From the NCBI GenBank assembly GCA_002441245.1, contig DJVP01000012.1, forward strand, positions 260,255 through 324,254: a stretch of DNA of 64,000 bases, in the 5' to 3' direction. Below are positions 1 to 64,000 of the stretch, piece by piece. Positions within the stretch are counted from its first letter, which is position 1; every line of letters begins with the position of its first letter. Origin of the DNA: Candidatus Omnitrophica bacterium UBA6253 (GTDB lineage Bacteria > Omnitrophota > Gorgyraeia > Gygaellales > Profunditerraquicolaceae). Both the position numbers and the translations under genes were made by a program. The notes beneath the pieces are model-generated. The model was not told the origin of the DNA. It saw only the letters and a program-made list of their open reading frames with translations, and searched no databases.

Positions 1-1037
1 TCAAATTTTACCCCCTCCTCTTTGGCATGCTCAATCTCCAGTCGCCTGGCGGGCATTTCAATCTCCGTGCGCCGATAAATAACCTTAGTATTAAGCACAA
101 GGCCGTTTATCTTCTGCAGCCTCAAAGCAACTCTAGCGGCATCCATAGCTGTATTTCCTCCGCCAACAATCAAAACATTCTTACCTATATTGACCGGCGT
201 GTGAAATTCAGGGAACTTGTAAGCGGACATTAGATTCACCCGGGTCAAAAACTCATTTACCGAATAAATATTACAAAGGTTTTCGCCTTTAATTCCTAAA
301 AAAGAAGGCACTCCGGCTCCCAACCCCAGGAATATTCTTGAATATCCCTGGGCAAATAATTCTTTAATCGTCCTGGCTTTTCCTACCAGGAAATTAGTAA
401 TAAAATTTACGCCTAGTTTCTGAAGGTAATTTATCTCAAAATCCAGGACGTCCCATGGCAGCCTGAAAGGCGGAATACCGTATCTTAAAACGCCGCCGGT
501 TTTATGCAGGCTTTCATAAATATCAACCTGTACGCCTTTACGGGCTAATTCTCCGGCACAGCATAACCCAGCTGGGCCGGAACCAACTACCGCCACTTTA
601 ACTTTAGAGAATTTTTCCTCAATTTCTACCGGAACATCCAAATTATTATTCTTGCCGTAATCTCCCGCAAAACGTTCCAGAAAATGTATATTAATTGCCT
701 GCTCCGAAGCAAAAGGCAAGCCTTTCTTAGTAAGTATACATGCCTTACGGCATTGGTATTCAGCAGGACAAACCCTTCCACAAATAGAAGGAAAATTACT
801 CTTCTCTCTGATCGTAAAATAAGCGGACTGGTAATCCTGTTGAACAATCTGGTGGATAAATTTTTTTATATCAATACCCACCGGACAGCCACTGCTGCAA
901 AGAGGATTTTTACACTGCAGGCACCTTGAAGCTTCCAATAAAGCCTCATCTTCAGAGTAGCCTTTTACTACCTCCTCAAAATTGCCTGCTCTTATTTCGG
1001 CGCTGGCCTCTCTAACTTTTACCGGTTCCTTCTTCAT
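1..1037 (-). CDS. nfnB: NfnB / GltD-family FAD-NAD(P)H oxidoreductase with an N-terminal 2x[4Fe-4S] domain; sulfide dehydrogenase SudA-like. The 3' end runs off the window.
   Basis: The ORF track omits it because no stop falls inside the window. Manual reverse-complement translation from the ATG at 1035-1037 gives MKKEPVKVREASAEIRAGNFEE...CLQCKNPLCSSGCPVGI...FPSICGRVCPAEYQCRKAC...VAVVGSGPAGLCCAGELARKGVQVDIYESLHKTGGVLRYGIPPFRLP. That shows the GltD/NfnB cysteine motifs and a GxGxxG dinucleotide fold. It starts 5 nt downstream of nfnA. Confidence 0.8.
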   Translation of the reverse strand, partial: MKKEPVKVREASAEIRAGNFEEVVKGYSEDEALLEASRCLQCKNPLCSSGCPVGIDIKKFIHQIVQQDYQSAYFTIREKSNFPSICGRVCPAEYQCRKACILTKKGLPFASEQAINIHFLERFAGDYGKNNNLDVPVEIEEKFSKVKVAVVGSGPAGLCCAGELARKGVQVDIYESLHKTGGVLRYGIPPFRLPWDVLDFEINYLQKLGVNFITNFLVGKARTIKELFAQGYSRIFLGLGAGVPSFLGIKGENLCNIYSVNEFLTRVNLMSAYKFPEFHTPVNIGKNVLIVGGGNTAMDAARVALRLQKINGLVLNTKVIYRRTEIEMPARRLEIEHAKEEGVKF

Positions 1038-1041
1038 AGAT

Positions 1042-1872
1042 TTAAGATGCTGGAAAAAGGTTACAGATATGTTTTTCCTGTACGCTATAAACTTTATTTC
1101 TTTTCTCAAGTTCCTCCCAATCCACTCCATGTCCGTCAAAATCCGGGCCGTCAACGCAACTGAATTTTACCTGGCCGAAAACACTCACCCGGCAACAACC
1201 GCACATTCCGGTTGCATCAACCATCAACGCATTAAGAGAAACTAAAGTTTTAGTATTGTATTCCCTGCTTACAGCTGCCACTCTTTTCATCATCGGAATA
1301 GGCCCAACAGAATAGATCAAATCATATTTATCTTTATCCAGAAGCTCCTTTAGCATATCCGTGGTAAAACCTTTCCTGCCGTAAGAGCCATCATCCGTCA
1401 TGATATAAATTTGATCTGATGCGCCTTTAAGTTCAGCCTCCAAAATAAGCAAATCTTTATTACGGGATCCTAAAATAGCAGTTATATGATTGCCTGCATC
1501 CTTTAATGCGCGGGCAACTGGCAAGATCTCAGCTATTCCTACGCCTCCGCCGGCTAAAATTACTTTTCCGAACTTTTTTATTTCTGTAGGGTGCCCCAAA
1601 GGGCCAACCAGGGCATAGAGGCTATCTCCGGCATTAAGTGCGCCTAAAAGCCGCGTAGTTAATCCTGCCTCCTGAAAAATAAGAGTAATACTGCCTGCAT
1701 TAATATCCACATCGACTATAGTAAGCGGGACTCTTTCGCCTCTTTCATCAACCATAACTACAACGAATTGCCCTGGCTTAGCCTTTTGGCTGATTTCCGG
1801 AGCAATCAAGGATAATTTTATAATCCTTACGCCTGCAGAATCTATAATTGCTTCTCTGGATATAATCTTCAT
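1042..1872 (-). CDS. nfnA: NfnA / PyrK-like FAD plus [2Fe-2S] ferredoxin-NADP+ reductase subunit (SudB-like)
   Basis: 276 aa. It has the PyrK/SudB architecture: FAD/NAD-binding core (ILAGGGVGIAEI) and a C-terminal cysteine cluster CGCCRVSVFGQVKFSCVDGPDF. It lies immediately upstream of the GltD-like nfnB. Confidence 0.8.
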   Translation of the reverse strand: MKIISREAIIDSAGVRIIKLSLIAPEISQKAKPGQFVVVMVDERGERVPLTIVDVDINAGSITLIFQEAGLTTRLLGALNAGDSLYALVGPLGHPTEIKKFGKVILAGGGVGIAEILPVARALKDAGNHITAILGSRNKDLLILEAELKGASDQIYIMTDDGSYGRKGFTTDMLKELLDKDKYDLIYSVGPIPMMKRVAAVSREYNTKTLVSLNALMVDATGMCGCCRVSVFGQVKFSCVDGPDFDGHGVDWEELEKRNKVYSVQEKHICNLFPAS

Positions 1873-1904
1873 ATTTGCCCTCTTTGCCTGTTTATATATT
1901 TGTA

Positions 1905-3143
1905 CTACTTTCTAATGGTTTTGTCAAACTCCATATCCAATTTTACCAGGCCGCCCTTAAACGGTTCAATTATCCGTTCAAGAATTCCGGATAGATAAGC
2001 CATCAGCACGCCATAATTAGTAATCGCAACGCCTGCGGACCTGGCCTTTTCAATACGATGCATAATTTCTTTACGGTTAACCATGCATCCTCCACAGGAG
2101 ATAATTATCTTATACCGGCTTAAATCCTGGGGAAAATCTCCTCCCGCAGTGACTTCATAATGCAGGTCTTTCCTGGTGTAATTCATCAACCAGGTAGGAA
2201 TTTTGGTACGACCGATATCTTCCGGCTGCACATGATGTGTACAAGCCTCAGCTATCAGGATCTCATCGCCATCTTTTAATTTCTCCAAGGCATAAACACC
2301 CTGGATATAAACATTGAGGTCTCCTTTATGCCTGGCAAAAACAGTGGAGAATGATGTCAAGGGCACTTCCACGGGAAGAATATCACGCACATCCTCGAAA
2401 ACCTGTGAATCAGTAATTACAAGTTTTGGCTTCTTTTTTAATGCATTAATACAATCTAAAAGTTCAGTTTCTTTGGTAACAAAGGCAACAGCGTTAGCAT
2501 CTAAAATATCCCGTAACACCTGCACCTGGGGGAGGATTAATCTTCCTTGAGGCATGGCACTATCAATTGGGCAAACCAAAATTACCACATCTTTAGGGCT
2601 AATTATATCAGCTACCAGAGGGATAGGCGACCAATGGCCAGGAGCCATCTCCATTATTTTCTCTTTAAGCTCCTCAATTGCCTGTTTTGTTTTAGAGCTT
2701 ACCCTGATAAATGGAAGCTTTTTATCTATTAAATAATCCTCCGCCCTTTTCCCCTGCAGTTCACCTTTATTGATTACAAACAGAAAAGGCAACTTTTTGC
2801 TGCGGAAGGTATTAATTAAATCCTCTTCAAAACTATCAATCATCGTATCCGGCTCAACAACAATTAAACCCACATCCGTCTTTCTTAATACCACCAGGGT
2901 ACGCTTAACCCTCTCCTCGCCTAAAACCCCCTCATCGTCAATACCGGCAGTATCAATTAATATACATGGCCCAATAGGTAAAATCTCCATAGCCTTATAA
3001 ACCGGGTCTGTAGTTGTCCCGGCTACCTCAGAAACGATTGCCGTATCCTGACCGGTAATCGCATTAATCAAACTGGATTTCCCCGTGTTCCTTTTACCGA
3101 ATATTCCAATATGCAGCCTGTTGCTTGCCGGTGTCCTATACAT
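1905..3143 (-). CDS. hydF: [FeFe] hydrogenase maturase GTPase HydF
   Basis: 412 aa. N-terminal GTPase domain with P-loop GKRNTGKSS and DTAG. The C-terminal region carries the cysteine-containing cluster-binding part. It sits between hydE and nfnA. Confidence 0.88.
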   Translation of the reverse strand: MYRTPASNRLHIGIFGKRNTGKSSLINAITGQDTAIVSEVAGTTTDPVYKAMEILPIGPCILIDTAGIDDEGVLGEERVKRTLVVLRKTDVGLIVVEPDTMIDSFEEDLINTFRSKKLPFLFVINKGELQGKRAEDYLIDKKLPFIRVSSKTKQAIEELKEKIMEMAPGHWSPIPLVADIISPKDVVILVCPIDSAMPQGRLILPQVQVLRDILDANAVAFVTKETELLDCINALKKKPKLVITDSQVFEDVRDILPVEVPLTSFSTVFARHKGDLNVYIQGVYALEKLKDGDEILIAEACTHHVQPEDIGRTKIPTWLMNYTRKDLHYEVTAGGDFPQDLSRYKIIISCGGCMVNRKEIMHRIEKARSAGVAITNYGVLMAYLSGILERIIEPFKGGLVKLDMEFDKTIRK

Positions 3144-4206
3144 TTGAATTAATCCTCCCTTGTTTTAAAGAGTCAGCTTTTGAATAATCAATAAACCTTC
3201 CTAGACCTTTAGCCATCTCATCCATACAAAAGTTACATGCGCCTTGCGGCTCATCAATACATCTCTTTTGGGGATATATCTCATAGAGCTTACGGAATGG
3301 TTGTGGAGTAAAATTCGGCATTAAAACATTTGCCCCGCACTTTAAACCATCCATTCTGTAATCTCTATCCAGACTGCCCAAGGCAGTCGTAGCAGGGATA
3401 TGCGCATTTTTAGTAACTATGCGGGTCAAGGCAATGGTTTTTAAACTAAGTTCAACATTACCCTTTTGCTGACCGGCAAACTGAGTATCCTGATGAGGAA
3501 TAAACGGGCCTATGCCGATCATATCAAAATCATTGCGTTTAAAGAAAATAATATCATGAGAGATGGTCTTTAAGGTTTGCCCGGGTAGGCCGATAATATT
3601 ACCTGAGCCAACCTGATAACCTAATCTCCTTAGAACCTGCAGGCAATCCAGGCGCTGCTTAAAATCCATTTGCGGATGCATAGATGAATATAAGGCCCCA
3701 TCGGTAGTTTCAATTTTCAATAAATACCTGTCAGCGCCGGCCTCTCGCCAAATCCTATAATCATCCCCGCTTCTTTCTCCCACCGAAAGAGTAACCGCTA
3801 TGTCAAAACTTGATTTTATTTTTAAGATAATATCTCTTAGCCATAAAACATCCAAACCTTCATCTTCTCCGGACTGTAAAACCACTGTCATAATCTTACG
3901 CGAAGCAAGATATTCAACTGCCTTAAGCAACTCATCCTTATCTATCCGGTAGCGCTCCAACTTACGGTTATTCTTATTCAGACCGCAATAAAAACACTCC
4001 CGCAGGCAAAAGTTAGAAAACTCTATTATCCCCCGCAAAACAATGCCATTTCCGCAAAACTTTTTTCTCACAGTATCGGCAAAAGAAAACAACTCATTTA
4101 ATTCTTCCTGCCTGTCTAAAGCTAAAACCCGCTCCAAGTCTTCAGGTTCTGGCAGAGAAACGTCGTAGATTCTATTTAAAAGCCCGTTTAGTTTAGACAT
4201 ATTCAT
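3136..4206 (-). CDS. hydE: [FeFe] hydrogenase maturase radical-SAM HydE
   Basis: 356 aa. Biotin-synthase-like radical SAM enzyme with CxxxCxxC as CLRECFYC. Its ends overlap hydG and hydF. Confidence 0.88.
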   Translation of the reverse strand: MNMSKLNGLLNRIYDVSLPEPEDLERVLALDRQEELNELFSFADTVRKKFCGNGIVLRGIIEFSNFCLRECFYCGLNKNNRKLERYRIDKDELLKAVEYLASRKIMTVVLQSGEDEGLDVLWLRDIILKIKSSFDIAVTLSVGERSGDDYRIWREAGADRYLLKIETTDGALYSSMHPQMDFKQRLDCLQVLRRLGYQVGSGNIIGLPGQTLKTISHDIIFFKRNDFDMIGIGPFIPHQDTQFAGQQKGNVELSLKTIALTRIVTKNAHIPATTALGSLDRDYRMDGLKCGANVLMPNFTPQPFRKLYEIYPQKRCIDEPQGACNFCMDEMAKGLGRFIDYSKADSLKQGRINSNV

Positions 4207-5623
4207 CTCTTAAACCGGAATCAACATGCAAAAAAAACAATTTCAGCATTTCTTGTTCAACAGGTTCTAACTGCTTAAAATAATGCCCGATCATTTTATA
4301 ACCCGCATCTTTAACCGCAACAGACGCAAAATCATCGAGATACTCCTTAAGCGTTATCAGGGCATTCATACTACATTTGCCTTTAATTGTCCCGGGCTTA
4401 GCCATCTGCATAAAAGCCTCTCCGGTCCTTTCTTTGCGATAACAGGCGGCGCAAAAAGAAGGAATATAGTCGTGCGCAATCAAAGAAGCAACGACTTCCT
4501 CAATAGTACGATTATCGCCAAGAGAAAACTGGCTTCCGGCCTTTTCGGAAACCATGCCGGCTTTTTCGGCAGGGATACCAGTACCAGCATCCCTGTTATC
4601 AGAATATCCTCCGGGCGAAGTAGAAGATTCCGCGCTGACCTGCGAAACCCCAAGGCCAAGAAGCGCGTCGCGCATAACAGCAGACTCACGGGTAGACATA
4701 ATAATGCCGGTGTATGGCACGGAAAGCCTTAAAACAGCAACTACCTTTTTAAAATCTTCATCCGAAATCTTATGCGGCGGATTAAAAGAAAGCATTGCTC
4801 CTTCTGCCGGTTCAATGCGCGGCACGGATATTGTATGCGGGCCAACATTAAACTCCTTTTCCATATGCTCTATATGGGAAAGCAACCCCAGTGTCTCAAA
4901 CCTCCAGTCATATAAACCATAAAGCGGCCCAATACCAATATCATCAATTCCAGCGGCAAAAGCCCTGTCCGGTGCACTGATCCGGTTATCCGGGTCACTC
5001 TTTGGGCCGCTAAGATGCATCGCCCGGTAAGTCTGGTCATGGTAGGTTTCCTGAAAGATTTGAAAAGTCCCGATACCGGAGGCCTTCAATTTTTTAAAAT
5101 CACCGACGCTTAACGGCGCACAATTGACATTAACCCTTTTAATTTTATGTTTACCTATTGCCGCTTCGTAAATAGTTTCAACCGCCTGGACATAATAATC
5201 GATGTTTGACTGTCCTGCAGGTGATGCCTCTCCGCAAACTGCCAATATCCTCTTATGCCCGCGCCTTAGGAGCCACTGGATTTGCTGGGTAATTTCGGAA
5301 GTAGTAAGCGCCTTGCGTTTAAGTCCTGAGTTATCCGATTTGAAACCGCAGTATTGACAGTTATTCACGCAAAGATTGCTGATATAAAGCGGCGCAAAAA
5401 GCACTACCCTCCTGCCATAAACAGCATCCTTAACAAAACTGGCCGCCTTGAATATCTTCTGGATATATTCAGGATCCTTGACCGAAAGCAAGGCCGCAGA
5501 CTCCTCCAATGTTAAACGTTTAAGTGATTTTGTTTTCTCAAGAATGGCATCAAGCTTAAGGCTATCAAACTTATCCATATCAGCAAGCAAATTATTTATC
5601 TTCTCTTCATTTATGTATTTCAA
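4193..5623 (-). CDS. hydG: [FeFe] hydrogenase maturase radical-SAM tyrosine lyase HydG
   Basis: 476 aa. ThiH-like radical SAM enzyme with N-terminal CVNNCQYC and a C-terminal auxiliary cluster region (SFCAACYR). It forms a contiguous hydGEF set with its neighbours. Confidence 0.88.
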   Translation of the reverse strand: MKYINEEKINNLLADMDKFDSLKLDAILEKTKSLKRLTLEESAALLSVKDPEYIQKIFKAASFVKDAVYGRRVVLFAPLYISNLCVNNCQYCGFKSDNSGLKRKALTTSEITQQIQWLLRRGHKRILAVCGEASPAGQSNIDYYVQAVETIYEAAIGKHKIKRVNVNCAPLSVGDFKKLKASGIGTFQIFQETYHDQTYRAMHLSGPKSDPDNRISAPDRAFAAGIDDIGIGPLYGLYDWRFETLGLLSHIEHMEKEFNVGPHTISVPRIEPAEGAMLSFNPPHKISDEDFKKVVAVLRLSVPYTGIIMSTRESAVMRDALLGLGVSQVSAESSTSPGGYSDNRDAGTGIPAEKAGMVSEKAGSQFSLGDNRTIEEVVASLIAHDYIPSFCAACYRKERTGEAFMQMAKPGTIKGKCSMNALITLKEYLDDFASVAVKDAGYKMIGHYFKQLEPVEQEMLKLFFLHVDSGLRDEYV

Positions 5624-5672
5624 AATTCACCTCGTTCGATAACAGATATAATGGCTGAACAGGATCCGCTAA

Positions 5673-5924
5673 CTATTCGGATTTGCTTAATCCTGATTTT
5701 ACCGACACCCCGCCGATCTTGCCCAGTTTACCGGTTAAGGCGCCTAAATCATCGGTAGACGCGTTTACAATCAATACAATTACGCTTAACTCCCTCTTCA
5801 CATGAGGAATCCCCATACGCCCGAGAATCAGCTCCCCGAATTCCGTCAAAATACTATTAACTAGCGGAGCGGACTTTTTACGGTTATGAATAATAACCCC
5901 CACAAATCCTAAACGCTTTTCCAT
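5673..5924 (-). CDS. Small TM1266-like protein, the putative iron-only hydrogenase system regulator family
   Basis: The track ORF 5673..6026 starts at TTG and its first 34 codons read through the tandem repeats. An internal ATG at 5924 is preceded by AAAGGAGATAGGG and gives an 84-aa protein, MEKRLGFVGVIIHNRKKSAPLVNSILTEFGELILGRMGIPHVKRELSVIVLIVN..., which has the typical size of this family. It is positioned between the hydrogenase structural genes and hydG. Confidence 0.5.
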   Translation of the reverse strand: MEKRLGFVGVIIHNRKKSAPLVNSILTEFGELILGRMGIPHVKRELSVIVLIVNASTDDLGALTGKLGKIGGVSVKSGLSKSE

Positions 5925-5952
5925 CCCTATCTCCTTTCTTATAAAAATCCGC

Positions 5953-6042
5953 CACCAGGCGGACACCCGTGCAATTCCAATTAGCACGGGGTGCCAGACA
6001 CCAGGCGGACACCCGTGCAATTCCAATTAGCACGGGGTGCCA
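5953..6042. repeat. Two tandem copies, 46-nt period, of a 44-nt unit. Each unit contains an imperfect hairpin: CACCCGTGC, then 12 nt, then GCACGGGGTG.
   Basis: caccaggcggacacccgtgcaattccaattagcacggggtgcca occurs at 5953-5996 and again at 5999-6042. The copies are identical except for the last 1-2 nt. Direct reading. Confidence 0.85.
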
Positions 6043-6057
6043 AACGCTGAATGTCCT

Positions 6058-6120
6058 CTAAAAATAAAAAACCCAACCCTTCTTAAAAAATAATCCTGCA
6101 GAAAGATTGGGATGTTGCAT
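6058..6120 (-). CDS. Candidate 20-codon leader ORF (MQHPNLSAGLFFKKGWVFYF)
   Basis: On the minus strand, AAGGGAGGATGA precedes ATG CAA CAT...TAG. The ORF lies between the hydA stop and the tandem hairpins. It may be fortuitous. Confidence 0.2.
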   Translation of the reverse strand: MQHPNLSAGLFFKKGWVFYF

Positions 6121-6181
6121 TCATCCTCCCTTGGGTATAGAGCCGCTTTCCGGTCCTTACCGCAGGATTCATTATTTGTTT

Positions 6182-7933
6182 CTATTTTATGTAAACCGGC
6201 CTGGCCTTATAATGCACATGCAGAAGTTTTTCCGACTTCTCGCTCAAGGGCTTGCCTAGAAATTCTTTATAAAGCCTTTTTATATACGGATTCTGATGAC
6301 TGCAACGAATCTGTTTTTGATCATCATCCTGATACAATGCCTGAGCCCTTTTAATCCTTAGTTCATCTGTAACCATATAAGGCTGGCCGCCGCCGCCAAC
6401 ACATCCGCCCGGGCAAGCCATAACTTCAATAAAATGATACGGCATTTCTTTATTATTAAGCTTGGCCTCGCGCACCTTATTTAAAATATGTTCCACATTG
6501 CCCAAACCATGGGCAATAGCAATCTTGAGTTTCTTGCCGTCAACCTCAATCTCAGTTTCCTTAACGCCCTTTAAGCCACGGACGCTAACAAACTCCACAT
6601 TTTTTAATTCTTTACCAGTAACAAAATAATGCGCGGTCCTTAAAGCTGCTTCCATTACACCGCCGGTTGACCCAAAAATAACCCCTGCGCCGGCATATTC
6701 GCCTAAAATACTATCGCACTCCTCATCGGGCAGAGTATCAAAATCTATGCCTGCCTGTTTAATCATGCGTACCAACTCCCTGGTACAGAGAACTGTATCT
6801 ATATCCTGAAAGCCCGAAGCAGACATTTCTGCATTCCTGGTAATCTCATATTTCTTAGAAGTGCAAGGCATAATTGAAACCATAAAAATCTTGGCAGGGT
6901 CAATTTTATTCTTTTCTGCATAGTACGTCTTGGAGAGTACACCTAAAATTTCATGCGGGGATTTACAGGAAGAAAAATGTTCAATCATATCCGGATAGAA
7001 CTTTTCCATAAAATCTACCCAGGAAGGACAGCAGGAGGTAATTAAAGGCAGTGGCCTATTCCCATGTAAAAGCCTTTCCTCAAACTCGCTTGCTTCCTCC
7101 ATAATCGTAACATCTGCGGCAAAAGAGGTATCAAAAACCGCATGGAACCCTAAGCGTCTTAATAAAGCGTAAAGTTTCTTGGTAAAATTCTTGCCCACAT
7201 AACCAAAGGCCTCTCCTATAGATACCCTGACTGCAGGGGCAATCTGCACCACGCAATATTTATCCGGATCCATCAGCCCCTTCCAGACTTTGGCTGTATG
7301 ATCCTGTTCAACAAAGGCACCCGTAGGGCAATGCGCTGAGCACTGCCCGCACTTAACACAAGGAGAATCGGCTAATTGTATATCCCCGGCAGGAGAAATC
7401 CGGGTTTTCATCCCTCTTTCCAAAAATGACAAAGCCCAGACATCCTGCAGCTCCTGGCAAACATGCACACATCTGCCGCAAAGAATACATTTTTTAGGAT
7501 CAAGGTCTACGGCGCTAGTTGAAGTGTCTATCGGTAAATCCCTTAAATACTGCGGGAATGATTCATCTTTAATTCCGAAATCCGCGGTAAGTTTTTGCAA
7601 CTCACACTGATTATTCCTGGCACATTTAAGGCAATCATTGGGATGGTTGGATAAAATAAGTTCAATTACCGTCCTGCGAATTTCAACTATTTCCGGGTCA
7701 TGCGTAATAATATCCATCCCCTCATCCAGCGGAGTACAGCAGGAACGCAGCATCTTATGCGACCCCTTATTCTTTACAATACAAATACCGCAGGATGCTG
7801 AAGCAGGCAGGTCCGGATGTTTGCATAAAGTAGGGATTTTTATCTGCACCCTCTTAGCCGCCTCTAAAATAGTAGTGCCTTCTTCTACCCGCAATAAAAT
7901 TCCGTTTATTCTTGCCTTAATTATTTTTGCCAT
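6182..7933 (-). CDS. hydA: [FeFe] hydrogenase catalytic subunit, Hnd-type HndD/HydA with M3 architecture
   Basis: 583 aa. N-terminal 2Fe-2S ferredoxin domain, His-ligated [4Fe-4S] (HPNDCLKC) and two ferredoxin-type clusters. All three H-cluster motifs are intact: L1 TSCCPSW, L2 MPCTSKKYE, L3 EVMACPGGCVGGGGQP. Confidence 0.92.
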   Translation of the reverse strand: MAKIIKARINGILLRVEEGTTILEAAKRVQIKIPTLCKHPDLPASASCGICIVKNKGSHKMLRSCCTPLDEGMDIITHDPEIVEIRRTVIELILSNHPNDCLKCARNNQCELQKLTADFGIKDESFPQYLRDLPIDTSTSAVDLDPKKCILCGRCVHVCQELQDVWALSFLERGMKTRISPAGDIQLADSPCVKCGQCSAHCPTGAFVEQDHTAKVWKGLMDPDKYCVVQIAPAVRVSIGEAFGYVGKNFTKKLYALLRRLGFHAVFDTSFAADVTIMEEASEFEERLLHGNRPLPLITSCCPSWVDFMEKFYPDMIEHFSSCKSPHEILGVLSKTYYAEKNKIDPAKIFMVSIMPCTSKKYEITRNAEMSASGFQDIDTVLCTRELVRMIKQAGIDFDTLPDEECDSILGEYAGAGVIFGSTGGVMEAALRTAHYFVTGKELKNVEFVSVRGLKGVKETEIEVDGKKLKIAIAHGLGNVEHILNKVREAKLNNKEMPYHFIEVMACPGGCVGGGGQPYMVTDELRIKRAQALYQDDDQKQIRCSHQNPYIKRLYKEFLGKPLSEKSEKLLHVHYKARPVYIK

Positions 7934-7935
7934 AT

Positions 7936-9678
7936 TTACTTTTTATTGATTGCCTTGAATTTACAAACATCAAAACACTGCCCGCATTTTATGCACTTAT
8001 CCTGGGCTATAGAATACCCCTCTTCCTTGCTTCCGCTAATTGCCTTTACCGGGCAATTATTAAAACATATCCCGCAACGCTTACACTTATCCTCAATTAT
8101 AGTATAAGTTATCAGGCTGCTGCATTTTCCCGCAGGGCATCTCTTGTTTAGAATATGCTCATTATACTCATCTTCAAAATATTTTAAAGTAGAAAGCACC
8201 GGGTTTGAAGCAGTCTGGCCTAATCCGCATAAAGATGCCTTCTGCATAGCCTGGGCAATCCTGCGCAACTGCCCCAAATCTTCCGGTATACCCCTGCCTT
8301 CAGAAATCTTTTTCAGATAACCAAGCATCTGGAAACCGCCGATACGGCAAGGAGCGCATTTTCCACAGGATTCCTCCACACAGAAACCCAGATAAAACTT
8401 GGGGATATCTACCATACAATCATCATCATCCATAACAATCATGCCGCCTGAGCCCATGATTGAACCCAACTTTTGTAAATTTTCATAATCCACCGGCGTA
8501 TCTAAAAGCTCTTCGGGAATAACCCCTCCTGAAGGCCCGCCTGTCTGCACTGCTTTTATCGGTTTGCCAGAAAGGGTTCCTCCGCAGATATCCATTACAA
8601 TCTCTCTTAAAGTAGCGCCCATAGCAATCTCTACTAAACCTGAATTCTTAACCTTGCCGGTTACCGCAAAGACTTTCGTTCCTTTTGAGGTCTGAGTACC
8701 AATCTGGGCAAACCACTTTCCGCCCTTAGCAATAATAACCGGAATATTAGCTAAAGTCTCGACATTATTAATAACAGTAGGTTTTCCCCATAGCCCTTTT
8801 ACCGAAGGATACGGCGGACGGGGGTGAGGAGTTCCCCTTTTACCCTCTATAGATGAAATCAAAGCGGTTTCCTCGCCGCAGACAAACGCTCCCGCACCTA
8901 ACCTTATATCTATATCCAGATTAAAAGAACTCCCAAGGATACCACTTCCTAACAGGCCATAATCATAAGCCTGCTTGATTGCCTTCTCAATTCTCTCTAC
9001 TGCCAGCGGATACTCTGCGCGGATATAAAAGTACCCCTTGGAAGCCCCAATGGCAAAGGCGGCAATAATCAAACCTTCGATAACCGAATGTGGATCACCC
9101 TCCAAAACACTCCTGTCCATATATGCCCCAGGATCCCCTTCATCGGCATTGCAGATAACAAATTTTTCGGCAGAATTCATCTCGCGGGCAAAATTCCATT
9201 TCATCCAGGTAGGATACCCTGCGCCGCCTCTTCCCCGTATACCGCTAAGCTTAATCTCATCAATTAATTTCAGCTGGCCCAATTCGCCGAGGACTTTTTT
9301 TAAGGCCAAATAACCTCCGCTGGCAATATAATCATCAATGCTCTCCGGGTCAATCTTTCCGCAATTGCGCAAAACGATCCTGTGCTGCTTTGCCTTAGGT
9401 TTAAAAACTAAATCTTCGATAACCTTGCCTTCGGACAAGATAGCATCAACTATCTTTTTAACATCCGTATCCTGAACATTAATATAAGTGACCTTATCCG
9501 GCAAGACCTTGACTACCAGCCCCTGATCATACACTCCGATATCGGCAACCCTGACCACCTGGATCTGCTCATGCAGGCTTGCCTCCCGAAGATAGTCTAA
9601 TAAACGGGTATAGAATTCACGCGTCTTATCTTCCCTTTTTAGATCCGTATCTTTTACTAAAATAACCTTGGTATACAT
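7936..9678 (-). CDS. hndC: NuoF-like flavoprotein subunit of the bifurcating hydrogenase (HndC/HydB)
   Basis: 580 aa. N-terminal thioredoxin-like 2Fe-2S domain, NADH/FMN site GRGGAGYPTWMKW, N3 cluster ESCGKCAPCR, and two C-terminal 4Fe-4S ferredoxin motifs (CKRCGICFNNCP, CIKCGQCFDVC). Confidence 0.9.
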   Translation of the reverse strand: MYTKVILVKDTDLKREDKTREFYTRLLDYLREASLHEQIQVVRVADIGVYDQGLVVKVLPDKVTYINVQDTDVKKIVDAILSEGKVIEDLVFKPKAKQHRIVLRNCGKIDPESIDDYIASGGYLALKKVLGELGQLKLIDEIKLSGIRGRGGAGYPTWMKWNFAREMNSAEKFVICNADEGDPGAYMDRSVLEGDPHSVIEGLIIAAFAIGASKGYFYIRAEYPLAVERIEKAIKQAYDYGLLGSGILGSSFNLDIDIRLGAGAFVCGEETALISSIEGKRGTPHPRPPYPSVKGLWGKPTVINNVETLANIPVIIAKGGKWFAQIGTQTSKGTKVFAVTGKVKNSGLVEIAMGATLREIVMDICGGTLSGKPIKAVQTGGPSGGVIPEELLDTPVDYENLQKLGSIMGSGGMIVMDDDDCMVDIPKFYLGFCVEESCGKCAPCRIGGFQMLGYLKKISEGRGIPEDLGQLRRIAQAMQKASLCGLGQTASNPVLSTLKYFEDEYNEHILNKRCPAGKCSSLITYTIIEDKCKRCGICFNNCPVKAISGSKEEGYSIAQDKCIKCGQCFDVCKFKAINKK

Positions 9679-9697
9679 AAATTAATTATTCCCGTTT

Positions 9698-10045
9698 TTA
9701 AATCAATACCTCAAAGATATAATCATTTACTAACATTTTAGAAATCACATGTTTTTCAAGTATTTTAGTGGCTATATCCTTATTCACTGAACCGTAGATT
9801 ACCGAAGGCAGGCCCTCTACATTTACCTCAACCAAAGGCTCAGCATAGCACATACCCGCGCAACCGCATTTTTTAATTTCAATTTGAAGGTTGCGCTTCT
9901 TTACCTCTTCGACAAAAAAATTAAAAACTTCATCTGCGCCGGCAGCAATACCGCAACTGCTTAAGCCAACCTTAATCCAATCTTTAGGCTTATCAGAAGG
10001 GGCCTTACTCATTTTATCTAAATCAGCGGGAGAAAGTTTATTCAT
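9698..10045 (-). CDS. hndB: Small thioredoxin-like [2Fe-2S] ferredoxin subunit (HndB-like)
   Basis: 115 aa with SSCGIAAG...KCGCAGMC. This is the size and position of HndB in tetrameric Hnd hydrogenases. Confidence 0.7.
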   Translation of the reverse strand: MNKLSPADLDKMSKAPSDKPKDWIKVGLSSCGIAAGADEVFNFFVEEVKKRNLQIEIKKCGCAGMCYAEPLVEVNVEGLPSVIYGSVNKDIATKILEKHVISKMLVNDYIFEVLI

Positions 10046-10051
10046 AATATA

Positions 10052-10525
10052 TTATTCCTCTTTAATATATTTTGACAAGATATCCGCTACCTCATTTTTC
10101 TTTACCTTGCCATAAACCTTATTATCAATCATTACTACCGGAGCCAAACCGCAACAACCAAGGCACCTGACGACATCCAGGTAAAAAAGACCGTCTTTAG
10201 TAGTCTGCCCCTCTTTGATACCTAATATATTTTTTATTTCATCCAGGATTACCGCCGCCCCCCGTAAATAACAAGCTGTCCCCATACATAGGGCAATACG
10301 ATGTTTTCCGGGAGGGATCAATTTAAAGAAATTATAAAAAGTGATCACTTCATAGATCCTGGCCAGCGGGACATCCAGCATTTTGGATAATTCCAATGAT
10401 AGCTCCCTCGGGACATAACCATGATGGTTCTGGATCTCATGCAGAATCATGATTAAGTTGCCTTCTTTACCCTTCCATTGCTGGACAAGGCTGACTAATT
10501 CTGGATTAAGTTTTTTATGTTCCAT
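10052..10525 (-). CDS. hndA: NuoE-like 24-kDa [2Fe-2S] subunit (HndA/HydC)
   Basis: 157 aa. NuoE signature CMGTACYLRG...CLGCCGLAPV. Confidence 0.88.
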   Translation of the reverse strand: MEHKKLNPELVSLVQQWKGKEGNLIMILHEIQNHHGYVPRELSLELSKMLDVPLARIYEVITFYNFFKLIPPGKHRIALCMGTACYLRGAAVILDEIKNILGIKEGQTTKDGLFYLDVVRCLGCCGLAPVVMIDNKVYGKVKKNEVADILSKYIKEE

Positions 10526-10669
10526 GTTTGAAATTTCTAAGAATATTATCTTGCCGGTTTGATCCTTAAGTTCTTAACTTGGCTTACTGAAGATGGGCCA
10601 AAAACAAGAAGCTCGTAGATTAGCGTAAAAATTTTATCATATCTTTCCTAAAAGGCAAGGGAAATTTTA

Positions 10670-12448
10670 CTAAAGCACTCCTTCTCTTTTTTTGTAATAC
10701 GTGTGCAACAAATGGTGCGATTTCTCTCCTAAGGGCTGGCCCAAGAATTCCTTGTATAAAGCCTGTACAGCAGGATTTTCATGTGATTTCCTCAGGGGCT
10801 TATTTTTATCCTCGCGATAAATTGCCTCCATCCTCTTTAGCCTGATCTCATTATTTGTAGGGATCGGCTGCCCTGCGCCTCCCAGGCATCCGCCGGGACA
10901 AGTCATAATCTCAATAAATGCATAAGGCGAACGGCCTTCTTCAATCTCTTCTAATAATACGCGCGCATTGCTTAAGCTATTTGCCACAGCCACCTTTAGA
11001 TTCAACCCGTCAATATCTATGTCGGCAACTTTAATGCCGTTAAGACCCCTTAGATTCATAAAATCAAGCTTTTCCAATTGCCTGCCAGTAAGCACCTCAT
11101 AGGCTGTCCTTACCGCAGCTTCCATTACTCCGCCGGTTGCCCCGAATATTACCGCGGCCCCTGTAGAAATACCCAAAGGCTCATCAAAATCTTCACCCGG
11201 GAGATTTATAAAATTTATCCCCGCCTCTTTAATCAAACGGCTGGCTTCCCGGGTAGTCAAGACATAATCCACATCCCTAAAAGCCTCGTCTTCCTTAAGG
11301 GCCATTTTATTCTTCCAATAATCGAATGCGCTTTGCATTTCTGGCCGGGATGCCTCAAATTTCTTGGCAGTACAAGGCATAATTGAAACAACTATTATAT
11401 TCCTGGGGTCAATATTATATTTCTCGGCATAATAAGTCTTGGCGACTGCACCAAACATTTGCTGAGGAGATTTACAGCTGGAAATATTCCCTAATATCCC
11501 GGGGAAGAAATGCTCGGCAAATTTTATCCACCCCGGAGAACAGGAGGTTATCATGGGAAGTATGCCCTTGTTCTTAATCCGTTGGATCAACTCATAACCT
11601 TCTTCCATAATCGTCAGGTCTGCTGAAAACTGAGTATCAAAGACTTTCGCAAAGCCTAATTTGCGTAACCCCTGGGCCAGTTTAGCTGTAACCAGGCTAC
11701 CTGCAGGCATACCAAACTCTTCGCCAATTGCCGCCCTTACCGCCGGAGCAACCTCAACAACAACAAATTTTTTGGGGTCAGATAAAGCATGCCAAACTTC
11801 CTCTATGGCATTTTTTTCAATGATTGCGCCAGTAGGGCACACTAAAAGACATTGACCGCAGTTAACGCATACGCTGTTTGCCAGGCCGGAATCAAAAAAT
11901 GTAGTTACCTTGCTGGACTTGCCGCGTCCGGAAAAATCAATCGCTTTTACACTCTGAATAGCCGAACACACAGAAACGCAACGGCCACACAAAATACATT
12001 TATTAGGATCACGGGATAAAGATACTGATGTAGCATCCAGGGGTAACTCTGTTTTCGTTGTCTTGGGAAACCTCACCTCTCTTATCCCCATATCAAAAGC
12101 TAGCTTTCTTAATTCACACGACTGGTTTCTGTCGCAGACAAGGCAGTCTTTGGGATGGCCTGCTAAAAGCAGCTCCAGATTCAACCTTCTGGCATTTCTT
12201 ACGCGCTCGGTATTCGTAAAAATCTCCATACCTTCTTTGATGGAAGTAACACATGAACGCAACAAGGTTTTAGCTCCCTTAACCTCAACTAAACAAATTG
12301 AACAGGCAGCTTCCTGATTGATATCTTTTAGATAACAAAGCGTAGGGATATCAATGGCAGCTTTTGCGCAAGCCTCCAAGATAGTCATGCCGGCATCGCA
12401 TTCATAAACCTTGCCGTCAATCTTTAAAGAAACCTTCTTATCTTCCAT
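10670..12448 (-). CDS. Second HydA-type [FeFe] hydrogenase large subunit with an atypical L1 motif
   Basis: 592 aa with the same M3 domain order as hydA. L2 MPCTAKKFE and L3 EIMTCPGGCLGGAGQP are intact. L1 reads TSCSPGW. The second Cys of the canonical TSCCPxW is Ser304, codon TCT at about 11537-11539. Confidence 0.85.
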   Translation of the reverse strand: MEDKKVSLKIDGKVYECDAGMTILEACAKAAIDIPTLCYLKDINQEAACSICLVEVKGAKTLLRSCVTSIKEGMEIFTNTERVRNARRLNLELLLAGHPKDCLVCDRNQSCELRKLAFDMGIREVRFPKTTKTELPLDATSVSLSRDPNKCILCGRCVSVCSAIQSVKAIDFSGRGKSSKVTTFFDSGLANSVCVNCGQCLLVCPTGAIIEKNAIEEVWHALSDPKKFVVVEVAPAVRAAIGEEFGMPAGSLVTAKLAQGLRKLGFAKVFDTQFSADLTIMEEGYELIQRIKNKGILPMITSCSPGWIKFAEHFFPGILGNISSCKSPQQMFGAVAKTYYAEKYNIDPRNIIVVSIMPCTAKKFEASRPEMQSAFDYWKNKMALKEDEAFRDVDYVLTTREASRLIKEAGINFINLPGEDFDEPLGISTGAAVIFGATGGVMEAAVRTAYEVLTGRQLEKLDFMNLRGLNGIKVADIDIDGLNLKVAVANSLSNARVLLEEIEEGRSPYAFIEIMTCPGGCLGGAGQPIPTNNEIRLKRMEAIYREDKNKPLRKSHENPAVQALYKEFLGQPLGEKSHHLLHTYYKKREGVL

Positions 12449-15400
12449 TTATTTTCCCTCTTTGATATCGCACCTTAAACATCTATTTACTTCAACAATG
12501 GCCTGTTTTAATGACAATCCCAAAGAAACTTCCCTAAAGTTATTCCGCCGCTTATTTATCCCCAGCTTCCCGCCGTCTAATCTCTTAGACACTTTTGGTT
12601 CTAAGGGGATTTCAGATTTATAAGTAAACTTACGGAATAACTTGGCAAACCTGTCTTCCGAACTTAACGCCAGATCAATAATCCTGGCAGCTTTCTTACC
12701 GTCAGACATTGCCTCTACTGCCGTTGCCGGGCCCATGACTAAATCCCCCCCGGCATAAACCTTATCCAAACTGGTCTTTAAATCAAACCTGCCTGCCTTA
12801 ACTGTCCCATTCTGGTTAACCAAAATACCGCAACCCTTAATAAACTCTGCGTCTACTTTTTCTCCAATTGCCAGAATTACAGTATCGCAAGGAATTTCAA
12901 AAAACTCATCAGTAGCTACAGGCCTTCTCCTTCCGGAAAGATCATAATCTCCCAATATCATCCTGGTTGCAATCAAACCCTTTAATCTGCCGCGGGGATT
13001 ACCCTGTATAGCTTTGGGACTGGCTAAAAATATAAACTTGACACCTTCAGATTCAGCCCCTTTAATTTCATCTTTATTCGCAGGCATATCCGTTTTTTCT
13101 CTCCTGTAGACAATGGTCACTTCACTGCCAAACCTTAAGGCCGTACGCGCGGCATCCACCGCAACATTTCCGGCGCCAATTACCAAAACTTTTTTGCCGA
13201 TAAGCGGCTCTTTGCCGACCGCCACGTCCTTTAAGAATTCAGTACCCGATAACACGCCTTTTAAACCTTCTCCCGGAATACCTAAACCCATATTTTTATA
13301 AGCCCCCGTTGCCAAAAATACGGCATCCGCCCCTTTAATCTTTTTGTTTAAATTATCTGCGTTAATTTTCTTATTGCATAAAATTTTTGCCCCCATCTCC
13401 TGTATAAAAGCAATTTCTTTCTTTAGCACTGCCTTAGGCAGGCGGTATTCGGGAATACCATAACGCAAAACCCCACCGGCTTCAGGATTAGCTTCATATA
13501 TGATAACATCGTGACCAAGCCGGCTAAGGTAAAAAGCCGCAGTTAACCCGCAAGGACCTGCGCCGACAATACAGATCTTCTTGCCTGTCTTCGGCAACCG
13601 TTCTTTTGCTAAACGCTCAATTATCCTTGCCTCCCTACCGGTTTTATATACCTGGTCTGCAATATACCTATGAATTTCACCCTGAGAAACCGGATAATCA
13701 ATATCTTCCCTGCGGCAGCGCATCTTACAATGGAAATGACAGATCCTGCCGCTGGAAGAAGGAAAAGGATTGTCCCGAATAACACACTCAAACGCTTCAA
13801 TAATTTTCCCTTCCTTAAATAACTCCAGAAACCCCGGGATATTCATGTGCAATGGGCAGCTATTCTCACAGGGGGAAACAAAAAGATCCGAACATACTCC
13901 GCCGTCACAACGCTGCTCTTTAATATGCTCCTCGTATTCACCTCTAAAATATTTAAGTGTAGTAAGTACGGGATTTGGCCCGGTTTGCCCTAATCCGCAA
14001 AGGGCGGTGTCTTTAATCACTGCCCCTAAATCCTGCAAACCCTGAATATCATCCTGGATGGCTTTTCCCTTTGTAATATTAGTCAGGATATTCAAACTCT
14101 GGGTCAGCCCTTCCCGGCAGGGGGTACACTTACCGCAAGACTCACTGGTTGTAAATTCCGTAAAATAACGCGCCACATCAACCATGCAATTATCATCATC
14201 CATTACCACCATTCCGCCTGAGCCCATGATCGCCCCTAAGGAAGCCAAGGTCTCATAATCAATCGGAGTATTAAATAGCGATGCGGGGATACATCCTCCT
14301 GAGGGACCGCCGCTCTGCACAGCCTTGATCTTTTTATTTGTACCGGTACCTGCGCCAATATTATATATAAGGGTCTGCAAAGTTGACCCTAGGGGCAATT
14401 CTACCAAACCTGTATTTTTTATCTTGCCTACAAGAGAAAAAACTTTAGTCCCGGAACTATTTTGAGTACCAGTCTGCGTAAACCAATCCGCCCCTTTTGC
14501 AATAACAACCGGGATATTGCTCCAGGTTTCAACGTTATTAATATTAGTGGGTTTGCCCAAATATCCTTTTTGCGCAGGAAACGGCGGGCGGGGATGCGGT
14601 CTTCCTGATTTACCCTCAAGCGAAGAGATCAGTGCCGTCTCCTCTCCGCAGACAAATGCACCGGCACCTTCCACTAACTGCAGGTTAAAAGAAAAACCAC
14701 TATTAAATATATTGTCGCCAAGTAAACCAAAACTACGGGCATCGGCAATTGCTTTTCTTATCCGCTCTACCGCCAAAGGATATTCTGCGCGCACATAAAT
14801 AACTCCCCTAGAAGCCCCCATAGCATAGGCACCGATAATCATCCCCTCTAAAAGCATGTGCGGATCGCTCTCACTTTCATTACGATTCATATATGCTCCG
14901 GGATCGCCTTCATCAGCGTTACAGATTATATATTTCTCCTCTTGGCCCTCCTTACGCATTAATTCCCATTTTAATCCGGTAGGAAAACCTGCCCCTCCCC
15001 TACCCCTTAACTTTGATTTTTTTACCTCTGCAATTACGGCTTCAGGCTTAAGGTCTCTTAAAACAGTCAGTAAAGCCCGGTATCCGCCTACAGCGATATA
15101 CTCTTCTATATCCTCCGGGTTAATCAAACCGCAATCCCTTAAAACAATCTTTTTTTGCCACTTAAAAAATGGGGTTTTATTCCAATCAGGTATCTGCTCA
15201 AACCCTTTGCCGTAAGAGATTTGGCCGGTGAGATGGTCCCATGTCTCAATTTTACATAAAGCCCTTCTGGGATTAATATTGTTACGGGCAAGCCCCCTAA
15301 CTATAGAATCTGCTTCTTTGGGCAAAACACGATTTAGAATAACCAAAGGCTTACCTGGCAAAGAAATATTGACTAAGGGCTCCTGAGAGCAAAAACCAAA

Positions 15401-15616
15401 ACAACCTACCTTGGTCAATAGTGCCGGCATCTTTCTTTTGGCAAGTGCAACCTTAAAAGCAGAAAATAGCTCTTGTGCGCCGTTACCAATACCACAAGTC
15501 CCCATACCCACTGCGATACGCAAGTTTTTAGGTAATAATTTCGCCATCCCTTTTTCTTTAACCAGCTTTAAATCTTCGGCGTTTTTAATGATCATTTCTT
15601 GTTTCTCCGCAAGCAA
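12449..15616 (-). CDS. Fusion protein. The N-terminal part is a NuoF-like flavoprotein (HydB: 2Fe-2S, FMN/NADH site, N3 cluster). The C-terminal part is a complete GltD/NfnB-like module (2x[4Fe-4S] plus FAD plus NAD(P)H).
   Basis: 1055 aa. Residues up to about 560 carry GRGGAGFPTGLKW and ESCGKCTPCREG. No C-terminal ferredoxin domains follow. Instead a GltD-type N-terminal Fe-S domain appears (CENSCPLHMNIPGF...GRICHFHCKMRC), followed by two Rossmann motifs: ICIVGAGPCGLTAAFYL...GGVLRYGIPEYRLP and VLVIGAGNVAVDAARTALRFG. Confidence 0.85.
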   Translation of the reverse strand: MLAEKQEMIIKNAEDLKLVKEKGMAKLLPKNLRIAVGMGTCGIGNGAQELFSAFKVALAKRKMPALLTKVGCFGFCSQEPLVNISLPGKPLVILNRVLPKEADSIVRGLARNNINPRRALCKIETWDHLTGQISYGKGFEQIPDWNKTPFFKWQKKIVLRDCGLINPEDIEEYIAVGGYRALLTVLRDLKPEAVIAEVKKSKLRGRGGAGFPTGLKWELMRKEGQEEKYIICNADEGDPGAYMNRNESESDPHMLLEGMIIGAYAMGASRGVIYVRAEYPLAVERIRKAIADARSFGLLGDNIFNSGFSFNLQLVEGAGAFVCGEETALISSLEGKSGRPHPRPPFPAQKGYLGKPTNINNVETWSNIPVVIAKGADWFTQTGTQNSSGTKVFSLVGKIKNTGLVELPLGSTLQTLIYNIGAGTGTNKKIKAVQSGGPSGGCIPASLFNTPIDYETLASLGAIMGSGGMVVMDDDNCMVDVARYFTEFTTSESCGKCTPCREGLTQSLNILTNITKGKAIQDDIQGLQDLGAVIKDTALCGLGQTGPNPVLTTLKYFRGEYEEHIKEQRCDGGVCSDLFVSPCENSCPLHMNIPGFLELFKEGKIIEAFECVIRDNPFPSSSGRICHFHCKMRCRREDIDYPVSQGEIHRYIADQVYKTGREARIIERLAKERLPKTGKKICIVGAGPCGLTAAFYLSRLGHDVIIYEANPEAGGVLRYGIPEYRLPKAVLKKEIAFIQEMGAKILCNKKINADNLNKKIKGADAVFLATGAYKNMGLGIPGEGLKGVLSGTEFLKDVAVGKEPLIGKKVLVIGAGNVAVDAARTALRFGSEVTIVYRREKTDMPANKDEIKGAESEGVKFIFLASPKAIQGNPRGRLKGLIATRMILGDYDLSGRRRPVATDEFFEIPCDTVILAIGEKVDAEFIKGCGILVNQNGTVKAGRFDLKTSLDKVYAGGDLVMGPATAVEAMSDGKKAARIIDLALSSEDRFAKLFRKFTYKSEIPLEPKVSKRLDGGKLGINKRRNNFREVSLGLSLKQAIVEVNRCLRCDIKEGK

Positions 15617-16140
15617 ATACCTTTTATAATTTTTCGTAATTTCTCCGAGTTCATCCGGCTGTAAATATTGCCGTCTATCTCAACTACCGGTGCCAGCGCG
15701 CACTGACCAAAACAGGCAACGGTTTTAATCGTAAATTTATTATCCTTGGTAGTTAGAAATGACTTACCGTCTTGGCTGAAATCATCCTCTTTAAAACCGA
15801 ATAGATTAATTAAGAAATCCAAAAGGTTTCTTGACCCCCGGGTATGGCATGCCGTACCCCGGCAGACAATAATTGAATGTTCCCCCTGCGGCGTAAGATT
15901 AAAAAAAGCGTAGAAGGTAATAATATTATAAATCCTGGACAAGGGTACCTTGGTTTTGGCGGCAATATATTCTAAATCATCCTGGGCAAGATATTTATGC
16001 TGATTTAGCTTCTGGGCATCTTCTAATATTCCCAAAAGCCTTCCCGGCTTACCAGCATATCCAGAGATAACTCTATCTAATTCTGCCCTATCTAAACTAG
16101 CCTTTGAAATTTTATTTCCTTTTAACGCAACCCTGTTCAT
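15592..16140 (-). CDS. NuoE-like [2Fe-2S] subunit (HydC) of the second hydrogenase
   Basis: 182 aa with CRGTACHTRG...CFGQCALAPV. It overlaps the start of the fusion gene by 25 nt. Confidence 0.85.
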   Translation of the reverse strand: MNRVALKGNKISKASLDRAELDRVISGYAGKPGRLLGILEDAQKLNQHKYLAQDDLEYIAAKTKVPLSRIYNIITFYAFFNLTPQGEHSIIVCRGTACHTRGSRNLLDFLINLFGFKEDDFSQDGKSFLTTKDNKFTIKTVACFGQCALAPVVEIDGNIYSRMNSEKLRKIIKGICLRRNKK

Positions 16141-16158
16141 CTCTTCCTTTAATATATA

Positions 16159-16785
16159 TTATTTGGTCTTTTCTGTTACATTAACAAAATAAATAAGGTT
16201 CTCTAATTCAATCTCCAGGTTAACATTATTAATGATGCAGCCTTCGGCGGCCTTAAGCCCTAACGGCGCAAAATTAAGTATCCCCTTTATTCCCGAAACA
16301 CAAATTAAATCAGCGGCCTGTTGGGCAGCGATATCCGGCACAGCTAAAATAGCTATGCGTATGCCATTAGATTTTACAAAAGCCTTGACTTCCTCTAAGG
16401 GTAGAACCGGAACAGGGCTAGAGCGGTTAATCTTAGCCGGATCAATATCAAAACCGGCAACGATTTTTATGCCTTCCTTTTCAAATCCCCGATACCGCAT
16501 AAGCGCGCTGCCAATATGTCCGGCACCGACAACAATAACCTTTTGCAACTGGTCCTTGCCGAGGATGCTATTTAATTTTTCAAGCAGTGAATCAATCTGG
16601 TACCCCCCTTTTTTATTACCGGAGATACCAAAGATTGAGAAATCTTTTCTTACCTGAGAGGCAGTTCCTCCTACGGCATCTGCCAGGTTATCTGAGAAAA
16701 CTTTCACAAAACCCAAGGTTTGTAATCTGTAAAGAGCGTTTTTATATCGGGAAAGCCGAATGATGCAGTTCTTATTAGTAATCAT
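16159..16785 (-). CDS. rex: Redox-sensing transcriptional repressor Rex
   Basis: 208 aa. N-terminal winged HTH (IIRLSRYKNALYRL) and Rossmann NADH domain VIVVGAGHIGSAL. It ends 18 nt upstream of the hydC-like gene. Confidence 0.88.
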   Translation of the reverse strand: MITNKNCIIRLSRYKNALYRLQTLGFVKVFSDNLADAVGGTASQVRKDFSIFGISGNKKGGYQIDSLLEKLNSILGKDQLQKVIVVGAGHIGSALMRYRGFEKEGIKIVAGFDIDPAKINRSSPVPVLPLEEVKAFVKSNGIRIAILAVPDIAAQQAADLICVSGIKGILNFAPLGLKAAEGCIINNVNLEIELENLIYFVNVTEKTK

Positions 16786-16786
16786 T

Positions 16787-16842
16787 TTGTTCTATTTTTC
16801 ACAATAACAAGATCAATATAACATCTTCAGTTTATTTGTCAA
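16787..16842 (-). promoter_or_regulatory. Sigma70-type promoter with a Rex-box-like operator, in front of rex and hydrogenase operon 2
   Basis: On the minus strand: TTGACA (plus 16837-16842), a 16-nt spacer, TATATT (plus 16815-16820), then TTGTGAAAAATAGAACAA (plus 16787-16804). The operator compares to the Rex consensus TTGTGAA-N4-TTCACAA. One half-site is perfect and the other matches 4 of 7. It ends 1 nt before the rex ATG, and no Shine-Dalgarno sequence is visible. Confidence 0.4.
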
Positions 16843-16862
16843 GAATATTCTAAGATTATTTT

Positions 16863-17111
16863 TTACAAAAGGAGGGTTACCTGATTTTTAAGGATTTCGA
16901 GAAATCCGTTAGGGTATGAGTCTATAACGCTGGTTTTACCTCCGGGCAGACGCAAGGTAATTTTACCGGAAGAGAGCTTGGCCACTAGAGGTGCATGTCC
17001 GGCTAGAACACCCAAATAACCTGATTCTGAAGGCACAACCAGAGAAAGCGCCTGGCCTTCATAAATAATCTTGTCGCTGGAATAGATACTAACATGAAAA
17101 GATTTGTCCAT
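16863..17111 (-). CDS. atpC: F1 ATP synthase epsilon subunit. Short form containing only the N-terminal beta-sandwich domain.
   Basis: 82 aa, MDKSFHVSIYSSDKIIYEGQALSLVVPSESGYLGVLAGHAPLV... It stops where the C-terminal helical hairpin would normally begin. It is the last gene of the atp operon. Confidence 0.8.
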   Translation of the reverse strand: MDKSFHVSIYSSDKIIYEGQALSLVVPSESGYLGVLAGHAPLVAKLSSGKITLRLPGGKTSVIDSYPNGFLEILKNQVTLLL

Positions 17112-17116
17112 CTTAC

Positions 17117-19376
<2,260 letters not shown>

Positions 19377-19383
19377 AATACTT

Positions 19384-20907
19384 TTAATGATTAGCTAGAA
19401 ATTCTTTTTTACAATCAATGATCAACTTATCCAGCTTATTCCTTAAATCTACATCTAAACCATTCTTCAACTCTATTTCTGACCGAAGCCCAGGATATTT
19501 TATCTCTATAAATTTATATAGATAGACTTCAAATTTCCTTACCGCACCTACAGGCAAATCATCCAGATAGCCATTGGTGCCAGCATAAATAATAATTACC
19601 TGCTTAGCTGTCTCAAGCGGCTCATATTGCACCTGTTTTAAAACCTCAACCATCCTCTCCCCGCGGGTTAGCTGTGCACGCGTTGTTTTATCTAAATCCG
19701 TTCCAAATTGAGTAAAGGTTACCAACTCACGGTATTGCGCAAGATCCAGTCTTAATTTTGAAGCAACCTGACGCATGGTTTTGCTTTGTGCCTTTCCCCC
19801 AACCCGGGAAACTGATAAACCAACATTTACCGCAGGCCTCACCCCGGCATAAAACAAATCACTTTCCAGATAAATCTGTCCGTCAGTAATGGAAATAACA
19901 TTAGTAGGGATATAGCTTGAAATATCGCCGGCCTGAGTTTCAACAATAGGAATAGCAGTTATTGAACCTGCGCCTAATTCATTATTCAATTTAGCAGATC
20001 TCTCAAGAAGCCTTGAATGCAAGTAAAAGATGTCTCCCGGGTATGCCTCTCTTCCCGGGGGCCGCCTAAGCAATAAAGACAACTGCCTATAGGCTTGAGC
20101 ATGTTTGGACAAATCATCATAAATTACTAAAACATGTTTCCCTGAATACATAAACTCTTCTGCCATGGCTGTCGCCGCGTAGGGGGCAAGATACTGCAAA
20201 CTTGCCGAAGCCCGGCTGGAAGCACTGACAATCGTAGTATAATCCATTGCCCCGTGTTTTTTAAGCATTTCATTTACCGCTACCACACTTGACAACTTCT
20301 GGCCGATAGCGCAATAAATGCAATAAACATCCTTTCCTTTTTGATTAATAATCGTATCAATAGTAATAGCGGTCTTGCCGGTTTGCCGGTCACCGATGAT
20401 CAACTCACGCTGACCCCGGCCAATAGGAGCCATGGCATCAATAGCCTTTATCCCGGTCTGCAATGGTTCTTTTACCGGCTGCCTCTGTACGACATTAGGA
20501 GCGCTGGATTCAAGCGGCCTGGATTTCTGCGTGTTAATTGGCCCCTTGCCATCAATTGGCCGGCCTAAAGTATTAACTACCCTACCGATAAGCGCCTCTC
20601 CTACGGGGACCTGGACGATCTTACCGGTACGCTTAACAATATCGCCTTCCCGGATATTCTTATCCGGATTATCCGTTCCAAAAATAACTACGCCAACGCT
20701 ATCTTCTTCCAGATTTAAAACCATACCCATTATATTATCGGAAAACTGCACCAACTCCCCCATCATCACATCATCTAATCCATAAACACGCGCGATGGTA
20801 TCCCCCACCTGAATAACCGTGCCTATAGACTCAGTGCGCAACCGAGTTTTATATTTTTCCAGTTCTTTTTTAATTATGGAAGTAACCTCTTCCGGTTTTA
20901 AAACCAT
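19384..20907 (-). CDS. atpA: F1 ATP synthase alpha subunit
   Basis: 507 aa with Walker A GDRQTGKT. Confidence 0.95.
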
Positions 20908-20923
20908 TTTACACCTTCCTTAG

Positions 20924-21471
20924 TTATTCCATGCTTACCGTAGTAAGCTTTCCCTTTAACTCATCAAGCCGTTTTACTACCGAGCCGTCAATAATAGTAT
21001 TTCCGATGACTACCTGCACTCCCCCCAGGAGGCTGCCGTCTAAATCAATATAAAATCTTAGGTCTTGTTTAAACCGTTTTCTTAAAACAACCTCTATTTT
21101 TTTTATCAGATCCAGCTCCAGCGGAAAAGCAGTCCTGAGCAACACATCCATTTGACCATGATGAGCGTATTTTGCGCGCAGGTACTCCGCGACATCCCGA
21201 AAAATATCAAAACGTTTTTTTCAATAAGAAGTTTTAAAAAGTTACGTATTTCGTCTGAAAGGCCGTCCCTGATTGCCTCGTCTATAATCAAACATTTCTC
21301 AGTATACGAAATCTCGGGGTTATGCATAAGCTCGCTGAACCCTGGGTTGTCACGAATAATATTCTTTACAATTACCAAATCATCTAAGGCCTTATCCAAT
21401 CCGCAATTTTCCCGCGTCAAACTTATAAAGGCCTCGGCATACCTGCTAACAATTACCTTATTCTTTATCAT
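20924..21471 (-). pseudogene. atpH: ATP synthase delta (OSCP) subunit interrupted by a +/-1 frameshift in a T7 homopolymer
   Basis: Track ORFs 21106..21471 (N-terminal part, VSRYAEAFISL...) and 20924..21151 (C-terminal part, ...GNTIIDGSVVKRLDELKGKL) are two halves of one delta subunit of about 180 aa. Shifting frame inside the T-run at 21215-21221 restores the continuous read ...LIEKKRFDIFRDVAEYLRAKYAHHGQMDVLLRTAFPLELD.... This is probably a sequencing artefact, but as given the gene is broken. Confidence 0.75.
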
Positions 21472-21965
21472 TGCGCGTTTTCCAGATCCTTAATAAAATC
21501 TTCCACTATCCTGCGATCCCCGTCTTCGGTGAGTTTTTCCTGAATTACGCTTCTGGCTGCGCCCAAGGCAATATCCACTATTTTATCCTTGAGTTTCTCT
21601 TGAACCTGAGAAACCTCATACTTTACCTGATTACGCGCATCAATAATAATATCCTGCGCATCTTCATGGGCCTGTTTACGCATCTGCGCATTTATTTTCC
21701 TGCCCTGCTCAATAGCCTCCTTGATTTTTAATTCAGCCTGATCCTGGATTACCGCCATCCTAGATTCATAATCAGCTTTTAACCTGGAGATTTCAAGTTT
21801 AGACTCTTCGATTTTCTCAAATTCAGAGCGTATTCTTTCTTTGCGCTGATCCAGGAGACCAAGAATCTTCTTCCAGACAAAGAATCTTAGCAAGAATAAC
21901 AGCAGAAAGAAACTTAAAATCTGCGCAAATATTTCGCTTGCGCTAAGCATCTTTAAAAATTCCAC
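21468..21965 (-). CDS. atpF: Fo ATP synthase b subunit
   Basis: 165 aa. One N-terminal transmembrane helix followed by a long charged coiled coil. Confidence 0.85.
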   Translation of the reverse strand: MEFLKMLSASEIFAQILSFFLLLFLLRFFVWKKILGLLDQRKERIRSEFEKIEESKLEISRLKADYESRMAVIQDQAELKIKEAIEQGRKINAQMRKQAHEDAQDIIIDARNQVKYEVSQVQEKLKDKIVDIALGAARSVIQEKLTEDGDRRIVEDFIKDLENAQ

Positions 21966-21986
21966 GCTATTTTCCTCCTCTTGAGC

Positions 21987-22214
21987 TTACTTGGCGGCGT
22001 ACATAAAAGCAAATACCAAAACATATATGGTAATGGCTTCAATAAATGCACAACCGATAATCATGCTCATCATAATCTTATTGTTTGCTTCCGGCTGCCT
22101 GCTGATTGCCCCCATAGCCGAAGCTATCGCAATACCTAAACCGATCGCCGAACCAAGTGCCGCCATGCCCAAAGCTATAGCTACACCTAAATCCATTGCT
22201 GTTTTTGAATCCAT
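21987..22214 (-). CDS. atpE: Fo ATP synthase c subunit
   Basis: The internal start MDSKTAMDLGVAIALGMAALGSAIGLGIA...AITIYVLVFAFMYAAK follows AAGGAGGATAAT. That gives a 75-aa helical hairpin. The 45-codon N-terminal extension in the track ORF is rejected. Confidence 0.85.
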   Translation of the reverse strand: MDSKTAMDLGVAIALGMAALGSAIGLGIAIASAMGAISRQPEANNKIMMSMIIGCAFIEAITIYVLVFAFMYAAK

Positions 22215-22285
22215 ATTATCCTCCTTACCCAGAAAGGGTATACCCGCGCAATTTTTACAACAATAGCCAATACCAACGCAGGGTA

Positions 22286-23044
22286 CTATTCTGCTGCTTC
22301 TTCTTCGTGGTTTAAAACAAGTGCAAAATATATTGTAGTTAACAGGCAAAAAACCGCGGCCTGAACAATTGCCGTTAAAACTGCCATTAACATATTAAAA
22401 AATAATAACGGCAACCCTTTAATCCCAAAACCAGAAAGCAGGCCAATTAATACCTCATCCCCCCAAATATTACCGCGCAAACGTAAAGATAAACTTAAAG
22501 GGCGGATTAATTCTGTAATTACGTGCAGGAAAAGCATAAACAACGGCATAACAATGGTAAAGGCTAAAACCCCGCGCGGCTTTCCTGCCAGATGATCCAG
22601 GTACCCCAGAAAACCTAATTCCCTGACAGCCGTATACTGCACATAAAAAAATACGCACAACGCTAAAGCTAAAGTTGTCGACCAGCTGGCGGTAGACGAT
22701 TTCATAAACGGGATTAAACCTGAAAGATTCATGCAGAGTATATAAATAAACAGCGTGCCTATAAAAGGCGTGTATTTTCTACCGCTTGGCCCCATAATCC
22801 CGCATATAAAATCATCCAGGCCTCCAACAATAATTTCAACGGCTGCCTGCAGCCGGCTTACAGGGATAAAACTATTTTTTCTACAGGCGAAAAAAGCAAA
22901 AATTCCCAAAGCTAAAACAATGAGCAGGGAAAAGCTAACATTTTCCCAAAGATAAATGAATTTAAAAAAAACATTCCCGGGAAATTTATCTGCCAAGATC
23001 GCGAAGATATTCGCCAACTCCGGCATTACAGTATTCTCATTCAT
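22286..23044 (-). CDS. atpB: Fo ATP synthase a subunit
   Basis: 252 aa polytopic membrane protein with the conserved Arg region LSLRLRGNIWG. Confidence 0.88.
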   Translation of the reverse strand: MNENTVMPELANIFAILADKFPGNVFFKFIYLWENVSFSLLIVLALGIFAFFACRKNSFIPVSRLQAAVEIIVGGLDDFICGIMGPSGRKYTPFIGTLFIYILCMNLSGLIPFMKSSTASWSTTLALALCVFFYVQYTAVRELGFLGYLDHLAGKPRGVLAFTIVMPLFMLFLHVITELIRPLSLSLRLRGNIWGDEVLIGLLSGFGIKGLPLLFFNMLMAVLTAIVQAAVFCLLTTIYFALVLNHEEEAAE

Positions 23045-23310
23045 TGCTTATTCACCCTGGCAATAGCTTTTAAAACCTTAACTATCTCAATAATTGCTGT
23101 CAAAAAACCAAAAACAATACCAATCGATACCACTAAAAAAGGCAAATTAAACTTTTTCTGTAAATAAATACCTGCAAGGTAACCTGAAAGCGGGCCGGCA
23201 GCTAAGATAAAGGGAATAAAAGAAACAAAACCTACGGTTTTTATCCCTTTATAGAAATCTTCTTTCTGCATAAAGTGCTTATAAAAAAATCGACGTCTTA
23301 TATCCACCAC
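23041..23310 (-). CDS. atpI: AtpI/AtpZ-like small membrane protein at the head of the atp operon
   Basis: 89 aa with two hydrophobic helices. GTG start. It overlaps the atpB start. Confidence 0.5.
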   Translation of the reverse strand: MVDIRRRFFYKHFMQKEDFYKGIKTVGFVSFIPFILAAGPLSGYLAGIYLQKKFNLPFLVVSIGIVFGFLTAIIEIVKVLKAIARVNKQ

Positions 23311-23367
23311 TGGATTTAAGACGTCTGTTATCTTAATAACTGCTTTACCCTTTTGTAAGCAAGTGTT

Positions 23368-23395
23368 ATTTTACCATAATTTACAAGCTTGTCAA
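23368..23395 (-). promoter_or_regulatory. Sigma70-type promoter of the atp operon
   Basis: Minus strand: TTGACA (plus 23390-23395), a 16-nt spacer, TAAAAT (plus 23368-23373). Confidence 0.4.
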
Positions 23396-23406
23396 TTATT
23401 CTTTGC

Positions 23407-23811
23407 TCACTCTGTTTTAGTAGCGATATTCAGATTCTTTATACTCAATTCATTAAAAATATCCAAAAGGCCAACTATATCTTTAAACCTTACCATTTTA
23501 TCGGAATACAAGATTACCTCTAAGCCTGGATCAGCCTGATGAAGCTTGGTGACTTCTGCCTTGAGCGCTTTTCTTGAAATCAATTTATTATCGAGGTAAA
23601 TCATCCCTTCATTAGTTGCCATAATACTGATTTGCCTGGCCTCTTTCATTGGTTTGCCGGTTGAGGAACTGGGCAGGTTAACCTGAATATTTGACTGCAT
23701 AACAAGAGGCGTAGTAACCATAAATATAGCCATAAGCACCAATATTATATCTGTAAATGGCGCGGTGTTTATCTCAGTGAACGGCTTTTGTCTTCTGCCA
23801 GGCTGTCTCAT
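23407..23811 (-). CDS. exbD: ExbD/TolR family biopolymer transport protein
   Basis: 134 aa. N-terminal transmembrane helix APFTDIILVLMAIFMV and the ExbD periplasmic domain. Confidence 0.8.
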   Translation of the reverse strand: MRQPGRRQKPFTEINTAPFTDIILVLMAIFMVTTPLVMQSNIQVNLPSSSTGKPMKEARQISIMATNEGMIYLDNKLISRKALKAEVTKLHQADPGLEVILYSDKMVRFKDIVGLLDIFNELSIKNLNIATKTE

Positions 23812-24428
23812 TTTTTTATCGCGCTAATTAAATCCATGGTTTCCGATGCCGCCAACTCCATATCTTTAATAAAATCATCTATTTTCTTCATGCAGTAATT
23901 ATAGGCAGCTACCGCCGGGACTGCAATAGTAAGACCTGCGGCAGTAGTAGATAATGCCTCGGATATTCCTCCGATAATTACGCTTATGCTGCTTGAGCCG
24001 CTGATAGATACATCATGAAAAGCCCTGAGAATACCAGTTATTGTCCCTAGAAGGCCAATATAAACCGAAACACTTGCGATTGTGCCGATTACGGACGTAA
24101 AACGCTCAAGGATGACAGTTTCAATAATAATCTGGCGCTCCATATTGTTAGATATCTCTTTTTCGCTGCAATCAAAGAAATTCAAACCCGCATAGACTAC
24201 CTGGGCAAAAGGGGCATTACTGTCTTTGCATATTTTCATTGCCGGATTTACCCCGCCCTTCTTGATTTCATGACGGATCCTAAGCATAAGGTCTTTACGT
24301 TTTAACCTTGATTTACTGCGATAAAAAATAACTCTTTCCAGGATAATAGCAACGGATACCACTGAGATTGCCAAGAGTACAACCATGGTGACCCCGCCGA
24401 TTTTAATCAAATGCCACAACATATTCAT
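23808..24428 (-). CDS. exbB: ExbB/TolQ/MotA family proton-channel protein
   Basis: 206 aa with three transmembrane helices and the MotA/TolQ/ExbB C-terminal motif. Confidence 0.8.
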   Translation of the reverse strand: MNMLWHLIKIGGVTMVVLLAISVVSVAIILERVIFYRSKSRLKRKDLMLRIRHEIKKGGVNPAMKICKDSNAPFAQVVYAGLNFFDCSEKEISNNMERQIIIETVILERFTSVIGTIASVSVYIGLLGTITGILRAFHDVSISGSSSISVIIGGISEALSTTAAGLTIAVPAVAAYNYCMKKIDDFIKDMELAASETMDLISAIKK

Positions 24429-24531
24429 AAAAGCTCCTCCTATTGTTCATTGTGCTTAAAGAAATAACCGAAATATGCATACCAATTAGGATAAGATATT
24501 CTACATCAAATTTTAGAAAAAGTCTTGATTT

Positions 24532-25974
24532 TTATAACGCAGGCAAGCTTGACTGTTTCATAAGGTATTTATCAATATGGTGGGCAGCGCGCCGACCCTC
24601 AGCAATCGCCCAGACAATTAGGGATTGACCCCGGCGCATATCCCCACAGGCAAATACATTTTTTCTGGAAGTCATAAATCTTTCATCTGTTTTAACATTA
24701 CCCCGCTGGTCTAAATCAAGATCCAACTCCTGGATTAATCCTTTTTTTTCGGGATGCAAAAACCCTAAAGCCAGTATCGCTAAATCTGCCTCGATTTCAA
24801 AATCAGACCCGGCTATTTCCTGCATAAGCGTACAACCCTGGGCATCTTTCTTAAATTCTACCCTAACACAACAAAGCTTGGTTAACTCTGAGCCTATACC
24901 AATAAATTTCTTAGTTAATATTGACCAATCCCTTTCTCCCCCCTCCTCATGGCTGGTCGAAGACTTAAGCAATAAAGGGTATTTCGGCCAAGGATAATCC
25001 TTGCCTCGGCAGGTTAACGGTTTAGGCATAATTTCAATCTGCATAACGCAAGAGGCACCCTGCCTGTGCGCAACCCCCACACAATCTGCTCCGGTATCGC
25101 CTCCGCCTATTACCACTACACGCTTAGCCTTCGCATCAATTAATTCTTGTGGCGTAACCTGTTTTGCCTTTATTCTCATATTGGACTGAATAAGATAATC
25201 CATTGCAAAATGAATCCCGGAAAGCCCCCTGCCTTCAATATTTAAATCGCGAGGAGTGCGCGAACCACAGGCAATACAAACTGCGTCAAACTCACCCGCT
25301 AACTGCTCTGCCTTATAATCAATACCTATATTTATTTTTGTTTTAAATTTTATCCCTTCTTTTTCTAAAATCTTAATCCTGCGCTCTATAATTCTCTTAT
25401 CTAATTTAAACTCCGGAATCCCATAGCGTAAGATTCCGCCAACAGCATCATCTCTTTCAAAAACCACAACTCTATGGCCTGCAGAATTAAGTTGATCCGC
25501 ACAAGCTAAGCCAGCAGGCCCCGAACCAACCACGGCAATTTTCTTACCTGTTCTTTTCTTGGGGATACACGGTTTAATTAATCCATTCTTAAAAGCATAT
25601 TCAATTATCCCCAGCTCATTTTCCCGGATAGTGACCGGGTCATCATTAATACCTAAAACACAGGCGTATTCGCAAATTGCCGGGCAGATACGCCCGGTAA
25701 TCTCAGGAAGATTATTGGTAGCACTAAGCAAACTAAAGGCTTTCTCCCAATGGTTATGAAAAACAAGATCATTCCACTCCGGGATATAATTACCGATAGG
25801 GCACCCCGAATGGCAAAAAGGCGTGCCGCAATCCATGCAACGCGAAGATTGCTCTTCAACCTGAGATTCAGTACGCAAAAGGTTCACCTCGCTAAAATCT
25901 TTAACCCTTTCGCAAACCGGCCGATAATTACCAGGCTGTCTTTTAACTTTTAAGAAACCTTTAATGTCACCCAT
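24532..25974 (-). CDS. gltD: Glutamate synthase (NADPH) small subunit
   Basis: 480 aa. CMDCGTPFCHSGCP...CPAICEYAC Fe-S motifs, then IAVVGSGPAGLACADQL and a second Rossmann fold VVVIGGGDTGADC. It is directly downstream of gltB. Confidence 0.9.
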   Translation of the reverse strand: MGDIKGFLKVKRQPGNYRPVCERVKDFSEVNLLRTESQVEEQSSRCMDCGTPFCHSGCPIGNYIPEWNDLVFHNHWEKAFSLLSATNNLPEITGRICPAICEYACVLGINDDPVTIRENELGIIEYAFKNGLIKPCIPKKRTGKKIAVVGSGPAGLACADQLNSAGHRVVVFERDDAVGGILRYGIPEFKLDKRIIERRIKILEKEGIKFKTKINIGIDYKAEQLAGEFDAVCIACGSRTPRDLNIEGRGLSGIHFAMDYLIQSNMRIKAKQVTPQELIDAKAKRVVVIGGGDTGADCVGVAHRQGASCVMQIEIMPKPLTCRGKDYPWPKYPLLLKSSTSHEEGGERDWSILTKKFIGIGSELTKLCCVRVEFKKDAQGCTLMQEIAGSDFEIEADLAILALGFLHPEKKGLIQELDLDLDQRGNVKTDERFMTSRKNVFACGDMRRGQSLIVWAIAEGRRAAHHIDKYLMKQSSLPAL

Positions 25975-28900
25975 CAGTATATTCTCCCGGATCTATTCTC
26001 CTGGACAGTTTTTTCTCACCCAGAATACGCTTATACTCTAAAGGCATGACCTTAACAAAAAGACCGATGTATTTGCGAAAATTACTAAGCATTAGTTTTG
26101 CCTTTAAACTCTGAGTATATTTATAATGATTAGCCAGCAAATATTTAATTGTCTCTATGTCAGAGGAATCAATTTTCTCTAATATCACCATCCCCATATT
26201 ACATTTTTTATTAAAATCTTTATCTTCATCCAGGCAATAGGCTACCCCTCCGGACATTCCTGCAGCAAAATTCCTGCCGGTTTTACCTAAAATAACCACC
26301 CTGCCTCCAGTCATATACTCACAACCATGGTCACCTACGCCTTCAACCACAGCATTTAATCCTGAGTTCCTGATGCAAAATCTCTCTCCGGCAACCCCCC
26401 TGATATATGCCTCTCCGTTTATTGCCCCGTAAAAAATAGTATTTCCTACGATAATATTCTTACCCGGATTATAATCTGCGCTTCTATCCGGATAAATTAT
26501 GATTTTACCACCCGAGATACCTTTACCCACATAATCATTAGCCATCCCCTCTAAGATAAAAGTGACCCCTCTGGTTAAAAAAGCTCCAAAACTTTGACCA
26601 GCTACCCCCTTAAAATTGCATTTAATCGTATCCTCCGGCAAACCACTCTCCCCAAATCTCTTGCAAATTTCTCCACTTAGCATAGCACCGACTGTGCGAT
26701 TCACATTATTAATCTGCCGATTAATCTGAACCCCCTGAGATTTCTCCAGCGCTGCCCCGGATAATTCAATTAGCTTTAAATCCATTATTTTATCAAGGCC
26801 GTGCTCCTGTTGCTGAGAATAATGCATAATTACCGATTGCGGCATTTGCGGCGCATAAAGAATCCTCGAGAAATCTATTTCTCTTGCTTTCCAGGGCAGT
26901 ATTTTTTTATTTAATTCAAGCAAATCTGTTCTGCCCACCATATCCTCTAATCTTTTTATGCCTAAGGAACCCATAATCTTACGCAGCTCATTAGCAACAA
27001 AGGTAAAATAATTTATAATAAAATCCGGATTTCCGCCAAATCTTTTCTCAAGAATTTCATCCTGCGTAGCAATCCCTACAGAACAATTATTTAAATTACA
27101 ATGCCTGAGCATCACGCACCCTAAAGTAATTAATACTGCGGTAGAAAATCCAAATTCCTCAGCTCCCAATAAAGCAGCAATGGCTACGTCGCGTCCGGTA
27201 CGCATCTGGCCGTCAGCCTGCAGACGCACCCTGCTTCTTAAATCATTTAAAACCAAGGTCTGATGCGTCTCTGCAAGGCCTAATTCCCAGGGCAGGCCGG
27301 CATGTTTAATTGAACTTAAAGGCGAAGCACCCGTTCCTCCATCTCCGCCTGAGATAAGGATCATTTCTGCATGCCCCTTGGCAACGCCTGCGGCGATCGT
27401 GCCTACGCCAATTTCAGAAACTAGCTTAACGCTAATACGTGCAACAGGATTAACATTCTTTAAATCAAAGATAAGCTGCGCTAAATCTTCTATAGAATAA
27501 ATATCGTGGTGCGGCGGAGGAGAAATCAATGTTACTCCAGGAGTAGTATAACGCGTCCTGGCAATTATTGCACTTACCTTATGTCCGGGAAGCTGTCCAC
27601 CCTCGCCAGGTTTTGCACCCTGGGCTATTTTAATCTGAATTTCATCAGCATTGACTAGATAATTGGTAGTTACCCCGAAACGGCCTGAAGCCACCTGCTT
27701 AATTGCGCTTCTGGAAGAATCGCCATTAGGCAATGGAGAAAAACGCGCAGGGTCCTCACCCCCCTCACCGGTATTAGACTTGCCCTTCAATCTATTCATG
27801 GCAATTGCAATTGTCTCATGAGTCGCCCGGCTGATTGAACCAAAACTCATCGCCCCTGTAACAAACCGTTTTACAATCTCTTCGACCGGCTCAACTTCAT
27901 CCAAAGCAACGGGTTTTTGTGTTTTAAATTTCAACAGGCTTCTTAAGGTAGCAGGATTTTTCGACTGATCATTAATCAGGTTAGCAAACTCCTGATATTT
28001 TACTTGATCATTATTTCGCACGGCATCCTGCAGACAGGCAATAGAATCCGGATTCCAAAGGTGAAACTCCCCATCCCGCTTCCACTGATAAACTCCTCCG
28101 CTAGCCAAATAATCCTCCTTGATTGGCCTTGCAGGAAAAGCCTCTTGATGGCGCATAATGGTTTCCTTGGCAATAGTAGCTAAAGATGCCCCGTTAATCC
28201 TGGAAACAGTACCGCTAAAATAATTATCAACCACGTTTTGCTTTAACCCTACTGCCTCAAATATTTGCGCCCCACGGTAACTCTGTAAAGTAGATATGCC
28301 CATTTTGGAGAGCACCTTTAAAATTCCTTTATCTACCGCCTTAATATAATTGTATTCAGCTTTCTCAATACCAAGAGTTAGCTCTTTATCTTTAACCAGT
28401 CCCTCTACTGCCCTGAAGGCAAGATAGGGATTAACGCAATCTGCACCATACCCAAAAAGCAAAGCAAAATGGTTTACTTCACGCGGTTCAGCACTTTCTA
28501 AGACAATGCTGATTTGAGTACGCAAAGAATGCCGGACCAGATAATGATGCAAACCGGAAACTGCCAAAAGGCTAGGAATACTGGCATAATTTTTATTTAC
28601 TCCGCGGTCGCTTAAAATGATAAAGGTATATCCTTTCTTTATCGCGTTTTCTGCTTCGCGGGATATTTTATTAATTGCTTTGGCAAAATCTATTTTTCCG
28701 GTTATCTTAAAAAGCAGGGAAATAACTTTAGTTTTAAAACCATTCTTTTTTATTTTACGTATTTTCTCAAGCTCAACATTGCTAAGGATCGGTTGTGCAA
28801 CCAATAACTTACGGCAATGATCTTCTCCATCACTTAAGATATTCTTCTCTGGACCTAAATAACTGGCCAAGCTCATCACTAATTCTTCGCGGATAGGATC

Positions 28901-30508
28901 GATTGCCGGATTAGTCACTTGAGCAAACAATTGCTTAAAATAAGAAAATAAAAGCTGTGGCTGAGCAGAAAACACGGCATGCGGGGTATCATTGCCCATA
29001 GAGCCTATCGGCTCTTGTGCATCAGAAGCCATAGGCTTAATAATGGTTTTCAAATCTTCGCGTGTATAGCCAAAGGCTTTCAATTGCACCAACATATTAC
29101 TCTTATCTTCTCCAGAAAATCTACAGGGTATTTCATCCAACTGGACTATATTTTTCTTGACCCATTGCTTATAAGGCCTGGATTGGCTAAGCTCTTTTTT
29201 AATCTGGCTGTCCTCAATTATGCATCCGGCCTTTGTATCAATAAAAAATGTCTTGCCCGGCTCAAGACGCCCCGAATAAAGTATGTCGAAAGGCGCAATA
29301 TCCAAAACACCTACCTCAGAAGCCATGACCACAAAATCTTTCTTAGTAACAATATACCTGCAAGGCCTCAGGCCATTACGATCAAGCACGGCTCCAATAC
29401 TCTGTCCATCGGTAAAAGCAATAGCTGCCGGGCCATCCCAGGGTTCTATCAAACAAGTGTTATATTCATAAAAAGCCCTTACTTTTTCCTCAAGCAAATT
29501 ATTCTGCTCCCAGGCACTCGGTATAAGCATAGAAATAGCATGCGGCAGGGTTCTCCCGGATAAAGTTAAAAGTTCAAAAACATTATCAATTGTTGCAGAA
29601 TCGCTTCCATCCGGAACGATTACAGGAATTATCTTCTTTAAATCCTTCCCAAATAATTCACTACACAAGAGGCTTTCCCGGCTACGCATCCAGTTAATAT
29701 TCCCCCTTAAGGTATTAATCTCCCCGTTGTGCGCGATAAACCTAAACGGCTGAGACAGGTCCCAGGTAGGAAACGTATTCGTAGAGTAGCGAGAATGCAC
29801 CAACGCCAGGGCACTTTTAATCTTTTCAGATTGTAAATCCAAGAAGAAATTCTCCACCTGATACGGCATAAGCAAACCCTTATAGACAAAGGTGCGGCTG
29901 GATAAGCTGGGGATATAAAATGACCTCTTCTGCTTTATCTTGGATGCCCGGATAATGTTTTCTGCTTGTTTACGGATAACATAAAGCTTCCTTTCAAAAA
30001 CCAAAGAATCCGTTATTTTCTTGTTACGGCCAATAAAAACTTGTTCAATCTTCGGCTGGCTGTCTTTTGCGCTTTGCCCAATATCCTGATTATCTACCGG
30101 AACGCTGCGCCAACCCAAAAACGCTTGAGTTTCATCCCGAATAATTCTTTCAAGAATATTTTTACAAAATTTTCGCTCCATGGCATCCTGAGGAAGAAAT
30201 ACCAGGCCTGAGGCATATCCGCCTTCTTTAGGTAAATCAATCTCTGCCTCTAAACAAATGGAGGCAAAGAAATCATGCGGAAACTGAATAAGTATGCCTG
30301 CGCCATCACCTGTCTTAGGGTCTGCGCCAGTTGCGCCACGATGCGCAAGTCGCCTTAAAACATTTAGACCCTGTTTAACAATGTCATGGCTTTTATTGCC
30401 CTTGATATTACAAACAAACCCTACGCCACAAGAATCATGCTCAAATTGCGGATCGTATAAACCTTGTTTTTGAGGTAAGTACGTATATCTCATAGACTTA
30501 TTTTCCAC
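25967..30508 (-). CDS. gltB: Glutamate synthase large subunit
   Basis: 1513 aa. N-terminal amidotransferase Cys (FEHDSCGVGFV), FMN/3Fe-4S central domain and C-terminal GXGXG beta-helix domain. Confidence 0.95.
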   Translation of the reverse strand: MENKSMRYTYLPQKQGLYDPQFEHDSCGVGFVCNIKGNKSHDIVKQGLNVLRRLAHRGATGADPKTGDGAGILIQFPHDFFASICLEAEIDLPKEGGYASGLVFLPQDAMERKFCKNILERIIRDETQAFLGWRSVPVDNQDIGQSAKDSQPKIEQVFIGRNKKITDSLVFERKLYVIRKQAENIIRASKIKQKRSFYIPSLSSRTFVYKGLLMPYQVENFFLDLQSEKIKSALALVHSRYSTNTFPTWDLSQPFRFIAHNGEINTLRGNINWMRSRESLLCSELFGKDLKKIIPVIVPDGSDSATIDNVFELLTLSGRTLPHAISMLIPSAWEQNNLLEEKVRAFYEYNTCLIEPWDGPAAIAFTDGQSIGAVLDRNGLRPCRYIVTKKDFVVMASEVGVLDIAPFDILYSGRLEPGKTFFIDTKAGCIIEDSQIKKELSQSRPYKQWVKKNIVQLDEIPCRFSGEDKSNMLVQLKAFGYTREDLKTIIKPMASDAQEPIGSMGNDTPHAVFSAQPQLLFSYFKQLFAQVTNPAIDPIREELVMSLASYLGPEKNILSDGEDHCRKLLVAQPILSNVELEKIRKIKKNGFKTKVISLLFKITGKIDFAKAINKISREAENAIKKGYTFIILSDRGVNKNYASIPSLLAVSGLHHYLVRHSLRTQISIVLESAEPREVNHFALLFGYGADCVNPYLAFRAVEGLVKDKELTLGIEKAEYNYIKAVDKGILKVLSKMGISTLQSYRGAQIFEAVGLKQNVVDNYFSGTVSRINGASLATIAKETIMRHQEAFPARPIKEDYLASGGVYQWKRDGEFHLWNPDSIACLQDAVRNNDQVKYQEFANLINDQSKNPATLRSLLKFKTQKPVALDEVEPVEEIVKRFVTGAMSFGSISRATHETIAIAMNRLKGKSNTGEGGEDPARFSPLPNGDSSRSAIKQVASGRFGVTTNYLVNADEIQIKIAQGAKPGEGGQLPGHKVSAIIARTRYTTPGVTLISPPPHHDIYSIEDLAQLIFDLKNVNPVARISVKLVSEIGVGTIAAGVAKGHAEMILISGGDGGTGASPLSSIKHAGLPWELGLAETHQTLVLNDLRSRVRLQADGQMRTGRDVAIAALLGAEEFGFSTAVLITLGCVMLRHCNLNNCSVGIATQDEILEKRFGGNPDFIINYFTFVANELRKIMGSLGIKRLEDMVGRTDLLELNKKILPWKAREIDFSRILYAPQMPQSVIMHYSQQQEHGLDKIMDLKLIELSGAALEKSQGVQINRQINNVNRTVGAMLSGEICKRFGESGLPEDTIKCNFKGVAGQSFGAFLTRGVTFILEGMANDYVGKGISGGKIIIYPDRSADYNPGKNIIVGNTIFYGAINGEAYIRGVAGERFCIRNSGLNAVVEGVGDHGCEYMTGGRVVILGKTGRNFAAGMSGGVAYCLDEDKDFNKKCNMGMVILEKIDSSDIETIKYLLANHYKYTQSLKAKLMLSNFRKYIGLFVKVMPLEYKRILGEKKLSRRIDPGEYTDG

Positions 30509-30873
30509 CTGCTAACATCAATGCCCAGCTTTTTAATCTTTGCGCGCATAGTATTACGATTAATCCCCAGTATACGCGCAGCCTTAAGCTGATTGCCTTC
30601 ACAACGCTCTAAAGTTTGCTCAAGCAAAGGCTTCTCTATCGCTTCTAAAACAGACTTATATAATACTCCTCTTTTTTCAATAAACAAAGAGTTCTCCAGC
30701 TCAACTACCCTATCCTTAATAAAAGCCAAGTCCCTTATACAATCCTTCTTAACTAACCTGATAATGTTATCTCCGGCAGTATTTTCAGGAAAAGAATAAC
30801 CCTCCTGCGCAAACAATTTAGTCAACGCATCTTTTACCTGCAACTCATTTTCTGTTATGAGGATTGTAATCAT
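30490..30873 (-). CDS. Small Fis-family HTH regulator (NtrC C-terminal-like) with a degenerate receiver-like N-terminus
   Basis: 127 aa. C-terminal LLEQTLERCEGNQLKAARILGINRNTMRAKIKKLGI is a Fis-type HTH. The first 50 aa resemble a truncated receiver (ILITENE...) lacking the phospho-acceptor region. It overlaps the gltB start. Confidence 0.55.
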   Translation of the reverse strand: MITILITENELQVKDALTKLFAQEGYSFPENTAGDNIIRLVKKDCIRDLAFIKDRVVELENSLFIEKRGVLYKSVLEAIEKPLLEQTLERCEGNQLKAARILGINRNTMRAKIKKLGIDVSRWKISL

Positions 30874-31073
30874 CTTCTGCTTAAACTTTATGCATCGTTA
30901 TTGAAAAAAAGACGCTCACTTTGGCAAAAAGAATTTAAGCCATCATGAACGTCTATGTTCTATGTGTTATATGTTATACTTGAAGCACTACGCCGTGCTT
31001 ACATTTTAAACTCTAATACCTGATCCCATTAGTGTCCAATCCAGTATTTCGCTGGATCAAGATTTTAAGTTGC

Positions 31074-33269
31074 TCACTTTATAAACAGCATCTCGCGATA
31101 CTTAGGCAAATCCCAGGCATCATCAGAAACCACGCATTCTAATTGATCGACATGTTTTCTAATATGCTCCATCAAAGGCTTGAGCTCATTAAAATAAAGC
31201 TCCGAACGTTTTTCGTCGCTTACCTTTTTGGCATTCTCGAGCAATTTGACCATTTCATTGGCATTTCTACGCACGTAATAAATCTTGGCGACAATTTCAG
31301 CTAAATGCTCCTTTTTGTCTTTTAATGCAGCAGTATCTAACCTCAGGCTGGCATCTTTTTGTAACTTCACTAAAGCATCCAGATTACCCGCCAGCAATTG
31401 TTCATATTTATAACCTGCCGGAACTATCGAGGCATTAACCATTTCATTCAAGGTGTTAGCTTCGATTTCAAGAGTTAAGTTATACGTATGGATCCAAATG
31501 TGATAACGAGCAACCAATTCTTCCTTGGAGAAAACTTTATACTTCTCAAAAAGAGCAATATTTTCTTTCTTGGTTAAAGCTTCCAAAGACTCGTAGGTTG
31601 AGGCGATATTCGGCAGGTTACGTTTTTTAGCTTCTTTAAGCCAGGCCTCCGCATAATTATTCCCTTCGAAACGGATATCTTTGGTTTCTTTAATAATCTT
31701 AGAAATGACCATTAACACCGCGGAATTAAAATCCTTCCCGGTAGACGTGGTCTGCTTAATCTGTTGGGCAATATAATCCAGGCTTTCCGCAATTATAGTA
31801 TTCAATATTGCAATCGGGGTAGAGATATTTTGCGAAGATCCTACGGCACGGAATTCAAATTTCGCACCGGTAAAAGCAAAAGGCGAAGTACGATTCCTGT
31901 CTGTAGCGTCTTTATTAAATTTGGGCAAACGACCAATTCCTAAATCCACAATATCGGATTTAGAAACTTTTGACTCAACCCCTTTTTCAATCATATTTAG
32001 GATCTTGGTCAATTGCTCACCCAAAAATACACTGATAATCGCAGGAGGAGCCTCATTTGCCCCAAGACGATGTTCATTGCCAGCCAGTGCAACCGAGGCG
32101 CGCAAAAGATCAGCGTGCAGATAAACTGCCCTCAAAACCGCAGCTAACACTGCCAGAAACTGCAAGTTATCTTCCGGGGTCTGGCCGGGGTTAAGAAGGT
32201 TATTGCCCTTATCATCTGCCAAAGACCAGTTTAAGTGTTTTCCACTTCCATTTATACCGGCGAATGGCTTCTCATGTAGAAGACAAACCATATCGTGGCG
32301 CAGGGCAACCTTTTTCATCAACTCCATAAGCAATTGATTATGATCAGCGGCTATATTTGATTCTTCAAATACCGGGGCAAATTCATACTGGTGAGGCGCA
32401 ACCTCATTATGCCGGGTCATCAAGGGGATCCCCAATTTATATGCCTCTGCGGCAACCTCAAACATAAAATTAATTACTCGTTCTTTAATCGTGCCAAAAT
32501 ACTGATCTTCCAATTGTTGGCCTTTAGGTGAAGCTGCCCCGACTAAAGTACGGCCTGCCATGATTAGATCCTGCCGCAAGTTATAATAATTTTTATCAAT
32601 TAAGAAATATTCCTGCTCCGGACCGCAGGTTGAGAACACTTTCTTTACGTTTTTATGACCAAAAAGCTTAACCAGGCCTAAGGCAGCTTTATTCAAGGCT
32701 TCATCTGAACGCAAGAGAGGAAGTTTTTTATCTAATGCCTCTCCATGATAAGATATAAAGATCGTAGGGATACATAAAGTTTTACCGAGCTTGCTCTCGA
32801 TAATAAATGCCGGGCTTGAAGGATCCCAGGCTGTATAACCTCTGGCTTCAAATGTCGAGCGAATACCTCCGGAAGGAAAGCTTGAGGCATCAGGTTCCCC
32901 TTGGATTAATTTATTTCCGGAAAACTTCTCAATTACCTTACCCGGCCCGGTTATCGAAATAAAGCTATCATGTTTTTCAGCAGTGAGACCGGTCATCGGT
33001 TGGAACCAATGCGTATAATACGTGGCGCCTTTTGCGATTGCCCATTTCTTCATAGCATCGGCGATTTCATTTGCCTGCGTTAAAGTAATCGTCTTGCCTT
33101 CAGACATCCAAGTTTTAAATGCCTCTAAGGTATTTTTGGAGATATGCTTCTGCATAGTCTCCATACTAAAAGTATTTTCCCCAAAATATGTAGAAACCTT
33201 CTTTGGGGCATCCACTTTATCTAATTCTATACTCTTGATTTTAAATAAAACTTTCTGTCTTATGCTCAT
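31074..33269 (-). CDS. glnN: Glutamine synthetase type III
   Basis: 731 aa. The size and motifs (FGPEQEYFLID, NGSGKHLNWS) are typical of GS-III. Confidence 0.9.
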   Translation of the reverse strand: MSIRQKVLFKIKSIELDKVDAPKKVSTYFGENTFSMETMQKHISKNTLEAFKTWMSEGKTITLTQANEIADAMKKWAIAKGATYYTHWFQPMTGLTAEKHDSFISITGPGKVIEKFSGNKLIQGEPDASSFPSGGIRSTFEARGYTAWDPSSPAFIIESKLGKTLCIPTIFISYHGEALDKKLPLLRSDEALNKAALGLVKLFGHKNVKKVFSTCGPEQEYFLIDKNYYNLRQDLIMAGRTLVGAASPKGQQLEDQYFGTIKERVINFMFEVAAEAYKLGIPLMTRHNEVAPHQYEFAPVFEESNIAADHNQLLMELMKKVALRHDMVCLLHEKPFAGINGSGKHLNWSLADDKGNNLLNPGQTPEDNLQFLAVLAAVLRAVYLHADLLRASVALAGNEHRLGANEAPPAIISVFLGEQLTKILNMIEKGVESKVSKSDIVDLGIGRLPKFNKDATDRNRTSPFAFTGAKFEFRAVGSSQNISTPIAILNTIIAESLDYIAQQIKQTTSTGKDFNSAVLMVISKIIKETKDIRFEGNNYAEAWLKEAKKRNLPNIASTYESLEALTKKENIALFEKYKVFSKEELVARYHIWIHTYNLTLEIEANTLNEMVNASIVPAGYKYEQLLAGNLDALVKLQKDASLRLDTAALKDKKEHLAEIVAKIYYVRRNANEMVKLLENAKKVSDEKRSELYFNELKPLMEHIRKHVDQLECVVSDDAWDLPKYREMLFIK

Positions 33270-33411
33270 CCTTCCTCCCCCTTGCGTATTAAATTAGGTT
33301 TACTTATTTTACCACAAGCCGTAAAAATTAAAAGAGGCATTCTTTAAGCCCCCAGAACGCCCGACTCTTTAATTACAAGTAAGGAAATCAGGCTTCTGGT
33401 AACCTATTTTA

Positions 33412-33753
33412 TCACCCTATGGCAGATGATCCGCGCTCTTCAGTACGGATGCGGACACATTCTTTAAGATCAAGAACAAAAATCTTGCCGTCTCCGGTTT
33501 CACCGGTCTTGGCCCCCCCGACAATCGCTTTTATGGTAGGCTCAAGAAAGTTATCATTAACCGCAATTTCAAGGCGAATCTTTCGCAACAGGTTGCCGGT
33601 TTCTTTAGAACCACGGTAAACCTCAGTAACTCCTTTTTGTCGGCCATGCCCCAAGACCTCGCTTACTGTAATTAAATTTACTTCCGCTTTATACAACTCT
33701 TCTTTTACTTCTTCAAGTTTATATGGTTGAATTATGGCAATCACTAATTTCAT
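33412..33753 (-). CDS. glnB: PII nitrogen regulatory protein
   Basis: 113 aa with T-loop GHGRQKG and the GDGKIFV motif. Confidence 0.9.
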
Positions 33754-33849
33754 ATAATCCTCCTTGTAGCATTCAGCGAATAATACTTAACGTTAATAAG
33801 ATTCTTATTCATCCTATAAGTAAGCTCCTATGCTTTATGCTAATCATAA

Positions 33850-35079
33850 TTATTCTAACACTGTATATGCCCGCTCACGATGCTGTGTAAGATCTAAACC
33901 AATAGCTTCCGATTTATCATCTACCCTGACCCCGATAAAGATATCCACTAATTTGTAGATAATAAAAGTAACCGCGCCAGTATAAGCAATAGTTACCCCC
34001 ACGGCTAAAAGCTGTATCAGGAACTGCTTGGGATTACCAAAAAATACCCCGTTTGCTCCCGCAGAATTAACCAACTTTGAAGCAAATAGCCCTGTAGCCA
34101 AAGCGCCCCAGATACCGCCAACACAATGAACGCCAAAAGCATCCAAAGAATCATCATAGCCGAATAATGGCTTAATCACAGCCACGGCAATAAAACAAAT
34201 AACACTAACCAACAAACCGATGATAATCGCAGAAATCACGCCTACAAATCCAGCTGCAGGAGTAATGGCGACTAAACCTGCAACTGCACCGGAACAAACG
34301 CCTAGAATGGTCGGTTTACCATTACGTATCCATTCTATCAATGCCCAACTTAAACCAGCGGCTGCAGCAGCGGTATTGGTAACTACAAAAGCATTTACTG
34401 CTAAACCATTTGCTGCAAGCGCACTTCCGGCATTAAAGCCAAACCAGCCAAACCATAAAAGCCCGGTCCCCAAGACCACAAAAGGCATATTATGCGGAGC
34501 AGGAACATTCTTTTCTAAATTAGTGCGTTTTCCTAAAATTATAGCCGTAATTAACGCAGCAATACCGGCATTGATATGTACAACTGTGCCTCCGGCAAAA
34601 TCTAATGCCCCTACATTTCTCAGCCAGCCACCCATGCCCCATATCCAGTGGCACAGCGGATCATAAACAAAGGTTGTCCAAAGAAGAGTAAAAATCAAAA
34701 ACGCAGAGAACTTCATCCTCTCGGCAAATGCACCAATAATTAAAGCGGGAGTAATAATGGCAAACATGGCTTGAAAGATCATAAACGCCTGATGTGGGAC
34801 TGTACCGGCATAATCAGTGTATGGCTCTAAACCTACCCCATTTAAACCAAACCAGCCAAACCCTCCCCAAAAACCCTCCCCCGGGTGAAAAGATAAACTA
34901 TAGCCAATCAAAACCCACTGGATACTTAAAACGCACATAATAATAAAACATTGCATCAAAACGCTTAATACGTTTTTACGCCTGACCATGCCTCCATAAA
35001 AGAATGCCAGACCCGGGGTCATCAATAACACCAACGCTGACGAGATTAGCACCCATGCTGTATCTCCTGCATTAATCAT
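33850..35079 (-). CDS. amt: Ammonium transporter (Amt family)
   Basis: 409 aa, 11-12 transmembrane segments, Amt signature regions (DFAGGTVVHINAG). Confidence 0.9.
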   Translation of the reverse strand: MINAGDTAWVLISSALVLLMTPGLAFFYGGMVRRKNVLSVLMQCFIIMCVLSIQWVLIGYSLSFHPGEGFWGGFGWFGLNGVGLEPYTDYAGTVPHQAFMIFQAMFAIITPALIIGAFAERMKFSAFLIFTLLWTTFVYDPLCHWIWGMGGWLRNVGALDFAGGTVVHINAGIAALITAIILGKRTNLEKNVPAPHNMPFVVLGTGLLWFGWFGFNAGSALAANGLAVNAFVVTNTAAAAAGLSWALIEWIRNGKPTILGVCSGAVAGLVAITPAAGFVGVISAIIIGLLVSVICFIAVAVIKPLFGYDDSLDAFGVHCVGGIWGALATGLFASKLVNSAGANGVFFGNPKQFLIQLLAVGVTIAYTGAVTFIIYKLVDIFIGVRVDDKSEAIGLDLTQHRERAYTVLE

Positions 35080-35169
35080 TTTCCCTCCTCTTTTTAGTTA
35101 CTTAAAAAACCTGATTAACCAATTGTGCAAAAACAAGGCAAAAAAACACCCTCTTTCCTCCTTTCAATC

Positions 35170-35349
35170 TTAATCTAAACCCAGCTTTTCTTTAACCAGC
35201 TTTGCATAAACCTTATTTATATGCCTGGTCTGCAGCCATCTCTCTATGGTAGTAACTTGAATATCCAGCTTCTTAGATAAATCATACAGGGTATAACCAT
35301 TTTCTTCTTTCACCCGCAATATTTTCCTGATTAATTCATTATCTACCAT
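35170..35349 (-). CDS. Small HTH DNA-binding protein (59 aa) between glnK and amt. It is not in the ORF track because it is under 60 aa.
   Basis: Manual translation gives MVDNELIRKILRVKEENGYTLYDLSKKLDIQVTTIERWLQTRHINKVYAKLVKEKLGLD. It has an excisionase/MerR-type HTH (LSKKLDIQVTTIERW). The ATG lies 5 nt after the glnK stop, and the frame is open across the whole amt-glnK gap. Confidence 0.4.
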   Translation of the reverse strand: MVDNELIRKILRVKEENGYTLYDLSKKLDIQVTTIERWLQTRHINKVYAKLVKEKLGLD

Positions 35350-35354
35350 ATGCG

Positions 35355-35693
35355 TTATACTGCTACATCACCGCGTTCTCCTGTGCGTATGCGCATAGCA
35401 TCTTCTATAGTAGAAACAAAAATCTTCCCATCGCCAATTTCGCCTGTCCTGGCAATCTTGGCTATAGCACTTATAATCTTATCCACCTGGCTATCTTTAA
35501 CAATTATTTCAATCTTTATCTTAGGCAGGAAATTGACCTTGTACTCTCTCCCCCTGAATTGTTCAACAATTCCCTTTTGGCGTCCATGGCCTTCAATATG
35601 CGTGATCATCATGCCAGGGCAACCCAATGTTTCCAAGGCTTCAGTAACCTCTTCCGATTTTTCTACCCTAATAACCGCTTCTATCTTTTTCAT
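35355..35693 (-). CDS. glnK: PII nitrogen regulatory protein GlnK, paired with amt
   Basis: Start taken at the internal MKKIEAVIRVEK.... T-loop GHGRQKG, GDGKIFV. The 14-codon extension in the track ORF is rejected. Confidence 0.88.
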   Translation of the reverse strand: MKKIEAVIRVEKSEEVTEALETLGCPGMMITHIEGHGRQKGIVEQFRGREYKVNFLPKIKIEIIVKDSQVDKIISAIAKIARTGEIGDGKIFVSTIEDAMRIRTGERGDVAV

Positions 35694-35750
35694 TCTTAAT
35701 CCTTCCTGCTGCTCCGCCTTTAGGCGAAGCAGCAAAATTAAATTAATAAA

Positions 35751-37112
35751 TTAACTCTGATTCGTGGTATAAAAGTTCGGATAAGCCGGAGTCCCGTGTT
35801 CGATTATATCCAACCCCTTCAGCTCCTCTTCAGGAGCAACTCTGATACCGAAATATTTATCCATAAGTTTAAATATGATAAACCCAAGGCTAAAAGCCCA
35901 GATTACACATACCAGCGCGCCGATAACTTGAGCGATCAACTGGCCAGATCCACCGCCGTAAAATAATCCCTTAATCAATGGTGCTTCAGTTGTACCAAGG
36001 CCGTATGTCCCGTCCGCAAAAAGGCCGACGCTGATCAATCCCCATACGCCATTTACGCCATGGACACTTACTGCGCCAACCGGGTCATCAATCCCTCTTC
36101 CTTCAAAGAAATATACCCCCAACACTACCAATAAACCCGCAATTGATCCAATAGCTACCGCTGCCCACGCTTCTACCCAGGCGCAAGGAGCAGTTATAGC
36201 GACAAGACCAGCCAGGCAGCCGTTCAACATCATACCCACATCCCATTTTTTTGTCTTCAGAAACACCAAAAGAAGGGCAACCGCTGCTCCTGCCGCTGCT
36301 GCCAGGTTAGTATTTACGGCAATCACAGCAATCCTTAACTGATGCGCAGAGAAAGTGGACCCCGGGTTGAAACCAAACCAACCAAACCATAATATAAAGG
36401 TACCAAGTGCCGCCAGAGTAATGCTATGACCGGGAATTGCTTTCGGCTTTCCATCTTTGCTGAATTTGCCAAACCTCGGACCAAGAACAATAGCGCCGGC
36501 TAAACCGACAATCCCGCCAATAGTATGTACTACGCCGGAACCTGCAAAATCAATATGACCTACCCCAAAAGGAAGCTTAGAAAGCCACCCTCCTCCCCAT
36601 ACCCAATGTCCATATATAGGATAGATTATGGCCGTAACTGCAAGACTATACAGAAAATACGCCTTAAATTTCAATCGTTCGGCAATTGCGCCTGAAACTA
36701 TCGTTGCCGCTGTCCCGGCAAAAACCAACTGCCAGAAGAATGTCAAATATCTACCCACATCGTAATTCTCACCATGCAGAAACCAGCCCGATGTACCAAT
36801 CAACCCCATATAATCATTTCCCATCATAAAAGCAAAACCAACGGCCATAAAAACAAGAGAAGCCACAGTAAAATCAATCACATTCTTAGCCATCAGATTA
36901 GTGGCATTCTTAGCCCTGCAAAAACCTGCCTCAACCATAGCAAAACCAGCCTGCATGAAAAATACCAGAAATCCGCACATTAGAACCCAAACATAATCGA
37001 TGGGAGCTGACGGATTGGCCGCCAAAGTCTCAGCCCCTCCCGGATCCTGGGCAAAACATAAAGCACTCATCCCCAGTAAAAACGTCAATAATAAAAATAT
37101 GAATTTATACAT
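35751..37112 (-). CDS. amt: Ammonium transporter (Amt family) with a signal peptide
   Basis: 453 aa. N-terminal signal peptide followed by the Amt core (DFAGSGVVHTIGG). Confidence 0.9.
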   Translation of the reverse strand: MYKFIFLLLTFLLGMSALCFAQDPGGAETLAANPSAPIDYVWVLMCGFLVFFMQAGFAMVEAGFCRAKNATNLMAKNVIDFTVASLVFMAVGFAFMMGNDYMGLIGTSGWFLHGENYDVGRYLTFFWQLVFAGTAATIVSGAIAERLKFKAYFLYSLAVTAIIYPIYGHWVWGGGWLSKLPFGVGHIDFAGSGVVHTIGGIVGLAGAIVLGPRFGKFSKDGKPKAIPGHSITLAALGTFILWFGWFGFNPGSTFSAHQLRIAVIAVNTNLAAAAGAAVALLLVFLKTKKWDVGMMLNGCLAGLVAITAPCAWVEAWAAVAIGSIAGLLVVLGVYFFEGRGIDDPVGAVSVHGVNGVWGLISVGLFADGTYGLGTTEAPLIKGLFYGGGSGQLIAQVIGALVCVIWAFSLGFIIFKLMDKYFGIRVAPEEELKGLDIIEHGTPAYPNFYTTNQS

Positions 37113-37124
37113 GATCCCTCCCCC

Positions 37125-37943
37125 TTAAAATACATAGCTTAGATAAACACCGCCGTATAATCTATTCTTTTGATTACCATTATCCTTATCGCTGATATTG
37201 CCCCAGGGAATAGAATAATTAATATTTGGCTTACAGGTTAAGTTCTTTAATAAAGGCACGGTAACCCCTACCCCTAAACCCGCGTCGCCACCCTTACCGC
37301 GATAATACTGTTTATTGTTATAACCTAGGTGTCCTGAAAAATCCAAGCTCATATTATACTTGCTTATAACAAATGGGATGCTGTGGGATAAATTAAGCAC
37401 CGTGTAACTACCCTCACCTCCGCCATCATCTTTCTTGCCAAAATCATAATAATAATAAATAGCCGGAGAAAGCAGCAATTTAGTAAAAGTTATCCCCCCA
37501 TATACTTCCCGGCTGAATCCTCTCGGAGCGCCATCCGCAGGCGCAGCATCAGGAAAATCATAATAAGTAAACCCGGTAGAAAGATCTATGCTGGGAAAAC
37601 TATAGGTATAGTCAAACAGATAATCTGTTTCACTGGATTTTAAATTATCCTTGTTTTCTAGATCATGATTAAGCCATATACCTACTTTTATCCTGCCAAA
37701 CTTTGATTCCGGGCTGCGTACATAAAAACCCGGCTGTACTACGGCATCTCCGTCAAGCATTATGCCTCTCCACATATATATGGAATTAAAAGCTAAATCT
37801 CCGGAAACTTCGATCCCCGAAGTTGATAAAATACCATCCAGCAACCCGCCTTCGGCTGCCTGCGCTGATCCGAATGTTAACACACTTAAGAATACACTTA
37901 AGAATACACTTAAGAATAATCCTGGTTTAAACCTTTTCATCAT
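37125..37943 (-). CDS. Outer-membrane beta-barrel protein (porin-like) ending in a C-terminal Phe
   Basis: Start at ATGATG after AAGGAGG (MMKRFKPGLFLSVFLSVFLSVLTFGSAQA, a signal peptide). Alternating amphipathic beta-strands. Terminal ...YLSYVF. It is the first gene of the amt-glnK cluster. Confidence 0.6.
   Translation of the reverse strand: MMKRFKPGLFLSVFLSVFLSVLTFGSAQAAEGGLLDGILSTSGIEVSGDLAFNSIYMWRGIMLDGDAVVQPGFYVRSPESKFGRIKVGIWLNHDLENKDNLKSSETDYLFDYTYSFPSIDLSTGFTYYDFPDAAPADGAPRGFSREVYGGITFTKLLLSPAIYYYYDFGKKDDGGGEGSYTVLNLSHSIPFVISKYNMSLDFSGHLGYNNKQYYRGKGGDAGLGVGVTVPLLKNLTCKPNINYSIPWGNISDKDNGNQKNRLYGGVYLSYVF
37882..37917. repeat. Perfect 3x tandem 12-nt repeat (acacttaagaat) inside the OMP signal-peptide coding region
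   Basis: Direct reading. It encodes the (SVFL)3 stretch of the signal peptide. Confidence 0.8.
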
Positions 37944-38012
37944 TACCTCCTTAAAAAGCGAAGGCGCCTGGCCCGCTCTTTTAAAATACGGTTTAGACGC
38001 CCATGTCTTTTG

Positions 38013-38046
38013 AAAACAAAAAAAGCGTACTATTTTCATAGAACGC
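38013..38046 (-). terminator. Rho-independent terminator after the sigma-factor gene
   Basis: Minus strand: GCGUUCUAU-GAAA-AUAGUACGC (one U-U mismatch) followed by UUUUUUUGUUUU. Confidence 0.5.
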
Positions 38047-38113
38047 CCGTGTCAAATTTTACACTTCAATGTGTCTTACATTACTACAAGTATAAAAAAC
38101 ATAAAAATGGTAA

Positions 38114-38638
38114 CTAAATTTTATCCAAATGCCTCTGGGATTTAACCCTGATTTTCTGCGTCATCTTTACTATAGTAACATGCGATACGCCCATACGCTT
38201 ACCTATATCCCTGGTAGTCAACCCCTGACTAAAATAATCAAGCAGCCTTTTCTCCACTGGATTAAAACCATTATTCCTGATACTTTGGGCCAAAAACTTA
38301 TTGTGCAGCTCCTGACGGCAATCATCGCAAGCCCAATATTCGCCAAGTATATCCTCCACGGTCGCCTCATTATTACTATTCAAGGCCGCATCGATACTCA
38401 CAATATTTGAACGTTCATTAATCTTGCGGATATAGTTCCTCAGATGAAAATAACACCCTTGTAAAATATAACTATCTGTTTTATCTCCTAGTTCTCCCTT
38501 GAGAAAACTGCCCCAAAGATGAATAGTTGCTTCCTGATAAAGATCATCATGATTAAATGAACGGTAATGCCCATTTAACCGGTAGGCAATCCTTTTTATG
38601 GTTGGCGATAACTTCTTATGCAACTCTTCAAAACTCAT
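38114..38638 (-). CDS. ECF-type sigma-70 family RNA polymerase sigma factor
   Basis: 174 aa. Region 2 (DDLYQEATIHLW) and region 4 HTH (LTTRDIGKRMGVSHVTIVKMTQKIRVK). Confidence 0.7.
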   Translation of the reverse strand: MSFEELHKKLSPTIKRIAYRLNGHYRSFNHDDLYQEATIHLWGSFLKGELGDKTDSYILQGCYFHLRNYIRKINERSNIVSIDAALNSNNEATVEDILGEYWACDDCRQELHNKFLAQSIRNNGFNPVEKRLLDYFSQGLTTRDIGKRMGVSHVTIVKMTQKIRVKSQRHLDKI

Positions 38639-38650
38639 ATTGCCCCCATG

Positions 38651-38698
38651 GATAAAATAAAAAACGTCCCTACCTTATTTTTCAGGTAAAGGACGTCT
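38651..38698 (-). terminator. Rho-independent terminator T1, immediately 5' of the sigma-factor RBS
   Basis: Minus strand: GACGUCCUUUACC-UGAAAAAUAA-GGUAGGGACGU followed by UUUUUUAUUUUAU. The sigma gene's GGGGG RBS and ATG follow within about 15 nt. Confidence 0.6.
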
Positions 38699-38704
38699 TG
38701 GTCC

Positions 38705-38743
38705 AAAAAAAAGCCTTCTGGCATACCAAATTCACCAGAAGAC
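38705..38743 (-). terminator. Rho-independent terminator T2
   Basis: Minus strand: GUCUUCUGG-UGAAUUUGGUAUG-CCAGAAGGC followed by U8. Confidence 0.6.
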
Positions 38744-38771
38744 TTCCGTGTCTCTTGCTACAACGCTGTAA
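38740..38771 (-). promoter_or_regulatory. Candidate ANTAR-type dual-hexaloop RNA antiterminator element
   Basis: Minus-strand RNA: P1 UUAC[AGCGUU]GUAG (plus 38758-38771), a 3-nt linker, P2 (G)AGAC[ACGGAA]GUCU(U) (plus 38740-38753). Both hexaloops have A at position 1 and G at position 4. The 3' arm of P2 (GUCUUC) is the start of the 5' arm of terminator T2. Confidence 0.4.
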
Positions 38772-38780
38772 TCTATTTAA

Positions 38781-38808
38781 AGTATATCATATCCTTTATT
38801 GATGTCAA
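38781..38808 (-). promoter_or_regulatory. Sigma70-type promoter between the nadE stop and the terminators
   Basis: Minus strand: TTGACA (plus 38803-38808), a 16-nt spacer, TATACT (plus 38781-38786). The predicted transcription start is about 5 nt before hairpin P1. Confidence 0.45.
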
Positions 38809-38884
38809 GCAAAAATTGAATACTTTATAGCTTTGATCTCCGCAGCCCTTTATCAAACACCAGCAAGATCAATGACAATAATTT

Positions 38885-40573
38885 TTAACCACAATACTTA
38901 TTGGTGATCGGCATACGCCTATCCCGGCCAAAGGCTTTAGGCGTGATCTTTATTCCCGGAGGAGACTGTCTGCGCTTATACTCATTCTTATCTACCATAC
39001 CTATAGTCTTATTAACTATTTCTTTATCAAAACCTAAAGAAATAATCTTCGCTAAAGATTTATCTTCTTCAACATAAGCCTTTAGGATCGCATCCAGTAT
39101 TTCATAAGGAGGTAATGTATCCTGATCCAACTGATTCGGCTTAAGTTCGGCAGTAGGCGCTTTTGTAAATACGCGCTCAGGAATAACCTGGTGCAGAGAA
39201 TTCCTGTATACGGCTAATTTATAAACTAATGTCTTGGGCACATCTTTTATTACGGCAAGGCCACCGGCCATGTCGCCGTAAAGAGTAGCATAACCAGTGC
39301 TCATCTCTGATTTATTCCCGGTAGCCAAAACCAACCAACCGAATTTATTGGAAAAGGCCATCATAATATTGCCTCTTATGCGTGCCTGCAGGTTCTCTTC
39401 TGCCGTATCCCTTCCTAAGCCTGCAAAATGCGGTTCAAGCACCAATAGATAAAATCTGAATATTGGTTCAATAGAGATAGTAACGAATTTAATCCCTAAA
39501 TTTTTAGCAAGCGCCGTAGCGTCTTCCTGCGACTGGCTGCAAGTATAACGTGAGGGCATAAATACACCGGTAACATTTTCATTACCCAGGGCATCAACCG
39601 CCAAAGCCCCAACAAGAGAAGAATCAATCCCCCCGCTCAAACCGATTACAGCTTTTTGGAAACCGTTTTTAACTACGTAATCCTTTACCCCCAGAACCAA
39701 TGCCTGATAAACCTCTGCTACAGGTTCTAAAACCTTGGGCTTCTGCGGAATAACTAAACCTGTCTTTGGCGTTGAGAGCAGATTAGCAATTTTAATTACT
39801 TTCTTAGGATGCTTGAGCCTACTTACAGGAATACCTAAATCACGAATTAATAAATCTTCGGCAAAAGCCTTAGCCCTGGCTAGTATCCTGCCTTTGTTAT
39901 CAACTATCATGCTCTGGCCGTCAAATATCAGCTCATCCTGGCCACCAACGAGGTTAGCGTAAACAACGAATACGTCGTTAGTTTTAGCCTGCTTAGCGAT
40001 AACCGCCTGCCTTTCTTTAAATTTAGTCGCGTAATAAGGAGAGGCATTGATATTAAGGATTAATTTTGAACCCGCAGCCGCTTGCGACTTTGTCGGCCCC
40101 TCAGGATGCCAGATATCCTCACAGATATTTACTCCGAAGATAAAATCGCTAAGACCAAAAACCAGCGATTTATCCCCGGAGGAAAAATAACGCTGCTCAT
40201 CAAAGACTCCGTAATTAGGTAAGAAATTCTTACGGTACACCCCTTTGATTTGCCCATTATGGATTATTGCCGCGGCATTGTATGCTTTTTTGAATTCGCC
40301 ATCAGCAAAGCCCACAACCGCAACGATATCGCCATTAATAGTTTTTGTTAAATTCTTCAGGATATTGACATTATCGCTGATAAATTTCGGCTTTAACAAG
40401 AGGTCTTCGGGAGGATATCCGCAAAGCGCCAATTCAGGAAAACAGATTATATCTGTGCCGTAATTTTTTGCTTCTTCAATATACCGGCTGATTTTAACGG
40501 CATTTCCATGCAGGTCGCCAACAGTAGAATTTACCTGCGCAATTGCTACGCGCAACGAATTTTTATCTTTCAT
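38885..40573 (-). CDS. nadE: Glutamine-dependent NAD+ synthetase (N-terminal nitrilase domain plus C-terminal NAD synthetase domain)
   Basis: 562 aa. CN-hydrolase domain (CFPELALCGYPPEDL, NICEDIWHPE) and PP-loop GLSGGIDSS. Confidence 0.9.
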   Translation of the reverse strand: MKDKNSLRVAIAQVNSTVGDLHGNAVKISRYIEEAKNYGTDIICFPELALCGYPPEDLLLKPKFISDNVNILKNLTKTINGDIVAVVGFADGEFKKAYNAAAIIHNGQIKGVYRKNFLPNYGVFDEQRYFSSGDKSLVFGLSDFIFGVNICEDIWHPEGPTKSQAAAGSKLILNINASPYYATKFKERQAVIAKQAKTNDVFVVYANLVGGQDELIFDGQSMIVDNKGRILARAKAFAEDLLIRDLGIPVSRLKHPKKVIKIANLLSTPKTGLVIPQKPKVLEPVAEVYQALVLGVKDYVVKNGFQKAVIGLSGGIDSSLVGALAVDALGNENVTGVFMPSRYTCSQSQEDATALAKNLGIKFVTISIEPIFRFYLLVLEPHFAGLGRDTAEENLQARIRGNIMMAFSNKFGWLVLATGNKSEMSTGYATLYGDMAGGLAVIKDVPKTLVYKLAVYRNSLHQVIPERVFTKAPTAELKPNQLDQDTLPPYEILDAILKAYVEEDKSLAKIISLGFDKEIVNKTIGMVDKNEYKRRQSPPGIKITPKAFGRDRRMPITNKYCG

Positions 40574-41295
40574 TTCTTCTTGGCTCTTATATCTTTAGCC
40601 AAAATAATTGCTTCGGCTACTTCACGCATGGATTTACGCATATCCATGCTTTGTTTTTGAATTAAACGGTAGGCCTCGGAAGACGGGATATTCGCATCTT
40701 GTGAAAGTATATCCTTTGCCCTCTCAACCAGCTTACGCGTAGTTAATGCCTCCTCGGCAGAACGAACGCGCAAGTCTAACTCCGCATTCTCAATAGCAAT
40801 GGCTGCCTGGTTGGCTAAAGCAGTCAAAAGGTCCAATTCATGTTTAGAGAATTTGTGTTTTTTAGAAGTATAACAATTTAATACTCCGATAACCCTGCCC
40901 CTTACCGCCAGGGGCACACAAGCCAAAGAACACAGTTTTTCTTTATTGGCGACGTCCTGGTTTAAATAGCGATGGTCAGTCTTTACATCTAGGACACAGA
41001 TCGCCTTGTTATCTTGGGCCGCTACACCGGCAATACCCTCTCCTAAAACAATATTCGCTTTTTTATTGTATGCCTCGGATATCGACTGAGTAGCCTTAAC
41101 TACTAACTCTTTTTTATCTGGGTCTAACAGCATTAAAGAAGAAATCTTGGAATTCATAATCTCGGCGGTGACCTGAACCACCAAACGCAATAATTCTTCA
41201 AGATACATCCCGGAGGTAATTAAATTAGCAACCTTGGAAATTGCCTCAATCTGCTTTACATAAACCTGGAAACTATCTTTTTTCTTAACCGTCAT
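40570..41295 (-). CDS. GAF-ANTAR RNA-binding antiterminator-type regulator (NasT/AmiR-like output domain)
   Basis: 241 aa. N-terminal GAF domain (about residues 20-170). The C-terminal ANTAR domain (TTRKLVERAKDILSQDANIPSSEAYRLIQKQSMDMRKSMREVAEAIILA) has the conserved KxxL...EAY pattern. Its stop overlaps the nadE start by 4 nt. Confidence 0.75.
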   Translation of the reverse strand: MTVKKKDSFQVYVKQIEAISKVANLITSGMYLEELLRLVVQVTAEIMNSKISSLMLLDPDKKELVVKATQSISEAYNKKANIVLGEGIAGVAAQDNKAICVLDVKTDHRYLNQDVANKEKLCSLACVPLAVRGRVIGVLNCYTSKKHKFSKHELDLLTALANQAAIAIENAELDLRVRSAEEALTTRKLVERAKDILSQDANIPSSEAYRLIQKQSMDMRKSMREVAEAIILAKDIRAKKK

Positions 41296-42446
41296 TATTT
41301 CCTCTTTTCTAGAAACCTTTTTAACCTGACCAAGGCTTCTTTTAAACTATCAAAACTAGAAGCATAAGAAATCCTGATATAACCTTCACCACAAGAACCA
41401 AAAGCTGTCCCTGGGACAACTGCAACTTTCTCCTCTTCCAATAATTTACGCGAGAAATCCATAGAAGACAAACCTGTGCATTTTATCGAAGGAAAAATAT
41501 AAAAAGCCCCCTGGGGACGCGAACATTTTAACCCAAGAGCATTTAACTCTGCCACCATAAAAAGACGTCTGCGGTTGTATTCACGCTTCATCTGTTCTAC
41601 TGATCTTTTGCTATTGACCAATGCCTCCGCAGCCGCCATTTGGCTGGTAATGGGCACACACATAATCGTATATTGATGGATTTTAGTCATTGCGGCAATA
41701 ATCTCTTTCGGCCCGCAGGCAAAACCTACACGCCAGCCGGTCATCGCGTGAGACTTGGAGAACCCGTTAAAATAAACTGTATTTTTCTTTGCGCCCGTTA
41801 ATGTTGGAAAGGCAGTATGCATAAAATCATAAGTCAAGTCTCCGTAAACTTCATCACTAATACAAAGTATTTTATGCTTTAATAAATATTTGTTTATATC
41901 CACTAACTCCTTGCAACGATATGAAACACCAGTAGGGTTAATAGGGTAATTTAAAACAATACCTTTGGTTTTTTTATCAATATATTTTTCCAAAAGTTTG
42001 GGTGTTATTTTAAATCCGTCTTTTGAAGTATCGATATAAACCGGCACCCCTCTTGCAAGTTCCGTAACCGGACCGTATGAAACATAACTGGGCTGAGGGA
42101 TCAATATCTTATCGCCCGGGTTAATTATTGCCCGCAGGAGAAGATCCAGGCCTTCGCTTACTCCTACAGTAATTAATATTTCTTCATCCGGGCAATAATC
42201 AAGAGCATATTTATTCTTTAAATAACGGTGTATGCCCAAACGTAGTTTATAGAGACCTTTGTTTGAGGTATAGCTGGTAAACCCCTGCTCAAGAGAATAT
42301 ATACCTGCTTCGCGAATCTGCCACGGAGTGACAAAATCCGGCTCACCTACGCCTAACGATATGACTTCCTTCATTCCCAGCACCAAGTCAAAGAATGCAC
42401 GGATTCCGGATGGCTGCATTTTCTCTACAATTCTCGATATTTGCAT
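41295..42446 (-). CDS. Pyridoxal-phosphate-dependent class I/II aminotransferase, aspartate-aminotransferase-like
   Basis: 383 aa. The PLP-lysine region SFSKSHAMTGWRVG is typical of AspC-family enzymes. Confidence 0.8.
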   Translation of the reverse strand: MQISRIVEKMQPSGIRAFFDLVLGMKEVISLGVGEPDFVTPWQIREAGIYSLEQGFTSYTSNKGLYKLRLGIHRYLKNKYALDYCPDEEILITVGVSEGLDLLLRAIINPGDKILIPQPSYVSYGPVTELARGVPVYIDTSKDGFKITPKLLEKYIDKKTKGIVLNYPINPTGVSYRCKELVDINKYLLKHKILCISDEVYGDLTYDFMHTAFPTLTGAKKNTVYFNGFSKSHAMTGWRVGFACGPKEIIAAMTKIHQYTIMCVPITSQMAAAEALVNSKRSVEQMKREYNRRRLFMVAELNALGLKCSRPQGAFYIFPSIKCTGLSSMDFSRKLLEEEKVAVVPGTAFGSCGEGYIRISYASSFDSLKEALVRLKRFLEKRK

Positions 42447-42458
42447 TTTATTATTAAG

Positions 42459-42944
42459 TTAATACGATATTGCTATTCTTTTGTTTTCAGATTTGTGCTT
42501 TAAGATAACTCCATCTTCCTTGTATTTCTTTAATAAGAAATGTGTAGCCGTGCCGCGCACATTTTCCAGACAAGAAAGCTTCTCCGCAACAAAGTTAGAA
42601 ACCGTATGCAGATTTTTACCTTCCACAACTACCAATAAATCATATGTCCCACTAATTAAATAACAACTGGTTACCTCGGGAAAAGAATAGATGCGCTCGG
42701 CAATCTTATCAAAACCCAGATCCTTCTGGGGAATGATATTTACTTCAATTAAAGCCCTGACCTCAGATTCATTATCTTTGATCAAATCTTTATTGATCAC
42801 TGCTTTATATTTTAAGATCGCGCCCTCTTTCTCATACCTTTTAATTGTTTTTTTTACCTCATCCGGTTTTTTACGGATCATTTTTGCGATATCCTCCACG
42901 CTTGCCCGGCCGTCTTTTTCTAAAATTTCTAAGATTTCATCCAT
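42459..42944 (-). CDS. lrp: Lrp/AsnC family transcriptional regulator
   Basis: 161 aa. N-terminal HTH (ILEILEKDGRASVEDIAKMI) plus a RAM ligand-binding domain. Confidence 0.85.
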   Translation of the reverse strand: MDEILEILEKDGRASVEDIAKMIRKKPDEVKKTIKRYEKEGAILKYKAVINKDLIKDNESEVRALIEVNIIPQKDLGFDKIAERIYSFPEVTSCYLISGTYDLLVVVEGKNLHTVSNFVAEKLSCLENVRGTATHFLLKKYKEDGVILKHKSENKRIAISY

Positions 42945-43058
42945 TTTAGCTCCTTTTGCTATAATTGTGCCACTGAAAGATTAACTTATATTAGTTGGCG
43001 GATATTGAATGGATTATATACCACTAAATTCGGAGGGTCAAGGAGATATATTAACTAT

Positions 43059-43727
43059 CTACTTTAGTTCTTCAGGATGATGCTTAACCACTTTAGCTTC
43101 TACCATATAAATTACATCTTCGGCAATATTAGTAGCATGATCACAAATACGCTCTAAATATCTGGCGATGAGCAATAATGCCACGGCCCGGTCTGCGGTT
43201 TTCGGATCGCACGCCAAATATTCATTAATCAACTCATCCTGCACCAGGTTACGCAACCTATCTGCTTCGGCATCTGCCAGGGCTACTTTTCTAGCAAGCT
43301 GGGCATCTCTTTTTATAAATGCATCGATGGCATCTCCTACCATATCCTGAGAAACCTGAGAAAGCTTAGGAATATCCACTAATGGCTTAAGCAACGGTTT
43401 TTCCATCAGGACTAACGATCTTTGCGAGATATCCACGGCAATATCGGCAATGCGCTCCAATTCCGTATTGATCTTCATCCCGGTAGTAATATATCTTAAG
43501 TCCCCTGCCATTGGTTGATAAAGAGCAATCAGGTCAATACATTTCTCGTCTATTACCAACTCTAGCTCATCAATCTTATTATCGGTATTAATAACATCTT
43601 GGGCCAGGTATTTGTCACGGCTTCTTAATGATTCAATGGATTTAAAAATTGATTCCTGCACAGACACCGCCATTTTTAAAATATCCCTATGCAATTCTTT
43701 TAATTCTTCATCTAAATGCCTTAACAT
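43059..43727 (-). CDS. phoU: Phosphate signalling complex protein PhoU
   Basis: 222 aa with two PhoU repeats (ExxxDxxxD-like RIADIAVDI and RICDHATNIAED). Directly downstream of pstB. Confidence 0.88.
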   Translation of the reverse strand: MLRHLDEELKELHRDILKMAVSVQESIFKSIESLRSRDKYLAQDVINTDNKIDELELVIDEKCIDLIALYQPMAGDLRYITTGMKINTELERIADIAVDISQRSLVLMEKPLLKPLVDIPKLSQVSQDMVGDAIDAFIKRDAQLARKVALADAEADRLRNLVQDELINEYLACDPKTADRAVALLLIARYLERICDHATNIAEDVIYMVEAKVVKHHPEELK

Positions 43728-43821
43728 TTTGAGTACCTCCTGTTTTTATCCAGTGCATCTTGATAAATAAAAACCTCGCTATATTGATTAGGGCGTGCAT
43801 ACTTGCTGCACGAAATCATAC

Positions 43822-44583
43822 TTAACCGTATCTACCAGTAATATAATCCTCTGTCCTTTTTTCCTTAGGGCTGGTGAAGATATCCTGAGTCTTGCCAAAT
43901 TCCACTAATTCACCTAAAAGGAAAAACCCCGTATAATCAGATACTCGAGCCGCCTGTTGCATATTATGCGTAACAATCACGATAGAATAATCCTTCTTTA
44001 ACTCCAGTATCAACTCTTCTATTTTAGCAGTCGATATAGGGTCAAGGCTTGCACAAGGTTCATCAAACAAGATTACTTCAGTTTCTACCGCCAGGCACCT
44101 GGCAATACATAAACGCTGTTGTTGTCCTCCAGATAATTTTAAAGCACTGTCATTGAGCCTGCATTTTACCTCATCCCAGATAACTGCTTTTTTTAAAGAA
44201 TCCTCGACCTTCTGCTCAATGAATGCCTTATCCTTTATGCCGTTCACTTTTAAACCATAACTTATATTCTCAAATATACTCTTGGGGAAAGGATTGGGTT
44301 TCTGAAAAACCATCCCCACTCTTCTCCTGATATCAACGGCATCGACCAGCGGGCTGTTAATTTCTAAATCATCAAGAAAAATCTTACCGTGAAGAATAGT
44401 ATGCGGGACAAGTTCATTCATACGGTTAAATAAACGAATAAAGGTTGACTTACCGCAACCCGATGGCCCGATCATCGCCGTGACCTTGTTCGCATAAATA
44501 TCAAGGCTTACATTATTTAACGCCTGATTTTTCCCGTAGAAAAAATCTACGTTTTTTGCCTGCATTTTTACGTTATTATCCAT
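43822..44583 (-). CDS. pstB: Phosphate ABC transporter ATP-binding protein
   Basis: Start taken at [18 protein letters not shown] after AGAGGGG. The track's longer N-terminus overlaps pstA and is rejected. Walker [10 protein letters not shown] and signature LSGGQQQR. Confidence 0.9.
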
Positions 44584-45424
44584 ACAAACCCCTCTTTCTT
44601 TGCCGCAAGAATATAGCAACCCCCGAAATAAATAAAACCAGCAATAAAAGCACCAAGCTACACCCATAAGCGATTGCTCTTTGCTCATCAGGATGCGCTC
44701 CTTCGGTCATAAGCGCATAGATATGATATGGCAAAACCATAACTTCAGAAAATACGGATTTAGGATAACCGCGGGTATAAAAAGCTGCGGCGGTAAACAA
44801 GATCGGAGCAGTCTCACCTGCCACTCTGCCAATACTTAAGATTACCCCGGTAAGAATACCAGGCAAAGCTGAAGGCAAAACAACATTCTTGATTGTTCCC
44901 CATTTCGTTGCGCCCAAAGACAATGAAGCCTCCCTGATTGAATGCGGAACAGCTAAAAGCGCCTCTTGTGCTGATGAAATAATTATAGGAAGAGCAAGGA
45001 TGCCCAAAGTTAGGCTGCCGGAAAGGATCGATACCCCAAACCCGAGAAATTTAACAAATACCGCAAGGCCAAATAAACCAAAAACAACCGACGGTACTCC
45101 GGCCAGGTTATTTATGCTAATTCTAATAATATTTACCACAATGCTCTTAGGGGAATACTCGCAGAGGTAAATTGCACAAGCGAGCCCAAGCGGCAAAGCA
45201 AATATAATTGCCCCTAGGGTAATATAAAATGTTCCTGTTATTACAGGAGCAATTCCACCTTTAGTCATAGCCGAATACGGTACTTTAGTAAGAAAATCCC
45301 AGTTTAATACTCCAAATCCGCGCGCGGCAATAAAATATATGATTGAACCCAAGGCTAAAAGAGTAATAACCATACAAAAAAATAAGCCAAAGAATCCAAT
45401 ATTCTGAGAAAATTCTTTTTTCAT
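44576..45424 (-). CDS. pstA: Phosphate ABC transporter permease PstA
   Basis: 282 aa with six transmembrane helices and the EAA-like loop. Its position is right for PstA. Confidence 0.88.
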
Positions 45425-46344
45425 CCGCTTAACCCCAGTTTTATCCTGAAACGCCGGCTGATTATCTCAGCGATAACGTTAAATAAAAACGTAATTACAA
45501 ATAATATGAGCGCAATAGCAAAAAGCGCATGATAATGGTTGCCGCCCATAGGTGCCTCCCCCATCTCCGCGGCAATTGCCGCAGTCATCGGCCTCACCGG
45601 CTCTAAGAAGGTATGCGGTATAACTGCCGCGCCTCCGGCAACCATTAATACAGTCATAGTCTCACCAACCGCCCTGCTCATCCCTAAAATTATGGCTGTA
45701 GATATCCCTGAACCTGCTGCAGGAATTACTACCCGAGTCAAAGTTTGCCAGCGGGTTGCGCCTACGGCAAAAGATGCCTCACGAAATGCATTTGGGACAT
45801 AATTTAACGCATCTTCCGCAATACTGCATACCGTAGGAATAGCCATGACTCCAAGAATGATACTGGCATTTAAAGCAGTTAAACCAGTAGGTAAATGGAA
45901 TACCTTCTGTAGAAAAGGGGTAAGTATAACCATGCCAAAAAAACCAAAAACTACCGAAGGGATGCTGGCTAGCAACTCAATGACCGGCTTCAAGATTGCT
46001 TTTTGAGCAGGACCCGCCAATTCATTCAAATAAAGCGCGCTGCCCACCCCCAGGGGGACACAAATTATCATTGCGCCCAAAGTGACCCAAACAGAAGCTA
46101 AGATTAAGGGTAGAATTCCAAATTCTGCCGGGTTATAAGTAGGATACCAATAGCGGCCGAAAATAAATTTTAGAAAGCTTACTTCCTTAAATATTGGCAG
46201 CCCCTCCTTAATAAGTACCAGCACAATGCCCACCAAAAAGAAAAGCGAGGCAAAGGCAAGGATGGTAAAAATCCCTTTATACAGTTTTTCTTTAAAATGA
46301 AGTTTTTTCATAACAGGAGTGATGGCGCAGCAGGGTAAACCCAC
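45421..46344 (-). CDS. pstC: Phosphate ABC transporter permease PstC
   Basis: 307 aa with six transmembrane helices. Its position is right for PstC. Confidence 0.88.
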   Translation of the reverse strand: MGLPCCAITPVMKKLHFKEKLYKGIFTILAFASLFFLVGIVLVLIKEGLPIFKEVSFLKFIFGRYWYPTYNPAEFGILPLILASVWVTLGAMIICVPLGVGSALYLNELAGPAQKAILKPVIELLASIPSVVFGFFGMVILTPFLQKVFHLPTGLTALNASIILGVMAIPTVCSIAEDALNYVPNAFREASFAVGATRWQTLTRVVIPAAGSGISTAIILGMSRAVGETMTVLMVAGGAAVIPHTFLEPVRPMTAAIAAEMGEAPMGGNHYHALFAIALILFVITFLFNVIAEIISRRFRIKLGLSG

Positions 46345-46375
46345 CGCGCCATCTTAGGATTAGTAAGTAAACGCT

Positions 46376-47221
46376 TTATTTTTTCTCCTTTAACCCCACA
46401 AAGCCTTCCTCTTCAACTATCTTTTGACCTTCATCACTTAGGATAAAATCAATATACTCCTTGACTAACCCCTGGGGCTTTCCATTAGTATACATAAAAA
46501 GCGGCCGGGTAACCGGATATTTTCCAGAGACAACCGCATCTTTTGAAGGCATCACCCCGTTTATTTCAATTCCTTTTACCGAAGATGAAAGGAATCCCAG
46601 CCCCACATAACCTATGGCTCCCGGCGTACCGCTAACAGTAGTTGCGACTGCCTGGTTAGATGCCTGCATCAAAGCATCAGAGCGGGTTTTATTGCCTTCC
46701 AATACTAATGTAAGAAAAGCCTCAAACGTGCCGCTTGAAGTATCACGGGAAATAACCACGATCTTCTCGTCGCTACCGCCTAACTGCAACCAGTTAGATA
46801 TGCCCCCCATAAAAATATCCTTTACCTGTCTTTTGCTTAACTTACTAATGCTATTTGCCGGATTAACTATCACTGCCAAACCGTCCATGGCAACTATATT
46901 AGCTGTGGCATCAACGCCGTTAGTTACCGCTTTATCCAATTCCGTGTCTTTGATCGGACGGGAAGAAGCGGCGATATCACAATTTTTGTCTAATAATGAC
47001 GCTATGCCCACGCCTGAGCCGCCGCCGCGTACTGAAATATTAGCGCCGGGATTATTATCCATATAAACTTCTGCTGCCTTTTGAGCAATGGGAAGCACGG
47101 TAGTTGAGCCCTCAACAACAATTTTCTCAGCATAACACGGGAAAACGATACCTAAAACCAGCGCTCCTAATATTATTAATTTTGCAAATTTCATCTCGAC
47201 CCCTCCTTTAAATAATTGCAC
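46376..47221 (-). CDS. pstS: Phosphate-binding periplasmic protein PstS
   Basis: 281 aa. Signal peptide plus the PBP fold (SGSGTFEAF-like SSGTFEAF). Confidence 0.88.
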   Translation of the reverse strand: MQLFKGGVEMKFAKLIILGALVLGIVFPCYAEKIVVEGSTTVLPIAQKAAEVYMDNNPGANISVRGGGSGVGIASLLDKNCDIAASSRPIKDTELDKAVTNGVDATANIVAMDGLAVIVNPANSISKLSKRQVKDIFMGGISNWLQLGGSDEKIVVISRDTSSGTFEAFLTLVLEGNKTRSDALMQASNQAVATTVSGTPGAIGYVGLGFLSSSVKGIEINGVMPSKDAVVSGKYPVTRPLFMYTNGKPQGLVKEYIDFILSDEGQKIVEEEGFVGLKEKK

Positions 47222-47224
47222 TCA

Positions 47225-48511
47225 TCAAAACTTCATGTTGAAATCAACCTGGGCTAAAGTTTCGGGCTGCGCCCCCTTGCTGCCATTTATCCCATTTATA
47301 CCCCATGAACGGTATACATCAAGACTAAGCCAGACATTTTTACCTAAACCATAACCAAAGGAACCTTCATGGCTCCTGATGCCTGTTTTACCGCTATAGC
47401 GGTCAGAATCAGGCAATATATCAAGCACTGCATCCTTACCAAGCATGGCATATATATATTTAAATTGCCAATCACCCCATTTCTCGATTTTTTCATTGCC
47501 AAGCTGAAACCCTAAGGAAAAACCGGTATTTTTATCTGAGACATCCAGATTATTTACATATTCACCAAAAAACTTTAAAGATTCAACATTAAATCCAAAA
47601 GCCTTAAAAGGCTGCATAATCTTAAACTCTAATGCCGGATTGAGCATTGCGTAATTATAGGCATAGTTCCCGGTAGTAGCAGAACTACTGTTATATTTAG
47701 TGTTATAACCTTTATCATAACTCGAAGGGGTCTGGTCTTTAACATCAAATGAAGAATAGGAAACAGCTCCTTTTAATGAAAAGGTATCATTAAATTTGTA
47801 ACTTGCTCCCGGTTGGATAAGAAACGCCGAGGCCCCGGAAGTTGATGTAGAATCAGTTTGGACAACCAGAAATCCGCCATTCATAAATACTGAGGCCTGC
47901 GGGTTTAAAGCCTTATTTAATCCAAAAGCAACACCTTCGGGATTTATATCCGTGTCCCAGACCAAGTCAGTTGGCTCCCAAAATATATCACCAGGAAGCA
48001 TCTTGCCACCAACAAGTTTTAACCAGGGTAATGGCATATATTTACCATAAGCATAATCCAACACAAGCTGCTTTTTAGAATTGTAATCGCCAAAGGAGAT
48101 ATTTGTAGAACGCGGATCTCCGCTTCCGGTAGCTATACCAATCCCTGCTATGACCTTATCGTTTATCTTGCTTTCTATGCCAAGCCGCATACGCACACGG
48201 CCGATATTTACATCTTTTTGGATATCATTAGTATTTTTCTCATGCTGGTTTTGATACCTTAACCGCAGATCGCCTTTAAACTTGATATTCTGCACCCAGG
48301 CGGGCAGGGAAGAAAACTTACCCTGGGCAATTTCTTTCTTTACCTGCTCCTGGGTTTCGGTTTTAACCTGTTGCGCTTCTGAGCCAGTTAAAACACCCTT
48401 TTCCACTAATTTTTGTAATAATAGGTCAATTTCTCCCGCGCAAGAAGCTTGGACACCTAAGCTCATCAAGCAAAAACTCACCATCAGGACTGCAATAAAC
48501 AACCTCTTCAT
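47225..48511 (-). CDS. Outer-membrane beta-barrel porin upstream of pstS, possibly phosphate-selective (OprO/OprP-like)
   Basis: 428 aa. Signal peptide, N-terminal coiled-coil segment, alternating beta-strand pattern, terminal ...VDFNMKF. Its function is inferred only from the pst context. Confidence 0.5.
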   Translation of the reverse strand: MKRLFIAVLMVSFCLMSLGVQASCAGEIDLLLQKLVEKGVLTGSEAQQVKTETQEQVKKEIAQGKFSSLPAWVQNIKFKGDLRLRYQNQHEKNTNDIQKDVNIGRVRMRLGIESKINDKVIAGIGIATGSGDPRSTNISFGDYNSKKQLVLDYAYGKYMPLPWLKLVGGKMLPGDIFWEPTDLVWDTDINPEGVAFGLNKALNPQASVFMNGGFLVVQTDSTSTSGASAFLIQPGASYKFNDTFSLKGAVSYSSFDVKDQTPSSYDKGYNTKYNSSSATTGNYAYNYAMLNPALEFKIMQPFKAFGFNVESLKFFGEYVNNLDVSDKNTGFSLGFQLGNEKIEKWGDWQFKYIYAMLGKDAVLDILPDSDRYSGKTGIRSHEGSFGYGLGKNVWLSLDVYRSWGINGINGSKGAQPETLAQVDFNMKF

Positions 48512-48529
48512 CTCTCCTCCTCCTTTTTG

Positions 48530-48718
48530 TTAATTATCCATGCACAACTTGCGTATCTGGCGTAAATTCAACTCTATTTCTTTTAATGAATCACTGGCGC
48601 ATTCTCCATCAACCAATCTCTCTTCCTCTATATTATTTAAGATGTTGCTCAACCTGCCTAACTGGCTCCTGAGATTACTGGCTAAGAAATCCTTGCGAAT
48701 AGCAGACATGGCATTCAT
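48530..48718 (-). CDS. Hypothetical small helical protein (62 aa)
   Basis: The ORF lies between the receiver gene and the porin gene on the coding strand. I recognise no motif. Confidence 0.25.
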   Translation of the reverse strand: MNAMSAIRKDFLASNLRSQLGRLSNILNNIEEERLVDGECASDSLKEIELNLRQIRKLCMDN

Positions 48719-48811
48719 TTTCTCAACCCTCCTTTCTGTATACCGCTATTAATATTACATTCTTCATATTGATTCTAAATTAAGCAGAGGTAAAATCTGC
48801 GTAAAGCCTGT

Positions 48812-49216
48812 CTAGCCATTTTCTACCACATACTCTTTATCCAAAGATGCGCAAATTTCTTTTACCGCGCTCAATAGGTTTGCCAGGTTAAAAGGCTTAG
48901 TTAAATAACAATCCGCTCCAAGTAAATGGGCATATAGTTTATCCTGCTCACGGCATTTAGCACTGATTACCACAATAAACGATCTATAATATCTGGGGTC
49001 ATCTTTTATCTGCCGGCAAATATCAAAACCATTTATACCGGGAAGCATAATATCCAAAATAATAAGGTTAAAAACATCCTCTTTAATCCTTTGTATGGCA
49101 CTTACGCCATCAAAGACTTGCTCGACCGTAAAACCTTCTTTACCTAAATTATAGGCTAGAAGGTTATTTATATCCTCGTCATCTTCTACAATAATAATTT
49201 TCTTATCATTAGTCAT
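48812..49216 (-). CDS. Stand-alone response-regulator receiver domain (CheY-like)
   Basis: 134 aa with IIIVEDDEDIN, LIILDIMLPGINGF and SAKCREQD. No output domain. Confidence 0.8.
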   Translation of the reverse strand: MTNDKKIIIVEDDEDINNLLAYNLGKEGFTVEQVFDGVSAIQRIKEDVFNLIILDIMLPGINGFDICRQIKDDPRYYRSFIVVISAKCREQDKLYAHLLGADCYLTKPFNLANLLSAVKEICASLDKEYVVENG

Positions 49217-49300
49217 TGGACCATCCCCGGGGTAATGTTAATTATAGTTGGAGTATAAAACAAGATGGTTAAATCTGCCGCAAGGATAGGTAAAATTTGA

Positions 49301-49333
49301 GTAAAATAAAAACGCCCCTTTTAAGGGCGTTTC
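49301..49333 (-). terminator. Rho-independent terminator after phoR
   Basis: Minus strand: AACGCCC-UUAAAAG-GGGCGUU followed by UUUUAUUUUAC. Confidence 0.6.
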
Positions 49334-49362
49334 AGTTAATTAACAGCTTACTAATTAGTAAT

Positions 49363-51132
49363 TTACCTGGGAATGGTGAAGAAAAATTTGGAACCGAGGC
49401 CTTCAGTACTTTCAACGCCAACGGAGCCAGAGTGAAGTTCTACGATATGCTTAACAATAGAAAGCCCGAGGCCTGTTCCTCCAAGCTCGCGCGAACGCGC
49501 CTTATCTACACGATAAAAACGTTCAAAAATACGCGGGATATCTTTTATGGGTATACCGGAACCGGAATCCTCCACAATAATCTTTATTTTGTCTGCAAGC
49601 TGTTCGGAATAAATCCGCACAAAACCTTTCTCTTTATTATACTTGATGGCATTGTTGACAAGATTGACCAAAACCTGTTCAATCTTACTTTTATCGGCAA
49701 ATATCTCTAAGCCCTGCGGCAGTTCAAAACTAAGCTCTACCCCCTTTTTCTTTGCCTGTGACTTAAACCCTAATACAACTTCACTGACCAACCCGGATAA
49801 TCCGAATTTATTCTTTGAGAATACAATCTCTTTTGATTCCATATGCGAAAGATCGAGCAGATCATTAATCAGGGTATCCAATCTATTTACATGTTTATTG
49901 ATTATTTCCAGGAAATTAAGGCTATTTTCTTTATCCTCCAACGCACCTTCAATCAACGTCTCCACAAAACCTTTTATAGAAGTAAGCGGGGTTTTTAATT
50001 CATGGGAAACATTAGCCACAAAATCCCGGCGAATTGTTTCAAGCCGGCGTATCTCAGTAATATCATGAATTACCGTAACAGAGCCGATTACTTTATCCTG
50101 TTCAAAAACTGGAGAAACATTTACCTGCGCTACTTTTTGCGCAGAAATAAGCAGCACTACCTCTTTTGAAATGAACTTAGCCGAACCCATCGCGTTATTT
50201 ATGAGCTCAGATATTTCGCTATTGCGTATGACTTCTAAGAAAAACTTTCCCCGCATCTGGGTTCTTTTAATATCAAATAATTCTTCAATAGCATGATTTA
50301 TAGAAATTATCCTGGAACTGCTATCTGTAACAATAATCCCCTCAATCATACTGTTAAAGATAGCCTCCAGATGCTGATTCTTGGTTGAAATCTCACGGAT
50401 CTTCTCTTCAATGTCCTGCGCCATTTTATTTAATGTAGCAGCGAGCTTGCCTATTTCATCGTCAGAACTCTGGAATATCCTGTGAGAAAAATCTCCTTGC
50501 GCAAATTTGGAAGAGGTATAAATTATACGATTAATCGGCCCGATTAATGCCTTAGCTAAGATTGAAGATAGGACAAAAGCAAGCCCCAACGTAAAAAACA
50601 ATCCTACGATGATCGTCTTTCTTACGACAAATAAAACCTTCTGCACACTGGTCAAGGGCAGGGCCAGCCTTAATACTCCAATATTAATATCGTTATTTTT
50701 AATGGGAATGGCTAAATAAAGCATATCTATTTTTAGGGTAGAAGAATAACGGATCTCCTGCCCAATCTGCCCCTTAAAAGCCTTAATTACTTCAGGCCGG
50801 TAAAGATGATTTTCTAAATTAGCTGTCTCCTGAAAAGAAACCCCCGAATCAGCTAATACTTTACCTTCAGGATTAATTATAGTAATACGCGATTTGATCC
50901 TCAGACCTAAATCCTTGCTTAGCTTATCCAGATATGTCGAATTATTTAAAACCGAAGGAACAGCAGAAATATTACTTTCTATAAGGCGGGCTTCATTGAT
51001 TAAAGAAGTTTTAATTTCCTGAAGTGATTTTTCTTCCAGGTTCTTGTCAAGAAAAAAGGCAATAAAACCCAAAGATATGAAAATAAGAAAAAGATAGGAT
51101 AAAATAAGTTTGAGCTTGAAACTAATCCTCAT
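49363..51132 (-). CDS. phoR: Phosphate-regulon sensor histidine kinase (PhoR-like: TM-HAMP-PAS-HisKA-HATPase)
   Basis: 589 aa with H-box VSHELKTPLTSIKGF, N-box LVNNAIKY and G-boxes DSGSGIP, GGTGLGLSI. Confidence 0.85.
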   Translation of the reverse strand: MRISFKLKLILSYLFLIFISLGFIAFFLDKNLEEKSLQEIKTSLINEARLIESNISAVPSVLNNSTYLDKLSKDLGLRIKSRITIINPEGKVLADSGVSFQETANLENHLYRPEVIKAFKGQIGQEIRYSSTLKIDMLYLAIPIKNNDINIGVLRLALPLTSVQKVLFVVRKTIIVGLFFTLGLAFVLSSILAKALIGPINRIIYTSSKFAQGDFSHRIFQSSDDEIGKLAATLNKMAQDIEEKIREISTKNQHLEAIFNSMIEGIIVTDSSSRIISINHAIEELFDIKRTQMRGKFFLEVIRNSEISELINNAMGSAKFISKEVVLLISAQKVAQVNVSPVFEQDKVIGSVTVIHDITEIRRLETIRRDFVANVSHELKTPLTSIKGFVETLIEGALEDKENSLNFLEIINKHVNRLDTLINDLLDLSHMESKEIVFSKNKFGLSGLVSEVVLGFKSQAKKKGVELSFELPQGLEIFADKSKIEQVLVNLVNNAIKYNKEKGFVRIYSEQLADKIKIIVEDSGSGIPIKDIPRIFERFYRVDKARSRELGGTGLGLSIVKHIVELHSGSVGVESTEGLGSKFFFTIPR

Positions 51133-51134
51133 AT

Positions 51135-51821
51135 TTATTTTGATTTAATCGCCAGAACCTTAATAAAATCAGCGCAATCTTCTATCTTATCAGTTACGCC
51201 TTCCAGATATTCCGCCAGCTGATAAGTCAGCAACAGACTAACCGGCTCAAGCTTTGCGTGAATAATAGCTTCGATCATCGCTTTTTTCTGGTCATCGGCT
51301 TCATGCTCTAAATGGTCGATCTCAGCGCTAAGCAACATGGCATTTTTTAACTCATTCTTGGTTAATGCAACTATAGCCTCCTGCAATTTAGAAATAGAGT
51401 TTACGATCAAATCCGTGCCTAAGGAAATATTCTTTAGTACGCCTTCGGGGATCTCGCCTTCAATAAAACCCAGAAGCCTGGCTGCGCCATTAGTCCAATC
51501 AGCTATTTTATCCAAAGTTTTTACAAAATGCATCATATCCTCCCTGTCAGGAGGCAGAAGCATGCCCTCGGAAAGCTGATCGATCATTTTAGAACGTAAG
51601 ACATCCGCCTGGTGCTCACTCTGCCTGACACTCTCAATTGCTTGTGTCTTGGCCTCAAGGTCTCCTTTAATAAAATATTTTACTGCCTCGGCAAAAAAAG
51701 CAACCGTCTTATAAGTTTCTTCTACATGCCTCTTGGCATCCTGAAGTATTGATTGTTCCTCTGCCATGCCTAACCAACCTAAGATATTCCTCGTTTCTTT
51801 CATTTTTACCTCCTTACCCAC
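51135..51821 (-). CDS. DUF47 / PhoU-related protein, the accessory partner of PiT transporters
   Basis: 228 aa helical protein of the Pit-accessory family, directly upstream of the PiT gene. Confidence 0.65.
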   Translation of the reverse strand: MGKEVKMKETRNILGWLGMAEEQSILQDAKRHVEETYKTVAFFAEAVKYFIKGDLEAKTQAIESVRQSEHQADVLRSKMIDQLSEGMLLPPDREDMMHFVKTLDKIADWTNGAARLLGFIEGEIPEGVLKNISLGTDLIVNSISKLQEAIVALTKNELKNAMLLSAEIDHLEHEADDQKKAMIEAIIHAKLEPVSLLLTYQLAEYLEGVTDKIEDCADFIKVLAIKSK

Positions 51822-51907
51822 AAGGGCATACTCGCGTAACCTGCGCTACCTAGCGCACACCGGCGCAATACCTATTAACGCCGGGTGATTATTAACGCGG
51901 AATCTTG

Positions 51908-52885
51908 TTAAATTTTTATAAACATTCTAATTACTTGCAGCACCATATAACTAATTAATCCAGAAATAAAAGGAGTGGCCATCCAGCAAATGATCATATC
52001 CTTCATTATGCGAAAGTTTAACACCCTGATCCCCCTGACCAAACCCACCCCGCAAATCGCACCGACTATAGAATGGCTGGTAGAAACAGGTATACCGAAA
52101 ACCGTATATAGATGCACATTAACTGCGCTGGCTAATTGCGCGGAAAGCGCCATAATCGGAAGCAAGCGGGTAATCTCTGACCCCACAGTCTCAATAACCT
52201 TATACCCCCAGGTCATTATACCTAAGACTATAGCTAAACCGCCAAAGGTTACGCTCATATTCTGCGTAAGCACTCCAACTCCGGAAATAACTCCCACGGA
52301 ATTAGCTACATCATTTGCCCCCCAGGTATATGCTACATAACATCCGCTGGCGATAACCAGAAAAAAAACAATTGGTTTTATGAATTTACGCGGAAAAAAA
52401 CGATAAAATAAATTTTGCAGAATCCTAAAGAATATATAACCTAAAATTGCCGCGCCTACAGGAGTAAAGATCCAGCAAGCAAATATATCCAGCAACATCT
52501 TCCATCTAACCGGGGCCCCGACTGCAAGACCCGCTCCCGCAACCGCTCCGACAATGGAATGGCTTGTAGAGATAGGAATCTTCCAATAAGTAGCAATAAT
52601 TACCCAAACACAAGCTGCAAACGTAGCCACTAAAGCCACGTACATAGAAACTTGTTTCTCCAGCTGGTCCAGTGGGACAATCCCCTTACCAACGGTTTTA
52701 GTTACATATGCGCCCTGTAGATACGCTCCTAAAAAACCAAAGATTACAATCAGAATGATTGCCTGACGCAAGGTTAGAACCTTTGAACCAACGGCAGTAC
52801 CCAAAGAATTAGCGGCATCATTAGCACCAATTGACCAACCCACTGCTAAACCCATAAGCAAAACTAGAATAACAAGCAATGCCAC
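51908..52885 (-). CDS. pit: Inorganic phosphate transporter, PiT family
   Basis: 325 aa with duplicated PiT signature GANDVANSVG / GANDAANSLGT. Confidence 0.88.
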   Translation of the reverse strand: MALLVILVLLMGLAVGWSIGANDAANSLGTAVGSKVLTLRQAIILIVIFGFLGAYLQGAYVTKTVGKGIVPLDQLEKQVSMYVALVATFAACVWVIIATYWKIPISTSHSIVGAVAGAGLAVGAPVRWKMLLDIFACWIFTPVGAAILGYIFFRILQNLFYRFFPRKFIKPIVFFLVIASGCYVAYTWGANDVANSVGVISGVGVLTQNMSVTFGGLAIVLGIMTWGYKVIETVGSEITRLLPIMALSAQLASAVNVHLYTVFGIPVSTSHSIVGAICGVGLVRGIRVLNFRIMKDMIICWMATPFISGLISYMVLQVIRMFIKI

Positions 52886-52892
52886 CTCTTAG

Positions 52893-53588
52893 TTACTCCT
52901 CTCCTGTTTCAAGCCTATAGCCGTAATTCTTAACCGTTACAATCATCTCAGCCAATGATCTAAGTTTCTTACGCAACGTCCTCACATGTACATCTACCGT
53001 GCGAGTCTGGATCTCCATGGCATGATCATAGCCCCAAATAGAATCCAAAAGATAATCCCGGGATAAAACCCTTCCCTTAGCTTTAAGCAAAGTTTTCAAC
53101 AGTTCAAATTCTTTAGCTGTAAGCTCAACCGGTTTATCCTTAACGCTTACAGATATTCTGGCAAAATCTATTCTCAGGCCGCCCGATTGAAATATTTCGG
53201 GAGTTTTCTCTTTTTCAGCTGCCCTACGTAACACCGCTTTTATGCGGGCAATCAGTTCACGTGGACTGAATGGTTTAGTAATATAATCATCAGCTCCTAA
53301 TTCTAAACCCACCACCTTATCTGACTCCTGACTTTTAGCAGTAAGCATAATTATGGGGATAGGGGCGGTTTTAGTGTCTTTTCTTAAAGTTCTGCATACC
53401 TCCAGGCCATCTATCCCCGGAAGCATTAAATCCAATAAAATAAGGTCGGGGTATTCACGCAAAGCTAAATCAAGGGCATCCTCTCCGTCTCGGGCAGCAA
53501 TAACCTTAAAACCTTCTTTCTTAAGGTTATACTCCAGCATTTTAATAATATCTTTCTCGTCTTCAACAATCAGGATCTTCTCTTTCAT
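52893..53588 (-). CDS. phoB: OmpR/PhoB-family response regulator
   Basis: Start taken at MKEKILIVEDEKD. Receiver (LILLDLMLPGIDG) plus winged-helix output (VDVHVRTLRKKL). Confidence 0.88.
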   Translation of the reverse strand: MKEKILIVEDEKDIIKMLEYNLKKEGFKVIAARDGEDALDLALREYPDLILLDLMLPGIDGLEVCRTLRKDTKTAPIPIIMLTAKSQESDKVVGLELGADDYITKPFSPRELIARIKAVLRRAAEKEKTPEIFQSGGLRIDFARISVSVKDKPVELTAKEFELLKTLLKAKGRVLSRDYLLDSIWGYDHAMEIQTRTVDVHVRTLRKKLRSLAEMIVTVKNYGYRLETGEE

Positions 53589-54265
53589 CCTGTACCTTCT
53601 CTCCTGCCCTTGCACACATTTACGCAAATACCGCAAACATAAGAATCAACCTGGCGCTGCTTTTGAAACTCCCTTAGTTTTTCAAAACATTTGGCATGCT
53701 CAAACTGCAGCGGATCATCTTTTATGGCCTGCGCAGGACATATTTTAACACAAAGCCGGCACAAACCGCAATCTTCTTTTACCGGCTCATCCGGCTCAAG
53801 CGGCATATCAGTTAATATGGTTACCAGGCGAAACTGACTACCTAATTTTCTATTTACCAAAAGATTATTCCTGCCGATCCAACCTAACCCCGCTAAAACC
53901 CCTAATTTTCTATGTGATGCATGCGCGCTCATCTTCTCCCAGTCGATAATCTGAGAGGTCGGGATACCCAGGCTAAGATACCCCTTTTTTTGTATATAAT
54001 TCCCCACTCTCAAAGCTACTTGATCTAAAAACATATTCACCATCCGGTAATGATGAAAATACATTCTTGTAGGAACCTGCTCTATCTCAGCCAAAGCAGC
54101 CTGCGAAATACGTAAACCTAAGCATACCGCACGGTCCATCCTTGCCAAAACCCTAGGCGCAATTAAAAACTCATGCTTTATATTTTTTATATCAGCAATA
54201 CCGAAGAGGTCAATTTCCAGTGATAAACAAAATTTCCTAAGTTCAAGTTTACTATTATTGGGCAT
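53585..54265 (-). CDS. QueG-like (epoxyqueuosine reductase family) 4Fe-4S protein, short form
   Basis: 226 aa with SHRKLGVLAGLGWIGRNNLLV and CGLCRLCVKICPAQAI. Confidence 0.45.
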   Translation of the reverse strand: MPNNSKLELRKFCLSLEIDLFGIADIKNIKHEFLIAPRVLARMDRAVCLGLRISQAALAEIEQVPTRMYFHHYRMVNMFLDQVALRVGNYIQKKGYLSLGIPTSQIIDWEKMSAHASHRKLGVLAGLGWIGRNNLLVNRKLGSQFRLVTILTDMPLEPDEPVKEDCGLCRLCVKICPAQAIKDDPLQFEHAKCFEKLREFQKQRQVDSYVCGICVNVCKGRREGTG

Positions 54266-56114
54266 TGACCTTCCTTATATAAACCATGAGCAAGGAAATC
54301 GCAGCAGGAGTAACTCCGGAAATCCGTGATGCCTGCCCCAGGTTGAGCGGCTTAAATTTAACTAACTTTTCTCTTATTTCCCGGGATATCCCGGATAAAC
54401 TACTATAATCAAAATCAAACGGCAACCTTATTTTCTCAAGGTGTTTAAAACGCTCAACATCCTTAAGCTGCCTCTGAATGAAACCGGAATATTTTACCTC
54501 TATTTCAATCTGTTGCCAAGCAGATTCAGGTATGCCGGTTTTTAACTTATGCATTGTTTTCAAATCTTTAATACGTATTTGCGGCCGTTTTAACAATTCC
54601 TCCAGGCTTACTATCCGCTTAATTGCAGAAGAACCAAGTTGCGTTAATTTAATATTAATCTTATTGTCCGGCCTGATACGCGTTTTTCTTAAGAAAGCTA
54701 GCCCCTCCTTTATGCCCTTTTGTTTATTTTTAACTTTGCGGTAAATTGCCGCACTCAACAGGCCTAAATCAAAACCAATTTTGCTTAAACGTAAATCCGC
54801 ATTATCTTCACGCAAAATAAGCCGGTATTCCACACGGGAAGTAAACATGCGATACGGCTCCAGGGTTCCTTTGGTAGTTAAGTCGTCAATCAGAACTCCG
54901 ATATAACTACTGGCACGGTCCAGAATAAACGGCTCTTTATTCTGGATACGCAAGAAGGCATTAATTCCCGCAACTAATCCCTGCGCCGCAGCTTCCTCAT
55001 AACCCGTAGTGCCGTTAATTTGCCCTGCCAGGTAAAGATTCTTAATTAGTTTTGTTTCAAGGTTCGGATAAAGCTGTGTTGGTTCAACTACAATATGCTC
55101 AATACCATAACCAAAACGGGCCACCTTGACATTTTCTAATCCCGCGATAGAACCTAAAATTTTAATCTGTACATCTTCGGGCAAACTGGTAGAGATGCCA
55201 TTAGGATAGACCTCGCAAACCCCCAAACCTTCAGGCTCCAAGAATACCTGATGCCTTTCTTTACCGCTGAATTTGACGATTTTATCTTCTATTGACGGAC
55301 AATACCTTACTCCGGTAGACTTGATTTTACCGGAATAAAGCGGAGAACGATCCAGGTTGGCACGGATAATTTCATGTGTCTTCTTATTGGTATAAGTTAT
55401 GTAACAGGGAATTTGTTTCTGTTTGAGTTTTAGCGTAGAAAATGAGAACGGTTTGGGAATAGCATCGCCATCCTGCCTGACAAGATTAGAAAAATCTATA
55501 GTGTGTTTATCCAGGCGCGGGCAGGTCCCGGTTTTAAAACGCAGCAGGTTAAAACCTAATCTCTTTAAGTTATCCGCAAGGCCAATGCTTGCACGTTCAT
55601 TAATCCTGCCGCCGCTAAAATGCCTTAACCCTATATGGATCAAGCCATCCAGGAATGTCCCAGGGCAAATAACCACGCATTTAGCGCGAATCTCTTCTTT
55701 ATCTGTTACTACTCCTGAAATCTTTCCATTACCAACGATTAATTTCTTTGCCTCTGCCTCTTTTATTACTAGATTTTTCTGGTTGATAAGCAATTTCTGC
55801 ATATAGCGGCCGTATTTATGCATATCAATCTGGGCCCGGGATGACTGCACAGCCGCGCCTTTAGAAGAATTAAGGATGCGAAATTGTATCGCGCAGGCAT
55901 CCGCTGCCTTAGCCATAACTCCGCCTAAAGCATCGATCTCTTTTACCAATTGCCCTTTACCTACGCCGCCGATAGCCGGGTTACAGCTCATTTTACCAAT
56001 AGAATTAATATCAAGGGTAAGCATAAGGGTTTTCGCACCCAGGCGGGCACAAGCAAGAGACGCTTCGATGCCGGCATGGCCGGCACCGACAACAATCACA
56101 TCAAAATTGTTCAT
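54255..56114 (-). CDS. mnmG: tRNA uridine 5-carboxymethylaminomethyl modification enzyme MnmG (GidA)
   Basis: 619 aa. N-terminal FAD motif DVIVVGAGHAGIEA and the conserved MnmG C-terminal domain. Confidence 0.95.
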   Translation of the reverse strand: MNNFDVIVVGAGHAGIEASLACARLGAKTLMLTLDINSIGKMSCNPAIGGVGKGQLVKEIDALGGVMAKAADACAIQFRILNSSKGAAVQSSRAQIDMHKYGRYMQKLLINQKNLVIKEAEAKKLIVGNGKISGVVTDKEEIRAKCVVICPGTFLDGLIHIGLRHFSGGRINERASIGLADNLKRLGFNLLRFKTGTCPRLDKHTIDFSNLVRQDGDAIPKPFSFSTLKLKQKQIPCYITYTNKKTHEIIRANLDRSPLYSGKIKSTGVRYCPSIEDKIVKFSGKERHQVFLEPEGLGVCEVYPNGISTSLPEDVQIKILGSIAGLENVKVARFGYGIEHIVVEPTQLYPNLETKLIKNLYLAGQINGTTGYEEAAAQGLVAGINAFLRIQNKEPFILDRASSYIGVLIDDLTTKGTLEPYRMFTSRVEYRLILREDNADLRLSKIGFDLGLLSAAIYRKVKNKQKGIKEGLAFLRKTRIRPDNKINIKLTQLGSSAIKRIVSLEELLKRPQIRIKDLKTMHKLKTGIPESAWQQIEIEVKYSGFIQRQLKDVERFKHLEKIRLPFDFDYSSLSGISREIREKLVKFKPLNLGQASRISGVTPAAISLLMVYIRKVNAQ

Positions 56115-56138
56115 GGAGATATTTTAAGGGAAACTAAA

Positions 56139-58436
56139 CTAACACTTAGAGTAACCACAGGCATGGCATTTAACACAGCCTTCCTCGTGGCGCAGGGCGC
56201 CTCCGCAATCAGGACAAACACCGACAATATTTACCTGCTCATTTAAATCCGAAGACTGTAGTTGATCATCATGCGAATGTTTCATCGGAATAGTCATAGA
56301 TTCTGCCTCAAGCCTTGCAGGCGCCTGCGCATTAACCAAGCGGCGCTCCACAACACGGGCAATAGCATCGGCGCAAGAGAATATCCTCTGCCCCTTTTCC
56401 CAGGAAGGAGACGGGCAGCGTATATTACGCAGCTGTTCAATAATAGATTTTACTTCAATGCCGGCGCGAAAGGCTAAAGAAACAAGGCGACCGGTAGCCT
56501 CAAGCTGGCTGGCAGCACAGCCGCCGGCTTTACCCATCTGGGTAAATAGCTCAAAGGGCTTACCGTCTTCGTCGACGTTTATGGTTACATAGAGGTTACC
56601 GCAGCCCGTAGATACTTTAGTTGTCGTACCGATGATTACTTCCGGACGGGGGCGCGGGGCGATCTCTTTTTTTGTTTCCAGCGCAGCTTTTATTTCTTGC
56701 TTTTCTTTGGGTTTTCCGACATTTAACACTTGTTCTTCGCGGCTCTTATCGCGGTAGATAGTTATGCCTTTGCAGTTTAAATCAAATGCCAGGACATAAG
56801 ACTTACGCACCTCTTCAATAGTTGCTTCGTGCGAAAAATTAATGGTTTTAGAGGTTGCATTGTGCACATATTTTTGAAAGGCTGCCTGCATACGCACATG
56901 CCACTCCGGAGAGATATCATGCGAGGTCACAAATACCCGGCGCACATCTTCAGGGATCTCTTTTATATCTTTAATTGAAGCACTCTCAGCAATCTTCTCC
57001 ATGAGTTTAAGGCTATAAAATCCTTTTTCGCGCGCCACCTGTTCAAATAACGGCTCAACCTCAACCAGCTTATCATTATCCATAACTTTACGGTAATATG
57101 ATATCGCGAACAACGGCTCAATACCCGATGAGCAAGGGCCGGCAATAATGCTTATTGTACCCGTAGGGGCAATAGTTGTCAGTGTGGCATTACGCATCCT
57201 GGTTGAACCGTCTTTTTTATCATAAATGCTGCCTTTAAAAGCCGGGAATACGCCTTTTGTTTTACCTAGTTCCAGAGACTTTTTATTCGCCTCATCCAGG
57301 ATAAATCCCATTACCTTTTCCGCCAAAGCCACAGCCTCTTCGCTATTGTAAGGTATATTCAGGCGGATCAATAAACTTGCCCAACCCATAACACCTAACC
57401 CTATTTTACGGGTAGCCTTGGTAGCCTTTTCAATTTCCGGCAGCGGGAATCTATTTACATCAATTAAATTATCCAGAAAATGCACTGCCAGTGCAGTTAC
57501 CTCCTTAAGCCTTTCCCAATCAATTTCACAGCGTAAACCAACCTTCCTGCACATCTGGTCTAAGTTTATCGAACCTAAATCACAACTTTCATAAGGCAAT
57601 AGTGGCTGTTCGCCGCAGGGATTGGTGCTTTCAACTTTTCCTAATTTAGGGGTAGGGTTATATTGATTGATACGGTCAATAAAAATTATCCCCGGCTCAC
57701 CGTTCTTGTGTGCCTGCTTGACAATGAGATCAAACACATCCTTGGCATTAATCTTCTGAACCGGCTTATGCGTATGCGGATCAATCAAATCATAATCCTC
57801 GCCACGGGAAAGCCTAAGCATAAATTCATCGGTTATGGCAACGGAAATATTAAAATTAGTAATGTGGTTATTATTTTCTTTACAGGTAATAAATTCCATA
57901 ATATCCGGATGATCCACGCGCAATATGCCCATATTCGCACCGCGGCGCGTCCCCCCCTGTTTGACTGCCTCAGTCGCCGCGTCATAAACACGCATAAATG
58001 AAATAGGCCCGCTGGCGACTCCCCCGGTAGTCTTGACCACGGCGTTTTTCGGCCGCAGACGGGAAAAATTAAAACCTGTCCCGCCTCCGGACTTATGAAT
58101 AAGGCTGGTGATCTTTAAGGTTTCAAAAATAGATTCCATTGAGTCTTCGATAGGAAGAGTAAAGCAAGCGGAAAGCTGGCCCAAATCCTTTCCTGCATTC
58201 ATAAGACACGGAGAATTCGGCAAGAACTCTAAATTAGACATAATCTTAAAAAATGAGTCCTGAAGTTTCTTTACATCCTGCTCAGTCCTGCCGTATTGTT
58301 TATCCGCAATAGCGATAGCGCTGGCAACGCGAATAAACATCTGCTCTGGAGTTTCAATAAGCCTGCCCTCTTCGTCCTTACGAAGATACCTGCGTTCGAG
58401 AACTTTGATGGCATTGGGGGATAACTTTAAATCCAT
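56139..58436 (-). CDS. nrdJ: Class II (adenosylcobalamin-dependent) ribonucleotide reductase
   Basis: 765 aa. RNR active-site region (NPCGEQPL, SGGGTG) and a C-terminal Cys4 zinc ribbon CPDCGG...CVKCHACG. Confidence 0.9.
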   Translation of the reverse strand: MDLKLSPNAIKVLERRYLRKDEEGRLIETPEQMFIRVASAIAIADKQYGRTEQDVKKLQDSFFKIMSNLEFLPNSPCLMNAGKDLGQLSACFTLPIEDSMESIFETLKITSLIHKSGGGTGFNFSRLRPKNAVVKTTGGVASGPISFMRVYDAATEAVKQGGTRRGANMGILRVDHPDIMEFITCKENNNHITNFNISVAITDEFMLRLSRGEDYDLIDPHTHKPVQKINAKDVFDLIVKQAHKNGEPGIIFIDRINQYNPTPKLGKVESTNPCGEQPLLPYESCDLGSINLDQMCRKVGLRCEIDWERLKEVTALAVHFLDNLIDVNRFPLPEIEKATKATRKIGLGVMGWASLLIRLNIPYNSEEAVALAEKVMGFILDEANKKSLELGKTKGVFPAFKGSIYDKKDGSTRMRNATLTTIAPTGTISIIAGPCSSGIEPLFAISYYRKVMDNDKLVEVEPLFEQVAREKGFYSLKLMEKIAESASIKDIKEIPEDVRRVFVTSHDISPEWHVRMQAAFQKYVHNATSKTINFSHEATIEEVRKSYVLAFDLNCKGITIYRDKSREEQVLNVGKPKEKQEIKAALETKKEIAPRPRPEVIIGTTTKVSTGCGNLYVTINVDEDGKPFELFTQMGKAGGCAASQLEATGRLVSLAFRAGIEVKSIIEQLRNIRCPSPSWEKGQRIFSCADAIARVVERRLVNAQAPARLEAESMTIPMKHSHDDQLQSSDLNEQVNIVGVCPDCGGALRHEEGCVKCHACGYSKC

Positions 58437-58483
58437 ATTTCACCTCGATTAAATAAGGAAGGTTAATTTCAAATCACCTCAGC

Positions 58484-58512
58484 AATATAACAAAAGGAGC
58501 TTACATTGTCAA
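58484..58512 (-). promoter_or_regulatory. Sigma70-type promoter of nrdJ
   Basis: Minus strand: TTGACA (plus 58507-58512), a 17-nt spacer, TATATT (plus 58484-58489). Then about a 45-nt UTR with AGGTGA before the ATG. Confidence 0.5.
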
Positions 58513-58575
58513 CAAAAAAATTACAAGATATGGTGTAGATATACATTGTAATATACAATAGATTGTATTAAGAGC

Positions 58576-59601
58576 TTATCCGCCGGAAAATGGCTTGCAG
58601 GATTCCCGGATGACTAATTCCGCAGGAAGCAGAATCTTTTTTGGCGAATTTTTCTTTAAAGCAATCAGGCGATTTAACTCTTTAACACTCTCTTCGGCCA
58701 TACGGATTAACGGCTGGCGCACCGTGGTAAGGGCAACCGGGCCATAAAGGCCCGAAGGATTATCATCAAAACCGACAATCGATAAATCTCCCGGAATATT
58801 CTTACCCAGTTCGCGGGCAACAGCCATTACCTCAAGGGCCATAGAATCAGAGGCAACAAAAACAGCAGTTGCCGGGTCAAGGGCCTTAATCAGGCTCTCG
58901 GCCGCGCTTCGAGCCTGCCCCCGGGAATAATCGGTATAAAAAATGTAATCCTCTCTCAACTTAATACTATTCTTCTCCAATGCCCGCTTATACCCTTCCA
59001 GGCGCTTTGCCGCTGCCTGAGTCATTACGTCGCCAGTAATATGCGCTATTTTCTTATGCCCTAATTCAATCAAATAATTAACCGCGTTCTCCGCGCCTCC
59101 GCAATTATCTACGGCAATACAGGAAACATCCATATCTTCCACGTAATAATTGATAACTACGGTGGGGATCCCTTTTTCTAGGCTATCTTCCAATTGGACG
59201 CGGTTGCCTATGATGTCAGAAAAGATCATGCCACCTACCCCGCGCAAAGACAGTGCAGAACGGGCATCAGTAAGATGCAAAAGCAAATCCAGCTTCAATG
59301 CCTCGCACATCGTGCCTACGCCACGAATAATCTCCAAGGCATAGAACGAATAGAAAACACCTTCGTAGCGGGGGATAACTAAGGCTACTACATTGCTTTT
59401 TCCGGTTGCAAGGCGCTGCGCAAAGATAGACGGTTGGAATTTTAAATCCTTAATCACATTCATCACCCTGATACGATTCTTTGCTTTTACGGTTCCTATT
59501 TTATTAATTACCCGCGAAACAGTGGTAATGGATACACCGCTTTCCCGGGCAACATCCATAATAGAAATATTCTTAGGAGAAGGTTTCTTAGTGCGTGTCA
59601 T
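58576..59601 (-). CDS. LacI-family transcriptional regulator
   Basis: 341 aa. N-terminal HTH (IMDVARESGVSITTVSRVIN) plus a periplasmic-binding-protein-like sugar domain. Confidence 0.85.
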   Translation of the reverse strand: MTRTKKPSPKNISIMDVARESGVSITTVSRVINKIGTVKAKNRIRVMNVIKDLKFQPSIFAQRLATGKSNVVALVIPRYEGVFYSFYALEIIRGVGTMCEALKLDLLLHLTDARSALSLRGVGGMIFSDIIGNRVQLEDSLEKGIPTVVINYYVEDMDVSCIAVDNCGGAENAVNYLIELGHKKIAHITGDVMTQAAAKRLEGYKRALEKNSIKLREDYIFYTDYSRGQARSAAESLIKALDPATAVFVASDSMALEVMAVARELGKNIPGDLSIVGFDDNPSGLYGPVALTTVRQPLIRMAEESVKELNRLIALKKNSPKKILLPAELVIRESCKPFSGG

Positions 59602-59616
59602 TATATTACAAGGAAG

Positions 59617-60789
59617 TTACTTAATGATGTCTCCGATTTTAAACGTAGTGCTTTTTTTCTTTATGTCACAAGCAGATATATTGCCCCTGGCCTGGATTAC
59701 TTCGATTAAACCTATAGATTTTCCTTCGCGGTAAACATCAAAAGTATCCCCGGTCTTAACGCCAGAGGAAACACCCAAGTCTATAACTACAAAGTTGCTA
59801 TCCGGGTTTACCGCAAGTATTTTACCGGAAGAGGTACCTGATCCCGCTTCTTCCTTCCCCTCAGAAGAAGACAAGGAACGCACGACTATTGCCGGAAGCT
59901 CCACAGACTCTCTGGGCTTATCTTTTGAAACAGGCAAAGTCTTACCGCTTCTTATCAGGTCCAAGTCGTCTTTAAGAGAATCAATTTGAGAAACCCTGTC
60001 TGCAAGCATTGTCTCCATCTCGTTCAGGCGCTTTTCAACCGTAGTCTTACCTTCCTGAAGCTCTTGAATTTTCCTCTCTAAAGCTGCCTTGCGGCTATTC
60101 AGGCTCTTCAATTGTCTGCCAAGGGTTAAATTTTCATTCTTGATTATCTTAAGATTATCCTGAATCTTGGCCTTATCATTTCTTTCCCGGACCACATCTT
60201 GAGCCAAACTGTCTAAAAGCCTTTGGTTATAATCAATCTGCCTTAAAAGGTCCTTCTTTTCATTATTCAGGCTGTTTATATCTATCCCCAAAGCGCTCTT
60301 CTCCCTCTGCAGTGATTCATTGCTAATCTGCAGCTTCCTTAATTCTATACGTATACTGGATAATTGCATCTCTAAATCTGTTTTTGCCTTAAGCACTCCT
60401 GCCCAATAGGCATCAGATGTATTAACCGGAGCAGCCTCAACTTGTTTAGTAATAAATACTTCTCTGGGCTTAGCCTGGCTCTGTTGTTCTAGCTTATTTA
60501 CCAATTCATCTCTGGCGCGGCTGGCCTGTTCAAATTTCTTCTGCAAATCAACAAGCTCCTGCGCCGCTTTATCCCTGTCACCTTTGAGAGAAACCAGCTT
60601 TCTTTGATTCTCTTTTAAATCACCCTCGAGTTGATTTATTTTACCGTTAAGGGCGGCATTTTCGCTTTTTAAATCATTACGTTCCCGGATAAGCATTTGC
60701 TGTGAACTGGTTGCCTGAATAAAAAGGAAAAGGCAAACCAAGGAAAAACCAGCCAAGCCGATAATAATAAATTTTGTTTTATGCTCCAT
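59617..60789 (-). CDS. Membrane-anchored long coiled-coil protein with a small C-terminal beta domain
   Basis: Start taken at MEHKTKFIIIGLAGFSLVCLFLF (a transmembrane helix) after AGGGGGGATT. The track's 57-codon extension is rejected. It has about 300 aa of heptad-rich sequence, then GKILAVNPDSNFVVIDLGVSSGVKTGDTFDVYREGKSIGLIEVIQ. Confidence 0.5.
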   Translation of the reverse strand: MEHKTKFIIIGLAGFSLVCLFLFIQATSSQQMLIRERNDLKSENAALNGKINQLEGDLKENQRKLVSLKGDRDKAAQELVDLQKKFEQASRARDELVNKLEQQSQAKPREVFITKQVEAAPVNTSDAYWAGVLKAKTDLEMQLSSIRIELRKLQISNESLQREKSALGIDINSLNNEKKDLLRQIDYNQRLLDSLAQDVVRERNDKAKIQDNLKIIKNENLTLGRQLKSLNSRKAALERKIQELQEGKTTVEKRLNEMETMLADRVSQIDSLKDDLDLIRSGKTLPVSKDKPRESVELPAIVVRSLSSSEGKEEAGSGTSSGKILAVNPDSNFVVIDLGVSSGVKTGDTFDVYREGKSIGLIEVIQARGNISACDIKKKSTTFKIGDIIK

Positions 60790-60842
60790 AATCCCCCCTG
60801 TTATGGCTTTGCTAAACGGAAGGCAACTATAGCCCTTCCGGA

Positions 60843-62075
60843 TTATAATTGGGCAAAGACTCTCTCTAAAACCAAGCTTGCCGCACCCATGGCCACGGCA
60901 TTCTCTCTTAATTGAGAATAAACAATCTTTAATTCGCTGGTCGCTTCCCGGAAAGCCCAATCCATAACTGTAGACCTGACTTTATTTAAGAAGGCCTCTC
61001 CTGATTCTTCAAGGCCTCCGCCGATAACCACTACCTGCGGGTTTAAGAGATTCACCAAATAAGCAATTTTAATGCCTAATCTTTTAGCTGCTCTATCTAA
61101 AGCCGCCAAAGCTATCTCATTATTTGCCCGCGCAGCGGTAAAAATACTTTTTAAATCTACCTCCTCTGCCCTGGTTGAAGTAATACGGAAAAAATCCTCT
61201 GCCTGTTTCCTGGCGTTAAGCAGGGATGTTTTTACATCATTAACAATTCCCAAATCCATATCCCAGCGTTTAACCAGGCATGGCGCGTTATCCGAACAGC
61301 TAAGTATATCCTGCTCTTTGTAATTATATACGGATACCTCACCGGCGTAACCCTGTGAGCCGCGGTAAAGCTCTCCATTAATCATCATCCCGCAGCCAAC
61401 TCCGGAAAACATATAGAGGACGTTCTTGTATCCTTCCTCTAAATCCAACCAGTGCTCTCCAAAACAAGCGCTAGTGGCGTCATTTTCTATAAGAGTCGGC
61501 AGGTTAAATTCTTTTTCCATTAAGCCTTTTAAGGGCAGGTCTACCGAGGCATAGGTATAATAATGGTCCATTTTCTGCGGCCAATGGATGGAGCTGTCTT
61601 TTTTATTGATTAAACCGGCAACGCCTATGCCGATGCCTTTTATATTTTCAGCATAGCCTTTGGAACGCCTTAGAATCTCGCGTACGATTTCTAATAGACA
61701 TTCGGAAACTTCCTTTACTGACGTCTGCGGCCGGGCGATTTGAGTCTTAGTGATGATATTGCCTTTTAGATCCACCAGCAGGCCGACCATGTTCATCAGA
61801 TTCAGCCCTACGCCGACAGCAAAGCCGGCGCGAGGATTTAAATCTAACAGTACCGGCCTGCGGCCGCCTTCAGATACATCCAGATCCTTTTCATAGACCA
61901 GGTTATATTTTATAAAATCATCAACATAATTAGAGATGGTCACCACGTTTATACCCATCCCCTGCGAAATATCCGAACGGCTTATCGGTCCCCGCTTCCT
62001 GAGTATGTCAAATATTTCAATATTGCGTTTTTCTTTTTCGCTGAAAATTTCCTTCTGTAAATCCAATGTGTGCAT
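60843..62075 (-). CDS. ROK-family (NagC/XylR-type) transcriptional regulator or sugar kinase
   Basis: 410 aa. N-terminal winged HTH plus a ROK sugar-kinase fold (GIGIGVAGLIN, and a CxC...C zinc motif region). Confidence 0.8.
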   Translation of the reverse strand: MHTLDLQKEIFSEKEKRNIEIFDILRKRGPISRSDISQGMGINVVTISNYVDDFIKYNLVYEKDLDVSEGGRRPVLLDLNPRAGFAVGVGLNLMNMVGLLVDLKGNIITKTQIARPQTSVKEVSECLLEIVREILRRSKGYAENIKGIGIGVAGLINKKDSSIHWPQKMDHYYTYASVDLPLKGLMEKEFNLPTLIENDATSACFGEHWLDLEEGYKNVLYMFSGVGCGMMINGELYRGSQGYAGEVSVYNYKEQDILSCSDNAPCLVKRWDMDLGIVNDVKTSLLNARKQAEDFFRITSTRAEEVDLKSIFTAARANNEIALAALDRAAKRLGIKIAYLVNLLNPQVVVIGGGLEESGEAFLNKVRSTVMDWAFREATSELKIVYSQLRENAVAMGAASLVLERVFAQL

Positions 62076-62269
62076 AAAATAGAATTGCCTTTCCCCGTGG
62101 CAAATTAGAGAAAATATTTATCTTATTTATACTACTAAAAAAAGTATAAGTCAAGTATTTTCAAGAGAATCAGTTAAATTTGGGTAATCCTCACAGTAGC
62201 AAGGAAAGTAAAAATAGCGCTTTCCTGTGCTATAAGAAATAATAAGAGCTTGCCTGGCAAGATAGTAAA

Positions 62270-63841
62270 CTAATATACATCCGCCATCGCAAATGAAAGG
62301 TCGGTTATTCCTGCAGGTGAAACTATAACCACATTTATCTCTTTTGTGCCAGTACCTGAATAAGAACTCTCAAAACTCGCATCAGTTGCCTGGGGATTAG
62401 CGCCTCCTAAGTTACCTGACCAGAGATACTGAACCTGAACCTGATTACAACCACTCTCCGGCATATTAGCAAAAGTGGAAACTATAACTTTTTGTTCTTT
62501 TTTCAATATAAAGCTGGAGAGTTTTAATTCAGAGCTGCCTAATTCAACCGGCGCATTTTCTTTTTTTAGGGTTGCGTCCAGGAAAGTCTTTAAATTATAG
62601 CTAAGCTGTTTATTCTCTTCAATTTCTTCAAGCCTGTCATTAGCTTGTGCAACGACTTGCGCATATTTATCTCCAGAACTCTTCAACAACACATCATAAT
62701 ACCCCTTGGCCTTGGCTAAATCACCTTCCCATTGAGCCAATAAACCCAACTGATAAAAACTGGAGATTACCTGGGGGCTGAATGCAGTCTTGGCAATAAG
62801 CTTGTCAAAATATTCCCTGGCTTTCTGAACATCCGCCAATACATACGCGTTGATCATGGCAATCTTATAAACAGCCTCATCAAAATGCCTGGTATCCGGA
62901 TAAAGCTGGACCAGTTTAGAATAAAGCTCGCCAGCTTTTTTATAATCCCTGGATTTCTCTAAGTTAAAGGCCCGTAGGTAGATTGATTCCTCGTTAAAAC
63001 TATTTTCCTGGCCCAACTCATCTATTTTGGTATAAATTTTCTCCGCATAGGGCATATCATATAAACCTGGCGCCTTATAAACAAATAGGCTGGCGATCTC
63101 AAATAATTCCGGGGTTAATTTTTCGGGAGTCAAATCCCTGTAAATTCTCTCAAGATAAATATCGTAAACAGTTTCGGCTAATTCAAGGTTACCGTCTTTA
63201 TAAAAACCCAAGCCTACGTTTTTTAACTCGGCATCGCTGATTTTACCTGAAGCAAGCTTATTTACATAAAGTTTATAAATTGCGCGTGCCCCCGGCTTTT
63301 CATCAGTTGATAAAAGTTTATCTGCGATAACTTTTATCAACCCTGGGTCATCTGCTACCTTAGCATAAGTACTTACATCTGCTATTAATTCATCCAACCC
63401 TTGCTCTCCAAAAGTATTCTGCTGATCATGGTAAAACTGCCAAAGTAAAAACCTGCTCTTGGGCCTCAAGCAACTGCTGCTATCGGTTTCAGCAATAGCC
63501 TTTTTAACATTTTCCAAGATTTGGTCGCGATAGGTATTGCCATTGCTAAAATAATCATCCCATAGCTGTTTTTCTTCCAAGTGTTTAAGCTGTGCATAAC
63601 GGCTAAGCGCCTTATAATAATCCAGGCAGCCGGCAGGAAGACTCTTTTTGTCTTTAAAATTACCAAGGAAATCGACAAATTCATTATAACGGTTATCTTT
63701 AAAATAATCTGTCTTTGACTCTTCTATGTTGGCGCAACAGGCAACCCCTGTGGCGGTATTTTCAGCAGCGGCTTTGGAAGAAAACGACGCCCATAAGAAC
63801 ATACTTAAAATAAATACTGTAAACTTTATACTCTTTGACAT
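62270..63841 (-). CDS. Secreted TPR-repeat protein
   Basis: 523 aa. Signal peptide and multiple TPR-like helical repeats. I recognise no catalytic motif. Confidence 0.55.
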   Translation of the reverse strand: MSKSIKFTVFILSMFLWASFSSKAAAENTATGVACCANIEESKTDYFKDNRYNEFVDFLGNFKDKKSLPAGCLDYYKALSRYAQLKHLEEKQLWDDYFSNGNTYRDQILENVKKAIAETDSSSCLRPKSRFLLWQFYHDQQNTFGEQGLDELIADVSTYAKVADDPGLIKVIADKLLSTDEKPGARAIYKLYVNKLASGKISDAELKNVGLGFYKDGNLELAETVYDIYLERIYRDLTPEKLTPELFEIASLFVYKAPGLYDMPYAEKIYTKIDELGQENSFNEESIYLRAFNLEKSRDYKKAGELYSKLVQLYPDTRHFDEAVYKIAMINAYVLADVQKAREYFDKLIAKTAFSPQVISSFYQLGLLAQWEGDLAKAKGYYDVLLKSSGDKYAQVVAQANDRLEEIEENKQLSYNLKTFLDATLKKENAPVELGSSELKLSSFILKKEQKVIVSTFANMPESGCNQVQVQYLWSGNLGGANPQATDASFESSYSGTGTKEINVVIVSPAGITDLSFAMADVY

Positions 63842-63860
63842 AAATACTCCTCCTAATATC

Positions 63861-64000
63861 CTAATGAAGTTTTCTGCCGCGCGTTTTTTTTAAAACCGGG
63901 TGTTTCCAGAATTCCCTGATTACGTAATACGCCTTTCGCGGGATGCGCTTATTCAGGCCGTTTTCCATCTGATCACCCAGGGCAACTATACCAAACCATT
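63861..64000 (-). CDS. C-terminal fragment of an unidentified protein. The 5' end is outside the window.
   Basis: Open frame ...WFGIVALGDQMENGLNKRIPRKAYYVIREFWKHPVLKKTRGRKLH*, with its stop at about 63861-63863. Only 46 codons are visible. Confidence 0.25.
   Translation of the reverse strand, partial: WFGIVALGDQMENGLNKRIPRKAYYVIREFWKHPVLKKTRGRKLH

Follow-up and report, generated by a model that had tools for sequence, protein, structure and literature searches.

A lineage-conserved redox gene block in Candidatus Omnitrophota with a NuoF-GltD fusion hydrogenase and a candidate riboswitch-like leader RNA

Do the redox genes at the start of the window (the whole 64-kb stretch of DNA analysed here, from a MAG of an uncultured Candidatus Omnitrophota bacterium) form one block under one regulator, and which electron carriers do its two hydrogenases connect to H2? 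Positions 3-16842 carry, on the minus strand, rex, hydC, a NuoF::GltD fusion, hydA1, hndABCD, a TM1266-like gene, hydG, hydE, hydF and nfnAB. All the genes named in an initial annotation were confirmed at their positions on this strand. The block is real and conserved in the lineage. The order from rex to hydF is kept in Omnitrophota down to 71% identity, being repeated in two other species (85% and 71% identity of the fusion). The upstream neighbors of rex differ among the species that carry it, and the block is therefore not a chance juxtaposition. The co-orientation pointed out earlier is correct for every gene of the block, but it is uninformative because nearly everything in the window is encoded on the same strand: open reading frames of at least 180 aa lie on the minus strand with a single exception, which is nested inside a longer minus-strand frame, and the GC skew is negative throughout the 64 kb. 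The view that every major route between H2 and the electron carriers is gathered in this block is overstated, as a close relative has a membrane-bound group-4 [NiFe] hydrogenase cluster adjoining rex, in place of the atp operon.

Two parts of the block are uncharacterised. One is the fusion hydrogenase, whose NADH-binding subunit has a module for NADPH binding at the usual docking place of ferredoxin. The other is a conserved riboswitch-like RNA with a terminator, located before the hydrogenase-maturation genes. The explanation that we favor for the whole, with moderate confidence, is a block of two regulatory modules, a Rex-controlled unit (rex-hydC-hydB::gltD-hydA1, probably with hndABCD) and an RNA-switched maturase/nfn unit (TM1266-like-hydGEF-nfnAB), with the fusion hydrogenase linked to NAD(H) and NADP(H). 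The genes and their domains, the synteny, the conservation of promoter and operator, the fold of the RNA and its overlap with the terminator are observations, whereas the enzyme activities, the cofactor specificities, the RNA ligand and the limits of the transcripts are predictions.

The first module would start at a sigma70-like promoter, with a Rex operator as its 5' untranslated region.
16815..16842, minus strand: sigma70-like rex promoter (TTGACA, 16 nt, TG-n-TATATT), from a consensus scan
16787..16804, minus strand: candidate Rex operator TTGTGAAAAATAGAACAA, ending 1 nt before the rex ATG, with 3 mismatches to TTGTGAANNNNTTCACAA
16159..16785, minus strand: rex, redox-sensing repressor (NF003996, 241 bits against a cut-off of 138; Rossmann motif GAGHIG in the translation)

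The promoter is the top promoter-like match in positions 1-19000 (11/12 positions, extended -10), and its -35 and -10 hexamers are kept in loci L087, L088 and L007. Matches to the Rex box with three mismatches occur in the window at chance frequency (6 found, 4.1 expected), so that the box is not significant by itself and its weight rests entirely on its conserved position. The same box is found at the same position in three other Omnitrophota loci. In one of the four loci with the conserved promoter and box, Rex is only 40% identical. L087 has an additional, second Rex box with 1 mismatch, and a fusion cluster in Armatimonadota likewise contains rex and a near-palindromic box. The gap between rex and hydC is 18 bp and has no terminator. 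Rex heads the block, as had been proposed, being the first gene behind a promoter and box conserved in four loci. This conservation supports a putative NADH-responsive control of the first unit, which would be repressed at low NADH/NAD+ and released on NADH accumulation, and which probably runs on into hndABCD.

The initial annotation had placed the whole block under Rex. However, no Rex box lies upstream of hndA, TM1266 or nfnA, and a conserved terminator and structured leader after hndD split off TM1266-hydGEF-nfnAB. Rex alone is therefore probably not the governor of the entire block. In Caldicellulosiruptor, experiments show Rex control of [FeFe] hydrogenase genes, rex itself and a regulator-hydG operon (PMC6391272). 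The Omnitrophota locus resembles the Rex regulon of C. bescii and C. saccharolyticus in its [FeFe] hydrogenase structural genes, its own rex gene and an operator related to TTGTGAANNNNTTCACAA (PMC6391272). In comparison, the right half of the Omnitrophota box is degenerate (..AACAA), and the box runs up to the start codon. The two also differ at the regulator-hydG operon: that of C. bescii has its own Rex site, whereas the one here lacks a Rex box and follows the structured RNA and terminator.

6091..6172, minus strand: conserved structured leader RNA, an aptamer-like three-helix element (covariance model, 55 bits, E=1.6e-11)
6066..6111, minus strand: intrinsic terminator (CCCAAUCUUUCU ... AGAAGGGUUGGG plus U6), overlapping the 3' part of the leader element

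The leader RNA (~80 nt) is located between hndD and the TM1266-like gene, beginning ~10 nt past the hndD stop codon, and is the only covariance-model match in the window. About 76 of 80 TM1266 homologues have it upstream, and all ~76 plus-strand matches are just upstream of TM1266, an association that is partly built in as the loci were gathered via a TM1266 search. TM1266 homologues with as little as about 60% identity still have the element; its helices covary, and its unpaired nucleotides include invariant ones. In an alignment that had been fitted to the covariance model, 92.9% of cells are paired, versus 87.8% after shuffling, and 40 cells show double changes, versus 9.1; for both values, 0/500 shuffles reach the observed one. 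Sliding the pairing partner gives 25-61% paired. The CUUUCU tract pairs equally well with the 5' GGUAA or with AAGGG, and these most conserved columns hardly vary. The element has no credible match in 1.27 Mb of control loci and was not found at the TM1266 loci of Clostridia or Solobacterium.

The 3' half of the leader RNA doubles as the 5' arm of the terminator. Of 58 homologous leaders, 53 have a terminator that uses the aptamer 3' strand, with coordinated changes in the stems. In the fold of the window leader without ligand (both MFE and centroid), the terminator forms and P1 does not. The element is behind its own promoter in L089, with no hydrogenase gene upstream, and it therefore belongs to the TM1266 leader rather than to the 3' end of hndD. 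The conserved multi-helix fold, the 3' strand shared with an intrinsic terminator and the position in the leader of a regulated operon are as in transcription-terminating riboswitches and protein-dependent attenuators. In contrast to the known ones, the element is outside all 4227 families of Rfam 15 (no match even at E<=10 with a 300-nt query), and no paper was found that links a riboswitch to hydG, TM1266 or hydrogenase maturation. These features make the leader RNA a candidate antitermination riboswitch or protein-dependent attenuator. By default, transcripts coming from hndD would stop at the terminator. Stabilisation of the aptamer-like fold by a small ligand or a protein would block the terminator, and the maturase and nfn genes would then be read, making this an ON switch of the antitermination type.

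5673..5924, minus strand: TM1266-like putative regulator, 83 aa (TIGR03959, 96 bits; PF21699, 99 bits; nearest solved structure 2NZC)
4193..5623, minus strand: hydG (TIGR03955, 452 bits, above the equivalog cut-off)
3136..4206, minus strand: hydE (TIGR03956, 329 bits, above the equivalog cut-off)
1905..3143, minus strand: hydF (TIGR03918, 553 bits, above the equivalog cut-off)
1042..1872, minus strand: nfnA, NfnS/SudB-like FAD/NAD-binding subunit (NF004862, 364 bits)
3..1037, minus strand: nfnB, NfnL/GltD-like, cut by the window start (TIGR01316, 381 bits on the partial protein)

No terminator was seen in the 32-bp gap between hydF and nfnA. The nfnB product has 470 aa in the source contig, and NfnAB would balance NADH, NADPH and ferredoxin.

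10631..10658, minus strand: possible internal promoter in the hydA1-hndA spacer (TTGCCT, 16 nt, TG-a-TAAAAT; consensus scan, weak evidence)
10052..10525, minus strand: hndA, NuoE-like (PF01257, 165 bits)
9698..10045, minus strand: hndB, small thioredoxin-like [2Fe-2S] protein (consistent with HndB in location and cysteine pattern; weak 2Fe-2S ferredoxin matches, no Pfam match)
7936..9678, minus strand: hndC, NuoF-like with a C-terminal 2x[4Fe-4S] ferredoxin-like domain (Complex1_51K, NADH_4Fe-4S, Fer4 at residues 525-577)
6182..7933, minus strand: hndD, [FeFe] hydrogenase catalytic subunit (NF040763, 795 bits; motifs TSCCPSW, MPCTSKKYE and MACPGGCVGGGGQP)

The gene order A-B-C-D is that of the tetrameric electron-bifurcating [FeFe] hydrogenase of Desulfovibrio fructosovorans (described in PMC7483475). 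The subunits also correspond, with a NuoE-like HndA, a small thioredoxin-like [2Fe-2S] HndB, a NuoF-like HndC that has a cysteine-free N-terminal domain (from the translation) and a C-terminal 2x[4Fe-4S] domain, and the H-cluster motifs in HndD. The Omnitrophota hnd genes differ in belonging to another phylum and in being directly downstream of a second, different hydrogenase. HndABCD would be an ordinary Hnd/HydABC-type enzyme, coupling NADH and ferredoxin to H2. The identity between the two hydrogenase modules is 48% for HydA, 57% for the NuoF part and 39% for NuoE. These values rule out a recent duplication, which the initial annotation had named as a case against its reading, and indicate old paralogues. 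The hydA1-hndA spacer has 144 bp; its promoter-like site, which is kept in L087, could make hnd a separate unit, while the two genes overlap in L088.

15592..16140, minus strand: hydC, NuoE/BfuC-like, thioredoxin-like [2Fe-2S] (PF01257, 133 bits; 39% identity to HndA)
12449..15595, minus strand: hydB::gltD fusion, BfuB-like NuoF plus Nfn-Bfu-type GltD module (Complex1_51K, NADH_4Fe-4S, Fer4_20, Pyr_redox_2)
10670..12448, minus strand: hydA1, [FeFe] hydrogenase catalytic subunit (NF040763, 865 bits)

The fusion protein has 1048 aa, according to gene calls in MAGs. Residues 26-572 match BfuB chains (9N5U_B, 7T2R_B and 7Q4V_B), and residues 574-1043 match the GltD domains of 9BOV_A and 8OH5_C (BfuA chains of Nfn-Bfu/Stn) and of 5JCA_L (NfnI-L). 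The FMN/NADH module of NuoF is complete. The C-terminal Fer4 dicluster domain, which is present in HndC, is absent from the fusion by Pfam and NCBIfam domains. The ferredoxin docking site is the Fd-like domain of BfuB that carries B3/B4 (PMC12018979), and its place is occupied here by the GltD module, with two [4Fe-4S] clusters, FAD and an NADP(H) motif. This motif, GxGxxA (GAGNVA) followed by YRR, is the same in the local NfnB and is taken as NADP(H)-binding in the Stn paper (PMC7483475).

HydA1 aligns end to end with its counterparts in the HydABC complexes of Acetobacterium woodii (7Q4V/8A5E; 7Q4V_A, 630 bits) and Thermoanaerobacter kivui (8A6T; 8A6T_A, 626 bits), and shares the TSCSPGW variant of the first H-cluster motif with A. 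woodii HydA1. The match between HydB and the NuoF part of the fusion scores 597 bits, and a NuoE-like third subunit is present. In comparison with HydABC, the Omnitrophota HydB homologue has a 480-residue GltD module instead of the C-terminal ferredoxin-like 2x[4Fe-4S] domain. Nfn-Bfu/StnABC (Sporomusa ovata 8OH5, Caldicellulosiruptor saccharolyticus 9BOV and Thermococcus sibiricus 9N5U) also combine NuoE-like, NuoF-like and GltD parts. Their GltD module is of the same type as in the fusion, with FAD, two [4Fe-4S], an NADP(H) motif and, at the C-terminal end, the Cys-x2-Cys segment. In those enzymes, however, GltD is inserted in the NuoG-like BfuA, there is no H-cluster, and BfuB has its Fd-like domain, whereas here BfuB carries GltD at its C-terminus and BfuA is a true hydrogenase. 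HydA1-HydB::GltD-HydC would thus be a Bfu-type [FeFe] hydrogenase in which GltD replaces the NuoF-type C-terminal Fd-like domain (B3/B4). We infer that it connects NAD(H) as well as NADP(H) with H2, NADP(H) taking the branch normally serving ferredoxin. The earlier suggestion of one NAD-linked and one NADP-linked hydrogenase is too simple, as the fusion has both nucleotide-binding modules. Relatives of the fusion elsewhere pair with non-hydrogenase partners, and its role may therefore be generic. In Acidobacteriota and other phyla, the partner is a short FeS-only BfuA-like protein, and this pair may represent a second architecture of Nfn-Bfu.

The module's pair of [4Fe-4S] clusters leads to ferredoxin in NfnSL and GltD relatives. 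By analogy, the GltD clusters of the fusion, which matches 5JCA_L, might still pass electrons to ferredoxin, and loss of the Fd-like domain is therefore no proof of ferredoxin independence. The complex would then still be a ferredoxin- and NADH-dependent bifurcating hydrogenase, with GltD as an Nfn-like side entry for NADPH, four substrates in total and ferredoxin not replaced. All the BfuBC flavobicluster elements are kept (the NuoF FMN site, the B1 cluster and the NuoE C1 cluster), and nfnAB adjoins Bfu-type clusters in several phyla, both of which fit this alternative. However, GltD in the solved Nfn-Bfu feeds a mid-potential path via BfuA, while here it is on BfuB, where the B3/B4 domain is missing, and a built-in Nfn function would be partly redundant with the separate NfnAB of the same block. 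We consider retention of ferredoxin possible and rather doubtful, and the NAD(H)/NADP(H)-linked enzyme remains the preferred reading.

The leader RNA could also be bound by a protein, with the TM1266-like one as the most plausible candidate, and act as an autoregulatory attenuator like that of PyrR or HutP rather than as a metabolite riboswitch. Every element found sits directly upstream of a gene of this family, which is annotated as a putative regulator and whose relative 2NZC is a small protein of unknown function, and the absence of the element in Clostridia and Solobacterium fits a lineage-specific co-evolution of protein and RNA. The collection of loci by TM1266 weakens the first of these points, RNA-binding activity is not known for the family, and ligand-binding aptamers typically have such a compact multi-helix junction, in which the junction nucleotides are highly conserved. 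Such a protein site is tentatively entertained as the less probable case. One long Rex-controlled operon, as initially proposed, would make the hairpin after hndD an ordinary leaky internal terminator or an RNA-stability element with no sensing. The conserved operator at its head is consistent with this, as are the short, terminator-free gaps at rex-hydC and hydF-nfnA, and in the window the leader starts too close to hndD for a separate promoter to fit in between. A plain terminator, however, has no need of a conserved 80-nt element upstream in which helices covary and unpaired nucleotides are invariant, and the independent promoter of the L089 element, away from any hydrogenase gene, also argues against a single operon, which appears quite improbable. 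The two-module arrangement, with an RNA switch before the maturase genes, is thus retained.

5953..6042, minus strand: perfect 46-bp x 2 tandem repeat of hairpins (TRF, 100% identity; predicted fold)

This repeat ends in a second terminator-like hairpin directly before the TM1266 ribosome-binding site. A 117-aa frame with a TTG start for the TM1266-like gene was rejected as an over-extension. Among the loci compared (L087-L089), the exact 46-bp duplication is found only in contigs of this species, and looser hairpins are located there in other loci.

The redox gene block proposed in the initial annotation is present as described. Its genes were identified with NCBIfam and Pfam models, mostly above the curated cut-offs, and all of them are on the minus strand.

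Features of the gene block and its surroundings (window positions unless another locus is named)
17117-18517, minus strand: atpD, end of the atp operon, upstream of rex
16863-17111, minus strand: short atpC, end of the atp operon
16804-16787, minus strand: candidate Rex box TTGTGAAAAATAGAACAA, between the -10 element and the rex ATG
16159-16785, minus strand: rex (NF003996, 241 bits against a cut-off of 138)
15592-16140, minus strand: hydC, NuoE-like (PF01257)
12449-15595, minus strand: NuoF::GltD fusion, 1048 aa (Pfam and NCBIfam domains)
10670-12448, minus strand: hydA1 (Fer2_4, NADH-G_4Fe-4S_3 and Fer4 domains)
10052-10525, minus strand: hndA
9698-10045, minus strand: hndB (weak family matches; size, position and cysteines as expected)
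7936-9678, minus strand: hndC (C-terminal ferredoxin-type dicluster domain, residues 525-577)
6182-7933, minus strand: hndD, H-cluster subunit
6066-6172, minus strand: leader element and terminator, a conserved structured RNA of ~80 nt overlapping an intrinsic terminator
Leader element in other loci: L087 19473-19549, L088 19253-19328 and L089 21551-21624 (all Omnitrophota), and the TM1266 homologue loci L090-L169
5673-5924, minus strand: TM1266-like gene
4193-5623, minus strand: hydG (TIGR03955, 452 bits, above the equivalog cut-off)
3136-4206, minus strand: hydE (TIGR03956, 329 bits, above the equivalog cut-off)
1905-3143, minus strand: hydF (TIGR03918, 553 bits, above the equivalog cut-off)
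1042-1872, minus strand: nfnA (NF004862, 364 bits)
3-1037, minus strand: nfnB, cut by the window edge (TIGR01316, 381 bits on the truncated protein)

The rex product is annotated in the source contig with PF06971 and PF02629, the winged-helix N-terminal domain and the Rossmann NAD(H)-binding domain. The hnd genes encode the four subunits of a Hnd-type enzyme, a NuoE-like protein, a small [2Fe-2S] protein, a NuoF-like protein with a C-terminal dicluster and an H-cluster subunit. In the nfn pair, a small FAD/NAD-binding subunit with a [2Fe-2S] site adjoins a GltD-like large subunit, which is 470 aa long at full length in the Candidatus Omnitrophota MAG GCA_028712745.1. By sequence this pair is NfnAB-type, with which a sulfide dehydrogenase (Sud) function is also compatible. 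Rex, Hnd, NfnAB and HydGEF each belong to a known family and are ordinary representatives of it. The MAG annotations of the fusion (1048 aa) begin 7 codons after the TTG start of a 1055-aa version.

The shared orientation of the block, which had been taken as a feature of the island, carries no weight, because nearly all ORFs of at least 180 aa in the window (1-64000) are on the minus strand. The sole exception sits within a longer minus-strand ORF, and the GC skew is below zero over the entire 64 kb. The ATP synthase epsilon subunit (16863-17111) is just 82 aa long, consisting of the N-terminal beta-sandwich without the C-terminal helical regulatory domain, and is called at this length in every contig of the UBA6253 species.

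The two hydrogenase modules are different. Identity amounts to 48% between HydA1 and HndD, 57% between HndC and the NuoF portion of the fusion, and 39% between the two NuoE-like proteins (the hydC product and HndA), which rules out a recent duplication, the first refuting condition named in the initial annotation. The local nfnB is likewise ruled out as the origin of the fusion's GltD part, which is only 33% identical to NfnB. HydA1 carries TSCSPGW, a variant of the first H-cluster motif. This was considered as the mark of an unusual or sensory enzyme and rejected, as the characterized A. woodii HydA1 (7Q4V) carries it too.

The synteny comparison suggested in the initial annotation finds the order rex-hydC-fusion-hydA1-hndABCD-TM1266-hydG-hydE-hydF in two other Omnitrophota species (fusions 85% and 71% identical), with differing genes upstream of rex. 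In the closer relative (L087, 1707-8698), a membrane-bound group-4 [NiFe] hydrogenase-like cluster (Proton_antipo, NADHdh, Complex1_49kDa/NiFeSe and Oxidored_q6 domains) replaces the atp operon directly upstream of rex; unrelated genes are found there in the other relative. A locus with a 65% identical fusion has the order ackA-nfnA-nfnB-hydC-fusion-hydA, lacks rex and hnd, and has TM1266-hydG 6.7 kb downstream. Tandem clusters of the fusion-type and classical NuoE/NuoF/HydA recur in MAGs of Desulfobacterota, Clostridia, Verrucomicrobiota and Halanaerobiales, and nfnAB adjoins Bfu-type clusters in several phyla. Three loci (L036, L037 and L048), which come from Clostridia, Verrucomicrobiota and an unclassified MAG, have genes for NuoE, (HndB), NuoF::GltD, NuoE, NuoF and one HydA. 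This single HydA beside two flavoprotein sets points to a hydrogenase subunit that may be shared by two different flavoprotein modules.

The fusion combines two modules that are both known from solved structures. For residues 26-572 the highest similarity is to BfuB-type subunits (9N5U_B, 650 bits; 7T2R_B, 9BOV_B, 7Q4V_B and 8OH5_B). The rest of the protein (residues 574-1043) matches the GltD-like domain of 9BOV_A (102-567), 8OH5_C (102-568) and 9N5U_A, as well as the large subunit of NfnI (5JCA_L). The Pfam domains are Complex1_51K, SLBB, NADH_4Fe-4S, Fer4_20 and Pyr_redox_2; the search finds no ferredoxin-type dicluster domain in the fusion, whereas HndC has one. Instead, the Fer4_20 domain of GltD stands in place of the Fer4 dicluster. 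The GltD part carries GAGNVA and then YRR, as does the local NfnB, and the GxGxxA motif is read as NADP(H)-binding in the Stn paper (PMC7483475).

This architecture departs from the described families. The Bfu family definition (Schut et al. 2022) demands a 4Fe-4S ferredoxin-type domain in BfuB (IPR017896, clusters B3/B4; PMC9304861). HndC has this domain; the fusion lacks it but retains the NuoF FMN/NADH domains, while hydC agrees with BfuC and HydA1 with the N-terminal FeS domains of BfuA. In the Nfn-Bfu/Stn enzymes, the GltD module is inserted in a NuoG-like BfuA that has no H-cluster, whereas here GltD is fused to BfuB and BfuA is the hydrogenase. The HydDB rule for [FeFe] group A2 (glutamate synthase-linked) asks for an adjoining gene with a GltD domain and without a NuoF domain (PMC5037454), whereas the neighboring protein here has both. 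A literature search, incomplete in coverage, found no description of a NuoF-GltD fused HydB.

In Bfu enzymes of known structure, the low-potential path leads from C1 to the B3/B4 clusters of the Fd-like domain, where ferredoxin docks (PMC12018979). Because this domain is absent and a GltD with an NADP(H) motif is in its place, the fusion enzyme would keep the NADH/FMN site and gain a site for NADP(H)/FAD on what is normally the ferredoxin branch. Its H2 reaction would then be coupled to NAD(H) as well as NADP(H). A possible rival reading is that ferredoxin is still used, giving a four-substrate enzyme. For the reading with H2, NAD(H) and NADP(H), our estimated physiological potentials make the joint route from NADH and NADPH to H2 feasible only under low H2 partial pressure. 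The two enzymes do differ, but a fusion with both NADH/FMN and NADP(H)/FAD sites does not fit the proposed simple division into one NAD-linked and one NADP-linked hydrogenase.

Homologues of the fusion with at least 60% identity are found in Omnitrophota, Margulisiibacteriota and Bacteroidales. A species-level genome scan finds one-ORF fusions in 53 loci of many phyla. The wide range of the NuoF::GltD subunit takes in Omnitrophota, Bacteroidales, Acidobacteriota, Chloroflexota, Firmicutes, Desulfobacterota and one Asgard archaeon. The partner is an H-cluster HydA in at least 14 of the 53 loci, a short FeS-only BfuA-like protein in 18 and a long NuoG/Fdh-like protein in nine. The fusion therefore represents a general BfuB::GltD cassette. 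The pair of NuoE and NuoF::GltD in Bryobacterales and other Acidobacteriota, Polyangiaceae and a Promethearchaeota (Loki) MAG (L009, L011-L013, L016, L057, L058, L068 and others) is accompanied by an FeS protein of ~240 aa without an H-cluster. This short-partner form may be an alternative, undescribed Nfn-Bfu transhydrogenase architecture.

The best promoter-like site within 1-19000 (TTGACA-16-TGtTATATT, 16842-16815) is located ahead of rex. The candidate Rex box downstream of it has a perfect left half and a degenerate right half relative to the operator TTGTGAANNNNTTCACAA, with three mismatches. By itself such a box is not significant, as six matches of this quality are found in the window against 4.1 expected by chance. 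The -35 and -10 elements and a TTGTGAAAA-N4-5-AACAA box are kept in three other Omnitrophota loci (L087, L088 and L007), of which L007 has a Rex merely 40% identical to that of the window; the box ends at the rex start codon or at most two bases from it. L087 has an extra Rex box with one mismatch. The rex-hydC gap is only 18 bp and has no terminator, and from hydC through the fusion to hydA1 the genes either overlap or abut. From the conserved promoter and box, the terminator-free gap and the touching genes, we infer that rex-hydCBA is an autoregulated, NADH-responsive transcript. Rex control of this kind is known, having been established experimentally in Caldicellulosiruptor bescii for the [FeFe] hydrogenase genes, rex itself and a regulator-hydG operon (PMC6391272).

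No Rex-like box is found ahead of hndA, TM1266 or nfnA, and a relaxed motif search of the whole window finds no convincing further sites. The hydA1-hndA spacer (10526-10669, 144 bp) holds an extended -10 promoter-like site that is kept in L087 (14927-15063). In L088 (14921-14940) there is no spacer and the two genes overlap by 20 nt, so that co-transcription of hydA1 and hnd is at least possible. The block is headed by Rex, as proposed, but its regulation is at least two-tiered. Overall, Rex at the head and two different hydrogenases stand from the initial interpretation; a single tier of Rex regulation and a simple cofactor split do not. The rex and hndA genes have no recognizable Shine-Dalgarno sequence (16785-16808 and 10526-10545). 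The rex ATG follows the operator immediately, ~25-30 nt from the -10 element, and therefore bound Rex would cover the translation start region as well.

The second tier was detected during a check of transcript boundaries. A leader element between hndD and the TM1266-like gene starts 10 bases past the hndD stop and is kept in four Omnitrophota loci despite diverged surrounding spacers. It has the form CCUGCGGUAAGGAG-loop-CUCUGAAnCCAAGGGrr-variable-UCCCAAyCUUUCUGCAGGA, followed by ..GGUUGGG and a U run. In L089 the element has a promoter of its own and no hydrogenase gene ahead of it, and it therefore belongs to the TM1266 leader. A covariance model (Infernal, hand-specified seed model, five seeds) has a single match in the window (6091-6172, 55 bits, E=1.6e-11). 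In ~76 of 80 TM1266 homologue loci from a metagenome scan (60-100% identity), it also has a coding-strand match a short way upstream of the TM1266 gene. Named TM1266 clusters from the element-bearing loci are all Candidatus Omnitrophota.

The secondary structure is supported by covariation. In a model-based alignment of 59 matches, the paired fraction of cells is 92.9%, compared with 87.8% for shuffled data, and 40 cells show double-sided changes against 9.1 expected; none of 500 shuffles reaches either observed value. Pairing falls to 25-61% when the partner strand is slid. Most of the covariation (AU, UA, GC, CG) is in the P2 hairpin. MAFFT with RNAalifold on 36 leaders recovered P1 alone, because the variable loops were misaligned. 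The pyrimidine tract can pair with the 5' GGUAA or the central AAGGG, both with more than 90% compatibility in columns that hardly vary.

In 53 of 58 leaders, a strong intrinsic terminator takes its 5' arm from the 3' part of the element (UCCCAAyCUUUCU), and the arms of the terminator stem vary in step with each other. When the window leader is folded alone, the terminator forms and P1 does not. In architecture, the leader is predicted to be an antitermination (ON) switch. With a conserved, covariation-supported structure overlapping an expression platform, the leader is a candidate new riboswitch or attenuator; candidate effectors are a metabolite or a protein, TM1266 itself being the evident choice of protein. 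Rfam 15 gives no match over 19 kb at E<=1, and over 300 nt at E<=10 its sole match is RybB (E=5.9), to the terminator part alone. The covariance model has no credible match in 1.27 Mb of hydrogenase loci of other phyla, including TM1266-bearing loci of Clostridia and Solobacterium. A literature search for a hydG/TM1266 riboswitch, also of incomplete coverage, returned nothing directly relevant.

As an orphan structured RNA the leader is well supported. Its terminator platform is clear and its association with genes is narrow and informative, and for these reasons it is a good candidate for ligand discovery. Both the leader and the BfuB::GltD hydrogenase are uncharacterized variants. We consider it possible, though on balance doubtful, that the TM1266-hydGEF leader is a new riboswitch class and, jointly, that HydA1-HydB::GltD-HydC is a ferredoxin-independent NADH+NADPH/H2 hydrogenase of a type encoded in many phyla. 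The riboswitch would then license [FeFe]-hydrogenase maturation, and here nfnAB too, on a small metabolite, for example a redox or H-cluster-precursor signal. To our knowledge, a hydrogenase of this type has not been described so far. If NADP(H) does hold the ferredoxin branch, the accepted reaction list of bifurcating-type hydrogenases would grow, and metabolic reconstructions would have to revise the label 'group A3 bifurcating' where they apply it to these genes. The Omnitrophota are, as far as we know, uncultured, and their energy metabolism is therefore known from genes alone; the block offers a testable regulatory model, with Rex in front and an RNA checkpoint ahead of the maturases.

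Between the terminator and the TM1266 ribosome-binding site there is a perfect tandem repeat of two 46-bp copies (5953-6042). Both copies can fold into a hairpin (CACCCCGUGC...GCACGGGUG), and at the end of the second there is another terminator-like hairpin (GUCCGCCuggUGGCGGAU plus U5). Looser GC-rich hairpins are found at this site in other loci (for example L104 and L143), and may be a second regulatory layer. A sigma54 promoter in the repeated 'TGGCAC' was rejected, as the GG-GC spacing, judged by eye, is two bases short of the consensus. Outside the region studied, the window has a perfect 12-bp tandem repeat of 3.1 copies (ACACTTAAGAAT) at 37882-37918.

Follow-up and report, generated by a model that had tools for sequence, protein, structure and literature searches.

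On the minus strand of the 64-kb window (the whole stretch of DNA analysed here), the hydrogenase gene hydA ends with the TAG codon at 6184-6182 and the gene for a TM1266-like protein starts with the ATG at 5924-5922, leaving a spacer of 257 nt, close to the figure of about 255 nt given in an earlier description made from the letters of the DNA (the sequence-only reading). The gene calls of that reading, hydA, a TM1266-like gene and hydGEF, hold as well, since HydA (group A6), the TM1266 family protein, HydG, HydE and HydF encoded by the flanking genes each score above the NCBIfam cut-offs; for the TM1266-like gene the values are 96 bits with TIGR03959 and E = 2e-28 with PF21699. Its start codon is preceded by the RBS AAAGGAG at 5937-5931, as read from the sequence. 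The whole leader folds better than its shuffled versions (z = -3.7). Four elements had been described in it, a 20-codon ORF, two tandem hairpins, a GC clamp and the RBS, and all of them are correctly placed on the minus strand. The role that had been given to each of them is a separate matter, and is considered below.

The tandem hairpins occupy the part of the spacer nearer to the TM1266-like gene. Tandem Repeats Finder gave a period of 46 nt, 2.0 copies and a 100% match at 5953-6042, and the 30-nt hairpin CACCCCGTGC-TAATTGGAATT-GCACGGGTG was found exactly twice, at 6039-6010 and 5993-5964, which 0 of 100 shuffles matched. The 46-nt period of the sequence-only reading is thereby confirmed, but its two nearly identical units are not of equal extent: the second copy matches over 44 nt only, and the junction carries a one-base difference (GTGTC vs GTGGC), so that the 3' half of the GC clamp is missing from the first copy. 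This truncated copy (5997..6042, minus strand; R1 41.7 bits) contains a complete hairpin A (6039-6010, extendable to 6041-6007) and the 5' half of hairpin B, and constitutes a polymorphic 46-nt tandem duplication. The other copy (5943..5996, minus strand; R1 67.6 bits) is the complete module. Its hairpin A, at 5993-5964, has the loop UAAUUGGAAUU, a stem of 10-11 bp and an energy of -17.5 kcal/mol, and its hairpin B, at 5964-5947 (GTCCGCC-TGGT-GGCGGAT, -12.2 kcal/mol), is the GC clamp, with a U-run at 5947-5943. With its 7-bp stem (5 GC pairs), 4-nt loop and trailing TTTTTAT, the segment 5964-5943 was called terminator-like in our scan, as expected from the mini-terminator that had been noticed beside the RBS. 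Hairpin B and the adjacent U-run might possibly act as a weak second terminator or in RNA stabilisation. Other copies of the family have no U-run. A sigma-54 promoter within the repeat (TGGCAC-N-TGC) was also considered and, on inspection, rejected, since the consensus has two more bases between GG and GC and the element occurs in both orientations.

Copies of the same repeat were found elsewhere. Within the window there are three repeat loci, the third of them at E = 0.002. The second, at 51837..51892 on the minus strand (R1 67.7 bits, E = 1e-17), has genes for a PHO4 phosphate transporter (51908-52885) and a DUF47/PhoU_div protein (51135-51803) on either side, and the probable third, at 22221..22290 on the minus strand (R1 19.2 bits), is a variant with a 25-nt loop flanked by the genes for the ATP synthase a-subunit (atpB, 22286-23044) and c-subunit (atpE, 21987-22214), the flanking genes in both cases being assigned with Pfam. 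Contrary to the proposal that the hairpins are dedicated to the hyd locus, these two loci point to a dispersed, REP-like repeat, the outcome that the sequence-only reading had itself named as refuting its view. When 12 members of the family were aligned, the two helices of the module were paired in 96.7% and 73.3% of cases, and both covary, with 29 compensatory cells vs 10.3 in shuffled alignments. Among orthologous leaders the repeat is present in a subset of those from Omnitrophota only and on both strands; copies in the minus orientation occur at seven loci (L015, L027, L036, L041, L022, L210 and L211), a relative whose protein is 90% identical has the module in inverted orientation at the orthologous site, L022 carries four copies, and L023 a nested one. 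Even strains near-identical to that of the window carry either one or two copies, copy 1 being missing at L002/L010, L006 and L008, loci that are in other respects identical or nearly so. In two related genomes, the roughly 20 kb surrounding the hyd locus contained no copies other than those of the leader.

These comparisons bear directly on the view that the tandem hairpins and the mini-terminator are a dedicated regulatory device of the hyd genes, either a pair of protein-binding sites or an attenuator. The stability of hairpin A speaks for such a device, as do the fit of the clamp and its U-run to a terminator pattern, the U-rich sequence that follows hairpin B in the same-orientation copies of other hyd leaders (L017, L023, L037 and L047), and the frequent ending of the modules near an RBS. 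Against it, copy number varies among near-identical strains, the module is inverted in close relatives, and other copies in the same window lie between pit and DUF47 and, probably, between atpB and atpE. Moreover, in 80 loci collected by fetching TM1266-like genes from metagenomes of many phyla, the module is confined to Omnitrophota, and most orthologous leaders have unrelated palindromes or nothing in its place. The comparative data largely refute the device model, which we now hold to be very improbable. As judged from the alignments, the flagged hairpins and the GC clamp are one two-hairpin module of what is probably a lineage-specific, REP-like family of mobile palindromes; its tandem duplication in the window strain reads as recent and polymorphic, and the module as no conserved part of a regulatory device.

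The family shares much with the REP and BIME sequences of Enterobacteria and Pseudomonas, which are likewise short (~35-55 nt) imperfect palindromes between the genes of operons, occur singly, in tandem or inverted at several places in a genome, vary in copy number among strains, preserve their stems by compensatory changes, and possibly serve as hairpins at RNA 3' ends or in RNA stability. It differs from them in belonging to another sequence family, in having two hairpins and a conserved 11-nt loop, in showing no GTAG-type head in the alignment, and in having been seen in a subset of Omnitrophota only, with three loci in 64 kb. As a general observation, perfect repeats in a leader may be selfish or neutral insertions, and may mask a less conspicuous but real regulatory element nearby.

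Upstream of the repeats, starting 8 nt past the hydA stop codon, lies an aptamer-like RNA motif (6122..6174, minus strand). Its consensus, of about 50 nt, is 5'-UCCUGCGG-UAA-(GGRN...NYCU hairpin)-GA-NN-CC-AAGGG. In the window it comprises the 5' strand UCCUGCGG at 6167-6160, the helix P2 at 6156-6139, and the conserved GA, CC and AAGGG nucleotides at 6138-6128, all on the minus strand. Covariance model R2 matches it with 44.7 bits (E = 6e-11 at 6174-6122), and this is the sole match with E < 0.1 in the window. The sequence-only reading had recommended that orthologous leaders be aligned in search of covariation and that the leader be compared with Rfam. The first comparison was productive: P2 contains 53 compensatory cells vs 25.7 in shuffles, a number reached by 0 of 500 shuffles and above that of all slid controls, and the motif recurs in 70 of the 80 TM1266-like loci. 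The pairs of P1 (UCCU:AGGG) and GG:CC are conserved or invariant but had zero compensatory changes among the aligned leaders, and the fold of the motif is therefore established for P2 only, the one helix for which the alignment provides covariation support. The variable hairpin is left unaligned by MAFFT, and for this reason RNAalifold, when run on the MAFFT alignment, overlooked P2 and returned nothing but a 4-bp CCU/AGG hairpin; hand-specified structures were tested instead. A third helix or pseudoknot, joining NNCC with GGNN around the AAGGG loop, was paired in only 48% of the alignment; a register-free search of each sequence gave a mean of 2.72 bp, equal to the shuffled mean, and the pseudoknot was rejected.

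The comparison with Rfam 15 (4227 families) gave only chance matches, to snoRNA, miRNA and lncRNA models, in the window region 5500-6600 at E <= 10, and nothing relevant, again chance matches only, in eight genome loci with the motif at E <= 5, in keeping with the earlier remark that the leader was not a recognised element. A description of the motif was likewise not found in the literature searched on TM1266, hydrogenase maturation, riboswitches and structured noncoding RNA. The motif is apparently an undescribed, widely conserved and riboswitch-like RNA with a terminator of its own.

That terminator, at 6060..6111 on the minus strand, is of the intrinsic type, with a stem formed by CCCAAUCUUUCU (6111-6100) and AGAAGGGUUGGG (6083-6072), an energy of -16.4 kcal/mol, and the U-run of UUUUUUAUUUUU (6071-6060). 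Each of the 74 leaders examined has a hairpin and U-run after the motif, a count obtained, like our other terminator statistics, with an improved finder, the first version having missed or mis-assigned some terminators. The segment CUGCAGGAUU of the terminator (6101-6092) can alternatively form 10 bp with the 5' strand of the motif, AAUCCUGCGG (6169-6160), and we propose this pairing as a candidate antiterminator. In the window leader the fold in which the antiterminator is forced (-33.0 kcal/mol) is near in energy to the terminator fold (-37.0 kcal/mol). Across leaders, the pairing of the motif 5' strand with the terminator region had a mean of -12.4 kcal/mol, compared with -8.4 kcal/mol for the reversed strand. 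The mean z for this complementarity was -2.36, with z < -1.5 in 48 of 70 leaders and a Wilcoxon p of 6e-10, values that, like our other statistics on these leaders, overstate the significance, since the leaders share part of their phylogenetic history. Two compensatory changes preserve the pairing, UUCUGCGGC with GCCGCAGAA in L071, L074, L078 and L086, and CCUGAGG with CCUUAGG in L079. The overlap of the antiterminator with the 5' arm of the terminator is just 2 nt in Omnitrophota, and in Fibrobacter leaders the complementarity of the 5' strand to the terminator is weak.

The 20-codon ORF MQHPNLSAGLFFKKGWVFYF (6120-6058, minus strand) merely extends across the spacer and the terminator stem, and together with its supposed Shine-Dalgarno sequence it overlaps the RNA motif and the terminator. 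It had been listed as a leader element with a strong Shine-Dalgarno sequence, AAGGGAGGA at 6132-6124. An arrangement of this kind brings to mind the attenuation of the trp and his leaders, in which translation of the ORF across the 5' arm of the terminator would govern termination, and the window strain does have a purine-rich stretch upstream of an ORF that spans the terminator stem exactly. No ATG ORF crosses the terminator arm in 22 of 31 related leaders, however, and in the other nine such ORFs lie in three frames, code for unrelated peptides and contain no run of regulatory codons; and the supposed Shine-Dalgarno sequence is the 3' strand of the RNA motif, with its invariant AAGGG, which is kept even where no ORF follows. 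From this comparison we judge the ORF to be spurious and not a gene, and attenuation by a leader peptide to be the least credible of the explanations considered here.

The 80 loci fetched by gene, with TM1266-like proteins 52-100% identical, show the motif in a constant position, with one copy upstream of the gene and on the sense strand in each of the 70 positive loci. In the other direction, a scan that started from the motif covered 185,579 species genomes; its counts are lower bounds and refer to the matches listed. Among these, context-supported copies were found in Omnitrophota, Planctomycetota, Fibrobacterota, Lentisphaerota, Verrucomicrobiota, Spirochaetota, Atribacterota, Desulfobacterota and Moorella. 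The carriers belong to at least about nine phyla, and Moorella thermoacetica and Desulfovibrio are among them. All of the matches listed lie upstream of genes of the hyd maturase cluster, and the TM1266-like gene comes next after the motif in about 24 of the approximately 28 context-supported loci listed. At L098 (Ca. Caldatribacterium) the motif and terminator are directly 5' of hydG (HydG 344 bits), with no TM1266-like gene between them; the same apparently holds at L144 (a Spirochaetaceae MAG), and at L104 an aspartase-like gene comes next. Desulfovibrio loci have two copies of the motif. What survives of the metering leader proposed in the sequence-only reading is consequently this motif and its terminator, conserved at about 70 of 80 orthologous loci from many phyla; the ORF, the hairpins and the clamp had been assigned to it wrongly.

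The location of the motif with respect to its upstream neighbours allows a further alternative to be weighed, namely that the motif and terminator simply form the 3' end of the operon of hydrogenase structural genes, as a hydA terminator or an element of 3'-UTR stability, and no leader of the maturase genes. The motif starts no more than about 10-20 nt past the hydrogenase stop codon in Omnitrophota, Planctomycetales and Syntrophales and in the first Desulfovibrio copy, as this explanation would have it. In Spirochaetes, Fibrobacter, Verrucomicrobiota, Caldatribacterium and Moorella, however, no hydrogenase gene lies 5' of the motif, which is preceded by promoter-like sequence (at L099 and L139 the promoter-like sites end 3-5 nt before it), while TM1266 or hydG is always downstream and in the sense orientation. 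Furthermore, a plain terminator has no need of the approximately 25 invariant nucleotides upstream that are complementary to it. We consider a mere 3' end of the hydA operon very unlikely.

Together, these data make it probable that the 257-nt spacer is a composite of two unrelated parts, a conserved attenuator and, downstream of it, a REP-like insertion. The attenuator, whether a riboswitch or an RNA target of the TM1266 protein, would probably gate readthrough from hydA into TM1266-hydGEF by means of competing terminator and antiterminator, and the motif and terminator probably control the genes that build the active site of the [FeFe]-hydrogenase. We infer the direction of the switch from the pairings available to the motif 5' strand, whose partner could lie either within the motif itself or in the upper portion of the terminator, as in an attenuator of the OFF type. 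An effector would keep the motif folded and its 5' strand sequestered, allowing the terminator to form, and transcripts would then end before TM1266-hydG-hydE-hydF, whether they run in from hydCBA or, as in other phyla, start at a promoter immediately 5' of the motif. When no effector is present, the 5' strand would pair with CUGCAGG of the terminator and permit readthrough.

As for the nature of the effector, we consider a small molecule connected with the assembly of the H-cluster or with redox state slightly likelier, the main alternative being the TM1266-like protein. We tentatively suggest that the motif represents a new class of riboswitch aptamer, present in at least nine phyla, which would sense such a molecule and set the expression of hydG, hydE and hydF; candidate ligands would be a substrate or by-product of HydG or HydE, an iron species, or a pyridine nucleotide. 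A somewhat less likely possibility is that the motif is an RNA site of the protein encoded downstream, and that the ligand-loaded protein binds its own leader and promotes termination in an autoregulation similar to that of PyrR or TRAP. The near-obligate pairing of motif and TM1266-like gene, seen from both directions of search (70 of 80 loci from the gene, about 24 of about 28 from the motif among the matches listed), is explained by a protein effector no less well than by a metabolite. The protein itself has an ACT/NikR-C-like sensor domain and lacks a domain for DNA binding, its family is annotated as a putative regulator only, PF21699 and TIGR03959 are its sole family matches and 2nzc is its sole PDB relative, and the motif, a small hairpin with conserved internal loops, resembles a typical protein-binding site. 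As a hint of nucleic-acid binding, pI is not decisive: TM1266-like proteins are mildly basic on average, most having a pI of 8-10, but some members of the family have a pI of 6-7. Against a protein target stand the loci at which hydG (L098 and apparently L144) or an aspartase-like gene (L104) directly follows the motif and terminator, and the loop nucleotides, nearly invariant over at least about nine phyla, which are more typical of metabolite aptamers. We know of no RNA-binding activity in the fold family of TM1266.

Known regulators offer parallels to both suggestions. Like the small terminating riboswitches (fluoride/crcB, preQ1-I and guanidine), the motif is a short, conserved, structured element at a transcript 5' end or between genes, with an intrinsic terminator about 5-35 nt downstream, one strand complementary to that terminator, a stem that covaries, loops and junctions that are the most conserved parts, and a single functional gene theme across many phyla. 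Unlike them, it matches no Rfam family, has one covariation-supported helix, and precedes an unusually narrow set of genes of which the TM1266-like gene is nearly always the first. With the leaders subject to protein-mediated attenuation (PyrR/pyr, TRAP/trp and ribosomal-protein leaders) it shares a looped RNA hairpin placed before the gene of a small regulatory protein, the competition of terminator and antiterminator, and a position between cistrons or in a 5' leader, and the several sites per operon of PyrR may be compared with the two copies in Desulfovibrio loci. In contrast to the PyrR and TRAP leaders, it also occurs with no TM1266-like gene adjacent, and whereas PyrR and TRAP are RNA-binding proteins, RNA binding by the TM1266-like protein is putative.

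To our knowledge, very little has been established about how the three H-cluster maturases are regulated, or about what the small and ubiquitous TM1266-like "regulator" does. A conserved RNA switch before the maturase genes, shared by uncultured Omnitrophota and by such organisms as Moorella and Desulfovibrio, would provide a testable handle on both. If the motif is a riboswitch, its ligand would show by which metabolite cells gauge hydrogenase maturation or their redox state, and the motif could become a control element for engineered H2 production. If, instead, the protein-target explanation is true, the motif would be the first nucleic-acid target of the TM1266 family of putative regulators, and would make of it a family of RNA-binding attenuation proteins.

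The hyd genes of the window are all on the minus strand and all score above the curated cut-offs: HydA, a group A6 NADH-dependent [FeFe] hydrogenase (6182-7933), the TM1266-family protein (5673-5924), HydG (4193-5623), HydE (3136-4206) and HydF (1905-3143). The TM1266-like protein is identical to one on GCA_028712745.1, a Candidatus Omnitrophota MAG. A second HydA-like gene (592 aa) lies upstream at 10670-12448 (minus strand), and a 115-aa ORF with no Pfam hit (9698-10045, minus strand) sits between NuoE-like and NuoF-like genes, a position kept in two related contigs (L210, L212). The 257-nt spacer between hydA and the TM1266-like gene has a more stable fold than its shuffles (z = -3.7) and contains, on the minus strand, every element listed in the sequence-only reading: a 20-codon ORF (6120-6058) with AAGGGAGGA ahead of it, a tandem repeat with a 46-nt period and no mismatches (5953-6042; 2.0 copies, 100% match), a 30-nt hairpin present twice in identical form (6039-6010 and 5993-5964; 0/100 shuffles with any match), a GC clamp with a U-run (5964-5943; terminator-like by scan) and a ribosome-binding site (RBS). 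The observation was confirmed; of its interpretation, the general idea of an attenuating leader is supported, and the parts assigned to the repeats and the ORF are not.

When the 160 nt preceding the TM1266-like start codon were aligned for all 80 comparison loci, a shared motif emerged, YCCUGCGG-YAA-GG[variable hairpin]CU-GA-NN-CC-AAGGG, with a hairpin and U-tract about 10 nt downstream. This conserved part lies upstream of the repeat, at the 20-codon ORF, which is itself not conserved (none in 22 of 31 related leaders, and three frames among the rest); its supposed Shine-Dalgarno sequence is the invariant 3' strand of the motif. A covariance model of the motif has a single match in the window (6174-6122, 44.7 bits, E = 6e-11), with nothing else below E = 0.1, and one sense-strand match upstream of the TM1266-like gene in 70/80 loci, whose proteins range from 100% to about 55% identity. 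Of the ten negative loci, three offer fewer than 50 nt ahead of the gene, and recognisable motif variants are present in several more. The predicted P2 helix of the variable hairpin (window 6156-6139) is supported by covariation, with 53 compensatory cells against 25.7 in shuffles (0/500 as high), and exceeds all slid controls. The CCU/AGG and GG/CC complementarities that flank it never vary, so that covariation speaks neither for nor against them as pairs. An additional helix around AAGGG was tried as well and rejected.

In the window the motif is followed by the terminator stem CCCAAUCUUUCU/AGAAGGGUUGGG (6111-6072, minus strand; -16.4 kcal/mol, then U6AU5), and with an improved search a hairpin and U-run followed the motif in 74/74 leaders examined. 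The 5' strand of the motif is complementary to the terminator loop or upper stem, through a 10-bp pairing of AAUCCUGCGG with CUGCAGGAUU in the window. Over 70 distinct leaders, the duplex between 5' strand and terminator averages -12.4 kcal/mol versus -8.4 for the reversed strand, and complementarity exceeds that of shuffles (mean z -2.36, Wilcoxon p 6e-10). The partner sequence varies along with the terminator (CUGCAGG, CCGCAGG, GCCGCAGAA, UUGCAGGA, UCGUAGG), including two compensatory variants, in which UUCUGCGGC pairs with GCCGCAGAA and CCUGAGG with CCUUAGG. Forced folds of the window leader place antiterminator and terminator close in energy (-33.0 and -37.0 kcal/mol). The competing helix covers the terminator arm by only 2 nt in Omnitrophota, and complementarity is weak in Fibrobacter. 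From these data we infer a terminator/antiterminator switch, the probable direction being that binding of an effector to the folded motif would sequester the 5' strand and let the terminator form.

When one genome per species was scanned for the motif first and the hits were filtered with the covariance model, copies appeared, among the matches listed, in Omnitrophota, Planctomycetales, Fibrobacter(es), Lentisphaerota, Verrucomicrobiota, several Spirochaetota, Ca. Caldatribacterium, Syntrophales, (Pseudo)desulfovibrio and Moorella thermoacetica. At least about 24 loci have a TM1266-like gene as the first one downstream. In Ca. Caldatribacterium, HydG (344 bits) directly follows motif and terminator, and in a Spirochaetaceae MAG a short ORF fragment before the contig end resembles the HydG N-terminus. 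In one Omnitrophota MAG (L104, motif 2734-2781), motif, terminator and repeats are followed by a Lyase_1 (aspartate ammonia-lyase-like) gene (3087-4460) in place of the TM1266-like gene; an aspartase-like gene type has been reported in hyd clusters (PMC3543383). Two readings of the effector are of nearly equal probability, each below even odds. For a metabolite or ion riboswitch, which is slightly ahead, speak the loop nucleotides, near-invariant across phyla, and the copies that have no adjacent TM1266-like gene. The other reading makes the motif the binding site of the TM1266-like protein, giving autoregulatory attenuation, and has in its favour the almost obligate adjacency of motif and gene, the lack of any DNA-binding domain and the mildly basic character of the protein. 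Two further matches were observed. On a Spirochaetia contig (L143:5-50) the motif is well matched, no TM1266-like gene was found within 1.2 kb, and the next sizeable ORF (423-872) resembles a P-II nitrogen-regulatory protein. In a Desulfovibrio MAG, a Ni_insertion (LarC-like) ORF has a short motif-like match 28 nt ahead of it (L149:2463-2494, minus strand); this match could be due to chance, since the search pattern had already served to select the locus.

Promoter-like sites lie 3-5 nt before the motif start in Spirochaetes, with the same placement seen by eye in Verrucomicrobiota, Fibrobacter and Caldatribacterium. The stop codon of the hydrogenase gene precedes the motif in Omnitrophota, Planctomycetales and Syntrophales, and there the motif would serve as an intra-operon attenuator. 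This fits the metering of transcription into the maturase genes that the sequence-only reading proposed. Desulfovibrio-type loci have two motif copies about 200 nt apart (L091, L103, L105, L106, L154); in (Pseudo)desulfovibrio a short copy directly follows the stop codon of the upstream hydrogenase gene, and a full copy lies between an AT-rich, promoter-like stretch and the TM1266-like gene.

The repeat unit consists of hairpin A, which has the loop UAAUUGGAAUU, and a small hairpin B after it, and compensatory changes maintain the pairing of both helices. Among contigs encoding the identical TM1266-like protein, the window, L001, L003 and L005 have two units, L002/L010 have one and are otherwise identical, and L006 and L008 have one and differ by two SNPs; the 46-nt duplication is therefore a recent strain polymorphism. 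One base at its junction departs from an exact duplication, and the 3' half of the GC clamp is missing from the first copy. A covariance model of the repeat, based on 12 of its members, detects the unit in only 11/80 metagenome loci around TM1266-like genes, and among 80 loci from many phyla it matches only two Omnitrophota leaders. In every locus that has it, the unit sits in the interval bounded by the upstream terminator and the RBS, on either strand, in 1-4 copies and once nested within another copy; a relative with a 90%-identical protein and the same gene order has it inverted at the same site, and other Omnitrophota leaders have unrelated palindromic repeats there, or nothing. The window holds a second full copy between PHO4 transporter and DUF47 genes (51837-51892, minus strand; 67.7 bits) and a probable third between the genes for the a and c subunits of ATP synthase (22221-22290, minus strand; E = 0.002). 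By these comparisons, the repeat is probably a palindrome of mobile or dispersed type and no dedicated regulator, resembling REP/BIME elements in occurrence on both strands and variable copy number. The regulatory role earlier given to the tandem hairpins is largely refuted on the terms that the sequence-only reading itself set; striking as they look, these repeats are of an ordinary kind. What that reading called a "mini-terminator" corresponds to hairpin B with a local U-run that other family copies do not have, and may provide some degree of termination or RNA stabilisation. The three module loci of the window (22221-22290, 51837-51892, 5943-5996) all share the strand of the coding sequence, and each ends 0-40 nt before the Shine-Dalgarno sequence of the next operon gene; hairpin B directly adjoins the RBS in L022, L031 and L054. 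This proximity could come from a preference for certain insertion sites or from an influence on translation or on the stability of the mRNA.

At least three further unrelated palindromic or tandem repeat families (GGGGGACGTGCCGAAAGGGGACACCC... type, AGGGACGGTTCTCAAC...GTCCCT type, ~70-nt tandem units) occupy the stretch from terminator to RBS in leaders of other Omnitrophota and Planctomycetales (in the 160 nt that precede the TM1266-like start; L030, L033, L045, L035, L060; L011, L021, L110; L032, L034), and this spacer looks like an insertion hot spot. Four contigs from independent short-read assemblies (L004, L009, L213, L214) start at a break exactly within the hairpin loop, 58 nt ahead of the TM1266-like ATG, consistent with the repeat or palindrome confusing assemblers.

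The Rfam check proposed in the sequence-only reading was run, and no Rfam 15 family matched the motif, either in the window or in the eight genome loci searched; full-text literature yielded no description of it, and a listing in a supplement or uncovered database is possible. TM1266 is annotated only as a putative regulator, its sole solved relative being 2nzc, a "hypothetical protein". Together, these results give good support to a new cis-regulatory RNA family in front of the hyd maturation genes.

Follow-up and report, generated by a model that had tools for sequence, protein, structure and literature searches.

Operon layout and putative regulatory elements

Within the analysed stretch of 64,000 nucleotides (the window), the minus strand carries a set of four genes, comprising rex, a NuoE-like gene, a NuoF-GltD fusion gene and a complete hydA. 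All four open reading frames named in an earlier note on this DNA were found in the ORF list; the range of 10670-16140 assigned there to the operon covers the NuoE-like gene, the fusion and hydA, with rex lying just outside at 16159-16785 (-). The rex gene encodes a redox-sensing repressor of 208 aa (Pfam Put_DNA-bind_N and CoA_binding). The HydC/NuoE-like subunit (182 aa, 15592-16140, -; Pfam 2Fe-2S_thioredx, E = 9e-39) contains all four residues of the [2Fe-2S] 'C1' cluster, Cys93, Cys98, Cys143 and Cys147, and is matched best, among solved structures, by the C subunits of Csac NfnABC, T. kivui HydABC and NiFe-HydABCSL. The fusion flavoprotein (12449-15595, -) and a HydA of 592 aa (10670-12448, -) complete the set.

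A motif scan upstream of rex revealed a sigma-70-like, TG-extended promoter, TTGACA-16-TATATT (16815-16842, -), which is the top match within 5500-17200 (11 of 12 positions); as the total of promoter-like matches in that region equals chance expectation, it is the position that supports this promoter. Between the -10 element and the rex ATG lies a weak Rex-box-like palindrome, TTGTGAAAAATAGAACAA (16787-16804, -), with three mismatches to TTGTGAA-N4-TTCACAA. Its window-wide count is not above chance and not statistically significant, and it is the location that is suggestive of a Rex box. A rex gene precedes the cluster in Omnitrophota loci and in a Margulisiibacteriota locus (L003), amounting to 9 of the 80 loci scanned. 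Where rex sits upstream, a high NADH/NAD+ ratio would probably raise expression of the operon.

The maturase genes hydG, hydE and hydF are encoded in the window and directly adjoin the fusion cluster in three other loci (L003, L020 and L050). GltBD and a classical NfnAB are also encoded in the window, apart from the fusion operon, so the fusion is not needed as glutamate synthase or Nfn.

Architecture of the fusion flavoprotein

The fusion ORF spans 12449-15616, from which a length of 1055 aa had been derived in the earlier note. The true start was found to be the ATG at 15595 (Met8 of the ORF), which overlaps the nuoE stop codon as ATGA and lies downstream of a GGAG, giving a protein of 1048 aa, the length of an identical database protein. 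Residue numbers throughout follow the 1055-aa ORF.

Pfam analysis gave the order Complex1_51K (198-369), SLBB, NADH_4Fe-4S (480-564), Fer4_20 (575-659) and Pyr_redox_2 (680-973), with no Fer4 domain after NADH_4Fe-4S and no C-terminal 2x[4Fe-4S] ferredoxin domain, whereas the neighbouring HydB (7936-9678) does carry the latter. Both proteins share 55% identity in the NuoF core, and their alignment stops at C575. The proposed loss of the ferredoxin domains from a HydB/NuoF protein and its fusion to a GltD/NfnB-type module were thus borne out. The AF2 model of the fusion (pLDDT 86, pTM 0.79) yielded BfuB subunits as best structural matches of the N-terminal half (TMt 0.86-0.95), and no single solved chain in the structure comparison spanned both halves.

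An N-terminal thioredoxin-like domain with the B5 site (15272-15520, -) was identified by alignment to the N-terminal domain of T. sibiricus NfnB; its residues Cys41, Cys72 and Cys76 are unchanged in 119 homologs. The NuoF core (13925-15025, -; Pfam) comprises the FMN/NAD(H) site, the SLBB domain and the B1 [4Fe-4S] cluster (Cys494, Cys497, Cys500 and Cys540). It contains the bifurcating-type signatures GDPGAYM, GAGAFVCGEE and GGPSG, the diagnostic meaning of which has been described (PMC7311640, PMC12018979) and which, together with H564, are invariant or nearly so among the fusion homologs. The B2 (Zn) site motif H564-x5-C570-x4-C575 (13892-13927, -) forms the junction to the GltD module and is invariant in the 119 homologs. 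Its residues correspond to H524/C529/C534 of T. sibiricus NfnB, and the histidine is typical of Bfu B subunits (PMC12018979). As judged by these motifs, the fusion keeps every sequence signature of the bifurcating BfuB/HydB core; the conservation of these residues could be mere inheritance.

The GltD-type Fe-S domain (13640-13894, -; Pfam Fer4_20) has ligands for two [4Fe-4S] clusters, namely Cys583, Cys587, Cys626, Cys630, Cys634 and His649, and is followed by the FAD and NAD(P)H dinucleotide-binding domains (12698-13579, -; Pfam Pyr_redox_2). A YRR motif at residues 837-839 (13100-13108, -) aligns with that of the NADPH-dependent NfnL, StnC and Csac NfnA, predicting an NADPH-type nucleotide site, in agreement with the second site presumed earlier. 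The YRR motif, the FAD residues and the cluster ligands show no variation in 119 homologs. The C-terminal tail, RRNNFREVSLGLSLKQAIVEVNRCLRC (12470-12550, -), equals the displaced N-terminal segment of canonical GltD/NfnL: it aligns to NfnL residues 11-48, with the module body aligning to NfnL 50-473, and it has a further match in the N-terminus of the NfnB encoded in the window. Alignment thus identifies the module as a circular permutation of canonical GltD/NfnL. Cys1046 and Cys1049 of the tail are invariant in 119 homologs. His649 occupies the ligand position of the proximal cluster and falls on Lys170 in the alignment with Csac NfnA and StnC, which is ungapped at this point, and on a glutamate of NfnL. 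Lysine is conserved in all NfnABC, whereas the histidine recurs without exception in the 119 fusion homologs and in all 80 loci, a predicted ligand unlike both characterised states.

Comparison with Stn/NfnABC (Nfn-Bfu; S. ovata 8OH5, C. saccharolyticus 9BOV, T. sibiricus 9N5U) revealed the same permuted GltD type with its C-terminal tail (385 bits to Csac NfnA), the module matching Csac NfnA 102-567 and StnC 102-568 end to end with the permuted tail included. The BfuBC-like core and the NADPH-type YRR are likewise common to both. The likeness to Stn seen earlier therefore holds for the module, but not for its placement: in Stn/NfnABC, it is inserted in an A subunit without H-cluster (in Stn, the HydA-like StnC) and the B subunit retains its ferredoxin domain, whereas here the B subunit has the module instead of that domain and is paired with a complete hydrogenase, with full H-domain, as A subunit. 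Identity as Stn was rejected on these grounds. With NfnAB/NfnSL (T. maritima, P. furiosus), the fusion shares the GltD/NfnL fold (TMt 0.82, rmsd 1.9 Å), two [4Fe-4S] clusters, FAD and the NADPH site; it differs in that the operon has no NfnA/NfnS partner and the module is permuted relative to NfnL.

HydA, its L1 serine and conservation across genomes

HydA is an M3-type [FeFe]-hydrogenase catalytic subunit (Pfam Fe_hyd_lg_C and Fe_hyd_SSU) that scores 865 bits against NCBIfam NF040763 (cutoff 765) and has A. woodii HydA1 (630 bits) and T. kivui HydA1 (626 bits) as best solved matches. Direct reading of the motifs agreed with the earlier note. L2, MPCTAKKFE (Cys359; 11354-11380, -), is kept in 120 of 120 homologs, and L3, EIMTCPGGCLGGAGQP (Cys517, Cys521; 10865-10912, -), in 118 of 120. 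The set of F-domain Cys/His ligands is complete, the proton-relay Cys303 and the E/E/R/S relay residues are present, and the H-domain is complete. L1 reads TSCSPGW (residues 301-307; 11528-11548, -), where the window's second HydA has TSCCPSW at the aligned position. In a gap-free alignment, Ser304 falls on CpI Cys300, the position of a [4Fe-4S]H ligand, and Cys303 on CpI Cys299.

The serine at this position had raised the idea of a hydrogenase-like NADH/NADPH/ferredoxin transhydrogenase that lost its H2 chemistry through Ser304, an idea for which Stn, as a HydABC-like scaffold turned transhydrogenase, offers a precedent. We regard this as very improbable. TSCSPGW is present in 119 of the 120 closest HydA homologs, and A. 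woodii HydA1 has the same serine (Ser301) in a bifurcating HydABC enzyme that shows the FTIR bands typical of an H-cluster and whose catalytic activities resemble those of T. kivui HydABC (PMC10021017). As the motif is both common and found in this characterised, active enzyme, the L1 is not unusual and gives no support to a loss of H2 chemistry; Ser304 is best classed as a natural, known and harmless variant of the ligand position. Moreover, StnC has no H-domain, whereas L2, L3 and the relay residues are strictly conserved here across phyla, and maturase genes adjoin the cluster in several genomes. A dead hydrogenase was rejected accordingly. The L2 and L3 motifs, relay residues, F-domain ligands, NF040763 score, A. 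woodii serine and hydG/hydE/hydF genes argue for a real hydrogenase.

The earlier note also considered that codon 304 might have been misread, or that nuoF and gltD might have been joined by faulty assembly. Conservation practically rules out both, and we found no point in favour of either. The codon is TCT on the contig (11537-11539, -), and the recurrence of the serine in homologs speaks against TGT as the true reading. The 100%-identical fusion protein was found on independent contigs, and the junction and all cofactor ligands are invariant in 119 full-length homologs of 60-100% identity. In a survey of 80 species-representative genomes from Omnitrophota, Margulisiibacteriota, Bacteroidota, Spirochaetota and Ignavibacteriota, the gene order nuoE–(nuoF-gltD)–hydA was present in 80/80 loci and TSCSPGW in 67/67 partner HydAs, counting only those with L1 on the contig. 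Gene order and TSCSPGW hold even in a 46%-identical Lys-type relative, implying selection on the whole unit.

Proposed function of the hydrogenase

Like A. woodii HydABC (PDB 7Q4V; HydDB group A3/FeFe-Bfu), the operon comprises HydC/NuoE, HydB/NuoF and HydA; the serine in TSCSPGW is common to both, as are the core of the B subunit and the residues of bifurcating type in it. The two differ at the C-terminus of the B subunit, where the fusion has a module of about 480 aa that contains FAD, two [4Fe-4S] clusters and an NADPH site, and A. woodii HydB has the ferredoxin site, a 2x[4Fe-4S] ferredoxin-like domain. In HydB, this C-terminal domain is mobile, and ferredoxin is reduced there via C1 and B3/B4; the alignments place the GltD module as its replacement. 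HydDB group A2 ('glutamate synthase-linked') likewise has HydA next to a GltD-domain protein, but membership by the HydDB rule calls for GltD 'but not NuoF'; as NuoF is present here, the rule yields A3. Compared by description alone, the archaeal group F hybrid [FeFe]/[NiFe] hydrogenase clusters also contain a NuoF-like HydB with a glutamate-synthase-type domain; they differ by five-gene clusters, a HydA-HyhS fusion and a [NiFe] large subunit, and their function is only predicted, the domain being assigned by the authors to an unknown low-potential acceptor (Greening et al. 2024, PMC11216029).

On balance, we consider it somewhat probable that the operon encodes a functional multimeric [FeFe] hydrogenase of the HydABC/Bfu type (HydDB group A3), in which a GltD module that binds NADP(H) stands where HydB has its ferredoxin-exit domain, and which couples H2 to NAD(H) as well as NADP(H), with ferredoxin probably playing no part. 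Electrons would pass reversibly between the H-cluster, the HydA clusters and [B1-FMN-C1], from where one branch would lead to NAD(H) at FMN and the other from C1 via the two GltD clusters and FAD to NADP(H), the path from C1 being suggested by the attachment point of the module. NADP(H) would serve as the lower-potential partner in ferredoxin's stead, with the net reaction 2 H2 + NAD+ + NADP+ <-> NADH + NADPH + 2 H+.

Alternatively, ferredoxin might dock on the distal [4Fe-4S] cluster of the GltD module as on NfnB, combining Nfn-like NADPH/NADH/ferredoxin chemistry with proton reduction in one machine. In its favour, the two clusters of GltD type form the route to ferredoxin in NfnAB, ferredoxin and NAD are described as constant partners of the Bfu core, and the bifurcating-type residues are kept; such a four-substrate enzyme is possible but doubtful, considering that the dedicated ferredoxin-binding domain (B3/B4) is missing, that the module is of the Stn/NfnABC type, in which FAD is non-bifurcating and the clusters act as a wire, and that the organism already has classical NfnAB.

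Since the standard potentials of H2, NAD and NADP are similar, it is not evident why a bifurcating core would be needed. The closeness of these couples would also suit a non-bifurcating hydrogenase of dual specificity, with NADH at FMN and NADPH at FAD each exchanging with the H-cluster independently and without obligatory coupling. Non-bifurcating NADH-dependent HydAB(C) enzymes are known (PMC7311640), and in one locus (L068) a Ser-type HydA is paired with a minimal NuoF of 402 aa. This option is nevertheless judged unlikely, because the B subunit has the A/M/F residues, GGPSG and the B2-site histidine, which are absent from non-bifurcating enzymes (PMC7311640, PMC12018979), and because the N-terminal thioredoxin-like domain and the C1 subunit are kept.

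For coupling to NAD(H) and NADP(H), assumed E' values of about -280 mV for NADH and -380 mV for NADPH gave, by our own calculation, feasible H2 evolution up to roughly 150 Pa H2. The fusion-bearing type of putative hydrogenase is real and widespread. A limit of this order would suit low-H2 habitats, and the reaction would be readily reversible.

Operon layout and architecture of the fused flavoprotein

Analysis of ORFs and Pfam domains revealed four head-to-tail genes on the minus strand, in the order proposed by the earlier note: rex (16159-16785), a NuoE/HydC-like gene (15592-16140), a NuoF-GltD fusion ORF (12449-15616) and a HydA gene (10670-12448), the start codon of which abuts the fusion stop. 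In that description, only the length of 1055 aa given for the fusion protein had to be corrected, the true start being the ATG at 15595, which forms an ATGA overlap with the stop codon of the NuoE-like gene and has a GGAG ahead. The resulting protein comprises 1048 aa, the same length as a 100%-identical protein of an Omnitrophota MAG (residue numbers follow the 1055-aa ORF).

In a scan of 5.5-17.2 kb, the best promoter-like site was TTGACA-16-TATATT just upstream of rex, no convincing terminator was found between hydA and the next operon, and the overall promoter and terminator counts equalled those of shuffled sequence. Searching for Rex operators with the patterns TTGTGAA-N6-TTCACAA and TTGTGAA-N4-TTCACAA at up to three mismatches returned a chance number of matches, with just one weak site being well placed, upstream of rex. 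This site, TTGTGAAAAATAGAACAA at 16787-16804, is flanked by the -10 element and the rex start codon; it combines one perfect Rex half-site with a poor one and is not significant window-wide. The rex gene also precedes the cluster in Omnitrophota loci and in the Margulisiibacteriota locus L003 (L numbers denote loci among 80 examined species-representative genomes); in the Omnitrophota loci L010, L015, L016 and L027, a stand-alone GltD-like gene of ~470 aa upstream of nuoE occupies the position of the window's rex. The upstream rex fits an induction of the operon at high NADH/NAD+, the operator evidence being weak.

Directly downstream, at 1905-10525 (-), lies a second, Hnd-type four-gene [FeFe] hydrogenase with maturases, encoding a NuoE-like protein (10052-10525), a separate [2Fe-2S] protein of 115 aa (9698-10045), a HydB with ferredoxin domain (7936-9678) and a HydA with canonical TSCCPSW (6182-7933), followed by a TM1266-family regulator (5673-6026), hydG (4193-5623), hydE (3136-4206) and hydF (1905-3143). 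The two hydrogenase clusters are paired likewise in the Omnitrophota loci L004, L005, L007, L008, L045 and L057. The minus strand carries every gene examined below 19 kb and every ORF of at least 180 aa between 19 and 64 kb, with the exception of one that is opposite to, and fully contained in, the gltB ORF; together with a negative GC skew in each 2-kb bin of 1-64000, this is consistent with the window being one long co-oriented replichore segment.

The fusion protein contains, in this order, the Pfam domains Complex1_51K, SLBB and NADH_4Fe-4S of a NuoF/HydB core and Fer4_20 and Pyr_redox_2 of a GltD/NfnB module. Its N-terminal half shares 55% identity with the adjacent HydB, still has the N-terminal thioredoxin-like domain and superposes on the BfuB subunits of solved bifurcating enzymes with a TMt of 0.86-0.95 (Foldseek, AF2 model). 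The alignment to the adjacent HydB stops at C575, and the GltD module begins directly after. No Fer4 or 2x[4Fe-4S] ferredoxin-like tail, as present in the adjacent HydB, was detected in the fusion by Pfam, bearing out the suggestion that the C-terminal ferredoxin domains were lost and a GltD/NfnB module gained. The AF2 model was confident (pLDDT 86, pTM 0.79) and both folds were confirmed with Foldseek; as a single-chain model, it covers the fusion protein by itself. None of the solved chains found by Foldseek spans both halves, none of the curated NCBIfam models reaches its cutoff for the fusion, and the NCBI records name such proteins only 'FAD-dependent oxidoreductase'.

At the sequence level, the flavobicluster [B1-FMN-C1] is complete, with invariant Cys494, 497, 500 and 540 in the fusion and Cys93, 98, 143 and 147 in the NuoE-like protein. 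Bifurcating and non-bifurcating B subunits are told apart by A/M near NADH, F near FMN, GGPSG and the B2-site His (PMC7311640, PMC12018979). The fusion keeps the bifurcating-type residues in GDPGAYM, GAGAFVCGEE and GGPSG, as well as the B2 zinc-site His in H564-x5-C570-x4-C575.

The GltD module aligned end to end with C. saccharolyticus NfnA (102-567, 385 bits) and S. ovata StnC (102-568), including the C-terminal tail ending in NFREVSLGLSLKQAIVEVNRCLRC. Against P. furiosus NfnL, this tail aligned with the N-terminus (11-48) and the body with 50-473, and the window's own NfnB showed the same tail-to-N-terminus relationship to the fusion. This implies that the GltD module is circularly permuted and of the Stn/NfnABC type. 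It carries the YRR motif common to the NADPH-dependent NfnL, StnC and NfnA proteins. Alignment revealed the non-Cys ligand position of the cluster next to the FAD to be His649 here, Lys170 in NfnABC/Stn and Glu in NfnL; in NfnABC, mutating that Lys abolishes bifurcation (PMC12018979). His649 and the other ligand residues named were invariant in 119 homologs, His649 being family-specific, as the position is Lys in a 46%-identical relative and Glu or Lys in more remote fusions, the NuoF motifs of which are degenerate. In a less likely reading, the two nucleotides may act independently of each other in a non-bifurcating enzyme.

Three GltD-family modules occur in the 64-kb window: the fusion, GltD and NfnB. 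Assignment of the fusion as the glutamate synthase small subunit was ruled out, because GltB (25967-30508) has its own GltD (24532-25974), both genes belonging to a nitrogen-assimilation block at 24532-40573 (-) that also holds a type III glutamine synthetase (31074-33269), two ammonium transporters and a glutamine-dependent NAD synthetase. Likewise, the fusion is not the organism's Nfn, since NfnA and NfnB are encoded separately at 1-1872 (-), with an NfnA/PyrK-like gene (1042-1872) and, behind it, a classical, non-permuted NfnB that is cut by the window end after its first 345 aa. The organism thus also has a conventional NfnAB.

The partner HydA and its L1 serine

HydA was identified as a full M3-type enzyme with an H-domain comprising Fe_hyd_lg_C and the small-subunit domain (Pfam E = 2.8e-92 and 1.6e-27), scoring 865 bits against a cutoff of 765 for NF040763 and 514 against 406 for TIGR02512. 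The H-cluster motifs L2 (MPCTAKKFE) and L3 (EIMTCPGGCLGGAGQP) conform with MPCxxKxxE and ExMxCxxGCxxG and are conserved among homologs. L1 reads TSCSPGW and deviates from the strict TSCCPxW, as described before: in an ungapped alignment, Cys303 falls on the proton-relay Cys299 of the reference hydrogenase CpI and is retained, and Ser304 (TCT, 11537-11539) falls on the ligand Cys300. The other HydA of the window, with its canonical L1, is 48% identical.

The earlier note had read Ser304 as pointing either to unusual cluster ligation or to lost H2 chemistry, and was prepared to abandon its reading if homologs with TSCSPGW turned out to be common, characterised H2-evolving enzymes. This is what was found: the motif is present in 119 of the 120 closest HydA homologs, at identities as low as 68%, and the best solved match, A. 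woodii HydA1 (7Q4V chain A, 630 bits), also has LPMITSCSPGWIKF. The corresponding structure paper describes Ser301 in place of one A1-cluster Cys ligand in an enzyme that is active with the same L1 deviation (PMC10021017), so strict TSCCPxW is invalid as an exclusion criterion; TSCSPGW had been recorded in Melainabacteria genomes in 2013 (PMC3787301). The A. woodii precedent and the conservation among homologs imply that the serine does not stem from an error and does not signal a loss of H2 chemistry, and a sequencing error at codon 304 is ruled out by that same conservation. Judged by these comparisons, Ser304 is a selected, known, functional variant. A dead hydrogenase, operating as a transhydrogenase, is disfavoured by the fully conserved H-domain, by the A. 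woodii enzyme as a precedent and by the maturase genes adjoining the cluster, an arrangement seen in loci L003, L020 and L050.

All examined partners of NuoF-GltD fusions were Ser-type HydAs. Elsewhere, the Ser-type accompanies the classical HydB of A. woodii and, in a Bacteroidales MAG, a minimal NuoF; there, a second triad (L068:700-4205) lies just upstream of the NuoF-GltD triad. The HydA of this second triad is Ser-type with TSCSPGW, and its NuoF of 402 aa is devoid of the N-terminal thioredoxin-like domain and of any C-terminal domain; the Ser-type thus has no fewer than three kinds of B subunit as partners. Two homologous proteins from the searches (P0221 and P0234) are Ser-type HydAs of 870-877 aa. 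P0221, the one that was domain-scanned, has a C-terminal HATPase_c, a histidine-kinase-type ATPase domain, which reflects either a genuine fusion or two genes merged in gene calling.

Distribution and relation to known enzyme classes

The protein search returned well over 100 full-length fusion relatives, which measure about 1043-1057 aa and belong to Omnitrophota, Margulisiibacteriota, Bacteroidales/Rikenellaceae and Deltaproteobacteria. A species scan with patterns from the fusion junction region, using one genome per species, yielded at least 600 stretches, at least 586 of them confirmed as relatives, the best 80 of which were examined as loci; these were from Omnitrophota, Margulisiibacteriota, Bacteroidota, Spirochaetota and Ignavibacteriota, as well as FCPU426. 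Among these best 80 of at least 586, the NuoF-GltD fusion was present in every locus (80/80), nuoE lay directly upstream in 65, the remainder being cut by contig ends, and hydA directly downstream in 70; 67 of these 70 HydAs have TSCSPGW, three end before the motif and none has another L1. The possibility of an assembly chimera, named in the earlier note, is thereby excluded, the fusion and the triad being conserved across species genomes. The nuoE-fusion-hydA triad was also found on contigs of Bacteroidales and of Margulisiibacteriota, those of Margulisiibacteriota having hydF, hydG and hydE directly after it, and the 46%-identical relative has the same triad with a TSCSPGW-type HydA. Eight clusters of more distant NuoF-GltD fusions from the protein searches (P0256, P0261, P0262, P0270, P0284, P0286, P0318 and P0343; 33-39% identity, about 1000-1130 aa) have degenerate FMN/NADH-site motifs and Glu or Lys at the His649 position. 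We conclude that the NuoF-GltD fusion is, as read from its genes, a widespread variant of the HydABC-type hydrogenase with a predicted unusual wiring.

The HydDB rule places the enzyme in group A3 and not A2, because the partner protein contains NuoF (Complex1_51K and NADH_4Fe-4S); the A3 rule checks the downstream gene, whereas the NuoF gene here is upstream of hydA. Group A2, which calls for a neighbour with a GltD/GltA domain and without NuoF, is ruled out with NuoF being present in the same protein as GltD. With the bifurcating BfuABC family, the mode of action of which it would probably follow, the enzyme shares the flavobicluster and the bifurcating-specific residues at the sequence level, but the B3/B4 ferredoxin-like C-terminal domain, a defining feature of the Bfu core, is missing and the GltD module stands in its place.

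The resemblance to Stn pointed out earlier holds for the type of the module, as the permuted, NfnL-like NADPH module is common to both, but not for its setting. In Stn/NfnABC, the module resides in a NuoG/HydA-like A subunit without H-cluster domain and the FAD-side cluster has a Lys ligand in all NfnABC, whereas here it is on the B subunit, the A subunit has a complete H-domain and the ligand position is His649. These three differences, in the subunit bearing the module, in an A subunit that is a genuine hydrogenase and in His at the Lys position, place the predicted enzyme outside the Stn/NfnABC family. NfnAB/NfnSL, in turn, requires an NfnA/NfnS (PyrK-like) partner gene, none of which is in the hydrogenase operon of the window, and has a Glu-ligated proximal cluster beside the bifurcating FAD, with His at the Glu position here.

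In the open-access literature, no biochemical study of a bacterial NuoF-GltD hydrogenase was found. Related reports comprised the HydDB rule, the 2013 Melainabacteria note on TSCSPGW, archaeal hybrid hydrogenase clusters (group F) having a HydB with a glutamate-synthase-type domain, described without biochemistry (PMC11216029), and a 2025 paper mentioning NfnL-like domains in proteins that carry the annotation FeFe hydrogenase group A (PMC12018979).

Proposed reaction and its consequences

In current models of HydABC/Bfu, NAD(H) reacts at the FMN, the third substrate enters [B1-FMN-C1] via the A subunit, and low-potential electrons pass from the mobile C1 to B3/B4 of the B-subunit C-terminal domain and on to ferredoxin (PMC10021017). 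In the NuoF-GltD enzyme, the B-subunit ferredoxin domain alone is swapped for two [4Fe-4S] clusters, an FAD and an NADPH site, and NADP(H) would most likely take the place of ferredoxin, with the net reaction 2 H2 + NAD+ + NADP+ <-> NADH + NADPH + 2 H+. In a less likely alternative, the GltD clusters may still serve as a docking site for ferredoxin, which would make a four-substrate enzyme. Beyond the cofactor content, the mechanism and the energetics below are inferred. Our reading of a ferredoxin-independent bifurcating/confurcating [FeFe] hydrogenase, in which the Bfu flavobicluster has NADP(H) for its low-potential partner and the Ser-ligated H-cluster and the His-ligated FAD-side cluster serve as co-selected tuning elements, is put forward tentatively, as a possibility to which we give less than even weight.

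Taking physiological potentials of about -280 mV for NADH, -380 mV for NADPH and -500 mV for ferredoxin (Schut et al.) and E(H+/H2) = -414 mV - 29.6 mV x log pH2, the mean donor potential of NADH plus NADPH is -330 mV, which, by our arithmetic, allows H2 evolution to about 150 Pa; for the NADH plus ferredoxin pair, the limit calculated in the same way is about 0.15 bar H2. With a limit of 150 Pa, the enzyme would be a low-H2, easily reversible valve between H2 and both nucleotide pools. If true, the NADH and NADPH pools would be linked in a third way, in addition to those of Nfn and Stn, via H2 and not ferredoxin.

Motif filters relying on TSCCPxW (for example, PMC6085437) would throw out the whole Ser-type clade. 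HydABC/Bfu is the least understood electron-bifurcating enzyme class, and the NuoF-GltD family constitutes a natural experiment in which the ferredoxin domain is swapped for an NADPH/FAD module and the other bifurcating-core signatures are kept. If H2 is coupled directly to both pyridine-nucleotide pools in these organisms, reconstructions scoring a 'ferredoxin/NADH-confurcating hydrogenase' would be wrong on the electron carriers.
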